Shown: positions 1 to 64,000 of the stretch, piece by piece | Layout of the letters: every line of letters begins with the position of its first letter | Numbering within the stretch: the stretch's first letter is position 1 | DNA from: a virus | Lineage: Duplodnaviria; Caudoviricetes | DNA length: 64,000 bases | Direction: 5' to 3' (one strand) | IMG/VR virus record: IMGVR_UViG_3300031998_000011 | Coordinates: 96,001 to 160,000 of that record | Made by a program: the position numbers and the translations under genes | Notes under the pieces: model-generated | The model's database searches: none | The model's input: only the letters and a program-made list of their open reading frames with translations | Told to the model about the DNA's origin: nothing

Positions 1-2
1 TG

Positions 3-815
3 AACAGCATCCGCGAGAACAAGCGGATGGACACGCAGATCACGTTCTACCTGTTCGCGCCGAAGACCGAGATCCCGGAGTTCCAGCGCTACATGACAGG
101 CATCCCGTCCGAAATGTTCAAGGTAACTATTATGGATGTGGACTGGTTCGCCGACAAGGTTGACACCAGAGGCACCATACGGAATCACCTGTACTACGCC
201 AGATGCCTGTTCCCGCAGGTGTTCTTGACGACAGACAAGCTGCTGTACATGGACATAGACATGGCCTGCATCGGCCCAGGCATCGAAGAGCTGTGGAACG
301 AGGACATCGAGGGATGCTGGGTAGGTGCCTGCATCGACCCGACCTGGCAGTACTGTCCGTATTTCAGTCATGATCCGATCAACTGCGGTACGGACCACTA
401 CTTCAACAACGGCATGATGCTGATGAATCTGAAGCAGATCCGCGAGGACGGCAAGGACAAGGAGTTCGCAGAGTGGTGCATGCATTGGGATAAGACCAAG
501 CTGGTCTGTCACTGCTTCGATCAGACGCTATGCAACTACCTGCTGAAGGACAAGGTGCGGCTGCTGAACACCAGATACAACAACAGCCTGCTGGCGTCGC
601 TGGGCGTCGCAGAGGACGCCTATGCGCTGTACATGGAGGAGCAGGGCTACGATGAGCCGCTGGACAGCCTGCGTGAGGCCGTGTTCCTGCACTTCTGTGG
701 TAGCAAGAAGCCCTGGGACTCGGAGGCGCTGGCATGCGACAAGAACGAGTACCCGTACAAGGACGAGGCCGTGGATTTGTGGCGGCAGATCAGGGAACGG
801 TTCGGAAAGAAATAA
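3..815 (+). CDS. Glycosyltransferase family 8 (5'-truncated by window edge)
   Basis: Frame open from position 3; GT8 motifs LLYMDID (DxD), YFNNGMMLMNL, DQTLCN, FLHFCGSKKPW. Confidence 0.88.
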   Translation, partial: NSIRENKRMDTQITFYLFAPKTEIPEFQRYMTGIPSEMFKVTIMDVDWFADKVDTRGTIRNHLYYARCLFPQVFLTTDKLLYMDIDMACIGPGIEELWNEDIEGCWVGACIDPTWQYCPYFSHDPINCGTDHYFNNGMMLMNLKQIREDGKDKEFAEWCMHWDKTKLVCHCFDQTLCNYLLKDKVRLLNTRYNNSLLASLGVAEDAYALYMEEQGYDEPLDSLREAVFLHFCGSKKPWDSEALACDKNEYPYKDEAVDLWRQIRERFGKK

Positions 816-826
816 GGCAGACGTCC

Positions 827-855
827 GGGCGCTCCGATGGGGCGCCTTTAATTTT
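827..855 (+). terminator. Probable intrinsic terminator
   Basis: GGGCGCTCC-gat-GGGGCGCCT hairpin followed by TTAATTTT just after the GT8 stop. Confidence 0.6.
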
Positions 856-873
856 GTACTTGAAGTTGAAAAT
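851..873. repeat. 23-bp palindromic site, copy 1
   Basis: ATTTTGTACTTGAAGTTGAAAAT; 1 mismatch to consensus ATTTTSAACTTSAAGTTSAAAAT; intergenic. Confidence 0.85.
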
Positions 874-915
874 CATACAACCTGAATGTACAACATGGTT
901 GTATGATATGTTGTA
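873..915. promoter_or_regulatory. Interleaved inverted repeats (four TACAAC half-sites), operator-like
   Basis: TCATACAACC (873-882)/GGTTGTATGA (897-906) and TACAACAT (889-896)/ATGTTGTA (908-915). Confidence 0.5.
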
Positions 916-1009
916 TAAACGGCCGGTCTGATTGGGTAATCATGATGTTACGCCGCGCCTATGGTAACGATACTACTCTCTTATTTGGTTGCAACCCAGG
1001 AGATTCACC

Positions 1010-1432
1010 ATGTACGACACAAAGCCCGAATTGATCGGGATCTACAACAACGGCGTGAAAGGCGGCGGTTCCGGCGGCTCCGGCGGTTCCGCACATCCGG
1101 ACGGCAGCGGCGGTCTTATCGTCGATGTTCCTACTGGCGCCTGGACATCCTATACAGATCTTGGCAGTGCCTCCACAGTCACTCTGCTGGCCGGTCAGGC
1201 ATATAGTCTCGACGTTCCGGAAAGCTGCACGATTTCAGCTGCTGTCATGGCTGGATATCTTGGTCCGGATGCACAGCTGACAATGACTGTGGCAAATGGG
1301 GCTACGGTTACACTGGCATCTCCTCTTTCGGCGCATGACCAGCCAGTGGCGGGGGCCGTTAACGACTGCTCGATCAAGTTCCACGGGGACCATGCTTATC
1401 TCTATGTGGACAATGTAACGAGCAACGGATAA
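1010..1432 (+). CDS. Putative tail-fibre-associated protein
   Basis: AGGAG RBS; N-terminal MYDTKPELIGIYNNGVKGGG shared with the next gene; C-terminal domain aligns with a domain of the 1564-aa fibre. Confidence 0.65.
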   Translation: MYDTKPELIGIYNNGVKGGGSGGSGGSAHPDGSGGLIVDVPTGAWTSYTDLGSASTVTLLAGQAYSLDVPESCTISAAVMAGYLGPDAQLTMTVANGATVTLASPLSAHDQPVAGAVNDCSIKFHGDHAYLYVDNVTSNG

Positions 1433-1444
1433 GGAGATAGGTAT

Positions 1445-1732
1445 ATGTACGATACAAAGCCAGAACTGATAGGCATTTATAATAACGGTGTGAAAGGCGG
1501 AGGTGGTGGCGGAACAGGCATCGTCAGCATCACGATTCCTCCTGCCAGTCTCACGACTCCCGGCGTTGTTATCACCGGCAACACCGCAAATCCACAGCTC
1601 ACCAGTGACACGGTCAATGTAGTTCCGACCCAGTGGTATTTCCAGCAGGAGGTATCGCGGCTTGATAACAGAATCGACAGTGCCGGCGTCATTCAGTACA
1701 CCAAAATCGCACAATATCCACCTGAGAACTAA
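1445..1732 (+). CDS. Putative tail-fibre-associated protein
   Basis: TAAGGAG RBS; same 20-aa N-terminus as the preceding gene, followed by a Gly linker. Confidence 0.65.
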   Translation: MYDTKPELIGIYNNGVKGGGGGGTGIVSITIPPASLTTPGVVITGNTANPQLTSDTVNVVPTQWYFQQEVSRLDNRIDSAGVIQYTKIAQYPPEN

Positions 1733-1743
1733 GGAGCACCCAC

Positions 1744-4700
1744 ATGGCTACTCAGACTTACATGACCGCCAAGCTCAACCTCGCTGACGGCACTATCGTT
1801 TATCCGCAGATTTCCCTCGACAACATCGTTCGCTCCATCAGTGATCCCACGCTGGTTACTGTGGCGGAGCTTTCCGGTGGCAAGGTGCCCATTGCACAGC
1901 TGCCGACGACGATTTCCGTTACCGATTCCAATACCACGGTTCCTACCACCGGCGCCGTTTACGGTGCGCTGAACACCAAGCAGAACACTCTTGTCGAAGG
2001 AGACAACATCATTCACATTGTCAATGGGAGCACCATCATGGCAGACATCACCAATCTCGACGTGGCCGGCATCGACCAGACAGCCACCAACGGCGTACAT
2101 CTGGTCCTGGATGGCAACACTGTCAGCGCTGCGGCAGACCTGGCGGCCAACGACAGCGCCGGTGTTATTGCTGGTGCCTCCGATGGCGTGAAGCTGGTGG
2201 ACGGCGTTGCGCAGCTCGATGTTGCTACAGCACCTGTGGCAGACGGTGTTACGGCTGGTCTGGTCAAGACGGTTGGCGATGGCCTGCTTGTTGAAGGCGG
2301 CACTGCATGCATTGACGACGCCACCGTGGAAACCACGCTGCAGGACGTCCGCATCGACGATGGCAGCACTGTTACGCCGGTGAGCGACCAGGTCGTCACG
2401 CCAGGCAATCTTCGTGGTGCACTCAGTGTTGGTCAGGCGGTGGATGTGAGCTGTAAGGCTTTGCTTTGCGGTTGGTCAGAAATTCAATATGCTGATGATG
2501 ACACTTGGTATTCCACAACGACTGAAGCGTTCACCAAGGATTCTACAAAATTCCTTGGTACTTTCAAACTGCGAACAACTGGTTCAAATCAATATTATCG
2601 TTTTGGGTTCGGTACTTCCGGAAGCACGGGCAGTCTGTTTCCGAAAAGAGCAGCGGGACTTAAATATCTGTTTATTTGCGATGTACGAAATAGCTCGACG
2701 ACTACAGCATGGGGCGCTTATAGCTTAATGCAAGCAGACGGTAGCCCTTATCCCAATAACAATTCCGTGAATGGTATTCCCTATACGGTTCCAGTAGCAA
2801 ATTGTTCACCTAATGGCAGTTTTGTGCGTATGGCTATCTTAGTTAGTGGTGACGCTGGCTATATGAACTTAGCCATTCAAGGAGGTGGCGTAAGCGCTAC
2901 ATTTGAAATTGAGATCAAGAATTGGCGTCAGTACGAAGTCACCGCGCTCACTGATGACGCCATTGCTTACATTGCCCAGCTGCCGGATCCCGACGCCTTC
3001 TTCCGCAGCACTGACGCCTACAGCATCCGCGACAAGTACCTGATCAAGCAGGACATGGTCAGCCCCTTCATCCCGATCATCAACATGTCCAACAGCGACC
3101 TGACGATTGCTGCCGGCCTGGCCTACAAGATGCAGATCACTGACAGCAACACGCACAAGTTCACCGTCGATACCATCCCGACCAACGGCTATGGCTGGGA
3201 CAGCCATCTGCAGCTCTTCGTCAATGACGTGGCCACGGTTACATTCCAGAACCCGCTCGTGCTCATGAACCCGCTGACTCCGAACTCCGGTCACAATATC
3301 ACGATCAAGTGGCGTGCAGGTCAGGCGCTGGCGTATGTGGAAGACACAGACGTCGGCTATGTTGTCACGGTTACGGCGGGCACCGAGAACGGCAGCCTGT
3401 ATTACGGCCTGACGAATGATGTCGGTGGCTATGTCGTGTTTGCGGATAGCGTCGATGACCAGACGATCAGCCTGATCGAAGGAACCACGATTTCGCGCAA
3501 CGTCAATATCATCGGCAACGGCATGGAAACGACGGTCATCGACGGGGATATCTATTCCCAGGGTAATTCTGTCGGCATCACGAATCTGACGCTTACCGGT
3601 TCCTCAATCGGTCTTTGCAGAGTTTGGAATGATTATACAGGAGACATCGTTTCCATCTCCAACTGCAAGATCGAGAACTGTGTGGGAAGCTACCCCGGTC
3701 CTAATGGTTATCTTGGTTATTACAACGTCGGCCTTGACAACTGTATCGTGGTCGGCTGTGGTGGTGAGAGCCACGGTACGCTGTTTGCGCTCCTGGACAA
3801 GGATGTTACGAATACGATCTTTACGGATTGCAGTATGTCCGGGGGAACGCAGTGGCAGGTAGGTCGTACTGTTTACTGCTTCGGCAAAAAAGGCTGCAGC
3901 ATAAGCGGTTGCACCTTCAGTAATAACAAGGCTTATTATGGTGATGTTAGCGTATATAACAGCGCGACATGGACGATTGAGAACTGCCTGTTTGAGCCAC
4001 TGTCTGTTTCCTCATGGAATTGCGGCGTTGTGGTGCAGGCCGGTGCTGATCAGGCTGGTGCCGGTTATGCTACGATCACGGGTTGTACGTTTAACAATAA
4101 TATCAGCTGCTGGCATTATACCAGCGGTACAGATATTGACTACAGAGGCCGCGTCGATTTTACCGGTGTCAATATCCTGAACGGGACAGCAGGCGGTTCT
4201 GGCCTGTACTACTGGCTTGACGGTTCCACCATCACCAGCCCGGAGCGCACTGGTGCTTTCGATTTCGCCGATTGCCAGTTCAATCTGGGTCCGTCTGGCA
4301 ATGCGGTTTTCGAGGGCATCACGTTCAAGAACAAGAATGCAACACATGCCCCGATGATACTCTCTCTAAATACTCCTACTACACAGGAGTTCATCGACTG
4401 CGTGTTCACCGGCAACACATCCAGTGTTCACGGTGGTGGCATTATGGTTAGCGGCTGGGGGAACACCGTTATTTTGAGCGGTACTACCTTCAGCGATAAC
4501 CAGGCTGCTCAGGGCAGTGCTGTCCGTTTCGAGAACGGCCCGCTGCTTTCTGTAACTGACTGTCTCTGCTCCAACTGCACACTCGGCGGTACATTCCGTC
4601 TGCTGCGCACGGCAAAAGGAGAGTTTACCAGGCTGACTATTACGGACACTACCAGATATACTGCTTTCAGTCTGTACGGCGGATGCAATATCACGTTTGA

Positions 4701-6438
4701 TTCCTGCAGCATGCCTTATGGTGATGTGTCTGGTACAGACGGCTATACACTTGCTGGTGATGCTCTCCAGAATTATCAGCTGCTGACCTGGAAGAACAGC
4801 AACAGTGTGATTTCGATTGTGGTCTACGGCTCCAATAGATTTGTCGCCGGATCTACTATCACAACGACATACGCCTGCTATACAAGAGATGATGCGCCGT
4901 TTGGCAACTTCTCCATTGGCACCCTCTCGGAGGATGGCACAGTCTACACAGTCGGCGGCACGGCCACTTTCGTATATCCCGGCGGCTCCACGGTGCTCTC
5001 CGGTATGGGTACACATGTGAATGCTGATGGTACCAACGACTTCAGTGCTCCGGTTCATGTCACGACTTCTGCAACAGAGGGTACCGGCTCCCTGCCGTAT
5101 GCTCTGGCGAATGCCTCCAAATGGATCCTGGTTGATCGTGGTGTTACAGGCACTTTTGCCTCGACTGCGGTTGCTCTCAACGGCAAGCAGATCGTGGATG
5201 CTTCCGGCATGTTGATTGCTGGTGGTACGTTCACGCTTGCGGGTGGTACCGTTATTGAAGCGACAAGGACAATTCAGGGCAGCACTGTTACTCTGCCTGA
5301 CACGGGTGCCGTCATTGTCGGTATGCGTGACAGCGTCCTGGACCTCAGCGAGGGTTGCCTGCAGCCGACAGCGAATACAGGTAAGATGCACAAGATCCAA
5401 AACATCACACTCAGTGGTGGCACGACAGGAAATGGTGGCCGTACTTCAATGGGTATCAATGTGCAGGGCTGCACAGCGTCCTTTGAATATGTCACGTTCT
5501 CCGACATGTACACAACAGACGCCAACTGGTCCTTCATCGTTCGTGGAACAGTTAATAGTACACTGATACTCAACAACTGTATTTTCAAGAATAATTACAA
5601 CGGCACAAGTATAGCTTCTGCTATCCAGGTTCAAAATGCTGCTACGATTTCCAACTGCACATTTGCAAAGCACAATACCAATAGCTACAGGGCTATCTAC
5701 TGCGGTGGCGGACTGACCAAGATGATCAGTCTAAACACGTTTGCGAGTGGTGTGGTTGTCGTGGAAGGCGGCACATTCTCGCTGGAAAATAGTTCTACGC
5801 TTGATCTGAGTTCTAACTGGGGCAACGGCGGTAAGTTCGCTTATACCACGACTGTAGCGGGCTCTAACATCATCTTCGGCAGTCCTGTCACCATCACGTA
5901 TAATCTTACATCCGGAATGCAGACACAGACTACGAAGTCGATGGTCGTCAGCGGTGTTACGGATGGTCGCATCATCTACTCCTGGGGCGCCATTGAAGTG
6001 GACCGTCTTTTCCCGACTTATGTCAGCGGCGGTACAGTGACGTTCAGCGGTACTAAGGTGTCTGCAACTTATCATCCGCTGGTACCTCTGAGTGGTTCTA
6101 CGGTGAACAACTGCGCATTTGTGTCCGATACAGCTATGTTCCTGGCGGCTGGATACAACGGACAGACTAGTTATCTGACGATAAGCGGCCTGGTAAGCTT
6201 TAACAAGCCGTTGATGGCCGGATCTTCAACCAGTTACGGTAATGTCACGATGCTGGATGGCTCTACGATATCGTTCTCCGGCGTATCTGGGGCGTACCTC
6301 TTCGACAGTGGTGCCGGTACGTTCTCAATCGGTAAGAACTGCAGGTGCATCAACGCGGCGGGCACAAGTGTGCTGCTGAACAACGGTGTCGCCACTACGG
6401 CTTACACGAAGATCGCTTACGATGGGACACTGTCGTAA
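1744..6438 (+). CDS. Large tail fibre/spike with right-handed beta-helix repeats
   Basis: 1564 aa, Thr/Gly/Ser-rich; FxxN-type repeats (SGCTFSNNKA, TGCTFNNN, FTGNTS..GGGI, FSDNQA, NCIFKNN); repeated VT..(G/T)..GSL.Y(G/A)L.N motif. Confidence 0.7.
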   Translation: MATQTYMTAKLNLADGTIVYPQISLDNIVRSISDPTLVTVAELSGGKVPIAQLPTTISVTDSNTTVPTTGAVYGALNTKQNTLVEGDNIIHIVNGSTIMADITNLDVAGIDQTATNGVHLVLDGNTVSAAADLAANDSAGVIAGASDGVKLVDGVAQLDVATAPVADGVTAGLVKTVGDGLLVEGGTACIDDATVETTLQDVRIDDGSTVTPVSDQVVTPGNLRGALSVGQAVDVSCKALLCGWSEIQYADDDTWYSTTTEAFTKDSTKFLGTFKLRTTGSNQYYRFGFGTSGSTGSLFPKRAAGLKYLFICDVRNSSTTTAWGAYSLMQADGSPYPNNNSVNGIPYTVPVANCSPNGSFVRMAILVSGDAGYMNLAIQGGGVSATFEIEIKNWRQYEVTALTDDAIAYIAQLPDPDAFFRSTDAYSIRDKYLIKQDMVSPFIPIINMSNSDLTIAAGLAYKMQITDSNTHKFTVDTIPTNGYGWDSHLQLFVNDVATVTFQNPLVLMNPLTPNSGHNITIKWRAGQALAYVEDTDVGYVVTVTAGTENGSLYYGLTNDVGGYVVFADSVDDQTISLIEGTTISRNVNIIGNGMETTVIDGDIYSQGNSVGITNLTLTGSSIGLCRVWNDYTGDIVSISNCKIENCVGSYPGPNGYLGYYNVGLDNCIVVGCGGESHGTLFALLDKDVTNTIFTDCSMSGGTQWQVGRTVYCFGKKGCSISGCTFSNNKAYYGDVSVYNSATWTIENCLFEPLSVSSWNCGVVVQAGADQAGAGYATITGCTFNNNISCWHYTSGTDIDYRGRVDFTGVNILNGTAGGSGLYYWLDGSTITSPERTGAFDFADCQFNLGPSGNAVFEGITFKNKNATHAPMILSLNTPTTQEFIDCVFTGNTSSVHGGGIMVSGWGNTVILSGTTFSDNQAAQGSAVRFENGPLLSVTDCLCSNCTLGGTFRLLRTAKGEFTRLTITDTTRYTAFSLYGGCNITFDSCSMPYGDVSGTDGYTLAGDALQNYQLLTWKNSNSVISIVVYGSNRFVAGSTITTTYACYTRDDAPFGNFSIGTLSEDGTVYTVGGTATFVYPGGSTVLSGMGTHVNADGTNDFSAPVHVTTSATEGTGSLPYALANASKWILVDRGVTGTFASTAVALNGKQIVDASGMLIAGGTFTLAGGTVIEATRTIQGSTVTLPDTGAVIVGMRDSVLDLSEGCLQPTANTGKMHKIQNITLSGGTTGNGGRTSMGINVQGCTASFEYVTFSDMYTTDANWSFIVRGTVNSTLILNNCIFKNNYNGTSIASAIQVQNAATISNCTFAKHNTNSYRAIYCGGGLTKMISLNTFASGVVVVEGGTFSLENSSTLDLSSNWGNGGKFAYTTTVAGSNIIFGSPVTITYNLTSGMQTQTTKSMVVSGVTDGRIIYSWGAIEVDRLFPTYVSGGTVTFSGTKVSATYHPLVPLSGSTVNNCAFVSDTAMFLAAGYNGQTSYLTISGLVSFNKPLMAGSSTSYGNVTMLDGSTISFSGVSGAYLFDSGAGTFSIGKNCRCINAAGTSVLLNNGVATTAYTKIAYDGTLS

Positions 6439-6456
6439 CATCCGAGTGTTTCTTAC

Positions 6457-6490
6457 AGCCCCTCACGGTTCTCCGTCGAGGGGCTTTTTC
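6457..6490 (+). terminator. Intrinsic terminator
   Basis: AGCCCCTC-ACGG..CCGT-cGAGGGGCT followed by TTTTC. Confidence 0.85.
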
Positions 6491-6537
6491 ATGCCCATAT
6501 AGTAAGACAACCCCACCAACCAGAAAGGAATAACATC

Positions 6538-7179
6538 ATGATCGTTAAACCTACACCCGCGCCTGCGGATCCCACCAAGGTCTGTAAGACCTGCGGACTC
6601 TATGATCCAGATGTACATGTATGCTGCGCCAATGACGTAATTGTGTCTGATGATGTCGCCAAGACTAAGTGCTGCGGGGATTGGGAGCCGAAGCACATCT
6701 GCAAGACCTGTGGGCGCTTTGATCCTGACACGAATGAATGCTGGTGGTTCGGAGAACATGCCATGTCAGAGGAGGCCATGACGAGAATCTGTAAGTCCTG
6801 GGAGCCGAGGAAAGAGAAGCTCAACGTATTTACTGCGACTGAGACCATAGGCATGGATCCTGTCAATCCCGTGAAGGTTCCGCTTCAGCCGGATGACTCC
6901 ATCAAGTTCAAAGCCAAGGAGACTATCGGCATAACTATTTCGAATCTAGACAACGTCACCAGGGCTACGTTGAAAGAGAGCACTGGTTGGGACCACCAGC
7001 AGGAAGCCAAGACCCTTGATCGCGGCGCCAAGCAGGGCATGACACTGGAGGCCCTGGAAACCGTATTCGCGATTGCCTGTCAGCAGGTGCCTTCTATGGA
7101 GCAGCGCTGGATGGAGCTGAAGGCGGAGATCAACGTTATGTTCGCCCAGAAGTGGTCAGCGGAGGATACGACGAAATGA
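6538..7179 (+). CDS. Hypothetical protein with a duplicated Cys-rich module
   Basis: Two tandem copies of CKTCGxxDPD...C...C..WEP; AAGGA RBS. Confidence 0.7.
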   Translation: MIVKPTPAPADPTKVCKTCGLYDPDVHVCCANDVIVSDDVAKTKCCGDWEPKHICKTCGRFDPDTNECWWFGEHAMSEEAMTRICKSWEPRKEKLNVFTATETIGMDPVNPVKVPLQPDDSIKFKAKETIGITISNLDNVTRATLKESTGWDHQQEAKTLDRGAKQGMTLEALETVFAIACQQVPSMEQRWMELKAEINVMFAQKWSAEDTTK

Positions 7180-7397
7180 ATAAAGTCAGCATTGTTCTGT
7201 TCGTTCTATCCGGCATTTTCTTGTTGCCGTTGCTTGGTGCCTGCATTGTCGCCTGGTGCCAGGAGGCATTGCGCTTGTTCCACTATGCGATCAAGACGCA
7301 CAAGTTCGATGACATCGCGGCTTTTTCGGTTTACATGTGTGTCAGCCTTGGTCTTATGGCAGCGATTGCTATGGCATTCGACAAATTCCTTTTGTGA
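7176..7397 (+). CDS. Small two-TM membrane protein
   Basis: GGAGG RBS, ATGA overlap, two hydrophobic segments. Confidence 0.65.
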   Translation: MNKVSIVLFVLSGIFLLPLLGACIVAWCQEALRLFHYAIKTHKFDDIAAFSVYMCVSLGLMAAIAMAFDKFLL

Positions 7398-7404
7398 GGT
7401 ACAT

Positions 7405-7833
7405 ATGACCCACGCAGAACTCGTTCAAGTCGCCGTTGCACAGCTCAAGCGCTGGAGGTGCCTGCCTATCATCTCCGAGATGCACTGCGCCAACACCTAT
7501 GGCGAGATCCCGGACGCCATCGGCTGGCTGTCAAGGGCGTCTATCCTGATCGAGTGCAAGACTTCCAGAGCAGACTTCCTGCGGGACCGCGAGAAGCTCT
7601 TCCGGCAGGAGCCCGCATTTGGCATGGGTGACATCCGGTTCTACTTCACCAACCCAGGCGTGATCTGGAATGACTTGCCAGAAGGCTGGGGTCACTATGT
7701 GGTCTTCGACGGCAAGCCCAAGTACATGTCCGGTCTGCGCTACAGCAACGCCTGCAAGATCCCGTTTCAGGGTAACAAGCGTGAGGAAATGTACCTCATG
7801 CGTTCTTATATCAGACGAAAGGAGTCCGTATGA
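7405..7833 (+). CDS. PD-(D/E)xK nuclease-like protein (MmcB-like motif)
   Basis: PDAIGW...SILIECKTSRADF..D.EK; GAGG RBS before ATG 7405. Confidence 0.65.
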   Translation: MTHAELVQVAVAQLKRWRCLPIISEMHCANTYGEIPDAIGWLSRASILIECKTSRADFLRDREKLFRQEPAFGMGDIRFYFTNPGVIWNDLPEGWGHYVVFDGKPKYMSGLRYSNACKIPFQGNKREEMYLMRSYIRRKESV

Positions 7834-8225
7834 AACCCGACACAGTTCAAGTCAATCGCACCTACTGGACCATCATGACGAACCAGTACGGCGACAGCAC
7901 CACAGCTGACAGCATCTTGCTGGCGCCTGTGTTTGTGCTCTACATCGAGCCTGACATGGGTCCCGGAGAGTCCGGCCACATGTGCGCATGCGCCATGCTG
8001 GACTGCAAAGGCAACATTCCGTGCCCGATGCCGATCCGCAAGGTGCGCGAGGCGTTTCTGTATGAGGACTTCGACGAGGCCTGGGATATGCTGCACAAGG
8101 ACTTGCGGGACGGCTTGAAGGCGCTGGACAAGATGCGCTCGGATGCGCAGGCAAAGGGACATGACCTGGACAAGAAGGACCACTTCCTGTTGATCCAGCT
8201 GAACTCACTGGAGAAGAAGCCATGA
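7830..8225 (+). CDS. Hypothetical protein, probably of the SH3-like/coiled-coil family at 23-28 kb
   Basis: AAGGAG RBS; LYEDFDEAW followed by a coiled-coil-like tail. Confidence 0.6.
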   Translation: MKPDTVQVNRTYWTIMTNQYGDSTTADSILLAPVFVLYIEPDMGPGESGHMCACAMLDCKGNIPCPMPIRKVREAFLYEDFDEAWDMLHKDLRDGLKALDKMRSDAQAKGHDLDKKDHFLLIQLNSLEKKP

Positions 8226-8434
8226 GTGAAGGCACGATAATCCTGCTGATGCTTGTCGGGTGTCTGTCACTGGGAGCCATAATGGCATATTTGGATGAGA
8301 AGTATCCGCTAGCATTCAATCTCACCATGTGCTTCATCCTGTTCACCATACTGCTCTACGTCTGCATCAAGAAGTATGACCAAGCATGTGCCAGACTGGA
8401 GAAGTCGCAGCAGACCCAGGAGGCACAGCCATGA
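8222..8434 (+). CDS. Small two-TM membrane protein
   Basis: Two hydrophobic helices, overlapping start/stop. Confidence 0.6.
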   Translation: MSEGTIILLMLVGCLSLGAIMAYLDEKYPLAFNLTMCFILFTILLYVCIKKYDQACARLEKSQQTQEAQP

Positions 8435-8643
8435 CCACCGTGTTCATTCTTTTAGGCTTCGGCTGCCTGTTCCTGTTGCCAGTTGCCATCATGCTGGTTC
8501 TTGGCTTCGTGCATCTCTTGGAGGACGTCGCCAAGGGCTATATCGACGAGTGCAACGAGCTGGCTCTGGCGCTGGTCAGCATCGCGGGCATCATCTGTCT
8601 GTTCACAGCACTTATTCTGTATCACCAGGGAGGCACACCATGA
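8431..8643 (+). CDS. Small two-TM membrane protein
   Basis: AGGAGG RBS, ATGA overlap, LFLLP motif. Confidence 0.65.
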   Translation: MTTVFILLGFGCLFLLPVAIMLVLGFVHLLEDVAKGYIDECNELALALVSIAGIICLFTALILYHQGGTP

Positions 8644-8867
8644 GCACCATCAGCATCATACTGTTCACCATCGCAGGCACTCTGTTTATTCCGGTGCTTA
8701 TCGTGGTCCTGATCATGGGTTCCATCCGTGTGTACCAGCTACTGGAAAGCTGTGGAGAGCAGGGCTTTGCCTGGACCGCGATTGGTCTATGGGCACTCTG
8801 GATCATCCTTATGATCATGCTTGGTTTCTGCTGGATGGACGGCTTTCCTGGGATACAGCTGCACTGA
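8640..8867 (+). CDS. Small two-TM membrane protein
   Basis: GGAGG RBS, ATGA overlap, LFIP motif. Confidence 0.65.
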   Translation: MSTISIILFTIAGTLFIPVLIVVLIMGSIRVYQLLESCGEQGFAWTAIGLWALWIILMIMLGFCWMDGFPGIQLH

Positions 8868-8909
8868 CGCAACTGCTTTTGTAAACAACACTCTCCAAGG
8901 AGGACTACT

Positions 8910-9341
8910 ATGAAATATTACAACTGGCATGGCCAGATCTTCAAGAACAACCCGCCTGACCCACTGTACACTGACGACGGTCGTTCCATTTCACCAGTCG
9001 ATGATGCGACCTTCGAGGCTGCAGGCGGCATCATCACCACGGATGAGAAGCCGACTCCTGTGCAGGAAGCGCATGCGGCCTGGAAGCAGTTCCGCAAGGC
9101 TGTCTACGACACCCAGAAGTTCCTCCACGACCCGACTTACATGGGCGGCTTCGATGAGGACTGGAAGATCGAGCAGTCCGAGTACACGGCGGCGGATCCC
9201 ACCACGGCGCTCATGCTGACGACCAGACTCCAGAACGCCAATGCCAAATGCGTGTACCGTTCCGGACTCATCGGACTCGGTCAGCCTGAGTGGTACTTCG
9301 AGGCGTGGAAGCACACGGACGAAGACGATCCGGAGGAATAA
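8910..9341 (+). CDS. Hypothetical protein
   Basis: AAGGAGGA RBS, phage-typical codon usage. Confidence 0.75.
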   Translation: MKYYNWHGQIFKNNPPDPLYTDDGRSISPVDDATFEAAGGIITTDEKPTPVQEAHAAWKQFRKAVYDTQKFLHDPTYMGGFDEDWKIEQSEYTAADPTTALMLTTRLQNANAKCVYRSGLIGLGQPEWYFEAWKHTDEDDPEE

Positions 9342-9344
9342 GCC

Positions 9345-10124
9345 ATGAACGTCCGGACAGTACAGCACAGCATGCTGAAACGCGCCGGGCTCTTCGGCAA
9401 TACGATGCTGGGGCGCTGGATCACGGACACGATGGGTCCGCACACGTTTGTGTCTGATGCGCTCGGTGCATCCGCGCTGGACATGATCGACCACCAGGCC
9501 AAGACACAGCTCGGCTGGAACAAGCCGACAGGCGGCAGTCCCAACGATGCCTATGGCCAGGAATACGCGAGGGCGCAGCAGCGGCTGAATGAAGGTCTGG
9601 CAAAAGCGCAGCAGCGCCAAGCGGCCGCCCGACAGAAGCAGCTGGCTCAACAGCAGGCCCAGGCATCGCGCAACAACGAGCGCCTGATGGCGGCCTACAT
9701 GGCCGGCAACAATCAGCAGCTCGCCAAGCAGAACCAGCGTGCGGTGCAAGGACGTGCGATCACCAACAGGCAGCTCGTCTCAGCCAGGAGCAATGCGCTT
9801 GTCAAAGTGCAGCCACAGCGACAGCAACAGGTTCGTATGGCACCGCCTCCGCAGTCTACCGGATTCAAACAGCCAGGCCCCAATGCGTACGCCAGAGGCC
9901 GTATCTCCAGTGGAGGACAGACCTGGATTACATGGTCGGATGGCGGGATGACGCCAGCAGACGGTACGTACAGATCCTACAACAGAGCAACTGACAGACC
10001 ACCGGTGCAGAAACCGCGCATGGCACCTCCAAGGCCTGTTGCAAAGCCTGCGCCTACTTCAGGTCCGCGACCAAGCGCGGGACGCAATAGGATGACAGGT
10101 CCAGCACAGCTGGTGAACATGTAA
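9345..10124 (+). CDS. Gln/Pro/Arg-rich protein with K-x-A leader (putative virion internal protein)
   Basis: MNVRTVQHSMLKRAG closely matches the leaders at 35598 and 37421. Confidence 0.7.
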   Translation: MNVRTVQHSMLKRAGLFGNTMLGRWITDTMGPHTFVSDALGASALDMIDHQAKTQLGWNKPTGGSPNDAYGQEYARAQQRLNEGLAKAQQRQAAARQKQLAQQQAQASRNNERLMAAYMAGNNQQLAKQNQRAVQGRAITNRQLVSARSNALVKVQPQRQQQVRMAPPPQSTGFKQPGPNAYARGRISSGGQTWITWSDGGMTPADGTYRSYNRATDRPPVQKPRMAPPRPVAKPAPTSGPRPSAGRNRMTGPAQLVNM

Positions 10125-10128
10125 GAAC

Positions 10129-10156
10129 AGCCCCTGCAACCCAGGGGCTTTATTTT
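10129..10156 (+). terminator. Intrinsic terminator
   Basis: AGCCCCTG-caacc-CAGGGGCT followed by TTATTTT. Confidence 0.8.
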
Positions 10157-10186
10157 ATATAGTGGAACAACAAAGGAGAACGCAGC

Positions 10187-12619
10187 ATGTCCTGGAAGAA
10201 CACAACGGCTGGCAAAGAGTTTGATCTGGATGATCCGCATTTCACAACACCCATGTCAGTCATATCGGGGCTGGCCAGCGGGTACTGTGAGCGCAAAGCA
10301 GCCGTGAGCGCCGCCTATGCCGCAGCGAGTTGGACAACGGATGCTGTGAAGAGCAACACAGTATCCAGGATGGCAGCCAATATTGCGATCAACCACGACA
10401 TCGGCACGGTGTCTGCATATGGCGCAGGCTCCGAGACCTTCCAGGCGCCGCAGAGCTGGACCGTGGGAAACCCGGCGCAGACGAAGACGTTCATGGATTA
10501 TTTTGACCATGATTTGGCTTCCCTGGCTAATATGTATGTTACAAGGGGTGGCGCAGCATATAATGGGTTTGAGGGTTTAGCCATAGCCGCCAGTGTACGT
10601 GCGTCTAGTGACGCAGCAGTGAGTCATTATGCTGGTTATACGCCGGACACGTTGGCTGTTTCCGGAGGTTCTGGGGGCGCTGTTGGGACATCTGACTACA
10701 CCGGTACGTTCGTACCAGTGTTTGCAGCTGGATGGGCAGTTGAACGTCGGGATATGTTGGAAGAATTGCGATACTCAGCCGGTAACACGGGTATTACGTC
10801 TAACTATTATGGTTCCGGTGGAACCCATTATGTCGAGAAATATGATATTCAAGGAGCGCTTCCTATTTCCGATTACGTATCTTCAGCTTTACCTGAATAT
10901 ACTGCCTACACAGGTGTCTACAGTATGTGTCACTTAAATGTCGATTTATATAATCGACGGCTTGATGATCTCGAAGATATAACAATAGGTGGTGTATCTT
11001 TCGAGACGTGGGCGGCCGCTGCAACGGTTATTCCAGATGCTACTGCTCATATTACATGGAGCCGAACAGAGAATACAGTGAGTTCAGTGGATGTTCCTGC
11101 ACGCGCTATTTCGTTTGTGCCAGAATGGGATACGTCAGAGCATACTTCCGCGTGCTATGTTCTAGACCATGCAAATGTGCTGGGCTATGTGCCAGATACT
11201 TTTTATATTGAAATAAGCGGACAAAGTGTTTCAGGTACATATTCTGTTAGTGTGTTTCTTGGTGAGCCTTATATTTTTGGAACTGTTCCGGAATTTTTGT
11301 GGGTATATTCAGATCCTGATACAGAATATGTGGTTGGCTCTGTCACATGGACGCCAGACGATCCTGACTTTTCCGCACATGGGGATGTTATTATTTGTAC
11401 TGGCGGAACGGTTACTATGCCGAACGGGGGAAGCCTGGGACGTGTTATTATAGAACCTGGTGGTGTTCTAGATATTACACCAGATTCAGACCCAGCTTCA
11501 GGTAATGGTTGCTCTATAGGATATTGTTGTATTCTCACAAAGACAGAAACTGTGAATAATGTTCCTGTTAAAACAAGTGGAAGGATTATAGGCTTGTGGC
11601 CTACCGTTGCTGTACAGGGTGTGTCCTATCCTACGTGTGCTGCTCTAGTTGATGAGCTATATATTGACTTTGTACCGGTTTATACTTACCGGCCTACAGA
11701 TGAATATCCTAGATCCGCAGAGGAGTATCCACCTAGTCTAAACTCAGCTGCGATAATACCTGTGACTGGTACAACAATTTCTGATTGGACATACAAATAT
11801 GAAGCCCTGATTGTGTCAGCCGGAGCAACGATTACGTTGCATAATACAAACTGGGGTTATGAGAGTGACGGCATACGAGAAGGTTATGTTGTTATTGAGC
11901 CAGGTGGTACTCTTATAGTTTCCCATAGTGATAAGACAGATCATATTATGGGCGAGTGTTATATAATGTCCGGCGGCACCTTGCATATAGATGCTGATTA
12001 TCTGGCAGACGAGAATGGTTCAGCAATCAGGTTACTGGAAACAGAGAATATCCATGTACTCAGCGGAGGTGTTTGCGAGATTGCTGGGCAAGGCAAAGTT
12101 ACTTTTGGTATAGAGGTGTTTTCCGGTGGTACTCTACATATAAATAAAGAGTCGGATATGGGAGGGTATAGATACGGCAATCAATACATTTCCGATGGTG
12201 CTGAAGTTGTTTTATATGACTATGATGGTGGAACCCCGACACAGATGACAACGGTTTATGATAAGCTGACGTGTAGGGCATCCGACTGCATAGCCGAAAA
12301 TGGGAACATACGAAGATTCCATAGTATGAATATGAAGTGCCAGTCTACGAATGCAGCATTTCATTGGGGCTGGAATACAGCGGATGTGACTTTTGCCTAT
12401 TATCCAGCTTTGAACGCTAGTATAGGCACTTTTGGTGCGTCTATAAATACTCAGACGATCTCCGTTGGTGATATTATGGATCCTGTTCTGTTTGGTTCTA
12501 GTGGTGCCAACTTATATGCTGGCTTTGAAGTCTGTGCCATAAAAGGATTGCATGGTCTTGTCATATCCGACCTTTATCCTAGATTTACCTACCGCAAGTT
12601 TGGTAATGAACATAAATAG
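10187..12619 (+). CDS. Putative receptor-binding/tail protein with beta-helix (SGG-type) repeats
   Basis: 810 aa; IEPGGVLDI, VSAGATITL, IEPGGTLIV, IMSGGTLHI, VLSGGVCEI, VFSGGTLHI; visibly AT-richer after ~10500. Confidence 0.6.
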   Translation: MSWKNTTAGKEFDLDDPHFTTPMSVISGLASGYCERKAAVSAAYAAASWTTDAVKSNTVSRMAANIAINHDIGTVSAYGAGSETFQAPQSWTVGNPAQTKTFMDYFDHDLASLANMYVTRGGAAYNGFEGLAIAASVRASSDAAVSHYAGYTPDTLAVSGGSGGAVGTSDYTGTFVPVFAAGWAVERRDMLEELRYSAGNTGITSNYYGSGGTHYVEKYDIQGALPISDYVSSALPEYTAYTGVYSMCHLNVDLYNRRLDDLEDITIGGVSFETWAAAATVIPDATAHITWSRTENTVSSVDVPARAISFVPEWDTSEHTSACYVLDHANVLGYVPDTFYIEISGQSVSGTYSVSVFLGEPYIFGTVPEFLWVYSDPDTEYVVGSVTWTPDDPDFSAHGDVIICTGGTVTMPNGGSLGRVIIEPGGVLDITPDSDPASGNGCSIGYCCILTKTETVNNVPVKTSGRIIGLWPTVAVQGVSYPTCAALVDELYIDFVPVYTYRPTDEYPRSAEEYPPSLNSAAIIPVTGTTISDWTYKYEALIVSAGATITLHNTNWGYESDGIREGYVVIEPGGTLIVSHSDKTDHIMGECYIMSGGTLHIDADYLADENGSAIRLLETENIHVLSGGVCEIAGQGKVTFGIEVFSGGTLHINKESDMGGYRYGNQYISDGAEVVLYDYDGGTPTQMTTVYDKLTCRASDCIAENGNIRRFHSMNMKCQSTNAAFHWGWNTADVTFAYYPALNASIGTFGASINTQTISVGDIMDPVLFGSSGANLYAGFEVCAIKGLHGLVISDLYPRFTYRKFGNEHK

Positions 12620-12655
12620 TCGTTGACCCGTGCTCTTCCATAAGAGGAATCACCA

Positions 12656-13957
12656 ATGCCAGACTTCGCTCCAGGAATCCCAAACAAGCTCAACAAAGGC
12701 CGCCTCATGGACCTGCCCACCGATGTACTGCTCACGCTCGTGCGCCAGAAGCACCTTGCCAGACGCGCAGGCGAGCACACCGATCTGCGCATCGGCAACG
12801 AATCGGGGCTCTTTTCATGGGCGCTTCCGAAACACATGCCGGAGCAGCCAGGCCAGTACAGGCTCGCGGTTCCCACCAGTCTGCACAGGTACGCTTACAA
12901 GGACTTCGAGGGCACCATCCCGGAAGGCAAGTACGGTGCCGGCACTGTGATCAAGACCGAGGAATCTCCGGTCGTGCTGCTGAAGAACACGCCCAGCTAC
13001 ATCGAGTTCACCAGGGGCACCAGCAAGGATTCCAACGTGTACCGCATGGTGCGCACAGGTGGCGGCAACTGGCTGCTCAGCATCAAGCAGCCTGACCAGC
13101 CGGAAGCCGTGAAAGCCTACGAGAAGGAACACATGAAGTCCATCCCGGAGGACAAGGTACAGCAGCTGATCGACCAGGGTGCCACAGTCGTTCCCAAAGT
13201 GGATGGCGCCGGTGTTCTGGCTGCTATGGGCAAGCATGGCATCAGCGTCTACGGCATCCGGCCGGACAAGTCTGGACTCAAGCCGGATTACACGCCGTAC
13301 ATCGGCGGCTTGTCCCAGGTGGATGTGCCTGCGGATCTCCAGGGCAAAGTTCTGCGCGGCGAGATCTTTGGTATGCGCAACGGCAAGGTCATTCCTCCGC
13401 AGGAATTGTCCGGCTATCTCAACAGCACCATCGCCAATGCCATCCAGAAGCGCCAGCGTGGGCTGAAGCTGCTGGTGGCTGCTCTGGCTGTGAACAACGG
13501 CAAGGACGACTATAGCGCCCCGATGCAGGACATCGTCCGCAGGCTCCACAGTCCTTCTTTTACAGTGCTGCCACAGGAGCGTGGAGAGAAGGCCAGACGC
13601 CTGTTGAAAGCGATCATTGAAGGCCGGAACCCGTGGACACAGGAAGGCGCAGTGCTGCATCTGCCTGGGAAGCGGCCGGTCAAGTATAAAAGAAGGCCGG
13701 ACTACGACGTCGTTGTCCAGGACGTGTTCCCGGCCGAGACCAAGGCTGCACCCAGAGCCGGCGGCTTCACATACAGCCTGCCTGGGTCTGACAAAGTGGT
13801 TGGCCGCGTTGGCACTGGGATGTCGCATGATATGCTTAGAGACATGCTGGAGCATCCGGAAGCCTACCGTGGCCGGACAGCCAGAGTGCAGGCTCAAGAA
13901 GTGTATCCGAGTGGTGCGCTGCGGGCGCCCAGCTTTATAGCAATGAAGGAAGACTGA
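12656..13957 (+). CDS. LigD-type 3'-phosphoesterase fused to ATP-dependent DNA ligase (adenylation + OB domains)
   Basis: PE: QKHLARRAGEHTDLR, SWALPK, RLAV..LH..YKDFEGTIPEGKYGAGTV; ligase: PKVDG, LRGEIF, QEGAVL, VKYK, VGTG, GALRAPSF. Confidence 0.88.
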   Translation: MPDFAPGIPNKLNKGRLMDLPTDVLLTLVRQKHLARRAGEHTDLRIGNESGLFSWALPKHMPEQPGQYRLAVPTSLHRYAYKDFEGTIPEGKYGAGTVIKTEESPVVLLKNTPSYIEFTRGTSKDSNVYRMVRTGGGNWLLSIKQPDQPEAVKAYEKEHMKSIPEDKVQQLIDQGATVVPKVDGAGVLAAMGKHGISVYGIRPDKSGLKPDYTPYIGGLSQVDVPADLQGKVLRGEIFGMRNGKVIPPQELSGYLNSTIANAIQKRQRGLKLLVAALAVNNGKDDYSAPMQDIVRRLHSPSFTVLPQERGEKARRLLKAIIEGRNPWTQEGAVLHLPGKRPVKYKRRPDYDVVVQDVFPAETKAAPRAGGFTYSLPGSDKVVGRVGTGMSHDMLRDMLEHPEAYRGRTARVQAQEVYPSGALRAPSFIAMKED

Positions 13958-13958
13958 T

Positions 13959-14690
13959 ATGAACATACAGACAGTACAGCAGGCGCTGTTCAAATATGCT
14001 TCCATGTCTTCTGACGAGCGCAGGCTGCGCCGTCTGGCCCGGCCGTTCTACCCGGCCGTCGGACGCCGTTCCTGGGAACATGTCAACCAGGTGAAGCAGA
14101 ACGCCGAGATGATGACCCAGGGCCTGGAACACCGGCCGCTGACTCTGCAGGAGAAGGCTGCCATCTATTTCCACGACTGCGCCATCAGACAGCGCGGTAC
14201 AGGCAAGGAGCACGGCAAGTATGGCAGGGAGACGGCCATTCCGCTGTTGCTGTCTACCGGTATCTTCAACGACAAGCAGCTGAAAGAGATCGGGCAGGCC
14301 ATCCTGGAGCACGACACGCTGAATGCCACCGGGCGGAAGTTCTCCAACAGGACCGGCGAGGTTCTGGCATCTGGTGATGCAAACACGCCGGATCTGCCGT
14401 GGCTGCTGAACAAGTTCTACAACTGGCAGCTCCAGAACAATCCGGACAAGAACACGTGGCCGGCGGACATCTACGAGACGGCTATCGAAGAGTTCGGCAA
14501 CAAGTCCACGGAGAAGTTCCCGGCGCTGTACAACAAGTTCCACGGGGACCGTGTTCAGAAGTTGCGCGACCAGATCGACAGCATGTCACAGGATGACATG
14601 TGGAACATGGTGCAGAAGTACCGCCGGAAGCACCGTTTTGACGAGCTGGATGAGCGGTTGGGCAAGCCACCGATGTTCCAGCCGGTGTAA
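13959..14690 (+). CDS. HD-domain phosphohydrolase with K-x-A leader
   Basis: EHVNQV...YFHDCA...EHG...EHD...GDA pattern; N-terminal MNIQTVQQALFKYA. Confidence 0.75.
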   Translation: MNIQTVQQALFKYASMSSDERRLRRLARPFYPAVGRRSWEHVNQVKQNAEMMTQGLEHRPLTLQEKAAIYFHDCAIRQRGTGKEHGKYGRETAIPLLLSTGIFNDKQLKEIGQAILEHDTLNATGRKFSNRTGEVLASGDANTPDLPWLLNKFYNWQLQNNPDKNTWPADIYETAIEEFGNKSTEKFPALYNKFHGDRVQKLRDQIDSMSQDDMWNMVQKYRRKHRFDELDERLGKPPMFQPV

Positions 14691-14777
14691 GGGTTAATTT
14701 CTGTTTCTGCAGTTTTGTTGCAGATTTCTGAATTAGTACTGCAAACTTTGTGCTGGTTGCCGCAAAGTTCTCAGTAG

Positions 14778-14800
14778 ATTTTCAACCTGAAGTTCAAAAT
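14778..14800. repeat. 23-bp palindromic site, copy 2
   Basis: ATTTTCAACCTGAAGTTCAAAAT; 1 mismatch; intergenic. Confidence 0.88.
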
Positions 14801-14892
14801 CCTGTTCCCACATTTTCATAGGGACTTTTGGGGGCACTTTCGCCATTTTTCTTAGGCACTTTTGTAAGTGTCTATTTTTGTGTAGTTTATGG

Positions 14893-14926
14893 CTAAATTT
14901 TTGGGGTTTTTGAGGGATAATAGAAT
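14893..14926 (+). promoter_or_regulatory. Early-type promoter P1
   Basis: CTAAAT-N17-GATAAT-AGAAT; matches six other copies. Confidence 0.65.
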
Positions 14927-14969
14927 AGCAACTGTTACTCTCAACAAAACCCCGAAAGGAGAACTCATC

Positions 14970-15710
14970 ATGAAAGAGAACAGAACAAAAGTCATTCAGA
15001 TCGTTGGATTTGCGCACCCGCTTGACCGTACTGCGCAGCCTCGTGAGGTGTCATTTCCGGTTGTCGTTCCGGACAACGAAGGCGTCGATGACATGACGGA
15101 TCTTTTCAACATTGATCACGTCATGGACGATCTCGTTGTGGGAATGAAGTGGTCCTGGTTCAATATCAGCGACCGCAGATACCGCATGAGTGCTACGCGT
15201 GCCGCAGATCTCCGTGACTACGGGCATGTTCGCATCGACGGCTGGACGTTCGGTGTCGCGGCCGGTACATCCTCATATGGGGATAAGGAGGATTGGATCT
15301 CCTTTGATCTGGCCAAAGTCATGCCGGACGAGCGCGGTTATGCATGCTGCGGCCAGGTCATCTGGCCGAAGGACGCCTCGGTTGAACTTGCGGGACACAC
15401 CTGCAAACTCGACAAGCGTGGAGATGGATGGCTTCACGGAGTCCGTCCAAGAGAAGGCGACATCATAACTGTCAACTTCAACGGACGGACTGTACACGTA
15501 GTATTCCACATTGCTGCGCGGTGGAAATATGGGCAATGCGCAAACTGTAAGCACAGAGCGTGCTATCCGCCTGGTCGTGCTGACCATGAGCGAACGTTGT
15601 TCTACTGCGACAAGAATGTAGGCAGCGCCGACGCCGAAATCCCTGAATGGCAAACCGAAAAACCCTGCCGGTACAGAGAACCGCGCTGGGAAGAAGGAGG
15701 TCTTGAATGA
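14970..15710 (+). CDS. Hypothetical protein with C-terminal Cys-rich motif
   Basis: AAAGGAG RBS; CANCKH...C...C. Confidence 0.7.
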   Translation: MKENRTKVIQIVGFAHPLDRTAQPREVSFPVVVPDNEGVDDMTDLFNIDHVMDDLVVGMKWSWFNISDRRYRMSATRAADLRDYGHVRIDGWTFGVAAGTSSYGDKEDWISFDLAKVMPDERGYACCGQVIWPKDASVELAGHTCKLDKRGDGWLHGVRPREGDIITVNFNGRTVHVVFHIAARWKYGQCANCKHRACYPPGRADHERTLFYCDKNVGSADAEIPEWQTEKPCRYREPRWEEGGLE

Positions 15711-15877
15711 CAAAGAAAGAGTACTTGCAAGAAAAGCTGGCGCGTGTCGAGCGAGACATCGCGGCGGTTAACTCGAATCCCAATCGTAGATTTCGGGATG
15801 ACGAGAGCCTCTGCTACGAGGCCCTCGCAATCCAGAAACAGATTGAGGAACTCGAAAAACAGGAGCAGGCCGACTGA
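15707..15877 (+). CDS. Small coiled-coil protein (56 aa, not in ORF track)
   Basis: AAGGAGG RBS, ATGA overlap, MTKKEYLQEKLARVERDIAA...EQAD. Confidence 0.65.
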   Translation: MTKKEYLQEKLARVERDIAAVNSNPNRRFRDDESLCYEALAIQKQIEELEKQEQAD

Positions 15878-15900
15878 GGCTACTCTAGAACCGCACAACA

Positions 15901-15937
15901 GGGCCCGATGTAGTGGAGAAACATCGGGCTCTTTTTT
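15901..15937 (+). terminator. Intrinsic terminator
   Basis: GGGCCCGATGT...ACATCGGGCTC followed by TTTTTT. Confidence 0.8.
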
Positions 15938-15950
15938 AGCCTGTTTTGAG

Positions 15951-15985
15951 CTTAATTTGTGGGGGTTTTGTTGTTAGTATACAAT
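15951..15985 (+). promoter_or_regulatory. Early-type promoter P2
   Basis: CTTAAT-N18-TAGTAT-ACAAT. Confidence 0.65.
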
Positions 15986-16081
15986 GGTACTGCTATTGCC
16001 ATGTCAGTGCTTCGAATTGTTCGACCACGTTGGCCGAGCAAGGATCGAAGTACAACTCCAAAACGAAAAGGAGTTTATCTT

Positions 16082-16612
16082 ATGAGCAGTCTCAACACCA
16101 CCCTCTCCGTCGCCTACACGACACTCCAGGAAATCGCTCCCGGATTCGATCCGCTGCGGGATCACCGCAACAGCGACACCGTTCTCGGCAGCAGCCGGTT
16201 CCGCGCTGGGATCATCAGCGTGGAGGACGTTCTCGCGCTGGTTGCCAACTCGGCTTTGTACGAGTTGGTTCCCGGCTTCGGCGGTGCTGTCGTTTTCGTC
16301 TTCGTGTCCGATGACGTGATCGGCAAGGCGACCTGCACGCAGGTGAAGGACGATGAGGACTACGAACTCCGTCTCTATCACGGCTGCCTCCAGCCCTTCG
16401 GGGATGTGGAAGAGGTCGGAGAAGAGACGCGCTTCTTCAGCGTCGTCTGCACGCCGGAGCAGACCAAGGACGGCCTGCGCTTCGCTCTTGCAAGTGCCTA
16501 TCCGGGCAAACCGGACAAGGTCACGGATGAGGACAGGAGCGGCCTGACTGAAGGTCAGCGTCTCAGCGCCGCCGAGGTCCGTCGTCGTGGCCTTCGCCCG
16601 AAACAGGCGTAA
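16082..16612 (+). CDS. Hypothetical protein
   Basis: AAGGAG RBS before ATG 16082; strong codon bias. Confidence 0.75.
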   Translation: MSSLNTTLSVAYTTLQEIAPGFDPLRDHRNSDTVLGSSRFRAGIISVEDVLALVANSALYELVPGFGGAVVFVFVSDDVIGKATCTQVKDDEDYELRLYHGCLQPFGDVEEVGEETRFFSVVCTPEQTKDGLRFALASAYPGKPDKVTDEDRSGLTEGQRLSAAEVRRRGLRPKQA

Positions 16613-16685
16613 GTCTGTCACGGCGCCGGCATGCCCATCCGGGGCAAAGGAAACACAGTACAAACTGAAAGGAGGAATCCCTGTG

Positions 16686-16736
16686 TTTTCTTTTAGTTTG
16701 TACTTAATCCGTCCATGTGCGGGGGCATAATAGCCT
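16686..16736 (+). promoter_or_regulatory. Terminator tail plus promoter P3
   Basis: TTTTCTTTTA...CTTAAT-N17-CATAAT-AGCCT. Confidence 0.65.
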
Positions 16737-16834
16737 GGCAACGATTATTTACTTATAGCTAACTTGAAATTTTTTAGGCTGTAGTTACCCATTTCCAGCC
16801 TTCTGCGCAGCGCCCGTTTTGGCCTCGTTTTGAG

Positions 16835-16868
16835 CTTAATTTTGGGGCTTTTTCTGTTATGATACACT
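16835..16868 (+). promoter_or_regulatory. Early-type promoter P4
   Basis: CTTAAT-N17-TATGAT-ACACT; flanks nearly identical to P2. Confidence 0.65.
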
Positions 16869-16907
16869 GAGGCTGAAACCATTAACTTTAACCATAAGGA
16901 GACAACT

Positions 16908-17393
16908 ATGGACAAGTACCAAGAAAACGACCTCAAAAGCATGCTCACCAACATGTGCCCCGCTGATGTGAAAGACTATGTCTGGGACCGTGCTATTGAC
17001 AACGTCATCACGGCTGCTGACTATGCGAGACAGGCTCGTTTCGCGGAGTCAACTGCGCTTACGCAGTTATACACGGATTTCGCATCCGACCGTCTGATGA
17101 CTGTTATCAAGCTCGTTGGACAGGAGCAGGGTGATGTGCTCACTCGCGCTGTTGATCGCTTTGAAGACCAGCTCAACCAGTATGAGCCGGACAGAGAAAC
17201 GGCAGATCGCGAGGAGCAGAGCAGCGTTGTTGTGCGTGACTATGACGGCTACGACGTACAGGAAGAAGTGCATACCACGATCTTCGTTCTGAAGAAGCCG
17301 TGGCGTGCATTCCGCGCTGGTCAGCGCATCCGCTACAAAGACGGCTGCAAAGCCGTAGGTGGTTATGTCAGCGGCCATTGGGTCCTGGTGTAA
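16908..17393 (+). CDS. Hypothetical protein
   Basis: TAAGGAG RBS. Confidence 0.75.
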   Translation: MDKYQENDLKSMLTNMCPADVKDYVWDRAIDNVITAADYARQARFAESTALTQLYTDFASDRLMTVIKLVGQEQGDVLTRAVDRFEDQLNQYEPDRETADREEQSSVVVRDYDGYDVQEEVHTTIFVLKKPWRAFRAGQRIRYKDGCKAVGGYVSGHWVLV

Positions 17394-17436
17394 GCCGCGA
17401 GAAGAGAACAAAGGGTAGCAGAAAGGAGCCCCTTTG

Positions 17437-17489
17437 TTTTCTTTTACAATCTACCTGAAATCACCCATGTGTTGCGGGCATAATCATAT
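17437..17489 (+). promoter_or_regulatory. Terminator tail plus promoter P5
   Basis: TTTTCTTTTA...CTGAAA-N18-CATAAT-CATAT. Confidence 0.6.
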
Positions 17490-17565
17490 GAGAGCTCTTA
17501 CGCTGCAACCAGTGCATTCGGCACTGACCAGCAACAAGCGTACCTAACCTATAGGAGGCACGATT

Positions 17566-19137
17566 ATGAGCATCACAAAAGAAGACATCGGGGAACTCCG
17601 GAACGCCCTGATAGTCCTCAACGGGGTCGTCCTGCGGCTGCTGGACAAGCTGCCCGACGACCAGGAACCCAGTAACACAAACAAGCGAGACTTCCGCGAG
17701 GAACTGGACAGGCTGTTCCATAGCTACTCGACGGGCGACATGGGCATCGCTGACAGCAAAGCGCCAGAGCCGCTGCATGGTTCTGCGTTCGTCGAGAATC
17801 TGCAGAGGAAGTCAGACAACATGGACGCTCTTCGCGAAGCCAAACAGAATCGCATGGTTCGTTCGCCTGTCACCAGCAACACGCCAGGCTGCGAGTGGTC
17901 CGGCAATAAGAATCAGGTACGCATCCACGGCCCTATCAAGGACGGCATCCTGGAAGGCGACGAGTTCATCGTCACGGAGTCCGGCAGTCTCAGCAACTGC
18001 ATAATCAAGACGGGCGGCGTCGTACATAACGCCAGCATCACCAACTGCCAGCTGGCTATGGGCAGTGTCACGGTGCTCGGCTCCAAGGCTGTCATGTCGG
18101 ACTGCTGTATCAACTCCGGCGGCAAGCTGCAGATCTGGTCCAGTGGCGCGTCTGCAGTTCGCACCACGGTCTACGGCGGAGGCTACTTCATGGTAGCCCA
18201 CGGCGCCGAGGCTGACTTCGTGGACATCAAGGGCGGCGGCAGCGTCTGCGTTTCGGATACCGGTTGTCTGACCAGTGCCGTTGTGTCTTCCGGCGGCAAC
18301 CTGTTCGTTATCAGTGCAGGCAAGACAGTCCAGCACATCAACGTACTCAAGTACGGCAAGGCGCATGTCGGCAACTGCACGGTCGGTGCCCTGAACGGTT
18401 ATGGGGTTGGTAACAAGCTGACAGTCGGTTCCGGCGCCACGGTGTGCCATATGGCCTGTAACGACGGCGACGTACAGGTGTTGGGTAAAGTACAGAACTG
18501 CAATCTGCAGAACGCCAACCTGGAGATATTCAGGGATGCCCATGTGTACTCGGCGCTGGCTGACAGCGGCGCACATATCGGCATAGGCTGGAATGCCAGT
18601 GCCTGGCGCTGCAGTGTGAGAACCGGCGCGAAGATCTATGTCGGCACATCAGGTTCGCTGACCGAGCTGGCTGCCACAGACGCGAACACGTCTGTCTATG
18701 TGTCCGCCGGCGGTTACATCAACGGTGGTCGCCTCGGTGAAAAGGCGTCCTGTAATAACCAGGGACACATCAACTCCATTGATGTTTCCGGCTACGGAAC
18801 CAAGATGACAGTCTCGTCCGGTGGCACGGTCAACATCACCAGGGTCTACCAGAGTGGCTTTGTCGAAGTGCAGGAAGGCGCCGGCATGAACGCCATCGAC
18901 GTCTTCGACGGTGACATCGTTGTGTCCTCCGGCGGCAGCGTTGCGGAGGTCACGCTCAGGGATGGCTGGCTGCGTGTGATGCCCGGCGCTGTGGTCAGTA
19001 AGTGCATCCAGAGCGGTGGCACCATCATCGTCAGCTCCGGAGGGATCTGCAAGGTGGACAATCGTGGCAGCGGCTCCATCGAGACAGTCAGGGGCGGCTA
19101 CAGCTATGTTATGCACACAAAGGAGAACGACGAATGA
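17566..19137 (+). CDS. AIDA-like (xSSGG) beta-helix repeat protein
   Basis: Repeats INSGG, VSSGG (several), QSGG; no signal peptide or beta-barrel; AGGAGG RBS. Confidence 0.75.
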   Translation: MSITKEDIGELRNALIVLNGVVLRLLDKLPDDQEPSNTNKRDFREELDRLFHSYSTGDMGIADSKAPEPLHGSAFVENLQRKSDNMDALREAKQNRMVRSPVTSNTPGCEWSGNKNQVRIHGPIKDGILEGDEFIVTESGSLSNCIIKTGGVVHNASITNCQLAMGSVTVLGSKAVMSDCCINSGGKLQIWSSGASAVRTTVYGGGYFMVAHGAEADFVDIKGGGSVCVSDTGCLTSAVVSSGGNLFVISAGKTVQHINVLKYGKAHVGNCTVGALNGYGVGNKLTVGSGATVCHMACNDGDVQVLGKVQNCNLQNANLEIFRDAHVYSALADSGAHIGIGWNASAWRCSVRTGAKIYVGTSGSLTELAATDANTSVYVSAGGYINGGRLGEKASCNNQGHINSIDVSGYGTKMTVSSGGTVNITRVYQSGFVEVQEGAGMNAIDVFDGDIVVSSGGSVAEVTLRDGWLRVMPGAVVSKCIQSGGTIIVSSGGICKVDNRGSGSIETVRGGYSYVMHTKENDE

Positions 19138-20195
19138 AACTCACAGCAGATCTCATCCGTGAAAGCATCGAGTTCGGGCACTGCACCACTGAAGAGCTTG
19201 CGAAGCTCCAGGTGTTCTTCTCCGATATGTGCAGCCTCATCGACAAGATCATTGATACCAGGGCTGGCTGGGACAAGGCTCTGCAGGAAGACAAGAACGA
19301 GCATATGCAGGAGACCTACCAGGAAGGTGACAAGATCATTGAGATGGTGAATGCCATTCCGATTGGCAGTGTACTCATGCCGCACATTCACGGTGTGACC
19401 AAGAACGGCCACGGCTCCTACATGCTGCACTGCAGTTATCACAACTGGACACTCAAAGGTACAGACTATTGTATGCCGACGTGGTTCCACGGTGCTGAGA
19501 ACAATGTCGTGATTGACAGCTGCAACATCAAGAATGCCGTACTTGATCTGGCCCGGCCTGGAAATGAAGCAAGGAATTGCACCGTCTGCAGAGACGGCGA
19601 ACTGATCATCCAGATGAAGGCCAGAGCGAAGGACACCTGTGTCAACAGCGCAGGTCAGATGACCGTGCGCAGCGGCGGCGTTGCTGACCACACCACTGTG
19701 TGCAGCGGTGCCAAGCTCACTGTCAGCAGCGGTGGCATGATTATGAACACGTCTATCTACAATGGCGCCACAGTTGTGGTGCATGAGAAAGGTGCTGTTC
19801 TGAATGCTTCATTGAACGGCAATCTGCATGTCACAAATGCGACCGTTCGTGGAGTCAGTGTTCTGAGCGGTCGCATATACGTCAACAGAAAGGCATCTGT
19901 CGAGCAGACCTATATCGGCTCAGCTGGCTTCATGACTATCAGCTCCGACGGTGTGGCAAGAGACACATCCGTCGATATGGGGCATGCTACTTGTGAAGTC
20001 AGCTCTGGCGGTCGTGTTGAGACCATGCGCCTGGATTCCGGTGCGACTCTGATAATCTCGTCTGGAGCTGTTGCGGACGAGGTAGAGATCATGTCCGGGG
20101 CCAGTGTCATCGTGCATTCCTGCGGCACTCTGCAGAACATGCATACGCATCAGGGATCGAAACTGTACGTCAACTTCGGCGGCGTTGTCAAATGA
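19134..20195 (+). CDS. AIDA-like (xSSGG) beta-helix repeat protein, paralog
   Basis: VRSGG, VSSGG, ISSDG, ISSGA repeats; AAGGAG RBS, ATGA overlap. Confidence 0.75.
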   Translation: MKLTADLIRESIEFGHCTTEELAKLQVFFSDMCSLIDKIIDTRAGWDKALQEDKNEHMQETYQEGDKIIEMVNAIPIGSVLMPHIHGVTKNGHGSYMLHCSYHNWTLKGTDYCMPTWFHGAENNVVIDSCNIKNAVLDLARPGNEARNCTVCRDGELIIQMKARAKDTCVNSAGQMTVRSGGVADHTTVCSGAKLTVSSGGMIMNTSIYNGATVVVHEKGAVLNASLNGNLHVTNATVRGVSVLSGRIYVNRKASVEQTYIGSAGFMTISSDGVARDTSVDMGHATCEVSSGGRVETMRLDSGATLIISSGAVADEVEIMSGASVIVHSCGTLQNMHTHQGSKLYVNFGGVVK

Positions 20196-20200
20196 ACCTT

Positions 20201-20277
20201 GCGAGGGCTCCGAAAGGGGCTCTCGCTTTTCTTTTAGAATGGCCTTAATTTGAGCTGGTTTTCGGGCATACTAAGAT
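20201..20277 (+). promoter_or_regulatory. Terminator plus promoter P6
   Basis: GCGAGGGCTCC-GAAA-GGGGCTCTCGC-TTTTCTTTTA, then CTTAAT-N17-CATACT-AAGAT. Confidence 0.7.
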
Positions 20278-20369
20278 GAAGCGGTTATCGCATAGGACCG
20301 ACTTCTGCGGGCTGCTGTGTCACGGTGATACAGGGCTGAAGAAACCTCCAAAAAGAAAGGAGATAAACT

Positions 20370-20804
20370 ATGAAAGTTATCACTACTTACCAGTTCGATT
20401 TCATGTTTGATTTTGACAAGAACTTTGTTTTTCTCGAAGACATCGCTACGGCTATTCAGAATGATGCCAGCTTGAAGAGGGCTGTCGAAATTTACAAAAT
20501 GGACGGTAAACCTGAAGAACATTTTTCGTGGTTCCCTGTGAAATATAAGGCTGCAGAGCGCAAAGCAGCCAAAGATAACGATATAGAACTTCCGGCATGG
20601 ATTCCTCTCTATTATGAGGAAAATTCCTATGACGATAAGTGGTCTGATATCGACTTCTTCCAAGGGAATGTTCGGGTTGCTCTTCATTGGCCATTCGGTG
20701 ATGACATAAGCTACCGCGTGACAGGTCAAGATAACATGGCCCGTGAAGCCTGGAGCGAATGTCAAGCACTGTGGCGTGAGCAACAGAAAAAGAAAACGGC
20801 ATGA
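20370..20804 (+). CDS. Hypothetical protein (AT-richer cassette)
   Basis: AAAGGAG RBS. Confidence 0.7.
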   Translation: MKVITTYQFDFMFDFDKNFVFLEDIATAIQNDASLKRAVEIYKMDGKPEEHFSWFPVKYKAAERKAAKDNDIELPAWIPLYYEENSYDDKWSDIDFFQGNVRVALHWPFGDDISYRVTGQDNMAREAWSECQALWREQQKKKTA

Positions 20805-20812
20805 AAAGATTC

Positions 20813-20892
20813 GACTGGTAGCCTTCCGGGGCGACCAGTCTTTTCTTTTAGAATGTACCTAATGCAGGCGCGTTTTGAGGGCATAATCTACT
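20813..20892 (+). promoter_or_regulatory. Terminator plus promoter P7
   Basis: GACTGGT...ACCAGTC-TTTTCTTTTA, then CCTAAT-N18-CATAAT-CTACT. Confidence 0.7.
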
Positions 20893-20979
20893 GAGGCGCA
20901 ATAACCAACAGTGCAGAAGCAGCGAATGGGTCGCTGTCTTCATATGTACACAACCGCGTCTCAGAAAGGATGGCCTCTA

Positions 20980-21318
20980 ATGGAGGAAATCACAAAGTAC
21001 AAAAAGCCGAGAAACGAGGTAATGGCGCAGGCTCTCAGCGTCATGCTGAAAGTGCAGGAACTCCTGCAGTCGCACATCAGGTGGTTCGAGTCCATGCGGC
21101 CCGACCAGCCTGTGGCCGGCGCACTCGTCAACCTGTCGAAGCAGATCCGCGCTGCGGACGAAGAGAAAGACCCGGAGCACTCCATCATCGGAGGTTCGTT
21201 CTATTTCTTCGTGACGCGGAAGTGCCCGCACACGGCGCAGTCCGCGAGCCTCGCCCTGGCTGAGAAGTTGTTCGACGTGAACTGCGGTATCGAGCAGCTC
21301 AAGTCCCAGCTGATCTGA
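20980..21318 (+). CDS. Hypothetical protein
   Basis: AAAGGA RBS, first gene of an overlapping operon. Confidence 0.65.
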   Translation: MEEITKYKKPRNEVMAQALSVMLKVQELLQSHIRWFESMRPDQPVAGALVNLSKQIRAADEEKDPEHSIIGGSFYFFVTRKCPHTAQSASLALAEKLFDVNCGIEQLKSQLI

Positions 21319-21325
21319 GGTGCCT

Positions 21326-21700
21326 ATGAAAGAAGAAACAAGACAGGCACTGTCGGATCTCAGCCGGCAGGTTGAGAAGCTCCAGAACACGATGATCGTC
21401 ATGATGCGCTTCATGCGGGTCCTGTATGATCACACGAGGGCCGACATCTATCTCACAAGCGACAATGTGCACGACAAGATGTTCGGTGATGTCTGCGACA
21501 CTGACTGCAAGTACGCGGACAAGGCGTTCCTGGAGTGGCTCAGGCACGAGGCTGTGTATGACATCGACAGTGACGTCGTGCGCCCCTTCCTGACTATCGA
21601 CCAGGAGCTCTACGGTCTCGACGGCGACAAGACCAAAGACTATAAGGACACCGTGTACAAAGACGGTGCATTCATCGCCGATCTCATGAACTTCAACTGA
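21326..21700 (+). CDS. Hypothetical protein
   Basis: GAGG RBS, codon usage. Confidence 0.7.
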   Translation: MKEETRQALSDLSRQVEKLQNTMIVMMRFMRVLYDHTRADIYLTSDNVHDKMFGDVCDTDCKYADKAFLEWLRHEAVYDIDSDVVRPFLTIDQELYGLDGDKTKDYKDTVYKDGAFIADLMNFN

Positions 21701-21712
21701 AAGGAAAACAAA

Positions 21713-22135
21713 ATGGACGACAACAAGAAAATCAATATCAACCCTGCCATGCGCGAACAGCTGGATGCCGCGAGGAAACTGCTCGATTCTGATCCGGAAC
21801 TGAATGAAGCCTTCGAGCTCTTCAAGTTCAAGCAGGATATCGCCGCCATCATCGAGCGCTGCGTGAAGTATCAGGACATCATCGTCGCGCTGAACAAGGT
21901 GGACGCTCTGAAGACGCACCCGCAGGTCATGGTCGAGTACGCGAACAGGGGCGAGGAAGCCAACGCCGAGTTCCACAAGCGTGTCGAAGAAGCGCATGAC
22001 AGCGGCGTTCTCGACGACAAACACTACGAGGAACTGAATACGATGTACCAGGTTTTCCAGGTCGGAATCATGCTCATCAAACTGTTTGACAAGAAGGAGT
22101 CTGACGATGGATCTGAAGACAAAGATCAGAACTGA
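21713..22135 (+). CDS. Hypothetical helical protein
   Basis: AAAGGA RBS. Confidence 0.7.
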   Translation: MDDNKKININPAMREQLDAARKLLDSDPELNEAFELFKFKQDIAAIIERCVKYQDIIVALNKVDALKTHPQVMVEYANRGEEANAEFHKRVEEAHDSGVLDDKHYEELNTMYQVFQVGIMLIKLFDKKESDDGSEDKDQN

Positions 22136-22430
22136 ACTGGAGAAGGCTCACTGCGCCGCCCTGAAAACGGGCGGCACGGTGGATTCCGCCGCAGCCGACG
22201 TCATCGCGGCCGGCTGCATCTTCAAGCATGTTACTGGCGCGGACTTCAGCAAGTCCATACAGTGGCAGCGTAACAATGACAACGCCGTCACTGGCGGCGT
22301 GCTGTATATCAAGGGCATCAAGATCTGCATCGGCGGGTCCAGTAAAAAGACGATCACCAGGGAGCTGGCGTTTCATGTTCACAAGCTGCTGCCCTACTTC
22401 ATCGGAGAGGAGCTTGTGGCAAATGGCTAA
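22107..22430 (+). CDS. Hypothetical protein
   Basis: AAGGAG RBS before ATG 22107. Confidence 0.6.
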   Translation: MDLKTKIRTELEKAHCAALKTGGTVDSAAADVIAAGCIFKHVTGADFSKSIQWQRNNDNAVTGGVLYIKGIKICIGGSSKKTITRELAFHVHKLLPYFIGEELVANG

Positions 22431-22941
22431 TTGCTGCGACATTTCGATTCATATCGTGATTCCGGACAAGGAACAGGCGCAGGCTTGTTACCAGTGGCTG
22501 GAAGATGCCCGTGTGGAGGCTGACAAGAAAGGCGAAGGCTTCCAGCTCGGAAACGCCAAGCAGTGGGTGTTCGACAGCGACGTCGAGATTGACAGCCACG
22601 ACGTGTCCATCTATGGTTGGATCAAGTGGGGCTGGGACGACGACGTTCCGGAGGACTTCGTGAAGACTATGCTGGACAAAGGCTGGAACATCGCGGAAGT
22701 CAACTGTGAGTTCCATGAGTCGGCCTGTCTGTATCATGGTGATTGGCACTACACAGGAGACACAGGTGTCCTGGAGGCACGTGTTCTGGATCAGGCGTAC
22801 ATGATGAAGTTCTACGAAGGGCTCACCGACGAGGATATCGACGCAGACGATCACTACGACAAACTGCTGGCATACGTCGAAGCCGCGCCTGACGACCAGT
22901 TCGAAACATGGACAACACAAATCAAAGAGGTGTCTGAGTGA
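22423..22941 (+). CDS. Acidic protein resembling the YubB/DUF1281 ferredoxin-like family
   Basis: MANCC.I.I start, ..KW, F.E..C..G pattern. Confidence 0.5.
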   Translation: MANCCDISIHIVIPDKEQAQACYQWLEDARVEADKKGEGFQLGNAKQWVFDSDVEIDSHDVSIYGWIKWGWDDDVPEDFVKTMLDKGWNIAEVNCEFHESACLYHGDWHYTGDTGVLEARVLDQAYMMKFYEGLTDEDIDADDHYDKLLAYVEAAPDDQFETWTTQIKEVSE

Positions 22942-23636
22942 AAGACTATGATGCGACACTCATGGAAGCGCTGCGTGTCAGCACTGTCAACAATGACATC
23001 TATGCAGCATCTATCATGGACTACGAGAAGAACATTCAGAAGTTCGTCTCTATCCTGGATAAGCTGGACAGCTTCATAAAGGCTCCGTGTGTTCTGGACG
23101 CGATCTACGCAGAGATGCGCGGCAGGCGTTACCAGATCGAACTTCAGATGCGTTCTATGCGAGACCAGCTCGCGAACGATTACGAGAACGGCAACATGAC
23201 GGATGAGAGCTATGCCGCCTGGACCAAGTGGCTGGACATCGTGCAGCGCGACTATCTGCACGTGGACCGTAAGAAATGCCGGTTCCAGCACGGAGACAGA
23301 TGTCTGGTGGCAGATGCGACCGGTGTAGTCAAGGCAACGATTGTCGGGCTCCCTGATGAGTTCGATGAGACGACCTACGTCGTGAAATACGACAGCAATC
23401 ATACCAAGAGCAACGATGTTATCGTCATCGAAGAGCGCATTGAAGACCGCAATCTGTTCCGGGAGACTGAAATGGAAGAGGCACTCGCTATGGCGCAGAA
23501 CCTGAATGCCGTGGAACTGAACATCAGCGAGTGCGCGGAGCGTGCAGCACAGAACAATCGCTTCTTCTACCAGGGGCGACAGCGTGCGCTGCAGAAGCAA
23601 CAGGAAACACTCAACAAATCGGAGAAACAACAATGA
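22938..23636 (+). CDS. SH3-like/coiled-coil family protein
   Basis: FQHGDRCLV...LFRETEMEEA followed by coiled coil. Confidence 0.65.
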   Translation: MKDYDATLMEALRVSTVNNDIYAASIMDYEKNIQKFVSILDKLDSFIKAPCVLDAIYAEMRGRRYQIELQMRSMRDQLANDYENGNMTDESYAAWTKWLDIVQRDYLHVDRKKCRFQHGDRCLVADATGVVKATIVGLPDEFDETTYVVKYDSNHTKSNDVIVIEERIEDRNLFRETEMEEALAMAQNLNAVELNISECAERAAQNNRFFYQGRQRALQKQQETLNKSEKQQ

Positions 23637-23992
23637 ACGGAACTGACAAGTACGTCGTTTTCCCGCCTGAAAACAATTCCATGCCGTTCCAGTGCGGCGA
23701 GAAGGTCTGGTACGCCAGCCTTGTGCATGAGAGACCCATTCTGGTCGAGATCGTTGACATCGACGTGGACACCGATGAACCCGGCAACGCCTACCTGGTG
23801 TTCAAGCTGAACGACACGCAGGGCGCCTTCGTGGACCAGGACGTCACGGAGGACTGGCTGTGCCGGTCGAAAGACATGGCCTGGGGCATGCTCATCCAGC
23901 ATGAGCAGAAGAAGGTCGATGCGCTACGCGACGAGATCATGAAGATCGAGTGCAAGATGGCTGACTTCCGCAGACAGCAGGCGGAGATCTGA
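23633..23992 (+). CDS. SH3-like/coiled-coil family protein
   Basis: FQCGEKVWY...LCRSKDMAW followed by coiled coil. Confidence 0.7.
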   Translation: MNGTDKYVVFPPENNSMPFQCGEKVWYASLVHERPILVEIVDIDVDTDEPGNAYLVFKLNDTQGAFVDQDVTEDWLCRSKDMAWGMLIQHEQKKVDALRDEIMKIECKMADFRRQQAEI

Positions 23993-23993
23993 C

Positions 23994-24344
23994 ATGGGCA
24001 ACTTGAAACTCAAACCAGGTGATGTCGTCTGGGTCGTAGAGTCGAGTACTGACATCAGGCGGGCGACTGTCATCAAGCCCAGGAACGGCGAGCGCATGTA
24101 CGGGTTCGATTATCTGTTCCAGTTTGATGACAGTACGAACCCTGAACTGTACCCGAAAGAAGCCGACAACGTCTACAAGAGTCCGGCGAGGGCCTGGAAC
24201 TCTCTGATCCGTGCGGCAGATAAAAGAGTGCGCAGGGCTCGTGAGGAATGGGAGTCTGCCCGTGCCTTCCGGTACAGGCTGCAGTGCGCCAAGAAGGACG
24301 CGCTGGAAGCTGAAAGGAGGCGCACCCGTGAGCACCAGGCGTAA
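23994..24344 (+). CDS. SH3-like/coiled-coil family protein
   Basis: LKPGDVVWV...VYKSPARAW followed by coiled coil. Confidence 0.7.
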   Translation: MGNLKLKPGDVVWVVESSTDIRRATVIKPRNGERMYGFDYLFQFDDSTNPELYPKEADNVYKSPARAWNSLIRAADKRVRRAREEWESARAFRYRLQCAKKDALEAERRRTREHQA

Positions 24345-24696
24345 ACCCCTGCAGGTCGGTCAGCACCTCTACAAGGCGGCGTATTGGAAGGTGGTCCACA
24401 TCGAAGTGGTCGCCTACCACAGCACCTGGCGTGGACGTTATTACGATGTCAAATACGACAATGGCTATGTTTCCACGTGGACCAAGATTGACAGGAACGT
24501 CTGGCTGGACAGCCCGGTGGATGCCTGGAAACAGCTGATCGAGGGACACGAGCGGTCGCTCCAGTGGTACAAAGAGTGCATCCGCGATATCCGGAAAGAC
24601 ATGCCCAAGTACAGGCGGGCGCTGGCCCGTGCCGAGCGCCTGCAGGCTGCCGGAAAGATCGTGCACGACATCAAGGAAAGGAAACCCAAGAAATGA
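24328..24696 (+). CDS. SH3-like/coiled-coil family protein
   Basis: AAGGAGG RBS, GTG start; LQVGQHLY...WLDSPVDAW. Confidence 0.65.
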   Translation: MSTRRKPLQVGQHLYKAAYWKVVHIEVVAYHSTWRGRYYDVKYDNGYVSTWTKIDRNVWLDSPVDAWKQLIEGHERSLQWYKECIRDIRKDMPKYRRALARAERLQAAGKIVHDIKERKPKK

Positions 24697-25349
24697 GCTA
24701 CGATTACTTACCTGATGTGCGGTCTCTCGAAGTGAGCGTTGCGATCTGTAGCGATCACTGGGACGGTCACAGTAAGCGCATCAATCCGATCATGCAGATG
24801 GACAAGTCGAAAGTCAAGGAGATACTCAATGCCGACACTCTGATGCTTAGCCAGGCTAATTTCATGCATGGCGGAAATGACTTCCACTGGCAGGATGAAC
24901 CACATACGTCCAGCAACGAAGTCCGTGTCAGCTTTACAACGAAAGCCAGAAACTGCATAATCCCGATCATGAACGTCATCAAGTTACAGCTGCTGTATAC
25001 AACGGACACCCGTCCCTGGGTGTACGGCGAAGTTCTGTGCAAATGGAACGGCTATAACATCGTCATGGGTGAGTATGGCATGCAGGATGGCGCCAAAGCG
25101 ATCAACGAGCGTGTTCTGAACATGAGCAATCTCGAACACATTATAGCGGATATCAAGCAGGATAACTACGAATGGATGGCCAGGCGTATTCTTCGTGACT
25201 GGAATTACCTGACTATTCGCCGTACATATCCGCTGACATTGGCTGGTGTTCAGGAAGAGCTGACGCATGTTTGTGAAAACTCGGAGATGTATGATATTCT
25301 GGTCGGTATCAGGACCATCATGGAGGACTTCCAGAAATGTCGGACATGA
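24693..25349 (+). CDS. Hypothetical protein
   Basis: AAGGA RBS, ATGA overlap. Confidence 0.65.
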   Translation: MSYDYLPDVRSLEVSVAICSDHWDGHSKRINPIMQMDKSKVKEILNADTLMLSQANFMHGGNDFHWQDEPHTSSNEVRVSFTTKARNCIIPIMNVIKLQLLYTTDTRPWVYGEVLCKWNGYNIVMGEYGMQDGAKAINERVLNMSNLEHIIADIKQDNYEWMARRILRDWNYLTIRRTYPLTLAGVQEELTHVCENSEMYDILVGIRTIMEDFQKCRT

Positions 25350-25555
25350 CACTTGACTCATATCTGAGCAACCCGAACTACTCCGGACTCTCGGAGAAGG
25401 AAAAGCTGGTTCTTGTGTGTAACCGGCTGATCGACAAAATCATGCACGGCAAGTATGTCGGGCGTAACATGGACCACGAACGTGCGCTTCTGGACGAGGC
25501 GCACGAACGGATCCGCAAACTGGAGACGCAGGATGCAACCGGTAATCCAGCGTAA
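25337..25555 (+). CDS. Small hypothetical protein
   Basis: GGAGG RBS. Confidence 0.55.
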   Translation: MSDMTLDSYLSNPNYSGLSEKEKLVLVCNRLIDKIMHGKYVGRNMDHERALLDEAHERIRKLETQDATGNPA

Positions 25556-25757
25556 TCTGCAGATCATGAGCGATGCTGTATTGAACTTCGCGAAACAAGT
25601 CAACGAAGGCATCGAAGTCATAAAGAACTGCAGGCATGCCGATATAGTCGGCATTCTGGACGATGAGATCACATATGTCATCAAATCGACATGTCCGTTC
25701 GAGCGTCTCAGAGAACAACTCAAGAAAGGAGTACACAATGTCTCTCAAACCAGGTGA
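25533..25757 (+). CDS. Small hypothetical protein
   Basis: GGAG RBS; fills the operon gap. Confidence 0.5.
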   Translation: MQPVIQRNLQIMSDAVLNFAKQVNEGIEVIKNCRHADIVGILDDEITYVIKSTCPFERLREQLKKGVHNVSQTR

Positions 25758-26349
25758 CGAGCGGTGGCTCGTCGTCGAGTACTTCGACGGAGACGGCAAC
25801 GTTTATCCCGTGAAGATCACGTCGGATGCTTATGATGTGGACGGTACTGAGTATGGCATTCAGTCTTTACGCAGTGACGTCAGTCTGCGCGACACGGCGG
25901 TCGAGAGCGACCTCTACATCTCGGAGCTGGAAGCCTACCAGGCTCTTGTGTCGCGTATGGAGAACAATGCCGATAAATTTAAGCAGTGGCGTAAGGAGCT
26001 CCTGCGCGAGCACATTCCGGAGAAGCGTCTCAAGCTCGAACAGCTCAAGGCGCACAAGATGCAGCCGATGCCGAAGTTCCCGCGTGTTGGTGACACCGTG
26101 TATTTCATTCGGTGGAACATATGCAAGCAGGCAGAGGTCATCGACCTGTACTACCAGAACGACGTGCTGCGTGTCCGGCTTCGTGTTGGTGATCCTTACC
26201 ACAACACGGAACATGAAGATGCGGCTGACGTGTATCCCACTAAGCGCCAGTGCATTACAACGCTGATCAAGAAGCTGACGAAGTCTCACAAGGACTACAT
26301 CGACAACCTCAAGAAACAGCTGAAGGAAGACAAGAATGGAAACACCTGA
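25738..26349 (+). CDS. Tandem two-domain SH3-like/coiled-coil protein
   Basis: LKPGDERWLV...LYISELEA and PRVGDTVYFI...VYPTKRQC. Confidence 0.7.
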   Translation: MSLKPGDERWLVVEYFDGDGNVYPVKITSDAYDVDGTEYGIQSLRSDVSLRDTAVESDLYISELEAYQALVSRMENNADKFKQWRKELLREHIPEKRLKLEQLKAHKMQPMPKFPRVGDTVYFIRWNICKQAEVIDLYYQNDVLRVRLRVGDPYHNTEHEDAADVYPTKRQCITTLIKKLTKSHKDYIDNLKKQLKEDKNGNT

Positions 26350-26719
26350 AGTCAATGCCTACGGGAACCGTGAAGAGCACTGGGACGGCTACAAGATCGG
26401 CGATCATGCCTGGTTCGTTCCTGACTACATCGGTACGGTTGCGTTCGGCGTCGTGACCGAAGTGCGTCTGCAGCTGGCGCCCGGCGGTCATTGTGTCGTG
26501 CCGTATCAGTATGAGTTTACTTTCGATGATCCTGAAGTAGGCGAGCGTACGTGCAATGTGGAGGCCGGTCATGTCTTCGACACAGAGGTGGAAGCAGTTC
26601 GTTGCGCGGAAGCCCTGTGTTTCGCTGAAGAGCGCGACTACGCCAAGCTGGCACATGATCTGCACGAGACACGTGTTGAACTGTCAATCCGCAGGGAAGA
26701 ACTGGAGGAAGCGAAATGA
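26336..26719 (+). CDS. SH3-like/coiled-coil family protein
   Basis: YKIGDHAWFV...VFDTEVEA. Confidence 0.7.
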   Translation: METPEVNAYGNREEHWDGYKIGDHAWFVPDYIGTVAFGVVTEVRLQLAPGGHCVVPYQYEFTFDDPEVGERTCNVEAGHVFDTEVEAVRCAEALCFAEERDYAKLAHDLHETRVELSIRREELEEAK

Positions 26720-26997
26720 GCGTTGTTATTCTCAGCGACGGTCGTTTGTTCGACGATCACAAGCAGTTGATGATTTCTTGTCCGAAGACACCAACTACCT
26801 ATTGCTGTGTGGATTGTGCTTTGTGCGCACTGGATACAGACAAACCGGAAGACAACAGGCTTGTGTTTCTGTGCGGTTGCCGCCCAGGGTTCAGGCTTCT
26901 GTCGGAGCCTTACAAACCGCCCGTCGATTTGCAGCGTGAACAGGGTATCATCCCGGACGACCAGAAAGGAGCCGACAATGAAGTTCCAGAAGGGTGA
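26716..26997 (+). CDS. Small Cys-rich protein
   Basis: GGAGG RBS; CCVDCALC...CGC. Confidence 0.55.
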   Translation: MSVVILSDGRLFDDHKQLMISCPKTPTTYCCVDCALCALDTDKPEDNRLVFLCGCRPGFRLLSEPYKPPVDLQREQGIIPDDQKGADNEVPEG

Positions 26998-27277
26998 CAC
27001 CGTCTACTTCTGCGATATCGAGACACAGGAGGAAAACCAGTGTCTGGATTCAGATACTTATCCGATTGTCTGGTGCGGGCATATCGAAGACATCGACGAG
27101 CACGGCTACATCAGTGTGAAACTGGACAAGAACAGGCTCTCCAATGCGTCGGCCATCGAGGGTACTATTGAGGACCTTCTGTACAGAACACCGGAGGAGG
27201 CTGTGTGCGAGTTCTTGTCGGACATTCGGCAGAAGCTCGAAGAACAGATCAAGGAACTGAGAGGAGGCTCCAGATGA
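26978..27277 (+). CDS. SH3-like/coiled-coil family protein
   Basis: FQKGDTVYF...LYRTPEEA. Confidence 0.7.
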   Translation: MKFQKGDTVYFCDIETQEENQCLDSDTYPIVWCGHIEDIDEHGYISVKLDKNRLSNASAIEGTIEDLLYRTPEEAVCEFLSDIRQKLEEQIKELRGGSR

Positions 27278-27693
27278 GTAACTATCTCGAACCGGGCCAG
27301 AAAGTCTGGTTCTGGTATCTGCGCTATAACAAGAACGACGTGCTTGAGATCACTGTGATGCATGGCACGGTGCTACAGTCCATCGAAAGCGTGTGGGGCA
27401 AGGATGCCTATGCTATCATTCCGGACGGTGCAGAGGACACAAGCCCGTGCAATGTAAATATCCTGCGTTCCCATATTGCTGAGACCAAGCAGGGCGTCTA
27501 CGAGAGCCTTGTACACGGCCTTGATGATTTGATCTGGGACCTGGAGAAGAACATGGATAGCAAGGTCGATGACCTGCGGGATCAGATCCGGAAGGTCAGC
27601 GCAAAGCTCAAGCAGGCAACTGCAGCCTATGCACACAATCGAGATCTGCTGGAAGGTCTCAGAAAGGAACAAAATGGCAACCAGGACAAGTAA
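27274..27693 (+). CDS. SH3-like/coiled-coil family protein
   Basis: LEPGQKVWFW followed by a long coiled coil. Confidence 0.7.
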   Translation: MSNYLEPGQKVWFWYLRYNKNDVLEITVMHGTVLQSIESVWGKDAYAIIPDGAEDTSPCNVNILRSHIAETKQGVYESLVHGLDDLIWDLEKNMDSKVDDLRDQIRKVSAKLKQATAAYAHNRDLLEGLRKEQNGNQDK

Positions 27694-28075
27694 GCCGAAG
27701 GAATCGGTTCCACGCTGGTACACTCTGATGAAGATTCACGAGAGACTGGCATCGTCTGAGAAACCAAAGATCAAGAAGGGCGATACCGTTTACTGGATCA
27801 ACACGGAGTGCGGCGACTGGTGGAACAAGCACTACGAGACCAATCCTGTACTGTTCCGTGGCACTGTTAAGACGAAACACAGGGACGGCATGGTGCTCGT
27901 TGTCTGGGAACCCAATGAGTGGACAGACGACGAGAACTGCAGCGAAATTCCCATGTCCCCAACGGATCTGTACAAGGATCCGATGAAGTGCATCCAGGAC
28001 TGGCTTCAGGAGAACCGTAAGGAGCTTGAAACACAGCTGCAGATCCTACAGGAGGCAGTCGATGAAAACAGTTAA
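27674..28075 (+). CDS. SH3-like/coiled-coil family protein
   Basis: IKKGDTVYW...LYKDPMKC. Confidence 0.7.
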   Translation: MATRTSKPKESVPRWYTLMKIHERLASSEKPKIKKGDTVYWINTECGDWWNKHYETNPVLFRGTVKTKHRDGMVLVVWEPNEWTDDENCSEIPMSPTDLYKDPMKCIQDWLQENRKELETQLQILQEAVDENS

Positions 28076-29285
28076 AGGTGCCTATGGCGAGGCACTTATC
28101 TACACAGATTTGGTGGACGACAAGAGCATTGACCAGGTCAAGCTCCTGATGGACCAGCCGTTCGTCAAGGGTCAGCAGGTTCGTATGATGCCAGATATCC
28201 ACGCGGGTGTCGGCTGTACGATAGGAACCACCATGACCGTAAACGACAAGATCTGTCCAAACCTCGTCGGAGTCGATATCGGGTGCGGGATGCTGGCCGC
28301 GAACATCGGCAAGGTCGATGTTGACTTCGATAAGTTCGACAAAGCGGTTCGCGCCCTGATTCCCAGCGGTATGAATATCCGCAGTTGGGTGTCACCGGAA
28401 ATGTTCAGGTACATGGAGATGCTGCGTATCGACACATCGCTATGGTGCAGTGACAGCATTGACGTGGATCGTGCCGAGCTGTCCATGGGAACGCTCGGAG
28501 GCGGCAACCACTTCATCGAGCTCAACCGTGCGCAGAGCAACGATGTTGTATGGATGGTCATACATACTGGCTCCCGGCACCTGGGTCTGGAGGTGGCGAA
28601 TTACTATCAGAAGCTCGCCATAAAGGAACTCAAGGGATGCAAGTGGTCCAGTTCGGCAATCATCGAAGAACTGAAGCGCCAGGGCAGGCAGCGCGAGATA
28701 CAGGCGACTCTGCAGAAGATGAAAGCGGAGGCGTGCAATATCCCAGATGCGCTGTGCTACCTGGAGCACGAGTCTTTCCAGCACTATATGCATGATATCG
28801 AGATTGTGCAGAACTATGCAGAGTTCAATCGCGATTGCATCATGTACACACTGTGCGCTGCAATGGGTTGGAAGCCGCGCTTCTCGTTCCATACCAAGCA
28901 CAATTACGTGAGCATATACAGACGCATGCTGCGTAAGGGAGCCGTGTCCGCTGAGTGGGGTGATACGCTTATCATCCCGATGAACATGCGAGATGGCAGC
29001 CTGTTGTGCGAAGGAAAGGGCAACCCGGACTGGAACTACTCGGCGCCGCATGGCGCAGGGCGTGTCATGTCCCGTGTCCAGGCCAGGAACAACATCGACT
29101 TGGGGGACTACGCCCGGACGATGGAGGACGCAGGTATCTGGACTTCTTCGGTCAATCTCGGTACGCTTGATGAAGCGCCACAGGCTTACAAGCCCATGGA
29201 GAGCATCGTCGAGAATATCCAGGATACTGTGAAGATTCTGGATGTCCTGAAACCGATCTACAACTTCAAAGCATCATCGGAGTGA
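28062..29285 (+). CDS. rtcB: RtcB family RNA ligase
   Basis: MPDIHAG, GVDIGCG, GTLGGGNHFIE, HTGSR, HNY, RKGA, HGAGR, DEAPQAYK; GGAGG RBS before ATG 28062. Confidence 0.95.
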   Translation: MKTVKGAYGEALIYTDLVDDKSIDQVKLLMDQPFVKGQQVRMMPDIHAGVGCTIGTTMTVNDKICPNLVGVDIGCGMLAANIGKVDVDFDKFDKAVRALIPSGMNIRSWVSPEMFRYMEMLRIDTSLWCSDSIDVDRAELSMGTLGGGNHFIELNRAQSNDVVWMVIHTGSRHLGLEVANYYQKLAIKELKGCKWSSSAIIEELKRQGRQREIQATLQKMKAEACNIPDALCYLEHESFQHYMHDIEIVQNYAEFNRDCIMYTLCAAMGWKPRFSFHTKHNYVSIYRRMLRKGAVSAEWGDTLIIPMNMRDGSLLCEGKGNPDWNYSAPHGAGRVMSRVQARNNIDLGDYARTMEDAGIWTSSVNLGTLDEAPQAYKPMESIVENIQDTVKILDVLKPIYNFKASSE

Positions 29286-29291
29286 TGCATG

Positions 29292-29326
29292 GAAGTCCCT
29301 GGCCGGAAGGCCGGGGGCTTCTTTTT
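29292..29326. terminator. Terminator between convergent genes
   Basis: GAAGTCCCTGGCC-ggaa-GGCCGGGGGCTTC followed by TTTTT. Confidence 0.75.
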
Positions 29327-29606
29327 ACACTTTAGGTGGACCATACTTGATCAGGCGCTCGATGTCTTTCTTGTCGTAGAACCTGTTGACGTGGCTGATC
29401 TTTATTTCCCGGATCCATCCCTTGTTCACATACCGGCGCAACGTCGGCCGGCTGCATCCAAGCATCCGCAGAGCGGCCAGCGGCCGGATTGTCTCGCACT
29501 CTCTGATATCGAATACGACATCCAGGATCGCCTTGGATTCTGCTTTGGTCACTGTCTTGTCCCATGCGAGAACCCTGCAGATGACCCATTTGGTGATATT
29601 CTTCAT
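29325..29606 (-). CDS. MerR/excisionase-like helix-turn-helix protein
   Basis: PLAALRMLGCSRPTLRRYVNKGWI...RFYDKKDIERL; AAGGAGG RBS on the minus strand. Confidence 0.8.
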   Translation of the reverse strand: MKNITKWVICRVLAWDKTVTKAESKAILDVVFDIRECETIRPLAALRMLGCSRPTLRRYVNKGWIREIKISHVNRFYDKKDIERLIKYGPPKV

Positions 29607-29814
29607 AGAGCACCTCCTTATAGTAAGGAAGAGCGGTCACACAATGGCGCAAGGCTTCGGGGAAGTTCCCATAGCTCTCACCCGGCAGCGGAAAACCATG
29701 CCTCTCCCACCAGCGATGTGCGTCTGCAGGGCCGGTCACTGGTCTTCCCAAGAATCCGGCTTCTCCAAACGGATTCAGCCCCAGGCCTGGATGCCTCCAA
29801 CTGGGGCTCTTTTG

Positions 29815-29886
29815 TTATTCCTCGTAGAACAAGCGGATCAGTTCCTGATAGAACTCGACGGTACCCTGCACATAAGTCTCAATCAT
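29815..29886 (-). CDS. Possible 23-aa peptide MIETYVQGTVEFYQELIRLFYEE
   Basis: AAGGAGG 5 nt upstream of ATG on the minus strand. Confidence 0.4.
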   Translation of the reverse strand: MIETYVQGTVEFYQELIRLFYEE

Positions 29887-29949
29887 AGGAGCCTCCTTGG
29901 TATCTGATGTACTGTAAGCAAGAAACACCATAACAAAGAGGACATTCCC

Positions 29950-30528
29950 ATGAAACATACCGACTTCTTCAACATGATAGTCCAGGAAAGCGGCGTCATC
30001 AAGACAGACGACGAAGGCAACAGCGTTTGCACATCCTGTCACGGTACAGGCAAGCATTACGAAGCATCTGTCCAGCATCATAAGAATTGCGCCTTCATGA
30101 AGGCTGTCAACCAGCTCACGAAACTGATGCCTGACAAAAATGAACTTCAAGTTGAAAATTCGATCACGGTCGGCATGATGCTCCCGTATCTGTCCGAGAT
30201 GTGCCCGGAGGAGATTGAGAAGGCGAAGGATCTGGCCGACTGCATGCAGGCTGCCGAGAACCCGGAGCAACGTGCTCATGTTGCAGACTTGGTCACGTCC
30301 TGGTGCCGGTCGGTGAAACAGGGAATCCTGGCCGCTGTCATCCAGAGCGGTCTGCCGGACAGCAAGGCACTTCTTACGTTCCGCAACTATCTGATCTTCG
30401 AGAAGAGCAACACCAACGAGTCTCTGCGAATCGCCTTGGCGCTGTTGTCGCTGAACAACAACATAGAGGCGCTCCTGCCGACGTTTTATAAGCTGCTGAC
30501 AGGCAAGTACCCGAATTACAAGCGCTGA
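29950..30528 (+). CDS. Hypothetical protein with CxxC..H..C motif
   Basis: CTSCHG...HHKNC; GAGG RBS. Confidence 0.7.
   Translation: MKHTDFFNMIVQESGVIKTDDEGNSVCTSCHGTGKHYEASVQHHKNCAFMKAVNQLTKLMPDKNELQVENSITVGMMLPYLSEMCPEEIEKAKDLADCMQAAENPEQRAHVADLVTSWCRSVKQGILAAVIQSGLPDSKALLTFRNYLIFEKSNTNESLRIALALLSLNNNIEALLPTFYKLLTGKYPNYKR
30137..30159. repeat. 23-bp palindromic site, copy 3 (intragenic)
   Basis: AAAATGAACTTCAAGTTGAAAAT; 20/23 match. Confidence 0.7.
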
Positions 30529-30563
30529 CGCTGGCACTTCTATAAGAATATAGGAGAACTCCA

Positions 30564-32438
30564 ATGCCATCTTATCTTGATTCCCCGCTGATGCGTGGCG
30601 GGCGGATGAATCCGTTCAGGACGTACAGCAACTACATCTACCCGAAGACTATCGACCAGGTTCTTATCTGGGCCGAATGGTTCTGGGAGCGAAACGCCAA
30701 ATATCGCACGTGCATCCAGAAGTGCATCTCGTATTTCGTGTCAGGAATCAATGTTGTGCAGATGGACAAGAAGGAAGCAGCCGACTCCCAGGCCGTCGAA
30801 TCCCTGCACGACATGCTGATCGACGACTACGACCTGCTGAATCTCATCAACACGGTCGGTGTGGAACTGGCCGCAATGGGGAACGTGTTCGTCTCATGCG
30901 AACGCCCGATCAGCCGCTGGCTGTTGTGTCCTGACTGTGACTGGATGATGGCGCTGAAACAGCTGACCAAGGGTGTCGAGTTCGATTGGGACGGCAAGCA
31001 GTTCATAGGTACCTGCCCGAAGTGCGGCCACAAGGTCGTCTACAACATCCACGATGATCCGACTACTGACGAGTATGGTCGTAAGGTCCGATTCATTTTC
31101 CGTGCGCCGCAGGACATGTTCGTCCAGTACAACCGCCTGACAGACTCCTTCCAGTACTTCTACAAGATTCCGGACGACATCAAGAACGCCATCAAGCGCG
31201 GCGAGATGGCTTATCTGCTGAACACTCCGAAGGCGTTCCTGGATGCCGTGCATCAGGACGGCGTGGTCAAGTTCCCTGACGACATGTTCTTCGCGGCCAG
31301 AACCAGAACGCTGACCCCGCTGGATGAACGGTACAAGGGCTGGGGCGTTCCGCTGTTTATGACCAGTTTCGACAACTTCATCAGACTGCAGCATCTGGAC
31401 AAATTCAATGAGGCCGTCACGATGGACTACATCGCGCCGGTCCGTATCATCAGTCCGAGACCGCAGAACATCGCGGCATCTATGCATGATCAGAACCGTT
31501 TGCCCATCGGCGGCGGCCAGTTCATGTCGTTCATCCAGAACGGTATCAAGCGTGTCAAGGACAACCCTACGACCTGGCTGGTCAGCCCGACGCCTGTCGA
31601 GTATCAGCTGATCGGCGGTGAAGCCAAAGAGCTGACACCCGTGGATCTGATGGAATGGTACGTGACCCAGATTCTGTCCGACATGGGTATTCCGCAGGAG
31701 TTCCGCCAGACGACCTTCCAGGTGGTTGCGCCGTCCATGGGCATGCGTATGTTCGAGCGACAGTGGCGTCCGAATACGAAGCCGATGGATGCGTTCACAC
31801 GCTGGGCCGGCGAAAAGATCTGCGACTACGAAAAGATGGCGAATATGCGTGTCACGCTGGACATTACCAGCTTTGTCGAAGACGACATGAACAAGCAGAT
31901 GCTGTTCCAGCTGATGACCGGCGGCCAGATCTCCAAGACGAACGTTCTGAAGACACTCGGCGTGGACTTCGAGGAAGACCTCAAGATGCGCATCAACGAG
32001 ATGAAGAAGGAACGCGAGCAGTTCTCCAAGGAAGACAAGGCGCAGCAGGACCAGGAAATGGTCGGTTCTGTGTTCCCGCCGCAGGGAATCGCCGGTGTCA
32101 TGCAGGCCCAGGGTGTCATGGATGCTCAGATGGCGGCCATGCAGCCACAGCAGCCGGAACAACCGGCCGGTCCGATGGGTGCGGCTCCTGCACCCGCGCC
32201 AGTTCCGGCCAGTGCTACGGAGGGCGGCGGTCAGCCGCTCGGCAGTGTTTGGGAACAGGGTGCGCAGGAGGCGCAGAGACTCTACAATGCGCCGCCTAAT
32301 GTCCGTCGTCAGGAACTGGTCAATATGAAGGCGACCAATCCTGAACTGCATGCGGCTGTCACGCAGCAGCTGCAGAATATGCGCCAGCAGGTAGCATCGG
32401 ATGCTGTTGCGCAGTCTCAGATGCCGCAGCCGCAGTGA
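30564..32438 (+). CDS. Probable portal protein with Zn-ribbon insertion and Pro/Gln-rich tail
   Basis: Helical N-terminus, ELAAMGNVFVS, GWGVPL..., ILSDMGIP; CPDC/CPKC insertion; first gene of the head module. Confidence 0.7.
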   Translation: MPSYLDSPLMRGGRMNPFRTYSNYIYPKTIDQVLIWAEWFWERNAKYRTCIQKCISYFVSGINVVQMDKKEAADSQAVESLHDMLIDDYDLLNLINTVGVELAAMGNVFVSCERPISRWLLCPDCDWMMALKQLTKGVEFDWDGKQFIGTCPKCGHKVVYNIHDDPTTDEYGRKVRFIFRAPQDMFVQYNRLTDSFQYFYKIPDDIKNAIKRGEMAYLLNTPKAFLDAVHQDGVVKFPDDMFFAARTRTLTPLDERYKGWGVPLFMTSFDNFIRLQHLDKFNEAVTMDYIAPVRIISPRPQNIAASMHDQNRLPIGGGQFMSFIQNGIKRVKDNPTTWLVSPTPVEYQLIGGEAKELTPVDLMEWYVTQILSDMGIPQEFRQTTFQVVAPSMGMRMFERQWRPNTKPMDAFTRWAGEKICDYEKMANMRVTLDITSFVEDDMNKQMLFQLMTGGQISKTNVLKTLGVDFEEDLKMRINEMKKEREQFSKEDKAQQDQEMVGSVFPPQGIAGVMQAQGVMDAQMAAMQPQQPEQPAGPMGAAPAPAPVPASATEGGGQPLGSVWEQGAQEAQRLYNAPPNVRRQELVNMKATNPELHAAVTQQLQNMRQQVASDAVAQSQMPQPQ

Positions 32439-32446
32439 GGTTCGTC

Positions 32447-34726
32447 ATGACACTGAAAGAACTCATCAAGACGGCCGCAGGCGAACAACTGGGTAAACCA
32501 AATCAGCCTGTCTGGCAGGGTAACACCAAAATGCCAGAGCAGCAAAAGGTTAATGCGTACGGCTGGACTAACTCTGTTTACACGATGCCTGGTGCCAATG
32601 CCAGCGCAGCGGAGAAACAGGCTTGGTCCAACACTATGCGTGCCGATCTTATGCGCCAGAATCCGAATTTTGATTTCAATGACCCGCAACAGCGCTGGCA
32701 GTGGGATTGGGATGCCGCAAATGAGTTCATCAATGGTTACAGGGAGAGAACTAACGGAAAGTCCGGTTTTAGCTGGATGCCAAGTTTTCAGAATGACCAG
32801 AGTAAATGGGCGATAAACCCTCTTCGGTGGATCACGTTCTACAAAGATCCATATGAACAGCAGCACAGTCAGGCAAACAGCAATCATCCTGTTATTTTCA
32901 ATGCACAGCGCAGCCAGGTACAAGGGGCCCAACAGGATATCAAGCAGGACATCGCGGATATATCTGGTAAGTCGGTAGTTGCTGCATCATGGTCTCCATA
33001 TTTCATGCCAGAAGTCATGGACTATCTGTCAGATGGCAGTTTTGGTAACTGGCAGAATGCACGTGACGTGAACATGCTCCGGCAGGAATATGCCGATGCT
33101 CTGAGAGATGCCGATTATTCACCTGAGCAGATCGCGCAGATGCAGAATGATCTTGGTTACATCACAGGTGGTGATACTGTGCTTGGAAGATCTGCAAGAG
33201 CTGTACAGGACATGGCTCGTGAATGGTTGTTCCGTGGCAGCCTTATTAACTTGGCTACAGCCGGTGGAGGTCAGGCACTCGCAGCTACAAAACCTGTGCA
33301 GGCACTCGCTGCTCTAAAACCCGTGAAGGCGCTTGCTCATGCCTATAATGCTATTGGTGCTCCACTCAACACAGCAAATGCCGGCGCCGTGGGACGCATT
33401 GCAAAGGGCGGTATAAACGGTCTCGCGTCTTTTATACGTAATACAGTTGCAGGTTCTGTTCCTACAGCTGCTGCTTCGTATGGTGTGAGATCCCTTGCAG
33501 ATTATGGGGAGAATCATGATGGTACAATTCATGATGTACTCATGACAATGGGTCTGAACACCCAGAGGCAGCAGTCAGCAGCCGCAAATTGGATGTTTGG
33601 TACGGGCGCAGAAGCTGAACGGGACTATGGTCGAGCAATCGCATATACGGAAAACGGTGAAAAGCGTTATTTCGATACACCTGATGGTAGCTCTACATGG
33701 CTGCCGATGTTCGACCAGAACGGAAACATAAGTCAGGATCTGAATGATTATCAGTTGTATCAGACATGGGCTGAAAAGAGCAAGCTGGACCCGAACGATC
33801 CAGAAACACAGAAGAAATATGTACAGTGGTATACCAGAAACGGTACACTGGATTCCACCATTGTATTCACGCCTATGTTCCGAAGCATGTCACCGGAAGA
33901 TCAAGTTGAATGCATGAATAACATGCTGAAGAATCGCAAGTTATGGAACTCCAAAGCAGGCGTCACGATTGACGAACTTCTGTCTGGCGATTCTCGTGCA
34001 GATATGTTTGCCAATGCTCTGCGTAACGACAAAGATGGTTCTATGCATCAGTTGTTCCAGGACTTCCTGATGGGTACTGATTCCGAGACTTTTGCCAAGT
34101 TCCTTGGCGCAAATGCAGGTTCTGGGACAGGTTCCGCGAAGAGTGCTAGTATGGACCTTATTTATAAGGAATTAGAGAACGGAATTGTCGGTCGCATTGT
34201 AAATAATCCAAATGAGGCACCTGGTACGATCAGCGCGTTGCTCAAGCTGAAAATGGCTGAGAACTCTGGTAACATTGACACGAACTCCCAGGGTGCACAA
34301 GTTGTGAAGAAAGCACTTATGACAGCGCTGGCTGACAAAGACACCATACGTAACATGGATCCGAACAAGCGTATGGAACTTACGGCTATGCTCTATCGCT
34401 TGAGTAAGACACCGGGAGGCATGGAGTCGCTTGGTGATGACGGTTTGGCTATGGCAAAGCAGATTGAAGAGAATTTGCAAGAGAACCTGTGGAAAACTGT
34501 CTGGAGCGATCCAATACATAACCTGCCTTTGGTATTCTCCATGATGACTTCTGCCGCAGGTTTTGATGGCATCTCCGAGGCGGCATCAAATCCTTGGACA
34601 TTCTGGCTTGGAGCCGCTGCCTTGCTGGCCTGTGGTCTTTTGATTGGCGGTAGTGGTCTGGACGACGATGAAGATGACGAGGAAGACGAGTACGAAGTCG
34701 GTCTTCGCAGGAATCCCTATGCGTGA
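32447..34726 (+). CDS. Large putative internal/ejection protein with C-terminal TM and acidic tail
   Basis: MTLKELIKTAA leader; FWLGAAALLACGLLIGG then DDDEDDEEDE. Confidence 0.65.
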   Translation: MTLKELIKTAAGEQLGKPNQPVWQGNTKMPEQQKVNAYGWTNSVYTMPGANASAAEKQAWSNTMRADLMRQNPNFDFNDPQQRWQWDWDAANEFINGYRERTNGKSGFSWMPSFQNDQSKWAINPLRWITFYKDPYEQQHSQANSNHPVIFNAQRSQVQGAQQDIKQDIADISGKSVVAASWSPYFMPEVMDYLSDGSFGNWQNARDVNMLRQEYADALRDADYSPEQIAQMQNDLGYITGGDTVLGRSARAVQDMAREWLFRGSLINLATAGGGQALAATKPVQALAALKPVKALAHAYNAIGAPLNTANAGAVGRIAKGGINGLASFIRNTVAGSVPTAAASYGVRSLADYGENHDGTIHDVLMTMGLNTQRQQSAAANWMFGTGAEAERDYGRAIAYTENGEKRYFDTPDGSSTWLPMFDQNGNISQDLNDYQLYQTWAEKSKLDPNDPETQKKYVQWYTRNGTLDSTIVFTPMFRSMSPEDQVECMNNMLKNRKLWNSKAGVTIDELLSGDSRADMFANALRNDKDGSMHQLFQDFLMGTDSETFAKFLGANAGSGTGSAKSASMDLIYKELENGIVGRIVNNPNEAPGTISALLKLKMAENSGNIDTNSQGAQVVKKALMTALADKDTIRNMDPNKRMELTAMLYRLSKTPGGMESLGDDGLAMAKQIEENLQENLWKTVWSDPIHNLPLVFSMMTSAAGFDGISEAASNPWTFWLGAAALLACGLLIGGSGLDDDEDDEEDEYEVGLRRNPYA

Positions 34727-34756
34727 CGCACCGGATTTTATACGAGAGGTAAACAA

Positions 34757-35587
34757 ATGAACGACAATCCGATTTCTCCAGCGCTTCAGACATACAAAGA
34801 TGTCACAATCAATCCGGCTGTCAACAGCGCCGCACTTGGCACAATGGCTTTTGGTGCAGGTACGGTTGCCTGGGATCGTCTGATCGAGACAGCAAAGTCG
34901 CTGCTTCGTCGGCCTGTCTCCATGATGTCCGACATGACTCCAGAGGAGTTTGACTGGGAGATGGACGACATCAAGAAGGACAAGAAGCTGCGCTGGCTGA
35001 TCCCAGGTGCACTTGGACTTGCTACAGCCGGCGGCAGTCTGGCTGCATCTTACAGACCGAACGAAGAGCACGGCGGACTGCTTGACTGGAACGGAAAGGC
35101 CAAGCCTCTTAATCAGAATGTGTGGCGCGGTTATATCATGCCAGGTTCACAGAATGTCAAGAAGGCATCGTTGGATAAGCTCGCGAACGATATGTTTGAG
35201 TACGGCGGTTATGTTCCAGAGCTTGACTTCAGCCAGATTGTGAACGTGCCCTATACCAAACAGCAGTTTTTCACCAACGACCCATTTCTGCAGAATCAGC
35301 CTTATGTTCAGAACTTCGGTAAGTCTATCGTAATGGACGCGATGATGCGCAACGGTGCTGTCAATGTTCCTATGGGAATGATCTATGACAGTGCTGTTGA
35401 TAAGTTCAAGCTGAAGTTCAGTTCCGGCGGCATCATGAGCACTGTGGCGAATACCATGCTGTCCAATGCGGCAGCTCGTCTGTTCACGACAGCTCTTGGC
35501 GCAGTGACTGGTCTGTCCAAAGAGAATCAGGACAGACTGGTGGAAGCCGGAACATGGGCTGGAGCCATTTCATCTGTCATCAGCTAA
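34757..35587 (+). CDS. Putative virion protein with hydrophobic Gly/Ala helices
   Basis: Internal VKKAS and LDKLAN motifs. Confidence 0.7.
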   Translation: MNDNPISPALQTYKDVTINPAVNSAALGTMAFGAGTVAWDRLIETAKSLLRRPVSMMSDMTPEEFDWEMDDIKKDKKLRWLIPGALGLATAGGSLAASYRPNEEHGGLLDWNGKAKPLNQNVWRGYIMPGSQNVKKASLDKLANDMFEYGGYVPELDFSQIVNVPYTKQQFFTNDPFLQNQPYVQNFGKSIVMDAMMRNGAVNVPMGMIYDSAVDKFKLKFSSGGIMSTVANTMLSNAAARLFTTALGAVTGLSKENQDRLVEAGTWAGAISSVIS

Positions 35588-35597
35588 GGAGACTTTT

Positions 35598-35939
35598 ATG
35601 GATATTCAAACTGTAAAACAGGCGATGGAAAAGCGGGCCGGCGTTGGTCTGATGGCGGTTGCCAAGAGTGTTCTCGGCAGCCTCGGCGCTGGTTCCGACG
35701 CCATGACCAACACAGCCCTGTATCTGCTCGGTGCTGCAGCTCTGGCCGGTGGTGGTATCGGCGCATTTGGTGCTGACATCACGGCACACGGTAAGCAGGA
35801 CGAGGATACGGTAAAGAAAGAGTACGAGAACGAGCGTCTGAAAGCGGATGTCGGCTATGTCGCCAGCCGTCTGGAAGACGAGTGGAATCGTTCCAAGACC
35901 GCAACCAAACCGAAAGCCGCGAGAGTTCTGAATGTCTGA
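35598..35939 (+). CDS. Small glycine-zipper protein with K-x-A leader
   Basis: MDIQTVKQAMEKRAG; LLGAAALAGGGIG. Confidence 0.75.
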   Translation: MDIQTVKQAMEKRAGVGLMAVAKSVLGSLGAGSDAMTNTALYLLGAAALAGGGIGAFGADITAHGKQDEDTVKKEYENERLKADVGYVASRLEDEWNRSKTATKPKAARVLNV

Positions 35940-36393
35940 CAACGCCGACGAACCGATCTGCATAAGCGCTGCACAGGCGCGACTGCTCACAGAGGATGAT
36001 CTGCCGGGTCGAGAGAAAGAAGACGAAGGCGATATCAAGCTGAGCAACAGCGACAATCTGTGGGCATACAGATCAGAGCACCAGATACAGGATGTGCAGG
36101 TCAGACAGTCTGACTGGGATCTGCCCATCCCTGATGATGAAACACTGGCCAAGGCTTTCCGCCTGCACTCCGTACCGCATTCCGAGATGTTCTGGATGTC
36201 ACCAGATGACGAAGAGTCTATGGCAAAGTACAACCAGATTCTCCAAGCCGCCTATGACGGAAAGATTATCATAGTAGACGAACAGAAACAATACGACCAG
36301 AGCAAGGGCAAGTTTTTGGTGTGGCTCCGTTACGACGATGTCGCCTGGGAACTCCACCCGCGCTATGAGTTTATCCGAGAGGAGCGAAAATGA
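35932..36393 (+). CDS. Hypothetical acidic protein
   Basis: Overlaps both neighbours in the operon. Confidence 0.65.
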   Translation: MSDNADEPICISAAQARLLTEDDLPGREKEDEGDIKLSNSDNLWAYRSEHQIQDVQVRQSDWDLPIPDDETLAKAFRLHSVPHSEMFWMSPDDEESMAKYNQILQAAYDGKIIIVDEQKQYDQSKGKFLVWLRYDDVAWELHPRYEFIREERK

Positions 36394-37412
36394 GTGGTCC
36401 AGCCGCAGCGTGGGGTTCCAGCCCACTTGGCTCTTACTGGAATACGGCGAATCCGCTGTCCCAAACCTTCCAGCTTACAGATCGTATCCCGGAAGGCTGG
36501 GTCAAGATGTTCCCAAACACAGAAGGCGGACGTCGTGCTGCCCATATCACATTCAAATCCGGCTTTGATGCTGCGCTTGGTGCAGGACTGATTGCCCTGT
36601 ACCGCTATCTGTCGCATGTGAACCGCATGTCGGAACTTGCCAAGAGCGACAATCCGGCGCATGGTATGAAGTCACAGCTGTCCACGACGTTTGCCGGTTC
36701 CCTGAATCCTGAGAAGCAGAAGAAGAAAGCTGCTGTAACTGAACTTGAGCAGCCCAACATCTTCAGCAATGCGAACGTTCTCAGCTCTGCCATTCCCGTT
36801 GGGGCTGTTCTTCTGGCTACCAGCCTGGCGTACAAGGCAACCGATGACTATCTTGACAAGAAGCGCAATAAAGCGCTTGATGATGCTATCCGCAGCAAGG
36901 AGAACATCCTGAAGCGGCTTATCAAGACACGTTCAAGACTCGCCAAGGGTAATGCCACGGATCGCGAGGTTTCCACTGCTCTCGGCAGCATGAATAATGA
37001 TGATATCTACGTGAAGCAGGCCAACATGGAAAAGCATGCCAACTGGCTCACAGAGGCTATCAGTGATGTGAGTCGTGGCGGTATCAATGCTCTTGGTCTT
37101 CTTGGGTGCCTGGTTCTCGGTGCATCGGCGGTCGGCTCTTATTACTACTTCAGCAAGGGCGACGAGAACAACATTCGGTACAGAGCCATGAAGAAAGGTC
37201 TCAAGGAGTACTCCCGTGTGAAGTCCGGATTCACGCCAGTTGCTATCATTCCGACCAAGTCCCGCAAGTTCTTCGCAGAGATCGACGAGGAGACTCCGCA
37301 GCGCAAATCAAAACAGACAGAAGCAGTAACAGAACCGGCGCCTGTGAGTGTCCGGGATGAACAGCCTGTTCTGACTGAAACATATAACAAACCAATCTCA
37401 TTAACATTGTGA
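36390..37412 (+). CDS. Putative virion membrane-type protein
   Basis: Three hydrophobic segments separated by KKKAA and VKQANMEKHAN. Confidence 0.7.
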   Translation: MSGPAAAWGSSPLGSYWNTANPLSQTFQLTDRIPEGWVKMFPNTEGGRRAAHITFKSGFDAALGAGLIALYRYLSHVNRMSELAKSDNPAHGMKSQLSTTFAGSLNPEKQKKKAAVTELEQPNIFSNANVLSSAIPVGAVLLATSLAYKATDDYLDKKRNKALDDAIRSKENILKRLIKTRSRLAKGNATDREVSTALGSMNNDDIYVKQANMEKHANWLTEAISDVSRGGINALGLLGCLVLGASAVGSYYYFSKGDENNIRYRAMKKGLKEYSRVKSGFTPVAIIPTKSRKFFAEIDEETPQRKSKQTEAVTEPAPVSVRDEQPVLTETYNKPISLTL

Positions 37413-37420
37413 GGACAATC

Positions 37421-38113
37421 ATGAATATCCAAACTGTTCATTCCAGTATGGTCAAGCGGGCGGGCGCCAAGGGCGAACTCGCCAGCAATCTCGCCCAGGC
37501 CGGTCTGGCTCAGATCCCGACCGTTGTTACCCAGATTCCTGGCGTCATCAATGGCGCCGGCAGCATCGTCGGTGCTTTCTCCAGCCCGGCTACCGAGGCT
37601 GAAGAATCCAAGTGGGACGATGGCGACAGCGAAGTGGCTGGTCTCCTTCCTGGTGTCGCCGGCTACCGCATGGCGCGTCGTCGCAAACGCCAGCTCAAGG
37701 CCGATGAAGGCGGCACTCCGCACTATTGGTCACAGGCCTTTGGCCCGCTGTCCGCTCTTCTGATTGCGTCTGGTCTCGGTGCTCTCGGCGGTGGTGTCGT
37801 CGGCGGTGCCACCAACGGATTCAAGAATGACACAAATGCTCTCATCGGCGCTGGTATCGGTGCTGGTGTCGGTGCCGGCGGTGCTGCTCTCTCCGAGCTT
37901 GGTGCTCTGATTGCGGCTGCCATCAAGCGTCGTCGCTCCAAGGAAGAGCAGAAAGCCTATGCGAACTCTAGTACCGCTTCCGAGTGGCTGGTTCCCGGCG
38001 TTGCCACGTACAATGCGTGGAAGACGATGGGTCGTGTGATCGGTGACTCCGAGGAACGCGAAGCCGCCAAGGCGAAAGAACAGGCTCCGGCTGGCGCACT
38101 TGCGACTGCGTAA
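37421..38113 (+). CDS. Glycine-zipper protein with K-x-A leader
   Basis: MNIQTVHSSMVKRAG; GAGIGAGVGAGG. Confidence 0.75.
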   Translation: MNIQTVHSSMVKRAGAKGELASNLAQAGLAQIPTVVTQIPGVINGAGSIVGAFSSPATEAEESKWDDGDSEVAGLLPGVAGYRMARRRKRQLKADEGGTPHYWSQAFGPLSALLIASGLGALGGGVVGGATNGFKNDTNALIGAGIGAGVGAGGAALSELGALIAAAIKRRRSKEEQKAYANSSTASEWLVPGVATYNAWKTMGRVIGDSEEREAAKAKEQAPAGALATA

Positions 38114-38122
38114 GGTGTCCCG

Positions 38123-38848
38123 ATGCCAGATACCACAGGCACATTTAATAATCTGCTGAGAGCCAAGCAGAAGTTCATTTCGAACGTTCTCGACACCGAG
38201 AAACCTGCGAAGATCTACCGTTTGGACGACTATAAGCAGATCAGGACTGCGCTGTTTGATAACGTGAAGAACGCTGTCAAGCAGCGCTTCCCCCTGTACA
38301 ATGACCGGGTAACTCTGGCAATCGAAGATGTTGATTACGATGATCCAGACGAGATCGACATCCCGAAGCAGAAGCAGTGCATCCTGGAGGGTAAATCCTG
38401 TGACCGCAGGTTGCGCGGTCGCTGGGTCCTCCGGGATGCAGCTACTGACAAGGTGCTCAGCCAGACCAAGCGTATGACTCTGATGCGCGTGCCTTACATG
38501 ACTGACCGTGGGACTTTCATTCGCAACGGTCATGAGTACGCTTTCACGAACATTATGCGTCTGGAACCTGGTGTATACACAAAGAAGCGCGATGACGAAG
38601 TGTCTGCACAGTTCAATATTCAGAAGGGAACGGGTGCTGGCTTCAATATGTTCCTTACACCGGAGACAGGCATCTTCAAGATCAAACGAGGAACCACCAG
38701 TTGTCCTGCTTACACAGTATTCAAGGACCTCGGTGTGACTGACGATCAGATGCAACAGGCCTGGGGTCAGGAGCTGTTCGAGAAGAACAAACGAGCAGGC
38801 ACAGACGAGAAAGCTCGTCAGGCTGCTAACAAGATATACAACATGTGA
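38123..38848 (+). CDS. rpoB: RNA polymerase beta subunit, N-terminal fragment
   Basis: VPYMTDRGTFIRNGHEYAFTNIMRLEPGVY aligns with bacterial [30 protein letters not shown]. Confidence 0.88.
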   Translation: MPDTTGTFNNLLRAKQKFISNVLDTEKPAKIYRLDDYKQIRTALFDNVKNAVKQRFPLYNDRVTLAIEDVDYDDPDEIDIPKQKQCILEGKSCDRRLRGRWVLRDAATDKVLSQTKRMTLMRVPYMTDRGTFIRNGHEYAFTNIMRLEPGVYTKKRDDEVSAQFNIQKGTGAGFNMFLTPETGIFKIKRGTTSCPAYTVFKDLGVTDDQMQQAWGQELFEKNKRAGTDEKARQAANKIYNM

Positions 38849-38856
38849 GGAACAAC

Positions 38857-40428
38857 ATGCAGACATATTCAGATTTCCAGAAGAAGGCCGAGCTTGGCGG
38901 TGCCGGCGAATACTTCCAGCGCCGTGAAGAGGAACTGGCCAAGTCAGAGATGGAGGGATACCGTGATGGTACCGCCGTGAAGTATCCGGGCAGCTGGACA
39001 CAGACTCCTGGTACAGACTACTGGAATTTGGATGAGTCGAAGGTTCCGTCTGGGTATCATCAGGCATTCTGGCAGAAGATGGACAGCATCAACCGGAAAT
39101 ACAATGGAAACCTGTACAGGTCCTACAGACAGAAAGAGAATGATCCGACCGGGCAGGGTGTGACTACTGGGTCTATGGGTTACAAGATGCTTGCACAGGA
39201 GCCGGAACCAATTATGCTCCCACCGCTGACAGTCACGGCTCATGATTACACGGCTGAGATGAACAAGGACTGGGACGAGCACATGAACCGGATTAAGAAC
39301 TCCGGTCCTATGGACAATATTCCATCCACACAAGACTACATGACAAGTCGCTGGGGCAAGGATTGGATGACCAATCCATATCCGCAGCAACAGTCTGGAA
39401 CCACGCAGGGACCCACTGTTCCGATGGTAAAGAACCAGTCGTACAAGGAGTTCTGTAAGAAGGCTCTGTTTGAGGATACGATTGGTCCCACTGACAGTAT
39501 ACTCAGTCTTCATACTGACAGCATCTTTGATGCGCCACGGCACACCGACAGCATCCTGGAACCGAAACTTGATACTACACTTAATCTTGGTAATGCATGT
39601 CGTCCTGGCGGTTGTACAACAGCGCCAGATACTGGTTGGGTCAGTCGTAACCCAGAACTGGCTGCCGGTATTGGTACGCTCCTTCTCGGTGGCGGCGGTG
39701 TTCTTCTTTACAAACTCATGCAGGATGCAAAGAAGCAGAAACAAAAGCCGCTGGCCAAGTCTGGATCCGCTCGCAGTGATTTCTGGTACAGTGCGCTTGG
39801 TGCGCCGTTTTATGGAGCGGCATCAGGCGCTGCTGCGGCTGCATCTCTGGAACGTGAGAAAAAAGACATGGAGGAAGCCTTCAAGGGCACAGGGAAGAAA
39901 CCTGGAAGTATGGCGGATCCCGCGACGGAAATCGAAGAGGAAGTCTGGGATCGTCATCCGGAATCGGCTCTTATTCCAGGTATCGGTGTGAACCGCACGG
40001 ATCGTCGCATTAAGCGTCAGCTCCTGAATGATAAAGGCAAGACCCCGCATTTCTGGTCGCAGCGCATTGGCAATCTTGCGCCACTCCTGATTCTTGCTGG
40101 TCTGGCTGGTGTTGGTGGTTATATGTATGCTGACAAGAAAGATTTGCGCATGGCGAATGGTAATAGTGCCAAAGGTATTGCAGCCGCTGCCGGCGCAGGT
40201 GCTGGATTCCTTGGTGGTGCGCTCAGTCTCGAAGCTGGTGGCGGTCTTGCCGCGTTGCTGACGCCGACTCGTACAAAGGAACAACAGAAGGCATACGCCA
40301 ATAGCCCAACTACCAAGGAATGGCTTATTCCTGGTCTCAGTTCCTATAATGAATATAAGACCTATGGCCGCATGTTCGCTGATAGTGACGAACGTGCAGC
40401 CAAACGCCGAAAGGAAGGCAAGGCATGA
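38857..40428 (+). CDS. Multi-segment virion protein; C-terminal part paralogous to 37421
   Basis: MQTYSDFQKKA leader repeated internally as SYKEFCKKA; TPH(Y/F)WSQ and QKAYANS.T..EWL.PG shared with 37421. Confidence 0.75.
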   Translation: MQTYSDFQKKAELGGAGEYFQRREEELAKSEMEGYRDGTAVKYPGSWTQTPGTDYWNLDESKVPSGYHQAFWQKMDSINRKYNGNLYRSYRQKENDPTGQGVTTGSMGYKMLAQEPEPIMLPPLTVTAHDYTAEMNKDWDEHMNRIKNSGPMDNIPSTQDYMTSRWGKDWMTNPYPQQQSGTTQGPTVPMVKNQSYKEFCKKALFEDTIGPTDSILSLHTDSIFDAPRHTDSILEPKLDTTLNLGNACRPGGCTTAPDTGWVSRNPELAAGIGTLLLGGGGVLLYKLMQDAKKQKQKPLAKSGSARSDFWYSALGAPFYGAASGAAAAASLEREKKDMEEAFKGTGKKPGSMADPATEIEEEVWDRHPESALIPGIGVNRTDRRIKRQLLNDKGKTPHFWSQRIGNLAPLLILAGLAGVGGYMYADKKDLRMANGNSAKGIAAAAGAGAGFLGGALSLEAGGGLAALLTPTRTKEQQKAYANSPTTKEWLIPGLSSYNEYKTYGRMFADSDERAAKRRKEGKA

Positions 40429-41603
40429 AATACAGAGATATGAGGAACAACCTCATCAAGCAGGCTGCTATACAGCCTGCAGCGTATGGAGCAACATCTC
40501 CCAATGCACCAAGATCGCAGCAGATGCTGGCCGCTCAGACTTATCCAAATGCACCAGTTGCGAGGCAGCAGACTGTGAGACCGATCAATTTCCAGCCGGC
40601 ACAGGATTACTGGAAATGGCGCTCAATGCATGATCAGGGAACTGCAAATGCGCAGGGCAACTTCGGTGTCCAGCGCCAGAAAGCCGAGCGTGAATGGGAG
40701 CGCCAGAAAACCAACAATGATATGGCCCAGCAGATGGCGCAGTGGGATACCGGCTACAAGGCATCCCCCGGAAAGCAGGAGTATGACCAACAACAGGCGC
40801 AAGGACTCGACGACAGCTGGACCAGACAAATCCGTAGCGACATCGACAGTTGGTATCAGAATCCGAATATGAACGGCTTCGATATGTCCGATGCTGATCT
40901 GATGGCAGCTGACCAGTACGGCTACAAAACATATGGCAATCGCTGGGTCCCGTTCCATCGTGAGCTCTATAACCGCAATGAGCAGATGCGCTCTGCTGAA
41001 CAGGCCAACATGGCTGAATGGCACAAGGCGCTGAGCTCTTTCGTTCAGCAAAACAAAGGGCAGCAGCCCACGGCTGAACAGCGTGCGCAGCTCATGGCTG
41101 AGTTCAACAAAATCCACGGCAATCAGGCGGCCGAACGTGCTGTTGTGTATGCCAATGTCATGGCTACCCGCGATAAGATGCGTGACAGGACCACGATGGG
41201 CGATTTGCAGGCTGGCAAGTTCCCGGTCAGTAAACCGGAAACGACATCACCGGAGACTACGACTACCACGGCGCCTGTGACAACAGGTGCGACAGGAGAC
41301 GAGAGCACTGGAACACAGGGCGGTGCAGGTGGCAGCCAGAATCCGGGTGATCCAGCGTGGTACAGCGGACTGTACAACTGGATGCAGCAAAATCCGAATA
41401 TGAGTGCAGGCATGGGTGCGCTCCTTTCCGGTGCCCTCATGTATGGCCTTGGTGCAGGAAACGGCAGACGCCGTAACCACGCACTTGGTCTGATCCTGGC
41501 TCTGCTCGGTGGCGGTGCTACCTGGTACGGTATGCAGAATTGGCTGTCCCCACAAGTCGCACAGACAGATAACTCTGCTGCAGCTGGTCAGACGACCACA
41601 TGA
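40425..41603 (+). CDS. Gln-rich protein with K-x-A leader and C-terminal TM hairpin
   Basis: MKYRDMRNNLIKQAA; LGLILALLGGGATW. Confidence 0.7.
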   Translation: MKYRDMRNNLIKQAAIQPAAYGATSPNAPRSQQMLAAQTYPNAPVARQQTVRPINFQPAQDYWKWRSMHDQGTANAQGNFGVQRQKAEREWERQKTNNDMAQQMAQWDTGYKASPGKQEYDQQQAQGLDDSWTRQIRSDIDSWYQNPNMNGFDMSDADLMAADQYGYKTYGNRWVPFHRELYNRNEQMRSAEQANMAEWHKALSSFVQQNKGQQPTAEQRAQLMAEFNKIHGNQAAERAVVYANVMATRDKMRDRTTMGDLQAGKFPVSKPETTSPETTTTTAPVTTGATGDESTGTQGGAGGSQNPGDPAWYSGLYNWMQQNPNMSAGMGALLSGALMYGLGAGNGRRRNHALGLILALLGGGATWYGMQNWLSPQVAQTDNSAAAGQTTT

Positions 41604-41699
41604 CGCAACCACTAATGTAACGACAAGTAACCCTTTCCTATAAAACCAACAAAGCTATTCCAATAGCAACCAAACATACAACACAGAGGAGTCCATATC

Positions 41700-42446
41700 A
41701 TGGCTACCACTTACGCAGAAGCAGTGAAACGCGCCCGCATGGCGTACAGCTTCAACAAGAACGCGGCTGAAAAGTACGACGATTCCAAGCATCCTGCTCA
41801 GACCCCCGCTGAGATCGAAGCGGCTCAGCAGAAGAACCTCGAAGAAGGTCAGGCCGAGTCCAATCGCATCAAAGCGAAGCGCGACTATGACGCCGCTCAG
41901 CAGAAGAACCTCGAAGCAGGTATCGCCCGAAGCAATGAAATCAAGAGCATGAACGACATCACAAAAGCTCAGAACGCCAATCTGGAAGCTGGTCAGGCGC
42001 TGTCTCAGTTCCTTGCGAGTGCCAAGGCGTACGGCGCGAATGGCGGCATGCCTATGGAAGTCGCTGAACAGATCCTTCTGATGAACGGCACCGGTGCACT
42101 TCCGGATGATGCCAAATCGCTCGTTCCAATGGCGCAGAGCCTTGTGGCTTCCAAATACACAGATCAGAAGAACGGCATTGTGAACCGTGCCCAGGGCGAA
42201 CAGGCTGTCCGTGACATCGCTCAGCAGAAGGCCAATCGCAATCTCGGTATCAGTGCCGGTGCTGGCCTCCTCGGTGGCGCTGCTGTTGGCGCCGGTACCT
42301 ACGGTCTCGCTGGTCTGTTCCCGTCTCTCAAGAAGCGTCGTCTTCTCCGTGCTCTCGTGGCTCTCGGCGTCGGCGCCGGTGCCGGTGCTGGAATCGGATA
42401 CGGCGTGAATCGCGGTCTGAACAGCGGCAAGATCAACATTGGCTGA
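41700..42446 (+). CDS. Glycine-zipper protein with three 24-aa repeats
   Basis: AVKRA/FNKNAA leader; AQQKNLE(E/A)G repeats; GAGAGAGIG. Confidence 0.75.
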   Translation: MATTYAEAVKRARMAYSFNKNAAEKYDDSKHPAQTPAEIEAAQQKNLEEGQAESNRIKAKRDYDAAQQKNLEAGIARSNEIKSMNDITKAQNANLEAGQALSQFLASAKAYGANGGMPMEVAEQILLMNGTGALPDDAKSLVPMAQSLVASKYTDQKNGIVNRAQGEQAVRDIAQQKANRNLGISAGAGLLGGAAVGAGTYGLAGLFPSLKKRRLLRALVALGVGAGAGAGIGYGVNRGLNSGKINIG

Positions 42447-42458
42447 ACATGACATTGC

Positions 42459-42495
42459 ACAGGGAGTGCGCCTGCAAGGGACGCTCCCTGTCTTC
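42459..42495 (+). terminator. Hairpin, possible terminator or processing site
   Basis: ACAGGGAGTG...CGCTCCCTGT; short U tail. Confidence 0.45.
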
Positions 42496-42515
42496 GTTCA
42501 ATAAGGAGAACGCAC

Positions 42516-43238
42516 ATGAACAACATTGATTTCATGGTGAAGGTCGCCACAAAAGACCGCTCTATCGACGTGCTCCGCAGCATGATGGCTCTGCAGAAGA
42601 AAGCTGCTTTCGTTCCAAACGGAAACCCGACGCAGGCCCCAAACCAGCAGAACCAGGAAGCTGTTGACTATGGTGCGATTGCGCAGCAGATCATCAACGG
42701 TACAGCGGGTACGCAGCCCGCGCAGACTTCCAGTAAGCCTGCGAAAGCCGGAACAAATGGAAACTCGCGTTTCAGTTTCAATCTGACTCCTGGCGCGGAA
42801 TCCACCCTTCGTGGTATACTTGCCATGGGCGGTGCGGCTGGCGGTAGTACTGCTGGTTTCCGTGGCGGCGGCTGGCTCGGCGGCAGAGTTGGTCAGGGCA
42901 TTGGCAGAGGTATCGGATACCTGCGTGGTTCTATCGCAAACAGAAATCTTCTGAATCCTGGCAGATTCCTGACTGGTCATCCTGAGCGTGCTCTCGCAAT
43001 ACCAGGTGGTTATGCGACCAGTTCCAATCTTGCGACAACGGGTAATATGGCACGTACTATCGGTAATGCGGGTCGTTCCGCTATTACAAGCCGGATCGGT
43101 GCTGTTGGTCGTAACATCGGCACAAATATCGGTCGTGGTATCGGTGCCGTTGGTGGCGGTATCGGTGGTATGGCGCTTGGAACGCTGGCTGGCGACGCTC
43201 TGTTCGGTGCCACGCATACTGACAAGGGCCGTGCATAA
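42516..43238 (+). CDS. Glycine-zipper protein with K-x-A leader
   Basis: MVKVA/LQKKAA; GxxxG runs; ends DKGRA. Confidence 0.75.
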   Translation: MNNIDFMVKVATKDRSIDVLRSMMALQKKAAFVPNGNPTQAPNQQNQEAVDYGAIAQQIINGTAGTQPAQTSSKPAKAGTNGNSRFSFNLTPGAESTLRGILAMGGAAGGSTAGFRGGGWLGGRVGQGIGRGIGYLRGSIANRNLLNPGRFLTGHPERALAIPGGYATSSNLATTGNMARTIGNAGRSAITSRIGAVGRNIGTNIGRGIGAVGGGIGGMALGTLAGDALFGATHTDKGRA

Positions 43239-43249
43239 GGAGCCGAACT

Positions 43250-43588
43250 ATGGCATACATGACATACAGAGAGTTCCTGCAGAAGCAGGCCGCCACCAAG
43301 GTTGATACAGGCGACGAGGTTATTTCCATGGACGAGCTGCAGGCTCGTATCCAGGCTGACCACGAAGCTCGTAAACTTGGTGTTGGCGGTGCTTTTGTCA
43401 GATCACTTCCGATCTCGCTGCTGATTGCCGGTATCTCCGGACTGGCAATCGGATTGAAATCTGGAAGTCCTGCTGCCGGTATTGCCACAGGTCTTATCAC
43501 TGGCGGTGTTACGGCTGGTATGAACACAGCCCTCAACGCAAATGCAACTCCAGAGGAAGCTGGGACTTCGTTCTACGCTGCAATCTGA
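43250..43588 (+). CDS. Small two-TM protein with K-x-A leader
   Basis: MAYMTYREFLQKQAA. Confidence 0.75.
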   Translation: MAYMTYREFLQKQAATKVDTGDEVISMDELQARIQADHEARKLGVGGAFVRSLPISLLIAGISGLAIGLKSGSPAAGIATGLITGGVTAGMNTALNANATPEEAGTSFYAAI

Positions 43589-43589
43589 G

Positions 43590-43612
43590 ATTTTCAACTT
43601 CAAGTTGAAAAT
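43590..43612. repeat. 23-bp palindromic site, copy 4
   Basis: ATTTTCAACTTCAAGTTGAAAAT; perfect 11-1-11 palindrome; intergenic. Confidence 0.9.
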
Positions 43613-43615
43613 TAC

Positions 43616-43646
43616 GAGGACTCCACAACGGGGTCCTCTTTCTTTT
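43616..43646 (+). terminator. Intrinsic terminator
   Basis: GAGGACTCC-acaac-GGGGTCCTC followed by TTTCTTTT. Confidence 0.8.
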
Positions 43647-43689
43647 ATAGTAGAGTGATACGCGCAAGATACATAAGAGGAGACCAATT

Positions 43690-46600
43690 ATGCCCGAAGC
43701 ACCTGTTTCACCGATACAAGCTGCCGGTACTGCGATGACCAATATCCGGCTCACACCGGATAAACCGACCAAGACTGCAGCTGACTGGGTACGCGATATG
43801 CGCATGTCGCCCAGTGTGAACAAGACCACGACAGGTGTGGAGACTGCTTCTGTCACAGGCGATTTGATGCTGGCTACCTCGAAGAAGCTCCTCGGTATAT
43901 CCAGAGGTGAACGGGAGCCAGATCCGAAAGACTCTCTGGAGTTCCAGCGGTTCTACGGCCCAGCCGAATATTTTGCAGAGCATGTGCTCCGTGATGGTAA
44001 CAAGCTGGGGCGCAATATCCTGTGGAAAGCAACAAACGTTGGCAACCTTGATTTCATGCCGGTGAATGCGCTGGATAAGCACATCAGCGACGTTTACTAC
44101 GACAGCAAGCTCGCCCAGATGATAGACGGTTCTTCTCCGCTGGAAACAGTGGATGCATCCTACAAGACCACCCGTATCGGTGAAGGCGGCGTCGGAGACC
44201 TCGATTCAGCTCCTGACGAGATGCGCACGGTGCAGCCGTCCTTTCTTGGTTTTGTAGATCCGGTCCGGTCGCCTGAAAGTTTTCGCGTCGGGTTGGATGT
44301 CTATATGACTAAGAATGTTATGAAGGGATCCGACGGGAAATTGTATCAGAAATTCATCAATGCGCACACTGGCAAGGAAGAGCTGGTCGATTCCGAGACC
44401 ATTGCCAAGTCCGTAGTGACGACGCCTGAGATGATGAACTCCAAGACCAAGTCGGTGTTCGCTATGGGAGGCCCGACTGGTGTTCGCATCGTACCGCGCA
44501 AGGACGTGGACTATTACCTGCCCAGAGCTGATGAAGCCTACAGCATGTCCTCCAACATGGTGACAATGCCGTCTGCAGTCATCGGCATGCGACTCCTGAT
44601 GGGTTGCCTGCACCCGGATACAAATGTGCTGATTGCAGACGACCACAATATGATTCACATGATGCCGGCCAAGTATCTGAACGCGCACAAGCAGCGCATC
44701 CCAGGCATGACCAGCGAGTTCAAGACCGCCTGCTACGATATGCAGAACACAGTCGCCAAGCTGACACAGAAGCCGCGCTGGTTCAAGAAAATTGTCACGA
44801 AATCCGGCCGAGTCCTCGTCACCAGTTACGACCATCGCTGGCCTGTTCTCATCAACGGTAAGATGACACTGGTCCAAGCGCGTGACCTGAAGCCGGGCGA
44901 TACGATTCTGCGTTCTGCGTTCCGCGATGTTCCGAACCGACGCACGTTCCTGAACAAGCATCTTATCACGAAGGACGTCGCTTTCTTCCTGGGGCTTCTC
45001 TGCAGATCCGCCAAGAGCAACAAGCGCGGGTCTGTCACGTTCCGTTACAAGTGTGGTGCTGATGTCAGAATCCGTGATGCCATTCATTATGTCTGGGGTG
45101 ACTGCAAGCCGGTGATCCGACAGTACAAGAAGGATGGGTTCTACTGCATGACTGTCCGTTGTGAAGCCATATGGCAGTATGTCGAAGACCACATCGGTTT
45201 CACCGACAGCACCCGCGATATCCCGACTGAGATTCTCAGCACATATGCCGAGATCGTTGCTGAGTTCCTGAATGGATATACCTGTGATGATACCATGATG
45301 GGCACTGACAGCAACGAGGATATTTGGATTCTGTTCATTCCGAACATGAAGGTTCGCGATGAATTGTCCTTCCTGTTCGCCCGTATCGGTACTGACACGT
45401 TGTACCGCGATGCTCCTGGTGCAGATCCCAATCATGTCGAGATTGCGCTGAAGATCAGTGATACCTCCAGGCTCTGGAATGACATGTACAAAGACACCAT
45501 CAAGTACGTCTGGGAAGGTCCGCGCTGTCCTATCATGGTTGATATTGACATAAACGACAACATGTATGCAGTCGCCAACGGCATCGTGACGCACAATTCC
45601 AAGTACCCGCTGCAGGCTATCTCACTGGACAATCGTGAGGCTCCTCTGGTCCGTACACTGGACGAAGCATCCGGAAAAGACATGTCTTCACTGGTCGGCA
45701 AGTTCCTGGGAGCCAGGTTTGCACCACAGGGTGGTGTTGTCACGGCTGTCCGTAAGGACCGCATCGACGTGATTTGGGACGACGGCAGTAAGGGTGCTGT
45801 TCCTCTGTATGTGAACTTCCCGATGAACGCCAAGGGTTTCATCAACAATACACCGGTCATCAAGGCCGGCATGCCTTTCAAGAAGGGACAGATTCTTGCC
45901 AGCTCCAACTACACGGACAAGGACGGCACGGCGGCTCTTGGTATCAACTTGAAGTCCGGTTGGATCAGCTGGAAGGGTGGCACTTACGAAGACGCTGTTG
46001 TCATTAGCGAGGAAGCCGCCAAGAAGTTGACCAGCACGACCATGTACAACACATCGGTCGATCTGGATAAGACCATCAGTCTGGGCAAGAAGAACTACAT
46101 CACCTGGAAACCTGCCGAGTACACAAAGGAGCAGATGGAACAGCTGGACGACAACGGCGTTGTCCGTCCAGGCACTGTGCTACATAAGGGCGACCCGATG
46201 ATTCTGGCCGTCCGTACCAGCGAGCCAAGTCCAGGTACGATGGGTAAGCGCATCCTGACAGACCTGTCCGAGACGTGGGATCATGACCATGAAGGAATCG
46301 TGACAGATGTGGTCAGAACACGCAAGGGTGTCAAGGTTTTCACGACAGTGACCGCGCCGGCAGAAATCGGTGATAAGATCGCCGGTCTGCACGGCAACAA
46401 AGGCACGATTGCCCAGATTCTGCCGAAAGAACAGATGCCGCAGACCAAGCAGGGTACACCGCTTGATATCTGTTTCAGTCCTCTTGGAGTCACGAGCCGC
46501 AACAACACGGCGCAGCTTTATGAGGCGCTGCTTGGCAAGGTAGCAAAGAAGACCGGCCAGATACAGATCATGCCGGCGTTCTTCGAAGGCGACCTGCATG

Positions 46601-48414
46601 ATTACGTGGAAGGCAAACTGAAAGAAGCCCATGTTCACGCAGACGATGACCTGGTCGATCCTGAGACCGGCCGCGAGATTCCAGGTGTTCTCACAGGATT
46701 CACCTATGTTCATAAGCTGAAGCACCTGGCTGAGTCCAAGTTGTCAGCCCGTGGCACTGGTGAATACTCTGCAGACGAAACACCCAGTGGAGGCGGCCGC
46801 ACTGGCAGCAAACGCTTCGGTTCTCTTGAAACATCGGCACTCGTTGGACATCAGGCATTTGAGACGCTCAAGGACGCCAAGATCCTGCGCGGTCAATCCA
46901 ACGCAGACTTCTGGCGGTCCATCAGAACAGGCTCCATTCCTGTGATGCCCGGTGAGCCGCTGGTTCATAAGAAGTTCTTTGCACATCTCATCGGCTCTGG
47001 TGTGAACGTCCGCAAGACCCAGAAGGGCATCAGCACGTTTGCGCTTTCCAATGACGATGTGAATGAACTGACCGGACCAAGAGAGCTCCGCTCCAGAGAC
47101 ACGTATGAAGCCAAGAACTTCCGTCCAATCGACGGCGGTCTGTTCGGTCAGGACGTGTTCGGCATCAACGGCGACAAGTGGGGCTACATCAAACTCGATG
47201 AGCCGGTTCCGAACCCTGTCATGGAAGAACCACTTGCCAGACTTCTCCGTATGCCGGACAAGACTTTCATCGGTGTTGCGACCGGCAAGATCGAGTACAA
47301 TGGCATCCGTGGCCCGCTGCAGCTCCGTGATGCACTTGCGAACATTGACCTGAATAAGGAAGCCAAGAACGCGCTGATCGAACTGAAGAACGCTCCGACC
47401 AGTAAGAAGGATGCAATGCTGAAGCGCTACGTGGCAATAGAGCGCATGCGCCGTGCAGGTGTGAGTCCTGACAAGTACATGCTGGACAAAATCCCGGTGC
47501 TGCCTCCGCAGTTCCGTCCAATCACGTCGCACAACGGTCTGACGATGGTGGCTGACAGCAACTATCTGTATGCTCAGCTTCTGGATGCCAGAGATGATGT
47601 GAGAGATGCGCGGGATCTACCGGAAGAGTTCCAGCAGCAGGCTCGTGAACGTCTGTACAAGGACTGGAAGGAATTGACCGGTCTGTACGAACCAGAAAAC
47701 AAAGCCTTCAAGGCTAAGCATATACAAGGACTCCTGAAGTGGGCGCTGGGTGACAGTCCGAAGTTTGGTGCAGCGCAGAGAAAGGTTATCAGCTCTACTG
47801 TAGACACCGTGGGCCGTGGCGTCATTACACCGAATCCCAGACTGAAACTCAATGAAGTCGGTATTCCGGAAGAGATGGCTTTCGGCATATTCTCGCCGCT
47901 GATCGAGCGCGGTCTGGTGCAGCGTGGCTACACTCCAGTGGAAGCCATAAAGCAAGTTCATGACAAGTCTCGGCAGGCTAAGGAACTGCTGACGGAAGTC
48001 ATGAAGACACACCCGGTTATTATGAATCGTGCACCGACGCTGCATAAGCTGAGTGTCATGGCGTTCAACCCGGTACTTGTGACAGGACACGCGCTTCAGA
48101 TCAATCCGAGTATCGTTGTCCCGTTCGGGGCCGACTTCGACGGTGACACCGTGAACATCCATGCGCCAATGTCTGACAATGCCCGTGAAGAGGCCAGACG
48201 TAAGATGTTCCCGGAGCGGAACCTGATTGCCATGAAGAACCGTCAGATAGCGTACAAACCTGAGAAGGAATACCTGCAGGGTCTGTACACTGCGAGCCAT
48301 ATTAACGATAAGTCCGGTGTACGCCCCATCTTAGTTAAGGATCTGAAGGAGGCGCTTGAGGCTTATCGCAAGGGACTCATCAACATTGACGATCCCATTG
48401 ACATTAAGAGCTAA
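43690..48414 (+). CDS. rpoBC: RNA polymerase fusion: beta middle/C-terminus + beta' N-terminus with catalytic site; contains an intein
   Basis: beta: GEGGV..DEMRTVQPSFLGFVDPVRSPE, YEDA, GDKIAGLHGNKG, SPLGVTSRNN, KLKHL, KRFGSLE; beta': GGLFG..FG, PVLPPQFRP, NRAPTLH, FGADFDGD. Confidence 0.95.
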   Translation: MPEAPVSPIQAAGTAMTNIRLTPDKPTKTAADWVRDMRMSPSVNKTTTGVETASVTGDLMLATSKKLLGISRGEREPDPKDSLEFQRFYGPAEYFAEHVLRDGNKLGRNILWKATNVGNLDFMPVNALDKHISDVYYDSKLAQMIDGSSPLETVDASYKTTRIGEGGVGDLDSAPDEMRTVQPSFLGFVDPVRSPESFRVGLDVYMTKNVMKGSDGKLYQKFINAHTGKEELVDSETIAKSVVTTPEMMNSKTKSVFAMGGPTGVRIVPRKDVDYYLPRADEAYSMSSNMVTMPSAVIGMRLLMGCLHPDTNVLIADDHNMIHMMPAKYLNAHKQRIPGMTSEFKTACYDMQNTVAKLTQKPRWFKKIVTKSGRVLVTSYDHRWPVLINGKMTLVQARDLKPGDTILRSAFRDVPNRRTFLNKHLITKDVAFFLGLLCRSAKSNKRGSVTFRYKCGADVRIRDAIHYVWGDCKPVIRQYKKDGFYCMTVRCEAIWQYVEDHIGFTDSTRDIPTEILSTYAEIVAEFLNGYTCDDTMMGTDSNEDIWILFIPNMKVRDELSFLFARIGTDTLYRDAPGADPNHVEIALKISDTSRLWNDMYKDTIKYVWEGPRCPIMVDIDINDNMYAVANGIVTHNSKYPLQAISLDNREAPLVRTLDEASGKDMSSLVGKFLGARFAPQGGVVTAVRKDRIDVIWDDGSKGAVPLYVNFPMNAKGFINNTPVIKAGMPFKKGQILASSNYTDKDGTAALGINLKSGWISWKGGTYEDAVVISEEAAKKLTSTTMYNTSVDLDKTISLGKKNYITWKPAEYTKEQMEQLDDNGVVRPGTVLHKGDPMILAVRTSEPSPGTMGKRILTDLSETWDHDHEGIVTDVVRTRKGVKVFTTVTAPAEIGDKIAGLHGNKGTIAQILPKEQMPQTKQGTPLDICFSPLGVTSRNNTAQLYEALLGKVAKKTGQIQIMPAFFEGDLHDYVEGKLKEAHVHADDDLVDPETGREIPGVLTGFTYVHKLKHLAESKLSARGTGEYSADETPSGGGRTGSKRFGSLETSALVGHQAFETLKDAKILRGQSNADFWRSIRTGSIPVMPGEPLVHKKFFAHLIGSGVNVRKTQKGISTFALSNDDVNELTGPRELRSRDTYEAKNFRPIDGGLFGQDVFGINGDKWGYIKLDEPVPNPVMEEPLARLLRMPDKTFIGVATGKIEYNGIRGPLQLRDALANIDLNKEAKNALIELKNAPTSKKDAMLKRYVAIERMRRAGVSPDKYMLDKIPVLPPQFRPITSHNGLTMVADSNYLYAQLLDARDDVRDARDLPEEFQQQARERLYKDWKELTGLYEPENKAFKAKHIQGLLKWALGDSPKFGAAQRKVISSTVDTVGRGVITPNPRLKLNEVGIPEEMAFGIFSPLIERGLVQRGYTPVEAIKQVHDKSRQAKELLTEVMKTHPVIMNRAPTLHKLSVMAFNPVLVTGHALQINPSIVVPFGADFDGDTVNIHAPMSDNAREEARRKMFPERNLIAMKNRQIAYKPEKEYLQGLYTASHINDKSGVRPILVKDLKEALEAYRKGLINIDDPIDIKS
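44605..45597 (+). mobile_element. Intein (331 aa) with LAGLIDADG-type endonuclease domain
   Basis: Starts CLHPDT, block B TSYDHRW, ends ANGIVTHN followed by Ser; removal restores RLLMG-SKYPLQA (bacterial RALMGANMQRQA); FFLGLL, EFLNGY, LSFLFARIG blocks. Confidence 0.92.
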
Positions 48415-48450
48415 GGTAAGACAAATACCAGATCATACAAGGAGGCTTCA

Positions 48451-49416
48451 ATGCCATACATTCCCTACAGTCAGTTCATGCGCAAAAGCGCAGTCGCCGT
48501 TCTTACACCTGAAGCCATGCAGGCAGCTATGCAGCCGCCTCCGCAGGACCCTGGTATGATGGGAGGCCAGCCCCCGATGGATCCCTCCATGCAGGGCGGT
48601 ATGATGCCTCCCGGCGGCGCACCTCCGATGGATCCGTCCATGATGGGTGGTCAACCGCCTGCCGGTGGTCAGGCACCTATGCCTCCGATGGGTGGTGCCC
48701 CTGCGCCAGCCCCAGCACCTGCCGGTGGTCTTCCGCCTGAGATCATGCAGGACCAGATGTTCATTCGGTTCCTTGCAGAAGCCTTCGGCGTTATGCTGGA
48801 TCCACAGTCTGGTCAGTTCTTTGATCCGAACGGACAACCGGTTCCTCCCGAAATGCTGATGCAGGCTTACCAGGCATATATGCAGGCCATGCAGCAGATG
48901 CAAGGTGGAGCAATGCCGATGGATCCTTCCATGCAGGGCGGTCAGCCCCCGATGGACCAGATGGGTGGTGCTCCAATGGATCCCGCGATGATGCAGGGTC
49001 AGCCTCCTATGGATCCGGCAGCTGGTGGTATGCCTGCTGAAGGTGAACAGCCGATGGATCCCATGATGCAGGAACTGTCCGATCTTCTGGTTTCTGTTGT
49101 CGAGGACTCTGTTGTGACTCCGCTGAAAGATGCGGTGGAAGCCATCAACAAACAGATGAACGATCTGAAAGAACTCATCAAGGGTATGCGCGATGAGATG
49201 GACGTGGTTCGGGACCAGGTTGATGCACAGGAGCACACTACAGACAACCGTTCTGAAGAGGATACGGATGCCGAAAAAGCACTGCGTGAGCAGATTGCTG
49301 CTGATTTGAACCCGACGGTTCCTGTCGAACCTGAAGTCAAGACCGCGTCTGTTCAGCAAGAACCGGCTCAGTGGCGCCCGGTCAATATTATGGATGTTCT
49401 CAATAAACGAGGCTGA
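48451..49416 (+). CDS. Pro/Met/Gly/Gln-rich low-complexity protein with C-terminal coiled coil
   Basis: Multiple PMDP repeats; FMRKSA leader. Confidence 0.75.
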   Translation: MPYIPYSQFMRKSAVAVLTPEAMQAAMQPPPQDPGMMGGQPPMDPSMQGGMMPPGGAPPMDPSMMGGQPPAGGQAPMPPMGGAPAPAPAPAGGLPPEIMQDQMFIRFLAEAFGVMLDPQSGQFFDPNGQPVPPEMLMQAYQAYMQAMQQMQGGAMPMDPSMQGGQPPMDQMGGAPMDPAMMQGQPPMDPAAGGMPAEGEQPMDPMMQELSDLLVSVVEDSVVTPLKDAVEAINKQMNDLKELIKGMRDEMDVVRDQVDAQEHTTDNRSEEDTDAEKALREQIAADLNPTVPVEPEVKTASVQQEPAQWRPVNIMDVLNKRG

Positions 49417-49419
49417 ATC

Positions 49420-50526
49420 ATGGAACAGGGCGTTATCAAGCAGGCCGCGCCGGTACCGATGACACATACAAGTCGTCAGGCTTGGATTGACAATCAGAAT
49501 TTTCAGAACAAGATTCGTGATATTCTGAATAGATTCAGTTCTGATGTGAAGTCTGAAATGGATAGACAGCAGCCGCCACCTGGTATACAGCCTGTATCTG
49601 GTGTGCAGGGCAAGTGGTTCTTCCGGCGGCCTGCATCAGATGCGCCTTTCCTTGATTCTACGATTGATCCAAAACTGCAGGGCAGAACAACGACGAGGAA
49701 AACAGCAATGCTGACTTATACTGATTCCATGCAGAAGTATGCAAAAACACCTTATGCGGAACTGGCTGAAAGACGTGACGCTGGAGATGCAGAGGTCGTG
49801 AATGCTCTGAATACATCTACGCCAGCGGAGCTCGGCTGGAAGGCACTCGGTGCTGGTCTTGGTGCCGGCGGCGGTTATTTGGTGTCCAGATGGCTCCGTC
49901 GTAACGGTACGAAGAAGCAGCGCATGCTCGATATGCTGATTGGTGCTCTGATCGGCGGTGGTGGTGCTCATATTGCCCTGAACAGTGGGACTGACAACAG
50001 CGGTCTGACACGTGCGGAGAAACTTCGTGCAGATGTTTATCGTGAATCGAAAGGTCAGACTGGCCCTGGTGATGTTGATCCCCGTGCAAAAGCATACACA
50101 GGGAAAGACATGTTTATGGATGCCTATGGCGCATTGACCAGAGGTGTCGGCGCACTCGTTGGCGTGAAAGTCGGTGATGCTGTCATTCCTCTTGATACAG
50201 CACTGGCAAATGCTCATACGCACAGACTTGCTCTCAAGAATGGCATTACAAAAGCAGAAATGGGCCAGTACATGTCTACACCGCATACCCAAATATACAA
50301 GAGAGTTACCGGTCCTAATGGACAGGGTACTGTGAATATAATGGGTGGTGAGGGTGCCTGGGCAGGTAACTCCACTGGTAAAGTCCTGCATGGAATTGGT
50401 TCCACTGTGAACAAAGCGATTGGCGGTGTTGGTGGTTACTTCGCCGGCGGCTATATCGGAGATCGTACAGGTAACTGGGTCTATGATCTGGTACACGGTG
50501 ACGAAGCAGACAAAGGGCGTGCATAA
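49420..50526 (+). CDS. Glycine-zipper virion protein with K-x-A leaders
   Basis: VIKQAA, internal TYTDSMQKYA; GAGLGAGGG; ends DKGRA. Confidence 0.7.
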   Translation: MEQGVIKQAAPVPMTHTSRQAWIDNQNFQNKIRDILNRFSSDVKSEMDRQQPPPGIQPVSGVQGKWFFRRPASDAPFLDSTIDPKLQGRTTTRKTAMLTYTDSMQKYAKTPYAELAERRDAGDAEVVNALNTSTPAELGWKALGAGLGAGGGYLVSRWLRRNGTKKQRMLDMLIGALIGGGGAHIALNSGTDNSGLTRAEKLRADVYRESKGQTGPGDVDPRAKAYTGKDMFMDAYGALTRGVGALVGVKVGDAVIPLDTALANAHTHRLALKNGITKAEMGQYMSTPHTQIYKRVTGPNGQGTVNIMGGEGAWAGNSTGKVLHGIGSTVNKAIGGVGGYFAGGYIGDRTGNWVYDLVHGDEADKGRA

Positions 50527-50535
50527 GGATTTCTC

Positions 50536-52383
50536 ATGCGGACTACGCTTGGCAGAGAACTGATCCGGTCGAAGTTGCCGGAGAAGTACAAAGGTTGGGC
50601 TGATAAGGTTCTCGACAAGAAGAACCTGACAGAACTCATGACCAAGATGGCCCTGGATGACCCTGACGGATACGTCGATGTCCTCCAGGACCTGAACAAT
50701 CTGGGTCAGACCGTCGTGTCCCTGTATGGCCGGAATACGGCTCTTCCGTTTGAAGACATCAAGATTTCAAAAGGTGTCAAGAGCCTGAACAAGCAGCTTC
50801 ATGAGGTCATCGACAAGGTTCTGAATGATGACAATCTGACTGAGAAACAGAAGGAAGCCAAGATTACTGATCTCTGCTATAAGTACACCAAGAAGGTCGA
50901 GGACGCTGTATTCGCAGATAACGACCGGCGCTCAACTGCTTTCGCTTCACAGATCAACTCTGGTTCCCGTGGCAATAAGACGCAGCTCATGCAGATGCAG
51001 TTCGGCAACATGGGTATGAAAGATGCCCTGAACCGTGACATGCCCTACATGATGATCGACCCCTATGCAATCGGCGCATCGCCGATGGGCTATTGGGTAT
51101 CTGCTTCCTCCGGTCGCAAAGGTTACTACGACGTCCAGATGGCAACCGGCCAGTCCGGTTATCTTGGCAAGCGCGTGACTGCTGCAACACACGACACTGT
51201 CATCAGTGAAGATGATTGTGGCACCACAGATACAGGCATCCCGTTCCCTGCGAACAGTGAGAAGAATATCGGTGCAGTCCTGCTTCGTCCTTGGCATAAG
51301 TATCCGGCAGGCACAGTCGTGACTGGCAAGATGGTTGGCGAGGCTGATGAAGGCGAGGAAATGGTTCTTCGCAGCCCAATCACCTGCAAGAGCCGACACG
51401 GAATCTGTGCCAAGTGCAGCGGTCTCGGCGAGAACGGTAAGTTCCCTGGCATCGGCGAGTTCGTTCCCATGAACGCAGCTCGTTCCTTTGTTGAAGTCAT
51501 GACGCAGAGCTCAGTCGGTTCCAAGCACAAGGGCGGTGTCGGCGGCCGCAAGGTTGTCGATCCAGAAGGTGAAGATCAGCCCACCGGCTTCCGTGCAGCT
51601 GAGCGCATGTTCACTGTTCCGAAGAACTTCCCAGGCGGTGCTGTCCTGACACCTGTTGATGGTACCGTCACTAATATCCAGGCAGCGCCGCAGGGCGGCA
51701 GCTACATCACAGTTGGCGGTTCCACTGTCTATGCCTCGCCGGCTCGCACCATCAAGGTCAAGGTCGGTGACAAAGTCTATGCTGGGGACGTGCTGACCAA
51801 CGGTGTTCCAAACCCTGCCGACATTGTCGGTTACAAGGGACTCGGAGAAGGTCGCCGGTATTTCACCAACAAATTGAACTCAGTTCTCAAGGATCTCGGC
51901 TGGGGTACGGACCGCCGCAACATAGAGTCGTTCTCCAGAGCGTTCTTGAACAAGGTGGAGATTACGGACCCGGACGGTTTCGGCAACTATCTCCCAGGGG
52001 ACATTGTGGACTACAGTGCAGTGGCCGCAGACTGGGAGCCGCGTGAGAACTCTATTACCACCAAGGCTGACAAGGCACTGAACATGTACCTGGAAAAGCC
52101 TGTATTGTACTACAGCGTTGGAACACGAATTACGCCCGAAGTGGCGAACACGCTGAAGAAGTACAAATTCGACGACGTGACGGTCTCCGATAAGGAACCG
52201 CCATTCTCGGCGAAGTTCCTGCGGCCGACAGAGGCGCTGCAGCACAGCCAGTACTGGTTGCCCCGTATGGCGGGCGAACGGTTGCGCGACAGTCTCTTCG
52301 ACGCAGCACGTCAGGGAATCACTGATCCCTATGACTCACCAAGTTATGTAGACAAAATAGTGGCACAGCCATTCAAACCATAA
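50536..52383 (+). CDS. rpoC: RNA polymerase beta' subunit, C-terminal fragment
   Basis: TTLGR, SGSRG, bridge helix GRKG..D....TGQSGYLGKR, EDDCGT, RSPITC...GICAKC, trigger loop TQ....SKHKGG. Confidence 0.93.
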   Translation: MRTTLGRELIRSKLPEKYKGWADKVLDKKNLTELMTKMALDDPDGYVDVLQDLNNLGQTVVSLYGRNTALPFEDIKISKGVKSLNKQLHEVIDKVLNDDNLTEKQKEAKITDLCYKYTKKVEDAVFADNDRRSTAFASQINSGSRGNKTQLMQMQFGNMGMKDALNRDMPYMMIDPYAIGASPMGYWVSASSGRKGYYDVQMATGQSGYLGKRVTAATHDTVISEDDCGTTDTGIPFPANSEKNIGAVLLRPWHKYPAGTVVTGKMVGEADEGEEMVLRSPITCKSRHGICAKCSGLGENGKFPGIGEFVPMNAARSFVEVMTQSSVGSKHKGGVGGRKVVDPEGEDQPTGFRAAERMFTVPKNFPGGAVLTPVDGTVTNIQAAPQGGSYITVGGSTVYASPARTIKVKVGDKVYAGDVLTNGVPNPADIVGYKGLGEGRRYFTNKLNSVLKDLGWGTDRRNIESFSRAFLNKVEITDPDGFGNYLPGDIVDYSAVAADWEPRENSITTKADKALNMYLEKPVLYYSVGTRITPEVANTLKKYKFDDVTVSDKEPPFSAKFLRPTEALQHSQYWLPRMAGERLRDSLFDAARQGITDPYDSPSYVDKIVAQPFKP

Positions 52384-52393
52384 GAGGTACAGC

Positions 52394-54664
52394 ATGAAGA
52401 GTTTGATCGTTCGCAACGGTCTGATGACCAAGAACGCCGGAGACGAAGGTCCTTCCTTCGAGCAGCAGTTCGGCATTCTCACCAATTCCATGATTGCCGA
52501 GAAGCTGCCGAGCATGGACAACATGAAGCTCGCTTTCCAGCTCATCGAGAAGTCCGATGACGATACCAAAGCATGCGGCGCCGCTGTGTATATGATTGGC
52601 AACTCTGTCGTGTTCGTGCCGTCCTTCTTCAAGGCGAACAAGATTCAGACCGGCGACATGATGTTCGTCGCCCAGACACAGCAGTTCCTGCCTCTGTCCG
52701 ATGCATGGGTTGCGTGGCTGCGTGACAAAGATCTCTCAGATCCCGGCCAGCTCATACCTCGCGAGGCCGTGGGTGACAACAGTTCCGCTAAGGCTACCAC
52801 TATCCGTGACATTGCTGACCCGATCACCAAGACGGCTAAGCAGCAGATGCCAGAGTTATCCGACAAGATCCCTGGACTGTATGTCTGGAACGAGACGAAG
52901 AATACTGCAGAGGACCAGATGAGCAAGTCTGCTAACCGTCTTGCTCCGGTATTCATGCGCGGTCTGCTGTACCTTGATCCTGATATGCAGAAGACGGCTT
53001 CCGACTGCGGCAGCGTTCTGAATGTTGCGCTGCATATGGGCAAAGACGTGGCGGAGTCCATGCTGGATAACCTCATCAAGAACGCCAACTTCATGAACTC
53101 AACGCTGACTTTCTACAGCACGGATGCTGTGAATACCTTTGCCAAGGAAGCGGCAGCCATTGAAGAACGTGAGAACACGCCGACTGTGGAACTCATCCTT
53201 CCGCTGACCAAGGAAGCCAAGACACTCAATTCCCAGGAACTGAAGGCTCTCCACAAGGACGGCTTCTTTATCCGAAAAGTTGCCAACGTTTATCTCGGCA
53301 AGGCTCCTGATGTGGTTCGCCAGAAAAATGTCGAAGGCATGTTCCGTACCCTGAATGCTCCTGGCAAGGCTGGCCTCCTGACTATGAACGGCAACGTTAC
53401 CAAGCACAAAGTCCTGGCGCTTGTCGATACCAGAGACGGCTACGATTGCTGCTGTGGCTGGGAACGTGGCGGGCATTGGGAAGCACCGGCCGAGAACTAT
53501 AAGCGTCCGCGCCAGATGATCGTCATCACCGACGGCGAATATACGGAGCTGCCACATGATGTCATGCACAATGCTCAGGACTTCGAAGAGTGGAAGCCTG
53601 AAATGGCGGAAGGAATCGGCAAGGTCATCACCAACGGCAACTTCAAGAATGTCGAGTGGCATGACATCGTCCTGGTTCCAAGCTCCGGCTGTGCATACAA
53701 GATTCCGGATCGCTGCTGCCACGAAGCCAGCATCTACAGTGTTGCTGCTGAAGACTCCGGCCTGAAGGCCCCGATCATCAGCGAGGCATCTGTTGTCGTT
53801 CCGTTCGGCAGCCGCCTTATCAAGCAGAAAGGCTCCAGCGAGTTCGACCGTCCGATCTCCGTGGACGAAGCTGCCAAGAAGGAAGAAAAGAAGAGCCCGG
53901 ATGCCACCACCCAGTCTCCGTATGTGACGATGGTCACGTTCGAAGTGTTCATGGGTGAGTATCTCAAGAAGAACTACCGCAAAGCCCGTGTTTACAACAA
54001 CGGCAGCGAGTTCGTGATTTCCGGCGACGGTGCTTCCAGTGAGCCGGTCTCCCTGAAGGAAGCCGCGCTGCACCTGGTGAAGGAATACGACATCGAGCCG
54101 GCGGTTGCCAAGATCATGCTCAAGGAAGCCAGCAACGGCGCTACCTATATCAGTCCGAAGAGCCAGACCTACTTCATCGAGAAGAAGGCTGAGGCGTTCG
54201 AGGGCGAGTATAACAACCCGGATGCCGATATCGCTTCCAGCAAATTCATCAACCAGCCGCCGCAGCTCCGCCAGATGGAGATGCCGACGATCCTGGAAGA
54301 CCCGGCCAATCTGGAAAAGGCTGTCGAAACGGCTGCCCAGAACGGCATCAAGGAAGTGTTCGACATAACGGCGCTCAAGATTCTTGCTCGCCAGAACCAC
54401 TTCTTCGACGAGATCCACGACGATATCCCAGGCTTCATGAAGACCATCGACAGCCTGTGCCGCAAGCTGTTCCAGTTCTACTGGCACACGGACAAGATGG
54501 AAGAGAAGTATGGTACAGTGAAAATGAAATCACTCGAAGACAGTCTCAAGTGCACACTTGACAGCCTGTCCGATCTGACCATCTTCTTCAAGCTCCGTAC
54601 CGTGGACGGCACGCAGTCCACAGGCGACGTCACAGGCGAGCTGATGACTGGTCAGATGCTCTAA
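52394..54664 (+). CDS. Large head-associated protein with multiple K-x-A sites
   Basis: MTKNAG, ITKTAK, MQKTAS, IRKVAN, IEKKAE; position in the head operon. Confidence 0.7.
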   Translation: MKSLIVRNGLMTKNAGDEGPSFEQQFGILTNSMIAEKLPSMDNMKLAFQLIEKSDDDTKACGAAVYMIGNSVVFVPSFFKANKIQTGDMMFVAQTQQFLPLSDAWVAWLRDKDLSDPGQLIPREAVGDNSSAKATTIRDIADPITKTAKQQMPELSDKIPGLYVWNETKNTAEDQMSKSANRLAPVFMRGLLYLDPDMQKTASDCGSVLNVALHMGKDVAESMLDNLIKNANFMNSTLTFYSTDAVNTFAKEAAAIEERENTPTVELILPLTKEAKTLNSQELKALHKDGFFIRKVANVYLGKAPDVVRQKNVEGMFRTLNAPGKAGLLTMNGNVTKHKVLALVDTRDGYDCCCGWERGGHWEAPAENYKRPRQMIVITDGEYTELPHDVMHNAQDFEEWKPEMAEGIGKVITNGNFKNVEWHDIVLVPSSGCAYKIPDRCCHEASIYSVAAEDSGLKAPIISEASVVVPFGSRLIKQKGSSEFDRPISVDEAAKKEEKKSPDATTQSPYVTMVTFEVFMGEYLKKNYRKARVYNNGSEFVISGDGASSEPVSLKEAALHLVKEYDIEPAVAKIMLKEASNGATYISPKSQTYFIEKKAEAFEGEYNNPDADIASSKFINQPPQLRQMEMPTILEDPANLEKAVETAAQNGIKEVFDITALKILARQNHFFDEIHDDIPGFMKTIDSLCRKLFQFYWHTDKMEEKYGTVKMKSLEDSLKCTLDSLSDLTIFFKLRTVDGTQSTGDVTGELMTGQML

Positions 54665-54676
54665 CCAGGAGTTTGT

Positions 54677-55585
54677 ATGAGCCAGGAATCCGACGTCGAG
54701 ATTCTGGAAGGGCCGGTCGTTCCGGCAGAAAAGACTCCCTCCAACACAAGGGAGTTTTTTCTTAGACCTCCGGATTGGCGATACCAGGCAGCCGTGAAGT
54801 ATCTGAACGACGAGCTGCATGGTATTACGCCAACTATCCCGACGGATATCCATGTCCAGTACGCCGTCCGTGTGCTGCGGGCCTTCAACCAGCCTGCTAC
54901 ACGTATCTACATGGATGTGCTCTGTCCGGATGCCGTGGAGACGATCACGCTGGGTGTCATCATGAAGCACTCGGCGATTACAGCGGACATAGAAAGCTGC
55001 ATCATCAGTGGCAGTACGACGGAAGAGCTGGAACTGGACGGGTTCTACATCCGGCCGGTTGTGTTCGACCTGTATGCCAAGTTGTTCTGCGATCTGTCGG
55101 GGATCACGGCTGTTCATGCCTGGATCCACGACTTTCTTTTAGAGCCCGAACGCCACAGTGAGAATACGACGCTCCTGAAAGCAAGACTGATGGCGTACTA
55201 CGGCGGCAAGAACATGGGCGGCACAGCGGCTGTCACAGGCTTTATCGACAACGAGACCCAGCAGCTCATGAAACAGATCACGGCGACGGAACAGCAGAAG
55301 CGCATCTTCGAGTACGTCGTGAGGGCTACCGATATGCGAGCCGAGGACTATGTCGCGGTCATGGAAGGAGCCGTTAAGAGTATGACGGAAAAAGACTTTC
55401 AGGAGAAGATGCGCGACCGCGAGGAGGCCGGATCCAGTTCGCTTGAGGAACTTGCCGGTCATCTTGAGGAGGGCATCAGAGCATACAGCCAGAAAGAACT
55501 GGAGGCGATCAACTCCTCCGGTCTTGACTTTGTCAACCAATACACTCCCGTAATCATCCGAAAGGAACAGGACGATGGAAAATAA
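54677..55585 (+). CDS. Hypothetical protein (head module)
   Basis: AGGAG RBS. Confidence 0.75.
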   Translation: MSQESDVEILEGPVVPAEKTPSNTREFFLRPPDWRYQAAVKYLNDELHGITPTIPTDIHVQYAVRVLRAFNQPATRIYMDVLCPDAVETITLGVIMKHSAITADIESCIISGSTTEELELDGFYIRPVVFDLYAKLFCDLSGITAVHAWIHDFLLEPERHSENTTLLKARLMAYYGGKNMGGTAAVTGFIDNETQQLMKQITATEQQKRIFEYVVRATDMRAEDYVAVMEGAVKSMTEKDFQEKMRDREEAGSSSLEELAGHLEEGIRAYSQKELEAINSSGLDFVNQYTPVIIRKEQDDGK

Positions 55586-57302
55586 GATATCTTCTTCCGA
55601 TGAGCGCAAGCTGACGAACGCCATCGAAAGTGCTGCCATTCTGGCAAGCAATGACGCATCCCGTGACAGGAACCAGCTCCTTGCGGATGAACTCAAGAAA
55701 GAGGGCGTGGATTCCCGTTTCGCAAAAGTGGCGTCCTGTGCTTTCAACAAGCGTGTCACAGTGCTGACTTTCAAGAAGACGGCAGATGAGCACAAGGCTG
55801 ATCCTTTCGAACTGACGGATGGGGACAAGGTCCTGGAACTGATGACTGGCGAAGCGCTGGAAAAGGCTGCGGCTCTCACTGCCGCCGATTTCGAGATCAC
55901 TGTTACCGGCGCTCCGATGCAGAAGGCAGCCTCTGCCGAGGCTCCTGCCCGTGCCTGCTTTGAGGACACCGTGGACTACGACCGGCTGGTCAAGCACGTC
56001 GAGAACGTCATGACCAAGAACGCGGCCGCCATCTACGAGGTGCTCCAGAAGCAGCGCGATGTCGAAGCCGTTGCTGATTCTCTGAAGACGGAACTGGCTG
56101 ATCACTTCATCAAGGATGCCAGCGCTTCCTATGCGTTCTCCAGTCTGATCAATCACTACGGCGACCGCTTCCAGAACGCCATCCAGGATAAGCTGCCTGA
56201 ACATACGGACTGGACAAAGACTGCGGCAGACGCAATTTTGTTCAATGATCCAGTCTTCGACAAGGCCGCCAAGATGATCGAGATGCACGAAGCCAACGAG
56301 AATCTGAAGGCGGTGCTGGACAAGTACGGCGAAGGGCTCACAGAGTTCTGCAAGTCGGCGGCCATGCTGGGAGATTTCGTCCAGAAGGCCGAGTCTGGCT
56401 TTGTCAAAATGGCGGCTCCACGTATGGCTGCGGAACTTGCTGGTGAGCTGGGTCTCACACCGGCCGCTCTGGGGAACTATGCAGTTGGCGCCATCGACAA
56501 CATGGTCAACGGTGTCGCGAATACAGCCGGTAACGCTTTCTCCAATGCCTATGCTCTGTACCAAGCTGGCAATGCGGCGCACATGGCTCCGAACGAAATC
56601 CTCGATGCAGACTTCCTGACGAAGGATCGCTACAGAGATCGTCTTCTTGGCTGGTCCGACATGACAGCTGATCCTCAGTTCGCCATGTATCCTGCCGAGC
56701 AGGTGTTCCTCGCCACACAGAAAGCGATGGACATGGATACCACACTGGAACGTCCGGACAAGCGCGAGGTGCTTCGCTCTTACGTGGCCCAGCTCCTGGC
56801 TCAGAATAATCGGCTCTCCACGGCGGATATCGCGGCTCTGGCTCAGACTCTTCGCGGTCTTACTAGTGCTGATGAACATGGTGCTCAGCAGATCGCTGTC
56901 AAGTCTGTTAAGGGCATGGATGAAACAAAAGCACCGGAGGCACCGGTTATCAAGGCTGTTGTTGAGGGTCGTCGCGAAGTCAAAGGTGAAGAAAGAGCCG
57001 GTCAGGTTCTGGACACCATCAAAGAGATGCGTGAAGACTACGAGAAAAAGACTGACAAGGCTCGTGAGTCGGAAGGCAACAATGATCGTACACAGCGCGA
57101 ACGTGCGAGAGCTCTGGCTGATGCACAGAATGCTCGAAACCAGTTCCTGACGGATACCATGCATATTCAGATCAGAGCCAACCCACAGGGACAGATTACA
57201 TATTCACCGGGTCGTAACCAGCAACCTCTTACACAGGCTGATATCGACAATATCCTGGCGGCTGCCGAACGTGCCAATCTTGTTCCGGCTCTTCCGGCGT
57301 AA
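55575..57302 (+). CDS. Helical head/core protein with multiple K-x-A sites
   Basis: LEKAAA, MQKAAS, WTKTAA, FCKSAA, FVKMAA. Confidence 0.72.
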   Translation: MENKISSSDERKLTNAIESAAILASNDASRDRNQLLADELKKEGVDSRFAKVASCAFNKRVTVLTFKKTADEHKADPFELTDGDKVLELMTGEALEKAAALTAADFEITVTGAPMQKAASAEAPARACFEDTVDYDRLVKHVENVMTKNAAAIYEVLQKQRDVEAVADSLKTELADHFIKDASASYAFSSLINHYGDRFQNAIQDKLPEHTDWTKTAADAILFNDPVFDKAAKMIEMHEANENLKAVLDKYGEGLTEFCKSAAMLGDFVQKAESGFVKMAAPRMAAELAGELGLTPAALGNYAVGAIDNMVNGVANTAGNAFSNAYALYQAGNAAHMAPNEILDADFLTKDRYRDRLLGWSDMTADPQFAMYPAEQVFLATQKAMDMDTTLERPDKREVLRSYVAQLLAQNNRLSTADIAALAQTLRGLTSADEHGAQQIAVKSVKGMDETKAPEAPVIKAVVEGRREVKGEERAGQVLDTIKEMREDYEKKTDKARESEGNNDRTQRERARALADAQNARNQFLTDTMHIQIRANPQGQITYSPGRNQQPLTQADIDNILAAAERANLVPALPA

Positions 57303-57314
57303 GGAGACTGTCCT

Positions 57315-58772
57315 ATGATGAAGAAAAGTTTCCTCCCTGAGTCCTTCAACTTCGATGTGCCTCCTGTTGAGATCATTGGCGTTGGCAGCAAAGGTCTGGA
57401 CAAGACTGCGATGGTGAAACGTGCCAGTGCTTTCGATGATGTCATCGAGAAGCTGGAGAAGAAAGCCAATCGCACCTACCTCCATGTTATTACGACTGGA
57501 GCCTATGAAACGTACGGCGCCAATCTGAACTCTGACGGATGGAACGGAGAGTCGTTTGAACTCAAGTTCCCGCATCCTGAGAACATGGCGAAGAAAGCGA
57601 TGGTTCTGGACGGCGGCCTTTCCAAATATCATGATATGACCTATATGAAGGATGGTGCTGTGTACCAGGAACACCAGACCAAGACAGCTGGTGTTGATCC
57701 GTCAGGTGAGATAATCGCCGCCAAGTACAACCCCATGATGAAACGTGGTGAGCTCATCATTGCAGTCGATACCGAGAAATGGGCTTCCAGGCTTCAGAAG
57801 AAAGCCAAAGGTGAGAACATCTACCTGAGCATTGGGGCGTCTGTGCCGTACGACGTGTGCAACATCTGCGGAAGAATTGCAAAGACAGCTTCCGAACACT
57901 GCAGTCACTTCAAGCATCATCGCGGCGAAGTCTATGATTGTGGTGAGCGTGCCTGTGTTATGAACGACCATCCGGACTTCTACGACATTTCTGGTGTGAA
58001 CGTGCCGGCCGACAAGATTGCGTTCGTGCTCCAGGAAGTTGGTCACGGCGACAAGCTGACAAAGACCAGCTCCCTGCACGACATCATGCAGCAGGCGACG
58101 CAGGCAGTCGGTGTCCGTCCGCCAATGGTACTCACGAAGGCCGCCATGATTCTGGGCAAGCTGGCTCGTATGGAGAAGCAGATCGAAGGTATTGTCGAAG
58201 GTGACAAGAAGCCGGACAAAGAGGCATTTGACCATGACGACGATGCCGAAAAAGATTTTGAACTTGAAGTTCAAAATTATCCTGCCGATGAGGTGATCGA
58301 CGGTGCAAACCGCAAAGGCATCCTTCTGACTCCGGGCATGCTGTTCAGACTGCTCGGTAAGGAATGCTCTGATCCAGACAATGCTCTAAAGGATTGTGAC
58401 GACGAGAGTTGTGGCGATCTGTCCTGCATGATGCGTGAACTGGAGGATGACGAGGATGTCAATGACGAGCTGCTGGACGGTTCTTTCGACCAGCATCCGC
58501 CTGTGGATCTGAACCTCGACAGCATTCTGGAGAAGTTCATTCCGATGTTCGGGATGACGGACCCTGCTGTCAATACACGGGTTATCCGCATCACAATCGT
58601 CGGCGCTCCGAAACACGGTACTGTAGACAAGAAGGCGTCTCTGAATAAGTTCGCACAGGAAGCCCTGCGCCGGACATATGCCAGATACCTCATCAGTTTT
58701 GCTGCTCAGAACAACGAAAGTACCTGTATGAACGCCCTCATGAAAATAGCTGGAATCGGGAAACGCGGCTGA
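57315..58772 (+). CDS. Prohead (capsid maturation) protease with Zn-ribbon insertion
   Basis: N.NSD, VYQEH, LSIGASV..DVCNICG...HCSH, FYDISGVNVPAD; upstream of scaffold and capsid genes. Confidence 0.75.
   Translation: MMKKSFLPESFNFDVPPVEIIGVGSKGLDKTAMVKRASAFDDVIEKLEKKANRTYLHVITTGAYETYGANLNSDGWNGESFELKFPHPENMAKKAMVLDGGLSKYHDMTYMKDGAVYQEHQTKTAGVDPSGEIIAAKYNPMMKRGELIIAVDTEKWASRLQKKAKGENIYLSIGASVPYDVCNICGRIAKTASEHCSHFKHHRGEVYDCGERACVMNDHPDFYDISGVNVPADKIAFVLQEVGHGDKLTKTSSLHDIMQQATQAVGVRPPMVLTKAAMILGKLARMEKQIEGIVEGDKKPDKEAFDHDDDAEKDFELEVQNYPADEVIDGANRKGILLTPGMLFRLLGKECSDPDNALKDCDDESCGDLSCMMRELEDDEDVNDELLDGSFDQHPPVDLNLDSILEKFIPMFGMTDPAVNTRVIRITIVGAPKHGTVDKKASLNKFAQEALRRTYARYLISFAAQNNESTCMNALMKIAGIGKRG
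58255..58277. repeat. 23-bp palindromic site, copy 5 (intragenic)
   Basis: ATTTTGAACTTGAAGTTCAAAAT; perfect 11-1-11 palindrome inside the protease gene. Confidence 0.88.
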
Positions 58773-58837
58773 TTACTTGCCGTGTTTTCATTTGATAGAA
58801 CACCAAACCCTGGATTACAACATAAAGGAATCCACTT

Positions 58838-59983
58838 ATGAGCAATCAACTCCAGACCAAGGCGAACCGCGTTGCCGAACTGCTCGCGCAGTACGGTCTC
58901 AACAAGGAAGCCAAACAGACTATCACGCACACCAATCTCCTGGCTCAGAACAATCTCGGTCGCGAGATGACCAATGAGATCCATGAGAACGAAGAAGGCG
59001 TCCAGGCCGATACTGAAGCAGCGGAGAACAAACCCACTGCCAAGATCGACGCCATCCCGAACGCCCAGAACCTGAACACCTCTGCGGAACAGGCCCTCGC
59101 CAACACCGGCAGCACGGTCGAGACCCAGGAATCCGATGGCTCCAGCGCTGAAATGCCTGCTGAACAGGCCAAGAGCGCTGCGGCGTTCGCCCAGGTCCTC
59201 AAGCAGATTCAGGACAAGAAAGCTGCCGCAAAGAAGGAAGAAGATTCCTTCATCACAGCTACTGAAGTGTTCGCCAAGTGGGCGTCTCTCGGCCCGCGTT
59301 CCACGAAGGAAGACGTCGCGGCTGCCCAGGCTTCTCTTGAGAAGCTCGCCTCTGTCAACCCGGCCTTCACCGCGACTCGTGACAACATCATCGCCATGAA
59401 GAAGAACGCGGAAGTCGAAGAACTCGCGGCTGCCGCCGACATCTCTCCCGAAGACGCCGCTGCGGCTCTCGACGCTGCCGCTGCCGCCAATCCGGAAATG
59501 GATGCTCAGATCATGGACGAAGCCACTGGCGAAGCAGTCACTGACCTCGCCAATGCCGAACAGGAAGTCGGCGAACTGACGGAAGGCGCTGAAGCTCTTG
59601 CGGCCGGCGCTTCTGAAGTCCTCGGTACAGAGATCACATCCGACGACATTGCAGATGCTCTTGGCGATGTTGCCGACATGGCGGAAGAAATGGGCGTTGA
59701 TCCCATCGACCTTATCGCTGCTGCGGCCCAGGAAATCCAGCAGGGCGATGAACCCGGTGATGATGACATGGAAGCCGCGAAGGAAATCATCGCGGCGGCT
59801 GCTGAGCAGGGTACATCCCCTGAGCAGATTATTCAGGAACTTGCGGCATCCATTGATGCCGATGAAATGGGCGGTGAAGAAGCCGCTGGCGCAGAGGAAC
59901 CGATTGAGAAGGCAGCTTCGCTGCAGAAACAGTCGCAGAGTCCGCGTGTCGCCTACGTCATCGAACAGCTCAAAAACGTCTGA
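58838..59983 (+). CDS. Acidic scaffold-like protein
   Basis: Ala/Glu/Asp-rich, strong codon bias, lies between protease and capsid genes. Confidence 0.7.
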   Translation: MSNQLQTKANRVAELLAQYGLNKEAKQTITHTNLLAQNNLGREMTNEIHENEEGVQADTEAAENKPTAKIDAIPNAQNLNTSAEQALANTGSTVETQESDGSSAEMPAEQAKSAAAFAQVLKQIQDKKAAAKKEEDSFITATEVFAKWASLGPRSTKEDVAAAQASLEKLASVNPAFTATRDNIIAMKKNAEVEELAAAADISPEDAAAALDAAAAANPEMDAQIMDEATGEAVTDLANAEQEVGELTEGAEALAAGASEVLGTEITSDDIADALGDVADMAEEMGVDPIDLIAAAAQEIQQGDEPGDDDMEAAKEIIAAAAEQGTSPEQIIQELAASIDADEMGGEEAAGAEEPIEKAASLQKQSQSPRVAYVIEQLKNV

Positions 59984-59995
59984 GGAGACTGAAAC

Positions 59996-60433
59996 ATGGC
60001 AGAACAGGCAATGGAAAAGCTCGCTTCCGAGCTGATTGAACGCCTGGCCGCCGTGGAGACTGAGAACAAATCTCTGCGCAAGGTCAACGAAGATCTTCGC
60101 GCCCTGACGCAGCAGATGTCCACAGTCAAGCAGGCTTCCCAGGAAATCAAGCAGGTCGATGAGGACCTGCTTGACTCCACCTGTCAGAGTCTCGTTAAGA
60201 GCGGCGCTCTTAATGCTGATCAGGTGGAACAGGCAAAAGCGATCTTCAAGACAGACATGAATGCCGGCCTGACTGTCATTCAGAGTCTTCTTGACGAGCA
60301 CGCTCAAGTAAAGACTGCTGCGGAACAGGCTTCCCTTGCGGGTGGCACTGTTGTCCACATCGGTCAAAACACACAGCGCAGTCCGGAAGATGAATGCATC
60401 GACCGCATGCGCAAAACACTCGGCCTTCATTAA
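59996..60433 (+). CDS. Small coiled-coil scaffold-like protein
   Basis: MEKLAS, VKQAS, VKTAA. Confidence 0.7.
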   Translation: MAEQAMEKLASELIERLAAVETENKSLRKVNEDLRALTQQMSTVKQASQEIKQVDEDLLDSTCQSLVKSGALNADQVEQAKAIFKTDMNAGLTVIQSLLDEHAQVKTAAEQASLAGGTVVHIGQNTQRSPEDECIDRMRKTLGLH

Positions 60434-60454
60434 ACCTACATAGGAGTTACAACA

Positions 60455-61096
60455 ATGGCTGGCTTCACACGCACCAACTTCGATCAGCAGATCAACCACG
60501 CTGCTGTTCTGGCGCACGGAGCACACCCGAAGTATCGCGTCGAACACGACGGCGAACTCGATGCCTCCACGCCTGAGAAGAAACTCGCGAACTCCGCTAT
60601 CAAGCAGGGTTCGGTGGTTCACCTGGATTCGACCACTGGCAAGTACAACATCGGCCTCGCCGCTGCTTCCAGCATCAACTTCCCGGTGCCCTTCATCTCC
60701 CTCAAGAACGCTTTCGATCCCGATGTGACCACCGGCGTCGAGGGCGACACCCAGACCGTCGAGATCTACGGTTCCACCAACACCTTCAGCTTCCCGAATC
60801 CGCGCCGCTCCACGTTCAGCGCCGTCGGCGGCAAGATCACGGCTATCCCGATGACTGCCGGCTACGAAATCGAAACGACTGAGTTCGTCGATGGTACTTA
60901 TCACATCAACGACGCCCTCACCGCTGCGAAGACCACCAACATCGGCAAGCTGACAGTGGCTACTCAGGTTCCGTTCAAGGCCTCCGGCTCCGAACCGATC
61001 CTCGGCTTCGTCTCCCGCGTTCCTTACACGAACGACGCTTATCTCCAGAAGCGCATCGGGTTCTGGACCAACTTCATCCCGGCTGTCGGGGCCTAA
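60455..61096 (+). CDS. Probable capsid decoration/cement protein
   Basis: Beta-rich, extreme codon bias, directly upstream of the MCP. Confidence 0.6.
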   Translation: MAGFTRTNFDQQINHAAVLAHGAHPKYRVEHDGELDASTPEKKLANSAIKQGSVVHLDSTTGKYNIGLAAASSINFPVPFISLKNAFDPDVTTGVEGDTQTVEIYGSTNTFSFPNPRRSTFSAVGGKITAIPMTAGYEIETTEFVDGTYHINDALTAAKTTNIGKLTVATQVPFKASGSEPILGFVSRVPYTNDAYLQKRIGFWTNFIPAVGA

Positions 61097-61114
61097 TCCA
61101 AGGAGGACTTCACT

Positions 61115-62074
61115 ATGGCTTGGGATCAAATCAAAGTTGCTTCCGTTTCTGAAGACATCCGCGCAAAGTTCGCCACCGGCGACAAGGACATGTGCAAGCA
61201 GGGCACGCTCGCTGCCAACGACTACTTCCGCACAGAAATCCGCTCCAACGGCATCCGTCGTCAGATCACTCCACCTGTCCAGGTCACGAAGGACATGTTC
61301 GACCCGTCCGAGACCTCCGACATTCCGATCATCTACGCCGAGGTCGCTCCTCGCTCGTCCGGCGCCTACATGGTCTCCTTCGAGACTGGCCCGAAGAACG
61401 AGAACATCTACGGCAACAAGATCCGCATCGAACTCAACCGCATCATGACCAAGAAGTACAGCATCGACAAGATCCGTCTCGATGCCTACAAGATGCCTCT
61501 GCTTGAGATCCTCGAAGACCTGCTCCTCAAAGACATCATGGATGTCGAGGACAACGTCACCATCGGTCTCGACAAAGAAATCTGCGGTCCTCTGAACACG
61601 GTCAACCCCTGGATGGGCTGCCGTCGCTATGTCACCTGCGGTGGCATCAGCCGCGAAGCTCTCGTGCACCTCAAGAAGGGCATGCCTGTGGCTCCTGGTC
61701 ATCTCATGACCAAGAAGTTCCTCATGAACGACCTCACCTACTTCGATCTCGGCGCTCTCGACCGTACCGAAGTCGGCGGCGACATGGCTCAGGAAATGTT
61801 CGTCAACGGCGTCACCACCTCCAAGATCCAGGGCATCGACACGGTCGTCACCATCAAGACCGACCTCATCCCGACCAAGGAAGTGTTCATCTACACCGAC
61901 CCGATGTACTACGGCGGCTTCTACGTCTACAACGACGTCACGATGGTCGTCGATGAAGTCGATGACATCTGGATGACCTTCTTCGCCCATGAGTGCGTCG
62001 GCGCCTCCGTGGCCAACAGCCCCGGCGTTGCCCGTGCGTCCCTCACCGGCACCCTCGTCGATTGGGAAGGCTAA
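61115..62074 (+). CDS. Major capsid protein (HK97 fold inferred)
   Basis: 319 aa; very strong codon bias, AAGGAGG RBS, spine-helix-like LLEILEDLLLKDIMDVED, followed by a strong terminator. Confidence 0.8.
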   Translation: MAWDQIKVASVSEDIRAKFATGDKDMCKQGTLAANDYFRTEIRSNGIRRQITPPVQVTKDMFDPSETSDIPIIYAEVAPRSSGAYMVSFETGPKNENIYGNKIRIELNRIMTKKYSIDKIRLDAYKMPLLEILEDLLLKDIMDVEDNVTIGLDKEICGPLNTVNPWMGCRRYVTCGGISREALVHLKKGMPVAPGHLMTKKFLMNDLTYFDLGALDRTEVGGDMAQEMFVNGVTTSKIQGIDTVVTIKTDLIPTKEVFIYTDPMYYGGFYVYNDVTMVVDEVDDIWMTFFAHECVGASVANSPGVARASLTGTLVDWEG

Positions 62075-62102
62075 TCCCTCTCACCAGTCCGCGACTGATT
62101 CT

Positions 62103-62131
62103 GGCTCCCTCTTCACGGAGGGGGCCTTTTT
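62103..62131 (+). terminator. Intrinsic terminator after the MCP
   Basis: GGCTCCCTCT-tcac-GGAGGGGGCC followed by TTTTT. Confidence 0.85.
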
Positions 62132-62179
62132 CATTGTATAGTAAGGATGTACAACCATCCTAACTGAAAGGAATTTACC

Positions 62180-62992
62180 ATGACACCTATCGCAACTATC
62201 ATTCACAACCAACTGAACAACAGCCGCATGGTGAACTGGACTGCCGAAAAGCAGACCTGGCTCGAAGCCAACGGCACAGCCGAAGTCCCATACGAAATCT
62301 GGTCTGCAGCCAACAAGGTGCAGCGCGAATCCATCAAGGCGGAAGTCACGAGCGGCTATGTCACGCTGGAGCTCCGCGTCATGAAACCCAATGGCTGCCA
62401 GGAAATCATCCCGTTCAGTCCCGTCGGCGACCTGAACGTCGCGCCGGTGCAGACGACACAGGTTATCCAGGCGAAAGTCGGGGAAGCGCAGAAGAAAGAA
62501 GAAACGCAGGAGAAGAACTACAAGGTTCTCGGCAACCGCGTTGTCGTCGCCAACAGCAAGGGCATGGACGAGCTCTCCGGCAAGTTCGGCATGAAGTCCC
62601 AGATCGTTGACCAGCCCGGCGTTGTCGAGGTCGGCGAGGATCTGAAGGACATTGTCAAAATGAGCAACGGCATCATCGAGGATCGCGGCGGCCGTGGTTT
62701 CAACAAGAAGGCTGACGAAGAGAAGGCCGAAGAGCCTGTCAGCGAGGCCGCCGAGGAACCAGTTGAAGAGCCTGCGGAAGAACCGGCTGAAGAGGAAGTC
62801 GAGGAAAAGACCGAAGAGGCAGTCGAAGAGGAAGTCAACGAGTTGCTTTCCGCTAAGAAATATGAAGAGGCACTTGAAGTTTTGACTGATTGGTTCGGCG
62901 AGGATCAGGTCACATTCAAGGCGGCCGCTCTGCGTTACACCAAAACCTTCGAGGCAGTCGTCAAGAAGTTCAAACTCAGCAAGAAGGACTGA
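62180..62992 (+). CDS. Hypothetical protein with acidic EEPxEE linker
   Basis: AAAGGA RBS. Confidence 0.75.
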   Translation: MTPIATIIHNQLNNSRMVNWTAEKQTWLEANGTAEVPYEIWSAANKVQRESIKAEVTSGYVTLELRVMKPNGCQEIIPFSPVGDLNVAPVQTTQVIQAKVGEAQKKEETQEKNYKVLGNRVVVANSKGMDELSGKFGMKSQIVDQPGVVEVGEDLKDIVKMSNGIIEDRGGRGFNKKADEEKAEEPVSEAAEEPVEEPAEEPAEEEVEEKTEEAVEEEVNELLSAKKYEEALEVLTDWFGEDQVTFKAAALRYTKTFEAVVKKFKLSKKD

Positions 62993-62995
62993 CAA

Positions 62996-63328
62996 ATGGC
63001 ATCTTCCCTTTTCTATGATCTGTATGGGCGCCTGCGTGGGGGACAGACGAGCAATCCTGTCGATGCGCCGATGCCGTATCAGATCAAATGCGTCACCAGC
63101 ACGGAAGCCAGTACAGGCTACAAGACCGTGACGCGCTATACTCGTTTCAACGGAGACAACCAGCACAAGATCGGTATGTGGCGTGAGATCACAGTCTTCG
63201 ACAACCAGGGCAACATCACGGACTTCAAGCATGAGTTCACTGTGGACCTCTGGGCAAATGTCGAGGAAGAGACTGTGCGCTGGGTCCCGATCAACGAGTG
63301 CTGGGATTTCCCGGTCCAGAAGGATTAA
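62996..63328 (+). CDS. Hypothetical virion protein
   Basis: AAGGA RBS, operon context. Confidence 0.7.
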   Translation: MASSLFYDLYGRLRGGQTSNPVDAPMPYQIKCVTSTEASTGYKTVTRYTRFNGDNQHKIGMWREITVFDNQGNITDFKHEFTVDLWANVEEETVRWVPINECWDFPVQKD

Positions 63329-63346
63329 AGCACAGGAGCGTGACAC

Positions 63347-63937
63347 ATGGACACTGTGAAAACACCATACATCATACAGCAGGGCAGGGTTCTGGCTCGT
63401 AGACCTGAAAAGGACTACGAGACAACAGGCGCCAGTGAAGCCATCACGATTGCTTCTGTCAACGCGAATCTCACCTGCACACTCAATACAACCGCCCCAT
63501 TTGTCGGCGTTGTAGACAGCAACGGTATTCTCTGGCAGCTGCCCAATCGTTGTGTCCAGTATGGTGAGTCCAGTGTCACGCTCAATCTTTCTGAAATCTA
63601 CGAAACAAAACGCATGATCTCCGTACCTGCTACGACAACAATCGCTCTGCAGGGCGGCGGATCCATGACATTCTCCCGCTACAAGGAATCCGATTCAGCC
63701 AGGGGCTTTGCCTGGAGAAACGGGACAGCCGCGATCTTCACAGATACGCTGGTTCCTGTGGTGGGTACCATTTTCTACACAGACCCACAGATGTCTGTCA
63801 GTGGCGGGACAACGACAGCCTATGCAGCGCCGACAGCATCTGCATATCCAGGCGGCTGGAAAGCGTTGTTCAGTGTTGTGCCAAAGCAGATCGCCTATGA
63901 GGTCATCAAGACTGGAACCTATGGTGAGAACCGCTAA
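63347..63937 (+). CDS. Hypothetical beta-rich virion protein
   Basis: AGGAG RBS. Confidence 0.65.
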   Translation: MDTVKTPYIIQQGRVLARRPEKDYETTGASEAITIASVNANLTCTLNTTAPFVGVVDSNGILWQLPNRCVQYGESSVTLNLSEIYETKRMISVPATTTIALQGGGSMTFSRYKESDSARGFAWRNGTAAIFTDTLVPVVGTIFYTDPQMSVSGGTTTAYAAPTASAYPGGWKALFSVVPKQIAYEVIKTGTYGENR

Positions 63938-63963
63938 ACATATAACAGAGGACACATCCTATA

Positions 63964-64000
63964 ATGAACAATCTGACACTTGAAGAGATCGAAGCGCTGA
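63964..64000 (+). CDS. Gene start truncated by window edge
   Basis: GAGGA upstream, MNNLTLEEIEAL... Confidence 0.45.
   Translation, partial: MNNLTLEEIEAL

Follow-up and report, generated by a model that had tools for sequence, protein, structure and literature searches.

Candidate protein-binding palindromes spread evenly along the genome of an uncultivated 179-kb phage and its relatives

Dispersed sites in described systems

Dimers of KorB are loaded on OB sites and then slide along the DNA to act at a distance (PMC11790492). The OB sites of RK2 (core TTTAGCSGCTAAA) and the parS and Noc sites are few, dispersed palindromes of odd length with T-tract and A-tract outer arms, and some sites of the OB/parS type lie far from promoters. 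The palindromes described here have the same layout, although their host replicon is a lytic-type 179-kb phage and not a plasmid. Contrary to parS and OB sites, which span 13-16 bp, they are 23 bp long, with half-site cores 7 bp apart, and the ParB_N/CTPase domain of the ParB-family systems is not detectable in the phage genome: a six-frame search of the whole genome with ParB_N (PF02195) gave no match at E<=1, and the control for this search matched in 11 of 14 genomes. We know of no description of even genome-wide spacing for OB sites. With respect to loading sites of the ParB/parS type, which are short palindromes, the phage holds a 23-bp dyad site in 14 copies, and the largest gaps in the phage and its relatives, 19-22 kb, would be compatible with spreading over kilobases. 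The reach of ParB-family CTP clamps is of about the same order as the gaps found here (13 kb on average, ~20 kb at most).

A similar case is the linear plasmid-prophage N15, along whose genome the repeats IR1-IR4 are dispersed. The SopB centromere of N15 has four natural IRs (PMC7205306). In both cases palindromic sites, protein-binding in N15 and putatively so here, are scattered through a phage genome without clustering. However, N15 has four sites, a binder of the ParB family and a plasmid lifestyle, whereas 14-15 sites and no ParB were found here, and the source phage shows no sign of plasmid maintenance.

Phage promoters and nick sites offer other comparisons. The 23-bp promoters of the T7 type are typically all-or-none sites with ~33 bits of information, which diverge in concert between relatives. 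In phages of the phiKZ/AR9 kind, a single findable, phage-specific AT-rich motif is the early promoter (PMC7598289, PMC5312081). The palindrome resembles both types in being an over-represented, AT-rich, phage-specific motif that differs between relatives and holds more information than is needed to specify its sites. Nevertheless, promoters of the phiKZ/AR9 type are asymmetric sequences that precede genes and direct transcription from a fixed start 6 nt downstream (PMC5312081), whereas the motif reported here is symmetric, is often found within genes or before a terminator hairpin, and occurs alongside motifs that make better promoter candidates; moreover, the phiKZ/AR9 type needs two multisubunit polymerase sets (virion and non-virion), and the source phage has one. 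The nicks of T5-like and some Pseudomonas phages also occupy a handful of defined positions along a virulent phage genome. Known T5-like nick sites lack symmetry and are confined to one strand, whereas the palindrome is symmetric.

A discrete family of dyad-symmetric sites

The source record (G000) is that of an uncultivated phage of 179,396 bp, almost entirely co-directional and with a non-coding share of 11%; the window is the whole stretch of 64,000 nucleotides that was analysed (bases 96001-160000). Its RNA polymerase is of the virion type, multisubunit and present as a single set with one beta and one beta' homologue (PF00562, PF00623), and two sigma70-like genes are found. The coding status of the sites was judged by substitutions per codon position against a relative that is 89% identical.

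Exactly five matches to ATTTTSAACTTSAAGTTSAAAAT are present in the window, at the positions given in a preliminary description of this DNA (851, 14778, 30137, 43590 and 58255); the mismatches (1, 1, 3, 0 and 0) and the gaps between copies also agree with that description. No match was obtained in 100 dinucleotide shuffles of the window. The copies and the features discussed with them are the following (window coordinates):

827..847, + strand: terminator-like GC-rich hairpin; its T-run is continuous with the left arm of copy 1
851..873, no strand: copy 1 (genome 96851), intergenic, PWM score 37.7 bits
14778..14800, no strand: copy 2 (genome 110778), intergenic
29325..29606, - strand: MerR_1/HTH_17 protein of 93 aa, a candidate binder in the preliminary description
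29950..30528, + strand: gene for the 192-aa protein hosting copy 3, substitutions by codon position 2/1/25
30137..30159, no strand: copy 3 (genome 126137), in the coding sequence 29950-30528, encoding KNELQVEN
43590..43612, no strand: copy 4 (genome 139590), intergenic, perfect match
43618..43636, + strand: conserved terminator-like hairpin and T-run, beginning 5 nt past copy 4
43646..43653, + strand: TATAGTAG, a -10-like promoter motif 37 nt before the ATG of the RNA polymerase gene
57315..58772, + strand: gene for the 485-aa structural protein hosting copy 5, similar to Arash gp222, substitutions 25/14/151
58255..58277, no strand: copy 5 (genome 154255), in the coding sequence 57315-58772, perfect match, encoding DFELEVQN

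A PWM scan of the whole record revealed 14 near-identical copies across the 179-kb genome, which score 29.9-41.4 bits, with the next best hit at 3.2 bits. The same separation is seen in the relatives G002 (15 sites of at least 27.9 bits, next best 8.5) and G006 (14 sites of at least 27.9 bits, next best 4.8), and the copy number is 14-15 in all the genomes that are complete or nearly so (G000, G001, G002 and G006). By this measure the family is discrete and all-or-none, and the earlier expectation of few strong copies in between was correct. The information content of the motif is ~31-34 bits, while 14.5 bits are required to specify the sites.

The variable positions are also symmetric. The degenerate positions come in mirrored pairs, with Y at 7, 10 and 11 against R at 17, 14 and 13; T5, A8 and C9 and their mirror G15, T16 and A19 are invariant in G000, G002 and G003, and half-sites alone occur at chance frequency, with no enrichment. 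As judged from these patterns, the palindrome is a dyad-symmetric site on double-stranded DNA. Unlike what is expected of an N4-type hairpin promoter or RNA element, pair 6/18 cannot form in 11 of the 14 copies, and the palindrome is unlikely to act as an RNA hairpin because the G.U-type pairs, counted in G002, show no strand bias (16 on one strand, 13 on the other). It also differs from an intrinsic terminator, since its arms are A/T-rich and its T-tract pairs with an A-tract; the hairpins adjoin the motif. On the gene strand of G000 the right arm is kept slightly better than the left, and the asymmetric C-G-C and G-C-G forms occur on that strand in both orientations.

Between G000 and its relative G001 none of the 322 motif bases (14 x 23) has changed, while the 150-bp flanks are 90% identical; at this identity, the chance of 322 unchanged bases is 0.9^322, or ~2e-15. 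Three more remote lineages have their own 23-bp versions of the site, with 14-15 copies per complete genome and a consensus that has changed in concert: ATTTTCYACYYSRGGTRGAAAAT in G002, ATTTTCTACTC-N-GAGTAGAAAAT in G003 and ATTTT[AC]TAC-TYSRA-GTA[TG]AAAAT in G006. Within genes, codons and amino acids track the local DNA consensus, so that CTT CAA GTT becomes CTC CAG GTG, and DFELEVQN becomes DFLLQVEN or DFILKVEN between lineages. Positions are conserved as well, with four in-gene sites at identical codon positions in G000, G002 and G006, and the in-gene sites persist while their host proteins diverge to ~40% identity. The unchanged motifs in G001 and the shift of the consensus by lineage bear out the earlier proposal that selection acts on the DNA; this selection is purifying and acts on neither the protein nor an RNA.

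Placement and spacing along the genome

As the preliminary description had it, copies 1, 2 and 4 are intergenic by their codon-position substitution pattern, and copies 3 and 5 lie within real coding sequences, where the reported run of A/T-ending codons is present. Copy 1 begins 36 nt past the stop codon of the upstream gene, directly after the hairpin at 827..847 (nine pairs, seven of them G-C, followed by TTAATTTT), and is identical in G001, where the flanks are ~85% identical. Copy 2, located 88 nt past one gene and 89 nt ahead of the next, is also identical in G001 (flanks ~81% identical) and has a positional counterpart in G002 at 59073. Copy 4 begins 2 nt past a stop codon, lies 78 nt ahead of the RNA polymerase gene, and is identical in G001 although the upstream flank is non-homologous there. 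Its module recurs in G002 (82946), G003 (6016) and G006 (149602), in all of which a hairpin analogous to that at 43618..43636 comes after the palindrome; in G001 the stem of this hairpin is kept and the loop is changed.

Copy 3 has the same codon position in G002 (67383) and G006 (21455). Its host gene sits just upstream of the portal gene and encodes a protein in which a linker joins an N-terminal zinc-ribbon-like domain (CxxC...HxxxC) to a helical domain; its predicted structure (mean pLDDT 81.5) gave no match in a fold search. Residues 63-70, encoded by the motif, overlap the linker between the domains, which is predicted with low confidence (pLDDT<50 at 64-72), and the model suggests that the copy was placed in a tolerant spot of this protein. 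Copy 5 has equivalents in G002 (101648, DFLLQVEN) and G006 (63274, DFILKVEN), and its host protein matches bases 146806-147684 of Arash by tblastn.

As had been claimed, the sites disregard module and coding boundaries: 6 of the 14 lie within genes in G000, as do about 9 of the 14 in G006, two of the in-gene copies being only ~70-140 nt past the start codon of their own gene. Non-coding DNA, which makes up 11% of the total, holds 7-8 of the 14 sites, a proportion that could also indicate a role in transcription.

Neighbouring sites in G000 are 3.2 to 18.7 kb apart. Compared with random placements in which 8 sites stay non-coding and 6 coding, they are spaced far more evenly than chance, as judged by the CV (0.39, p=3e-5) and by the largest gap (18.7 kb, p=1e-5). 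Even spacing is replicated in G006 (CV 0.35, p=1e-4; smallest gap 6.4 kb, p=1e-4) and G002 (p ~1e-3), in tests that are not independent of one another because site positions are partly orthologous among relatives. The density is ~1 site per 13 kb, with largest gaps of ~19-22 kb and gaps rarely below 5 kb. The even spread proposed earlier is retained, while the proposed 14.4-kb ruler is not, since no period is detectable over the whole genome (Rayleigh p=0.98); instead of the copies predicted near -13 kb and 72-73 kb, the real neighbours were found at window positions -4051, -12362, 65374 and 81739.

Possible roles of the sites

Tentatively, and at a little less than an even chance, the copies may be interpreted as high-affinity sites for a putative dimeric genome-covering protein, resembling parS or the operators of KorB. 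We infer protein binding, the dimeric state and action at a distance from the site family. One protein, specified by the phage and probably dimeric, would bind every copy as a two-fold symmetric site on double-stranded DNA, and the sites would be placed in intergenic DNA where space allows and otherwise in tolerant stretches of genes, such as linkers. The putative protein would load or nucleate at a site and then act over a limited distance along the DNA, possibly by sliding or spreading (as ParB does from parS and KorB from its operators) or by anchoring loops. Such a layout would give coverage of the entire phage chromosome, the purpose of which may be organisation or condensation, marking as self, or long-range transcription control. 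This architectural role, put forward in the preliminary description, does fit better than a regulon or a set of promoters. The wider proposal, that a clade of ~178-kb phages maintains ~14 spacing-constrained, genome-spanning landmark sites for a protein of a so-far-unrecognised family, is more doubtful. If true, selection on site position would be strong enough to write sites into coding linkers, and to hold them there, and the phages would possess a system for organising or marking their chromosome that has no described counterpart among lytic phages.

It is unlikely that the palindrome serves the phage's own, virion-borne RNA polymerase as a promoter, in analogy with phiKZ/AR9 or T7, the even spacing reflecting the lengths of co-directional transcription units. 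The phage does encode a multisubunit polymerase, whose subunit in Arash, a cultured relative, outnumbers every other protein of the virion (PMC10585845), and an AT-rich phage-specific motif matches the early-promoter pattern of multisubunit-polymerase phages (PMC7598289, PMC5312081). All-or-none sites, ~33 bits of information and concerted divergence are reminiscent of T7-type promoters, and the non-coding enrichment, the terminator hairpins just upstream of the copies at genome positions 91949 and 96851, and the five sites that precede a Shine-Dalgarno sequence and ATG by 36-116 nt point in the same direction. On the other hand, a promoter would not account for the dyad symmetry and the lack of use of half-sites alone, for the two orientations of the asymmetric forms, or for the in-gene copies, including those shortly past a start codon. 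No conserved positions were found at the expected start site downstream of the palindrome. The copy ahead of the polymerase gene has, in four lineages, a terminator-like hairpin 5-10 nt past it, and the separate promoter TATAGTAG comes next (in G006 the promoter follows the copy directly); other copies likewise run straight into hairpins. Furthermore, with one polymerase set and two sigma70-type factors, promoters of the -35/-10 kind are expected, and motifs of this kind are present. The TATAGTA[AG] and T-rich...GGGCATAAT classes, both of which carry -10-like hexamers, seem to fill the promoter role; ahead of the next called start codon, the TATAGTA[AG] copies are located mostly at 27-60 nt and the GGGCATAAT copies at ~30-185 nt. 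The TATAGTAG family has 9-10 copies, nearly all intergenic and conserved in relatives. As for a single-subunit polymerase, the T7-like profile PF00940 had no match in the genome, the control likewise matching nowhere. Two large orphan proteins gave no polymerase-like match, only one weak match to a PHROG family of unknown function, and the one encoded at window 1744-6438, which was the one covered by the PDB search, had nothing significant there.

Still less probable is that a site-specific nuclease or nickase of the phage acts on the copies (with programmed nicks or breaks as in T5-like phages), or that they are targets of a replication or recombination initiator, with multiple initiation points over the genome. 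Very high specificity, all-or-none occurrence and even coverage of the genome would suit such an enzyme, one copy lies exactly at a G000/G001 mosaic breakpoint, and the C-Y-Y-S-R-R-G core at the centre of a palindrome of odd length recalls type II restriction targets. However, the sites taken together show no association with mosaic breakpoints (p=0.77), and cleavage of a symmetric site would affect both strands. No nuclease is linked to the sites, the contig ends of fragmentary relatives do not match them, and the genome does not avoid TTSAA (362 occurrences, 377 expected). There is a slim chance that the palindrome is a global repressor operator, or a roadblock or insulator at transcription-unit boundaries. 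Operators are palindromic, many non-coding copies adjoin intrinsic-terminator-like hairpins on either side, and one G006 copy ends 6 nt ahead of a TATACTAAG promoter-like element, so that a bound protein would occupy the upstream region of that promoter. Nevertheless, only 1-2 copies overlap a promoter-like motif, half of all copies lie deep within genes at long-conserved positions, operators normally grade in site strength, and a repressor model predicts no even spacing. Highly improbable is that the in-gene copies encode a shared peptide signal, DFxLxV[EQ]N, for cleavage or targeting of virion proteins, or that the motif works at the RNA level as a hairpin or processing site. The four in-gene copies of deep conservation do share a reading frame and lie in structural or head-module (pre-portal) genes; but seven copies are in non-coding DNA, the choice between E and Q changes with the free C/G position, and the encoded residues follow the DNA consensus of each lineage. 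This possibility is largely refuted by the non-coding copies and by the pairing counts given above.

With regard to the protein that would bind the sites, a Pfam search of 149 small and medium proteins found a single HTH besides the sigma factors. It is the 93-aa MerR_1/HTH_17 protein, the sole small sequence-specific DNA-binding protein recognised there. The gene proposed earlier as a candidate binder is real, but the proposal is not upheld: it lacks an orthologue in G003 and G006, which carry the palindrome too. Between genomes with differing motifs, its recognition helix shows two conservative changes only.

Number, spacing and placement of the palindromes

Five matches to the degenerate 23-mer ATTTTSAACTTSAAGTTSAAAAT occur in the window, with the same coordinates and mismatch counts as in the preliminary description, and 0 of 100 dinucleotide shuffles contain a match. 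The parent IMG/VR record, of which the window spans bases 96001-160000, is 179,396 bp long; because its ends share 150 bp, the assembly is circular or permuted and amounts to 179,246 bp. This whole genome (G000) holds 12 copies with three or fewer mismatches and two further copies with four; no other sequence has fewer than six. When scored with a symmetrised position weight matrix, the 14 copies reach 29.9-41.4 bits versus 3.2 for the next best site, a value below the best score from shuffled genomes, so the family is discrete. Literature searches found no published equivalent of this system.

Palindrome copies in G000 (genome position; gap to the next copy)
17225; 3.2 kb
20461; 17.4 kb
37901; 17.3 kb
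55221; 10.1 kb
65280; 18.4 kb
83638; 8.3 kb
91949; 4.9 kb
96851; 13.9 kb
110778; 15.4 kb
126137; 13.5 kb
139590; 14.7 kb
154255; 7.1 kb
161374; 16.4 kb
177739; 18.7 kb

The 14.4-kb ruler initially proposed from the five window copies holds only inside the window, and strict periodicity was rejected genome-wide: among periods of 5-30 kb tested by Rayleigh scan, the best R was 0.44 (p=0.98). The copies are nonetheless far more even than a random spread. Against a null that keeps 8 non-coding and 6 coding sites, G000 shows a CV of 0.39 (p=3e-5) and a largest gap of 18.7 kb (p=1e-5). Two farther relatives with their own versions of the palindrome give a CV of 0.35 (p=1e-4) and a smallest gap of 6.4 kb (p=1e-4) in G006, and a CV of 0.45 (p about 1e-3) in G002, these three sets of tests not being fully independent because many site positions are orthologous. 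The 42 gaps pooled from the three genomes range from 3.2 to 21.6 kb (median 13.4 kb), in a comparison of few relatives with partly shared site positions.

Seven of the 14 copies in G000 are intergenic and six lie within real coding sequence, while copy 83638 overlaps a stop codon, with a single nucleotide between its end and the next ATG. As non-coding DNA represents 10.8% of the genome, non-coding copies are enriched (binomial p about 3e-4), although this placement is far from being a rule; in G006, roughly 9 of 14 copies lie within long open frames.

Symmetry and conservation of the site

Several features point to a symmetric protein that would recognise the palindrome as a full duplex, and neither to a hairpin nor to a -10-like half element. 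T5, A8 and C9, together with their mirror positions G15, T16 and A19, are invariant in G000, G002 and the relative G003; the flanks are a T-tract and an A-tract; and the degenerate positions are mirrored, with pyrimidines on the left and purines on the right. Wobble-type pairs exhibit no strand bias, and positions 6 and 18 are unpairable, since the same base occupies both in 11 of 14 G000 copies; an RNA or DNA hairpin was rejected from these pair counts and the absence of G.U strand bias. Lone half-sites appear at chance frequency, without enrichment, a finding that tells against the half-site as a -10-like element, and the information content of the palindrome is 31-34 bits versus the 14.5 required. 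Restriction avoidance of TTSAA was also rejected (362 found, 377 expected).

G001, which shares 89% identity with G000 over 80% of the genome, keeps each of the 14 copies without a single base change, against 90% identity in their 150-bp flanks; at copy 139590 the upstream flank is non-homologous and the motif unchanged. A link between the copies and mosaic or recombination breakpoints between these two genomes was rejected (p=0.77). Beyond G001 the exact motif was not found in the relatives, which carry their own 23-bp versions instead.

Palindrome versions in farther relatives (polymerase identity to G000; consensus; copies)
G002; 81%; ATTTTCYACYYSRGGTRGAAAAT; 15
G003, a 52-kb fragment; 64%; ATTTTCTACTC-N-GAGTAGAAAAT; 7
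G006; 60%; ATTTT[AC]TAC-TYSRA-GTA[TG]AAAAT; 14

Among more distant relatives, the scan covered G005 (58% polymerase identity) and the cultured Salmonella phage Arash, and the family is absent from both. A protein search revealed a large clade of G002-like genomes among public assemblies, on contigs of up to 179 kb.

A positional counterpart exists in G002 for nine of the 14 copies in G000, and the in-gene copies 126137, 154255, 161374 and 177739 occupy identical codon positions in G000, G002 and G006, whose proteins share a mean identity of about 44-58%. The codons at these four copies track the DNA consensus of each genome, through synonymous changes (CTT CAA GTT to CTC CAG GTG) as well as protein-altering ones (DFELEVQN vs DFLLQVEN vs DFILKVEN). 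In the 192-aa protein hosting copy 126137, for which a fold search of the PDB gave no match, the motif-encoded residues fall within the one interdomain segment that the structure prediction models with low confidence. The palindrome offers a clean case of a DNA signal overriding codon and amino-acid choice, useful in annotating related viromes, and its conserved in-gene copies allow DNA-level and protein-level selection to be told apart.

Possible roles of the palindromes

It is quite possible, though short of probable, that the palindromes are high-affinity sites for one putative dimeric protein, needed about every 13 kb with gaps of at most roughly 20 kb. Sites would be placed where the sequence around them can bear a constraint on 23 bases, and each might serve as a loading point for a protein with a limited reach along the DNA. 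As a working analogy, the loading sites of KorB on plasmid RK2 (PMC11790492), of ParB and of Noc come closest, together with the dispersed centromere repeats of N15. Membership of the palindrome system in this group is not supported, because a search of the genome for the ParB_N domain (PF02195) gave no match and the only small HTH recognised by Pfam (window 29325-29606), which the preliminary description had put forward as a candidate binder, is not conserved among palindrome-bearing relatives. This MerR/HTH_17 protein was rejected as binder because its recognition helix is nearly unchanged between G000 and G002 (two conservative changes) while the motifs differ; no orthologue was found in G003 or G006. 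A phyletic-pattern search yielded 31 proteins that G002 and G006 both have and that G005 and Arash, which have no palindrome, lack; no DNA-binding domain could be recognised in any of them.

According to a review, in every phage with a multisubunit polymerase one can find an AT-rich early promoter particular to that phage (PMC7598289; the AR9 early consensus is given in PMC5312081), and a promoter for the phage polymerase is therefore the natural first guess. This role is, however, unlikely for a site that is symmetric, has copies inside genes (two of them only about 70-140 nt past the start codon of their own gene), presents asymmetric C-G-C and G-C-G forms in mixed orientation, and conserves no start-site position. 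Moreover, a module conserved in four lineages places a hairpin and a separate TATAGTAG element downstream of the palindrome. Its order is stop codon, palindrome, terminator-like hairpin with a T-run, TATAGTAG element and downstream gene, the latter being the polymerase gene in G000; the hairpin with its T-run is present in G000/G001, G002 and G003, and G006 has no hairpin, with 6 nt separating the palindrome from the promoter element. The palindrome cautions that a lone over-represented AT-rich motif in a polymerase-encoding phage need not be "the early promoter". Programmed nicking, cleavage or initiation at the palindromes is quite improbable, an operator or roadblock at transcription-unit boundaries seems a distinctly poor prospect, and a peptide or RNA signal can hardly be credited.

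If a genome-covering protein did load or anchor at the palindromes, they would reveal the way in which the chromosome of a large virulent phage is organised, marked or controlled in its entirety, a question that, to our knowledge, is largely open aside from the nucleus-forming jumbo phages. The system is unusually tractable, with a site that is 23 bp long and all-or-none, and three or four natural specificity variants among related genomes.

Candidate promoter classes and other features of the genome

Two other motif classes look like the real promoters.

Candidate promoter elements
window 6498-6506: TATAGTA[AG]
window 29619-29627: TATAGTA[AG]
window 43646-43653: TATAGTA[AG]
window 62137-62145: TATAGTA[AG]
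genome 14274: TATAGTA[AG]
genome 15980: TATAGTA[AG]
genome 17891: TATAGTA[AG]
genome 63645: TATAGTA[AG]
genome 92596: TATAGTA[AG]
window 16686-16731: T-rich class
window 17437-17484: T-rich class
window 20227-20272: T-rich class
window 20841-20887: T-rich class
genome 75661: T-rich class

TATAGTA[AG], with 9-10 copies, probably represents promoters of a -10-only class that serve late or structural genes. Nearly all copies are intergenic, most lie 27-60 nt before a start codon or tRNA array, often directly past a terminator hairpin, and none was found in the DNA-metabolism region (18-63 kb); the element is kept in G001, G002 and G003, and takes the form TATACTAAG in G006. The T-rich class, which may be the early one, consists of TTTTCTTTTA, about 30 nt and then GGGCATAAT (or GGGCATACT), and lies upstream of small ORFs, with a looser copy adjoining the minus-strand sigma gene.

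Other genes of G000
window 38123-38848, 43690-48414 and 50536-52383: the one multisubunit RNA polymerase, split
window 30564-32438: portal
genome 21704-23563, minus strand: large terminase, 619 aa, 30% identical to Arash gp1

G000 has about 200 ORFs and also encodes two sigma70-type proteins, RtcB, ligases and tRNAs; a search for a T7-like polymerase (PF00940) gave no match, its control being silent too. The nearest cultured relatives are Arash and Vibrio phages D69, D181 and D148, with polymerase identities of ~30%, and DNA-level BLAST against cultured phages gave no match. In Arash virions no protein is more abundant than the polymerase beta subunit, and they contain a sigma factor as well (PMC10585845).

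Gene frames were checked via the codon-position pattern of substitutions relative to G001. Nearly all genes lie on the plus strand; long minus-strand ORFs of the window (up to 1094 aa; 58706-61990, 62081-63346 and 29815-30570) were rejected as shadow frames, because substitutions hit their first codon position, and the real genes opposite are tightly packed plus-strand ORFs. In genome 21229-23656 (L055:4229-6656), minus strand, holding the large terminase and a 153-aa gene without a usable match in a protein atlas, substitutions concentrate at third positions (8/0/53).

The fused beta/beta' gene (window 43690-48414) carries an intein-like insert (residues about 306-636), with Cys at its start and His-Asn at its end, followed by Ser. 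Counterparts of this gene (coordinates include L017:6001-12225 and L018:6001-11898) are longer, at 2074 aa in G002, 1965 aa in G003 and 2478 aa for the open frame in G006, which suggests further inteins or homing elements, and the G005 gene is split. A 301-aa protein (genome 81445-82350; L058:4445-5350) shows 98.7% identity between G000 and G002, against a mean of about 58% for the other proteins of the two genomes, suggesting recent exchange between lineages; in G006 a palindrome copy begins 6 nt past its orthologue. When 149 small and medium-sized proteins were scanned with Pfam, most fell in no family; the rest included two TFIIS-type zinc ribbons, ThyX, a patatin, a ThiF/E1-like protein and a Tad2-like (anti-Thoeris) domain. 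G005 (L030-L039; e.g. 2265, 9204, 159813, 191791) holds 11 copies of a repeat unit of >100 bp, comprising a hairpin, then AAGAAAGTGAATTGCTGG and more, a different kind of dispersed element from the palindrome. Six tRNA genes (Ser, Tyr, Met, Met, Thr, Pro) occupy an ORF-poor stretch of G000 (genome 15995-16623 and 17730-18410), with palindrome copy 17225 between the two groups.

Follow-up and report, generated by a model that had tools for sequence, protein, structure and literature searches.

A portable N-terminal leader ending in hydrophobic-x-Lys-x-Ala, a predicted cleavage signal and cargo tag for a T4-type head protease, in the head-gene block of an uncultured tailed phage

The window analysed here is a stretch of 64,000 nucleotides (positions 96,001 to 160,000 of the IMG/VR record IMGVR_UViG_3300031998_000011) from an uncultured tailed phage with a 179-kb genome. 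The phage belongs to a poorly annotated family with genomes of about 160-190 kb, in which more than 90% of the candidate capsid-packed proteins have no family match. The head region had no megablast match among phage GenBank records, and sequence searches of Pfam, PHROGs and PDB returned no family for nearly all of the cargo proteins. The genes discussed below are collected in Table 1 and are referred to by the position of their first nucleotide. The upstream edge of the region is set by the portal protein, which shows 23% identity over 484 residues (E 3e-46) to the annotated portal gp204 of Salmonella phage Arash. At the downstream edge lies the major capsid protein (MCP), a chain of 319 residues homologous to the Arash MCP gp226. 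The order of the genes leading to the latter is 55575, 57315, 58838, 59996, 60455 and 61115, so that 58838 sits between the protease and the MCP. An antisense open reading frame of 1094 residues runs over the scaffold and MCP genes; it was rejected as a shadow frame because the genes of the + strand have family matches and orthologues.

Table 1. Positions within the window of the leader-bearing, scaffold-like, protease and capsid genes
Gene product	Position	Strand	Feature
Remote accessory gene; very basic (net +24), Gln/Arg/Pro-rich	9345..10124	+	Family 1 leader
Remote accessory gene, phrog_3921 (function unknown)	13959..14690	+	Family 1 leader
Portal protein	30564..32438	+	Upstream edge of tagged block; without leader
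759-residue protein right after portal gene	32447..34726	+	10-residue leader
Small membrane-like cargo protein	35598..35939	+	Family 1 leader
Gly/Ala-rich membrane-like cargo protein	37421..38113	+	Family 1 leader
Cargo protein	38857..40428	+	Family 2 leader
Cargo protein	40425..41603	+	14-residue leader
Cargo protein with C-terminal Gly-zipper segment	41700..42446	+	Family 2 leader
Gly-rich basic protein	42516..43238	+	Sites at residues 9-11 and 28-30
Small protein with Gly/Ala-rich membrane-like segment	43250..43588	+	Family 2 leader containing T-Y-x-E-F
Fusion of RNA polymerase beta and N-terminal part of beta-prime	43690..48414	+	Pfam Rpb2_6 1e-55, Rpb1_2 5e-27
Cargo protein	48451..49416	+	Family 2 leader, 14 residues
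Cargo protein	49420..50526	+	9-residue leader
Large head-block protein	52394..54664	+	15-residue leader and internal site array
Core/scaffold-like protein	55575..57302	+	Ten hydrophobic-x-K-x-A sites, every 15-35 residues
Predicted head-maturation (prohead) protease	57315..58772	+	gp21/assemblin-fold domain at about residues 1-230, then helical C-terminal domain
Acidic Ala/Glu-rich scaffold-like protein	58838..59983	+	8 K-x-A sites, first at residues 23-25
Small helical head protein	59996..60433	+	10-residue leader ending K-L-A
Major capsid protein	61115..62074	+	phrog_2522 major head protein, 3.9e-9

Roughly half of the genes in the block of about 30 kb from the portal to the MCP, in this phage and in its relatives, begin with an interchangeable peptide ending in hydrophobic-x-Lys-x-Ala. 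These leaders range from 5 to 31 residues, and the shortest, found in relatives and in the RNA polymerase (RNAP) of Arash, consist of M-x-K-x-A. All twelve N-terminal leaders listed in the original prediction translate as written there, each behind a Shine-Dalgarno sequence of the GGAG/AGGA type, and two further tagged genes, 42516 and 59996, can be added to that list. Sites had also been placed in the RNAP chain 43690 (residues 26-31) and in the MCP (residues 5-10); both are present, but neither has the hydrophobic residue at position -2. The consensus of the motif is [Met/Leu/Phe]-x-Lys-x-Ala followed by a small residue. In the sequence logo, position -2 relative to Lys is Met/Leu with 1.9 bits and the residue separating Lys from Ala is unconstrained, Lys and Ala being fixed by definition. 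The small residue follows Ala in 62% of the N-terminal and 52% of the internal sites, compared with a background of 28%. Lys is encoded by both AAA and AAG and Ala by all four GCN codons, and this synonymous variation indicates that selection acts at the level of the protein.

The placement of the motif was compared over five whole genomes, with the block defined as the genes from the portal to the major capsid gene and with a hydrophobic residue required two positions before Lys. Hydrophobic-x-K-x-A falls within the first 24 residues in 60 of 130 block genes and in 39 of 908 others (p 1e-34), and its frequency outside the block is close to chance. In the genome of the phage itself, K-x-A is found near the N-terminus in 13 of the 24 genes from 32447 to the MCP and in 10 of 195 elsewhere (Fisher 6e-9). 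Such a pattern might reflect only shared ancestry or composition, with the leader families left over from the duplication of Lys/Ala-rich helical proteins. The head proteins are rich in Ala and Lys, the plain K-x-A count of 55575 (10 against 6.3) is not above that given by its composition, and 37421 and 38857 are paralogues. However, shuffling within proteins yields 18.2 +/- 4.4 sites in the block, where 58 are observed (70 against 60.7 outside it), and within the first 25 residues of the block proteins K-x-A occurs 17 times while other spacings occur 2-6 times and the reversed order 2-8 times. The variable codons, and the unrelated protein bodies and exchanged leaders described below, also argue against this explanation, which we regard as extremely improbable.

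The enrichment over background is therefore real for the block, but it does not extend to plain K-x-A across the genome, which occurs near the N-termini of 25 of 219 genes, about the level of chance. In an unbiased gapped residue-pair scan that took in every N-terminus of the genome, K-x-A was not among the leading pairs, because the signal is restricted to one block. The genes at 15-29 kb had been described as free of leaders, and indeed only one of about 37 fits the motif, which again is the chance level. The suggestion that the leader tags cargo from anywhere in the genome was overstated: sites outside the block occur at the chance rate, and in this genome only 9345 and 13959 carry the full Family 1 leader there. 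The claim is accordingly recast here as block-specific. The two remote genes lie together in a cluster, about 17-22 kb upstream of the portal gene; neither has a homologue in four related genomes (G002-G005). In G002, the position syntenic to 9345 is occupied by an unrelated, leaderless gene, and 13959 is shared only with the 97%-related genome G001. Within the block, the proteins 34757, 35932, 36390, 38123, 50536, 54677 and 60455 have no N-terminal site though they are conserved, which shows that the leader is not needed by every head protein.

The leaders behave as portable units. After their removal, the only related pair among 14 proteins is 37421 and 38857, whose C-terminal domains are 43% identical and which carry different leader families; the tagged proteins are thus mostly unrelated, in line with the original statement. 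The orthologues of 48451, 35598 and 49420 have different leaders, yet K-x-A still directly abuts the conserved body. A Family 2 type leader is found on the L003 orthologue of 35598 and on the 49420 orthologues of two relatives, and a leader of the same type as that of 32447 is found on a different protein in L002. The leader families reappear in several genomes. Both sites of 42516 are kept in its L002 orthologue, and the site of 59996 is kept in all four orthologues examined. In the RNAP chain, K-T-A at residues 28-30 lies immediately before the start of the conserved body; it is retained in four of five relatives despite leaders of 14-31 residues, and one relative reads K-L-T-A. The looser Family 2 pattern occurs in 9 of 130 block genes and in 2 of 908 elsewhere. 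Four independent leaders contain T-Y-x-E-F as in the T4 capsid targeting sequence (CTS), a match of five residues for which descent is indistinguishable from chance or convergence.

The gene 57315 had been read as encoding a protease, and a protease of the T4 type is supported by the structural model. The AF2 model of the protein (pLDDT 78) was compared with known structures by VIA-align, and the best match for residues 1-230 is T4 gp21 (5jbl_A), with Z 11.6 and rmsd 3.2 over 144 of 165 residues. The following matches are the proteases of VZV (1vzv, Z 6.2) and HCMV (8j3s, Z 4.4), the next unrelated row having Z 4.8. Foldseek also placed gp21 first, with a probability of 0.75 and TM 0.54. By its modelled structure, 57315 is a protease of the T4 gp21/assemblin fold, the fold of the capsid maturation serine proteases of clan SH. 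At the level of sequence the protein matches neither a Pfam family (E up to 10) nor a PDB entry, and its sole PHROG match is phrog_16951, of unknown function. An hhalign comparison of its family profile with T4 gp21 gave a probability of 0.9% and no alignment, so that no sequence similarity was found. Homologues of the protease form a family of 127 clusters. Among 30 protease homologues, the residues His57, His106, His120, His198, Ser172, Ser226, Asp180, Asp224 and Asp233 are invariant. The residues C182, C185, C196 and H198 resemble a zinc knuckle.

The internal sites reported earlier in the protease, scaffold and core proteins are confirmed by their counts in 57315, 55575 and 52394. The protease contains 15 K-x-A sites where 3.5 are expected (p 5e-6). 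The sites K30-x-A32 and K35-R-A37 are invariant in the 30 homologues, down to 40% identity, and more conserved sites are located after the protease domain and before the C-terminus. Some of the K-x-A sites inside the folded protease domain are probably not cut. All ten sites of 55575 have the hydrophobic residue and fall within residues 51-280, with none in the conserved C-terminal half; their positions are kept in four orthologues. The array of 52394 spans residues 146-297 and includes four sites spaced by exactly 22 residues. This protein has 10 K-x-A sites with the hydrophobic residue, and its leader and site positions are kept in orthologues. The arrays of 52394 and 55575 were also considered as tandem repeats, which was rejected because the segments between the sites are dissimilar. 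The N-terminal site of 58838 is kept in relatives. In the MCP, a first K-x-A occupies residues 7-9. Relatives show stronger conservation of another site, at residues 27-31, which reads K-Q-G in this genome, with Gly in place of Ala.

The occurrence of the motif in the leaders, in the scaffold-like proteins and in a T4-type protease makes a cutting signal combined with a cargo tag its most likely meaning. We consider it likely that the gp21-fold head protease uses the motif as its cleavage signal, and that the leaders are removable tags, similar to the T4 CTS, on internal or ejected proteins. The motif could also be an uncut docking peptide with the capsid interior, the portal or the scaffold as its binding partner, the arrays being multivalent binders. 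Its shortness, its regular repetition in 52394 and 55575 and the existence of leaders of just five residues would agree with docking. However, a docking peptide would have no need to lie at the extreme N-terminus, or to abut the conserved body however long the leader is. The motif also brackets the protease domain and sits at the N-terminus of the MCP, which are classic maturation sites, and the small residue after Ala is typical for scissile bonds of proteases with the gp21-type fold. Docking is accordingly an unlikely role for the motif.

If the leaders are cut, an enzyme of the host or another enzyme of the phage might be responsible in place of 57315. In Staphylococcus phage 80alpha, a host protease removes the leaders of capsid and scaffold proteins, and the link proposed here between 57315 and the motif is an indirect one. 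On the other hand, the protease's own chain contains the motif as an invariant feature, and the motif co-varies with the protease family across phages of the gut, of Salmonella and of Vibrio, whose hosts differ. The leaders also lack the hydrophobic core of a Sec or lipoprotein signal peptide (7-15 residues before an A-x-A-type site), the transmembrane-like segments being located far downstream. Cleavage by another enzyme is very unlikely in view of these features.

For cleavage by 57315, the following sequence of events can be proposed. The protein would act as a head-maturation serine protease recognising [Met/Leu/Phe]-x-Lys-x-Ala and a small residue. Proteins bound for the procapsid interior, namely the Gly-zipper membrane-like proteins, the basic proteins and the largest chain of the virion RNA polymerase, would carry the motif at the end of an N-terminal leader of 5-31 residues, while 52394, 55575, 58838 and the protease itself would provide many copies. 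After assembly of the procapsid, the protease would trim the leaders, chop the scaffold and core regions into peptides of 15-35 residues able to leave the shell, and free itself at its own domain boundaries. The trimmed cargo may then be delivered into the host. The scissile bond is likely to be the one after Ala; a cut after Lys is a possible but less favoured alternative. By analogy with T4, the longer leader families probably serve also as a capsid address. An address helix would not fit into the M-x-K-x-A leaders, which are too short, and this weakens the proposal where it concerns targeting.

A more speculative possibility is an ancient system in which address and cut site form modules that can be separated, the head protease of tailed phages serving also as the receptor for cargo. 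A component that T4 and the present phage both possess would then recognise T-Y-x-E-F, the only obvious candidate being the gp21-fold protease, and the cut motif would have shifted later from x-Glu to Lys-x-Ala. The five-residue leaders would imply that capture by the protease itself loads cargo into the procapsid. This idea appears doubtful at present.

The cultured relatives show several of the same features. Arash (OQ632216), a distant relative, and the Vibrio phages D69, D148 and D181 have a homologous portal, split RNAP, protease (27-30% identity) and MCP. The motif is found in this group at the N-terminus of the MCP, at the start of the RNAP and in arrays, although short N-terminal leaders are rarer than in the present family. 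In Arash, the head genes gp220-gp226 follow the same order, gp220 and gp223 hold motif arrays, the MCP has the motif at residues 25-30, and RNAP gp206 begins M-P-K-S-A. Arash virions contain RNA polymerase, and the RNAP beta subunit gp206 is the top virion protein by spectra (PMC10585845). In that paper the protease is labelled just as a structural protein, with no mention of a protease or of cleavage, and the coverage values seem too high (100% from 2 peptides) and are unusable for cleavage (PMC10585845). Because Arash and Vibrio phage D69 are cultured, the prediction is directly testable. The motif alone would predict capsid-packed proteins, including virion RNA polymerase, membrane-active ejection proteins and accessory cargo. 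No description of a Lys-x-Ala motif for a phage protease was found in the open-access literature.

The closest known counterpart is the T4 CTS (MKTYQEFIAE), carried by IPI-III and removed by gp21. It is likewise a short N-terminal tag on unrelated proteins that ends in the motif of the head protease; it is cut once, and any protein fused to it is loaded (PMC8442874). A tag of 5-14 residues could similarly be used to load foreign proteins into capsids of the present type. The predicted protease fold is the same, scaffold and core proteins are rich in sites in both phages, and the Family 2 leaders and the T4 CTS have the common core M-x-T-Y-x-E-F. However, the cut motif of T4 is (Leu/Ile)-x-Glu, while that predicted here is hydrophobic-x-Lys-x-Ala. 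The present phage also has a small MCP and several interchangeable leader families on about half of a 30-kb block, including an RNA polymerase chain, and the remainder of the phage is not T4-like.

The phiKZ-like giant phages also have a gp21-type protease (phiKZ gp175, SPN3US gp245), N-terminal propeptides on many internal and ejection proteins, and several copies of the cut motif inside propeptides. Their A-x-E processing acts on head proteins, ejection proteins and proteins associated with the virion RNAP. The SPN3US enzyme cuts after A-x-E, nearly always freeing N-terminal propeptides inside which the motif recurs, and prefers Ser at P1' (PMC10052503). Self-cleavage of the protease and a virion-packaged multisubunit RNAP are features of the phiKZ-like phages, and both are predicted for the present phage. 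The propeptides of the phiKZ-like phages are mostly longer than 100 residues with an A-x-E motif ending in Glu, whereas the leaders described here have 5-31 residues and end in Ala. The 179-kb genome, the small capsid protein and the different split of the RNAP further separate the two groups.

Herpesvirus assemblin, represented by the VZV and HCMV proteases, cuts (Val/Leu/Ile)-x-Ala|Ser. It has its fold in common with 57315, and the fixed Ala and small residue of the present motif fit a bond of the Ala|Ser type. The assemblin pattern has neither the Lys two positions before Ala nor the hydrophobic residue four positions before it. The specificity predicted here would be a new one for a head protease of the gp21/assemblin fold, and would be closer to the Ala|Ser bond of the herpesviruses than to that of the Glu-specific phage enzymes.

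The motif that concerns us, hydrophobic-x-Lys-x-Ala (K-x-A) at the end of a short N-terminal leader, belongs to an uncultured phage genome of 179,396 bp, of which the window represents bases 96,001-160,000, with genes on the + strand almost throughout. The head module spans 30.5 to 62 kb of the window and begins with the portal. It is followed by a block of about 25 kb of mostly orphan genes, and then, in order, by 52394, 54677, 55575, 57315 (the candidate protease), 58838, two small genes and 61115. An open frame of 1094 residues on the - strand (58706-61990), opposite the scaffold, small head genes and capsid gene, was taken as a shadow frame cast by the + strand genes, which are rich in Asp, Glu and Ala. 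The neighbouring genes 1010-1432 and 1445-1732 (+), immediately preceding a 1564-residue gene (1744-6438), open with an identical stretch of 20 residues and then a Gly-rich run, a common N-terminus that has no relation to the K-x-A leaders.

Features of the head module and of related loci
Feature	Position	Strand	Remarks
Portal	30564	+	23% identity over 484 residues (E 3e-46) to the portal annotated in Salmonella phage Arash
Three-piece bacterial-type RNA polymerase (RNAP)	38123, 43690, 50536		Inside orphan block
Acidic scaffold-like gene	58838		Between 57315 and the two small genes preceding 61115
Major capsid protein	61115		phrog_2522 match
Intein-bearing protease orthologues	G002 L009:8309-10963; G003 L010:10001-11929; G004 L007:10001-11881		Related genomes and loci

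All twelve leaders listed in the original prediction translate as written, each with a Shine-Dalgarno site before it. Over the whole genome plain K-x-A near the N-terminus is at chance level (25 of 219 genes), and an unbiased residue-pair scan of all N-termini of the genome does not single it out. The expected enrichment in the head block is found: 13 of 24 genes from 32447 to the capsid gene have K-x-A near the N-terminus, compared with 10 of the 195 genes elsewhere (Fisher 6e-9). Within their first 25 residues, the block proteins contain 17 K-x-A, other Lys-Ala spacings 2-6 each and the reversed order 2-8. With within-protein shuffling as reference, hydrophobic-x-K-x-A occurs at 58 sites in the block (18.2 +/- 4.4 expected) and at 70 outside it (60.7 expected). 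All synonymous codons of the motif Lys and Ala are in use, and therefore the constraint is at the protein level. In a logo of 68 non-redundant N-terminal sites, Met or Leu occupies position -2 from Lys (1.9 bits), while the residues flanking Lys are unconstrained. Ala is followed by a small residue at 62% of the N-terminal sites and at 52% of the 233 internal ones (background 28%). The capsid and RNAP sites depart from the motif at -2, and an N-terminal site is missing from seven conserved proteins of the block.

Related IMG/VR loci were retrieved using RNAP and protease as queries, and four whole related genomes (RNAP identity 58-81%) were added. Over five genomes, with Lys within the first 22 residues, the motif occurs in 60 of 130 portal-to-capsid genes and in 39 of the 908 remaining genes (Fisher 1e-34); composition predicts the rate of about 4% seen outside the block. 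Of 34 genes lying downstream of the capsid gene in related loci, only one has it. One related genome (G003, the L005/L010 contig of 192,052 bp) uses TAG as a sense codon; its RNAP and protease genes contain 59 and 35 in-frame TAG, respectively, and no in-frame TAA or TGA, and full-length orthologues are recovered when TAG is translated as Gln.

Salmonella phage Arash and Vibrio phage D69 were confirmed as cultured relatives by tblastn. Arash shares the portal, RNAP, protease and capsid protein with this phage; in its capsid protein the motif lies at residues 25-30, its RNAP beta begins M-P-K-S-A, and its gp220 and gp223 contain site arrays. RNAP beta is reported as the most abundant protein of the Arash virion, in a paper that mentions neither a protease nor cleavage (PMC10585845).

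Gene product 57315 has no match in Pfam or by PDB sequence search, and its profile has no similarity to T4 gp21, the prohead protease. Its metagenome homologues form at least 127 clusters. In a structure model built from 30 homologues (pLDDT 78), residues 1-230 match the T4 gp21 structure (Z 11.6), followed by the varicella-zoster and then the cytomegalovirus proteases. His, Ser and Asp residues are invariant among the homologues. The sites K30-x-A32 and K35-R-A37 are unchanged in 30 of 30 homologues, and other conserved sites lie after the protease domain and before the C-terminus, the layout expected of a self-processing protease. An invariant Asp-x-Cys-x-x-Cys ... Cys-x-His cluster inserted in the domain (residues 180-198) looks like a zinc knuckle; T4 gp21 has no counterpart of it. 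Inteins in relatives interrupt two invariant motifs of the protease gene, one insertion point following residue 71 (G-A-N-x-N-x-D) and the other following residue 181, ahead of the C-x-x-C knuckle; this is consistent with an essential enzyme. Hint domains are also present in several database homologues, and RNAP orthologues of 1965-2633 residues, compared with 1574 in this phage, suggest inteins there as well.

Arrays of internal sites are found in three proteins. The ten of the core-like 55575 all have the hydrophobic residue and lie within residues 51-280, its conserved C-terminal half being free of them; 52394 likewise has ten, four at exact 22-residue spacing; in 57315 K-x-A occurs fifteen times, where 3.5 would be expected. 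They are not sequence repeats, the inter-site segments not being repeated, and the site positions are kept in orthologues. Cutting at every array site would yield peptides of 15-35 residues from these regions. The core proteins of T4 are likewise reduced to peptides.

The leaders are portable. Without them, the 14 tagged window proteins are mutually unrelated except for 37421 and 38857, a pair with a common C-terminal domain but leaders of different families. Leaders are swapped among orthologues in related loci: four very dissimilar ones occur in the 48451 group, with K-x-A invariably abutting the start of the conserved body, and orthologues of 35598 (in another genome) and 49420 bear leaders of Family 2 type. 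Non-homologous genes occupying the same positions in relatives also have K-x-A leaders, and leader length ranges from 5 (M-x-K-x-A) to 31 residues. The proposal that cargo is tagged from anywhere in the genome is reduced to two remote genes, 9345 and 13959, which are accessory and lie in one cluster. Neither has a homologue in G002-G005; in G002 other genes occupy their slots, and 13959, searched directly in five relatives, is present only in G001, a 97%-related genome. Between them, 12656-13957 encodes a 433-residue protein whose C-terminal end resembles ATP-dependent DNA ligase (phrog_114, 4e-14); its G003 homologue is located within the head cargo block. RNA ligases are reported from Arash virions (PMC10585845). 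Just upstream of 9345, four consecutive small genes (7176-8867; 70-75 residues, one hydrophobic helix each) may be holin- or membrane-related.

The best reading is that the motif is the predicted recognition signal of a head protease with the gp21 fold. This is the original view in a sharper form, except for remote tagging, which that view overstated. The N-terminal leaders would be removable tags of internal or ejected proteins, and the arrays would mark scaffold or core regions destined for degradation. Gly/Ala-rich membrane-like segments are present in many of the tagged proteins, and one of these proteins is very basic, properties that fit such cargo; the leaderless RNAP pieces could enter with the tagged large chain. 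Five-residue leaders could hardly serve as a capsid address. The scissile bond is predicted after Ala, because a small residue follows it, as is the case at the sites of T4, SPN3US and assemblin, because the residue between Lys and Ala is unconstrained, and because conserved bodies start immediately past Ala. Cleavage after Lys, which would parallel the hydrophobic-x-Glu of T4, is less favoured.

The open-access literature searched yielded no description of Lys-x-Ala as a phage protease motif. Four leaders contain T-Y-x-E-F, an exact match to the T4 capsid targeting sequence, and genes fitting the Family 2 pattern number 9 of 130 in the block and 2 of 908 elsewhere; this hints at a link between Family 2 and the T4 sequence. 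The present system differs from those of T4, SPN3US and phiKZ in its motif and in a protease not recognisable by sequence. Its mode of working would be like that of the T4 capsid targeting sequence with gp21, and like that of the A-x-E propeptides in SPN3US and phiKZ.
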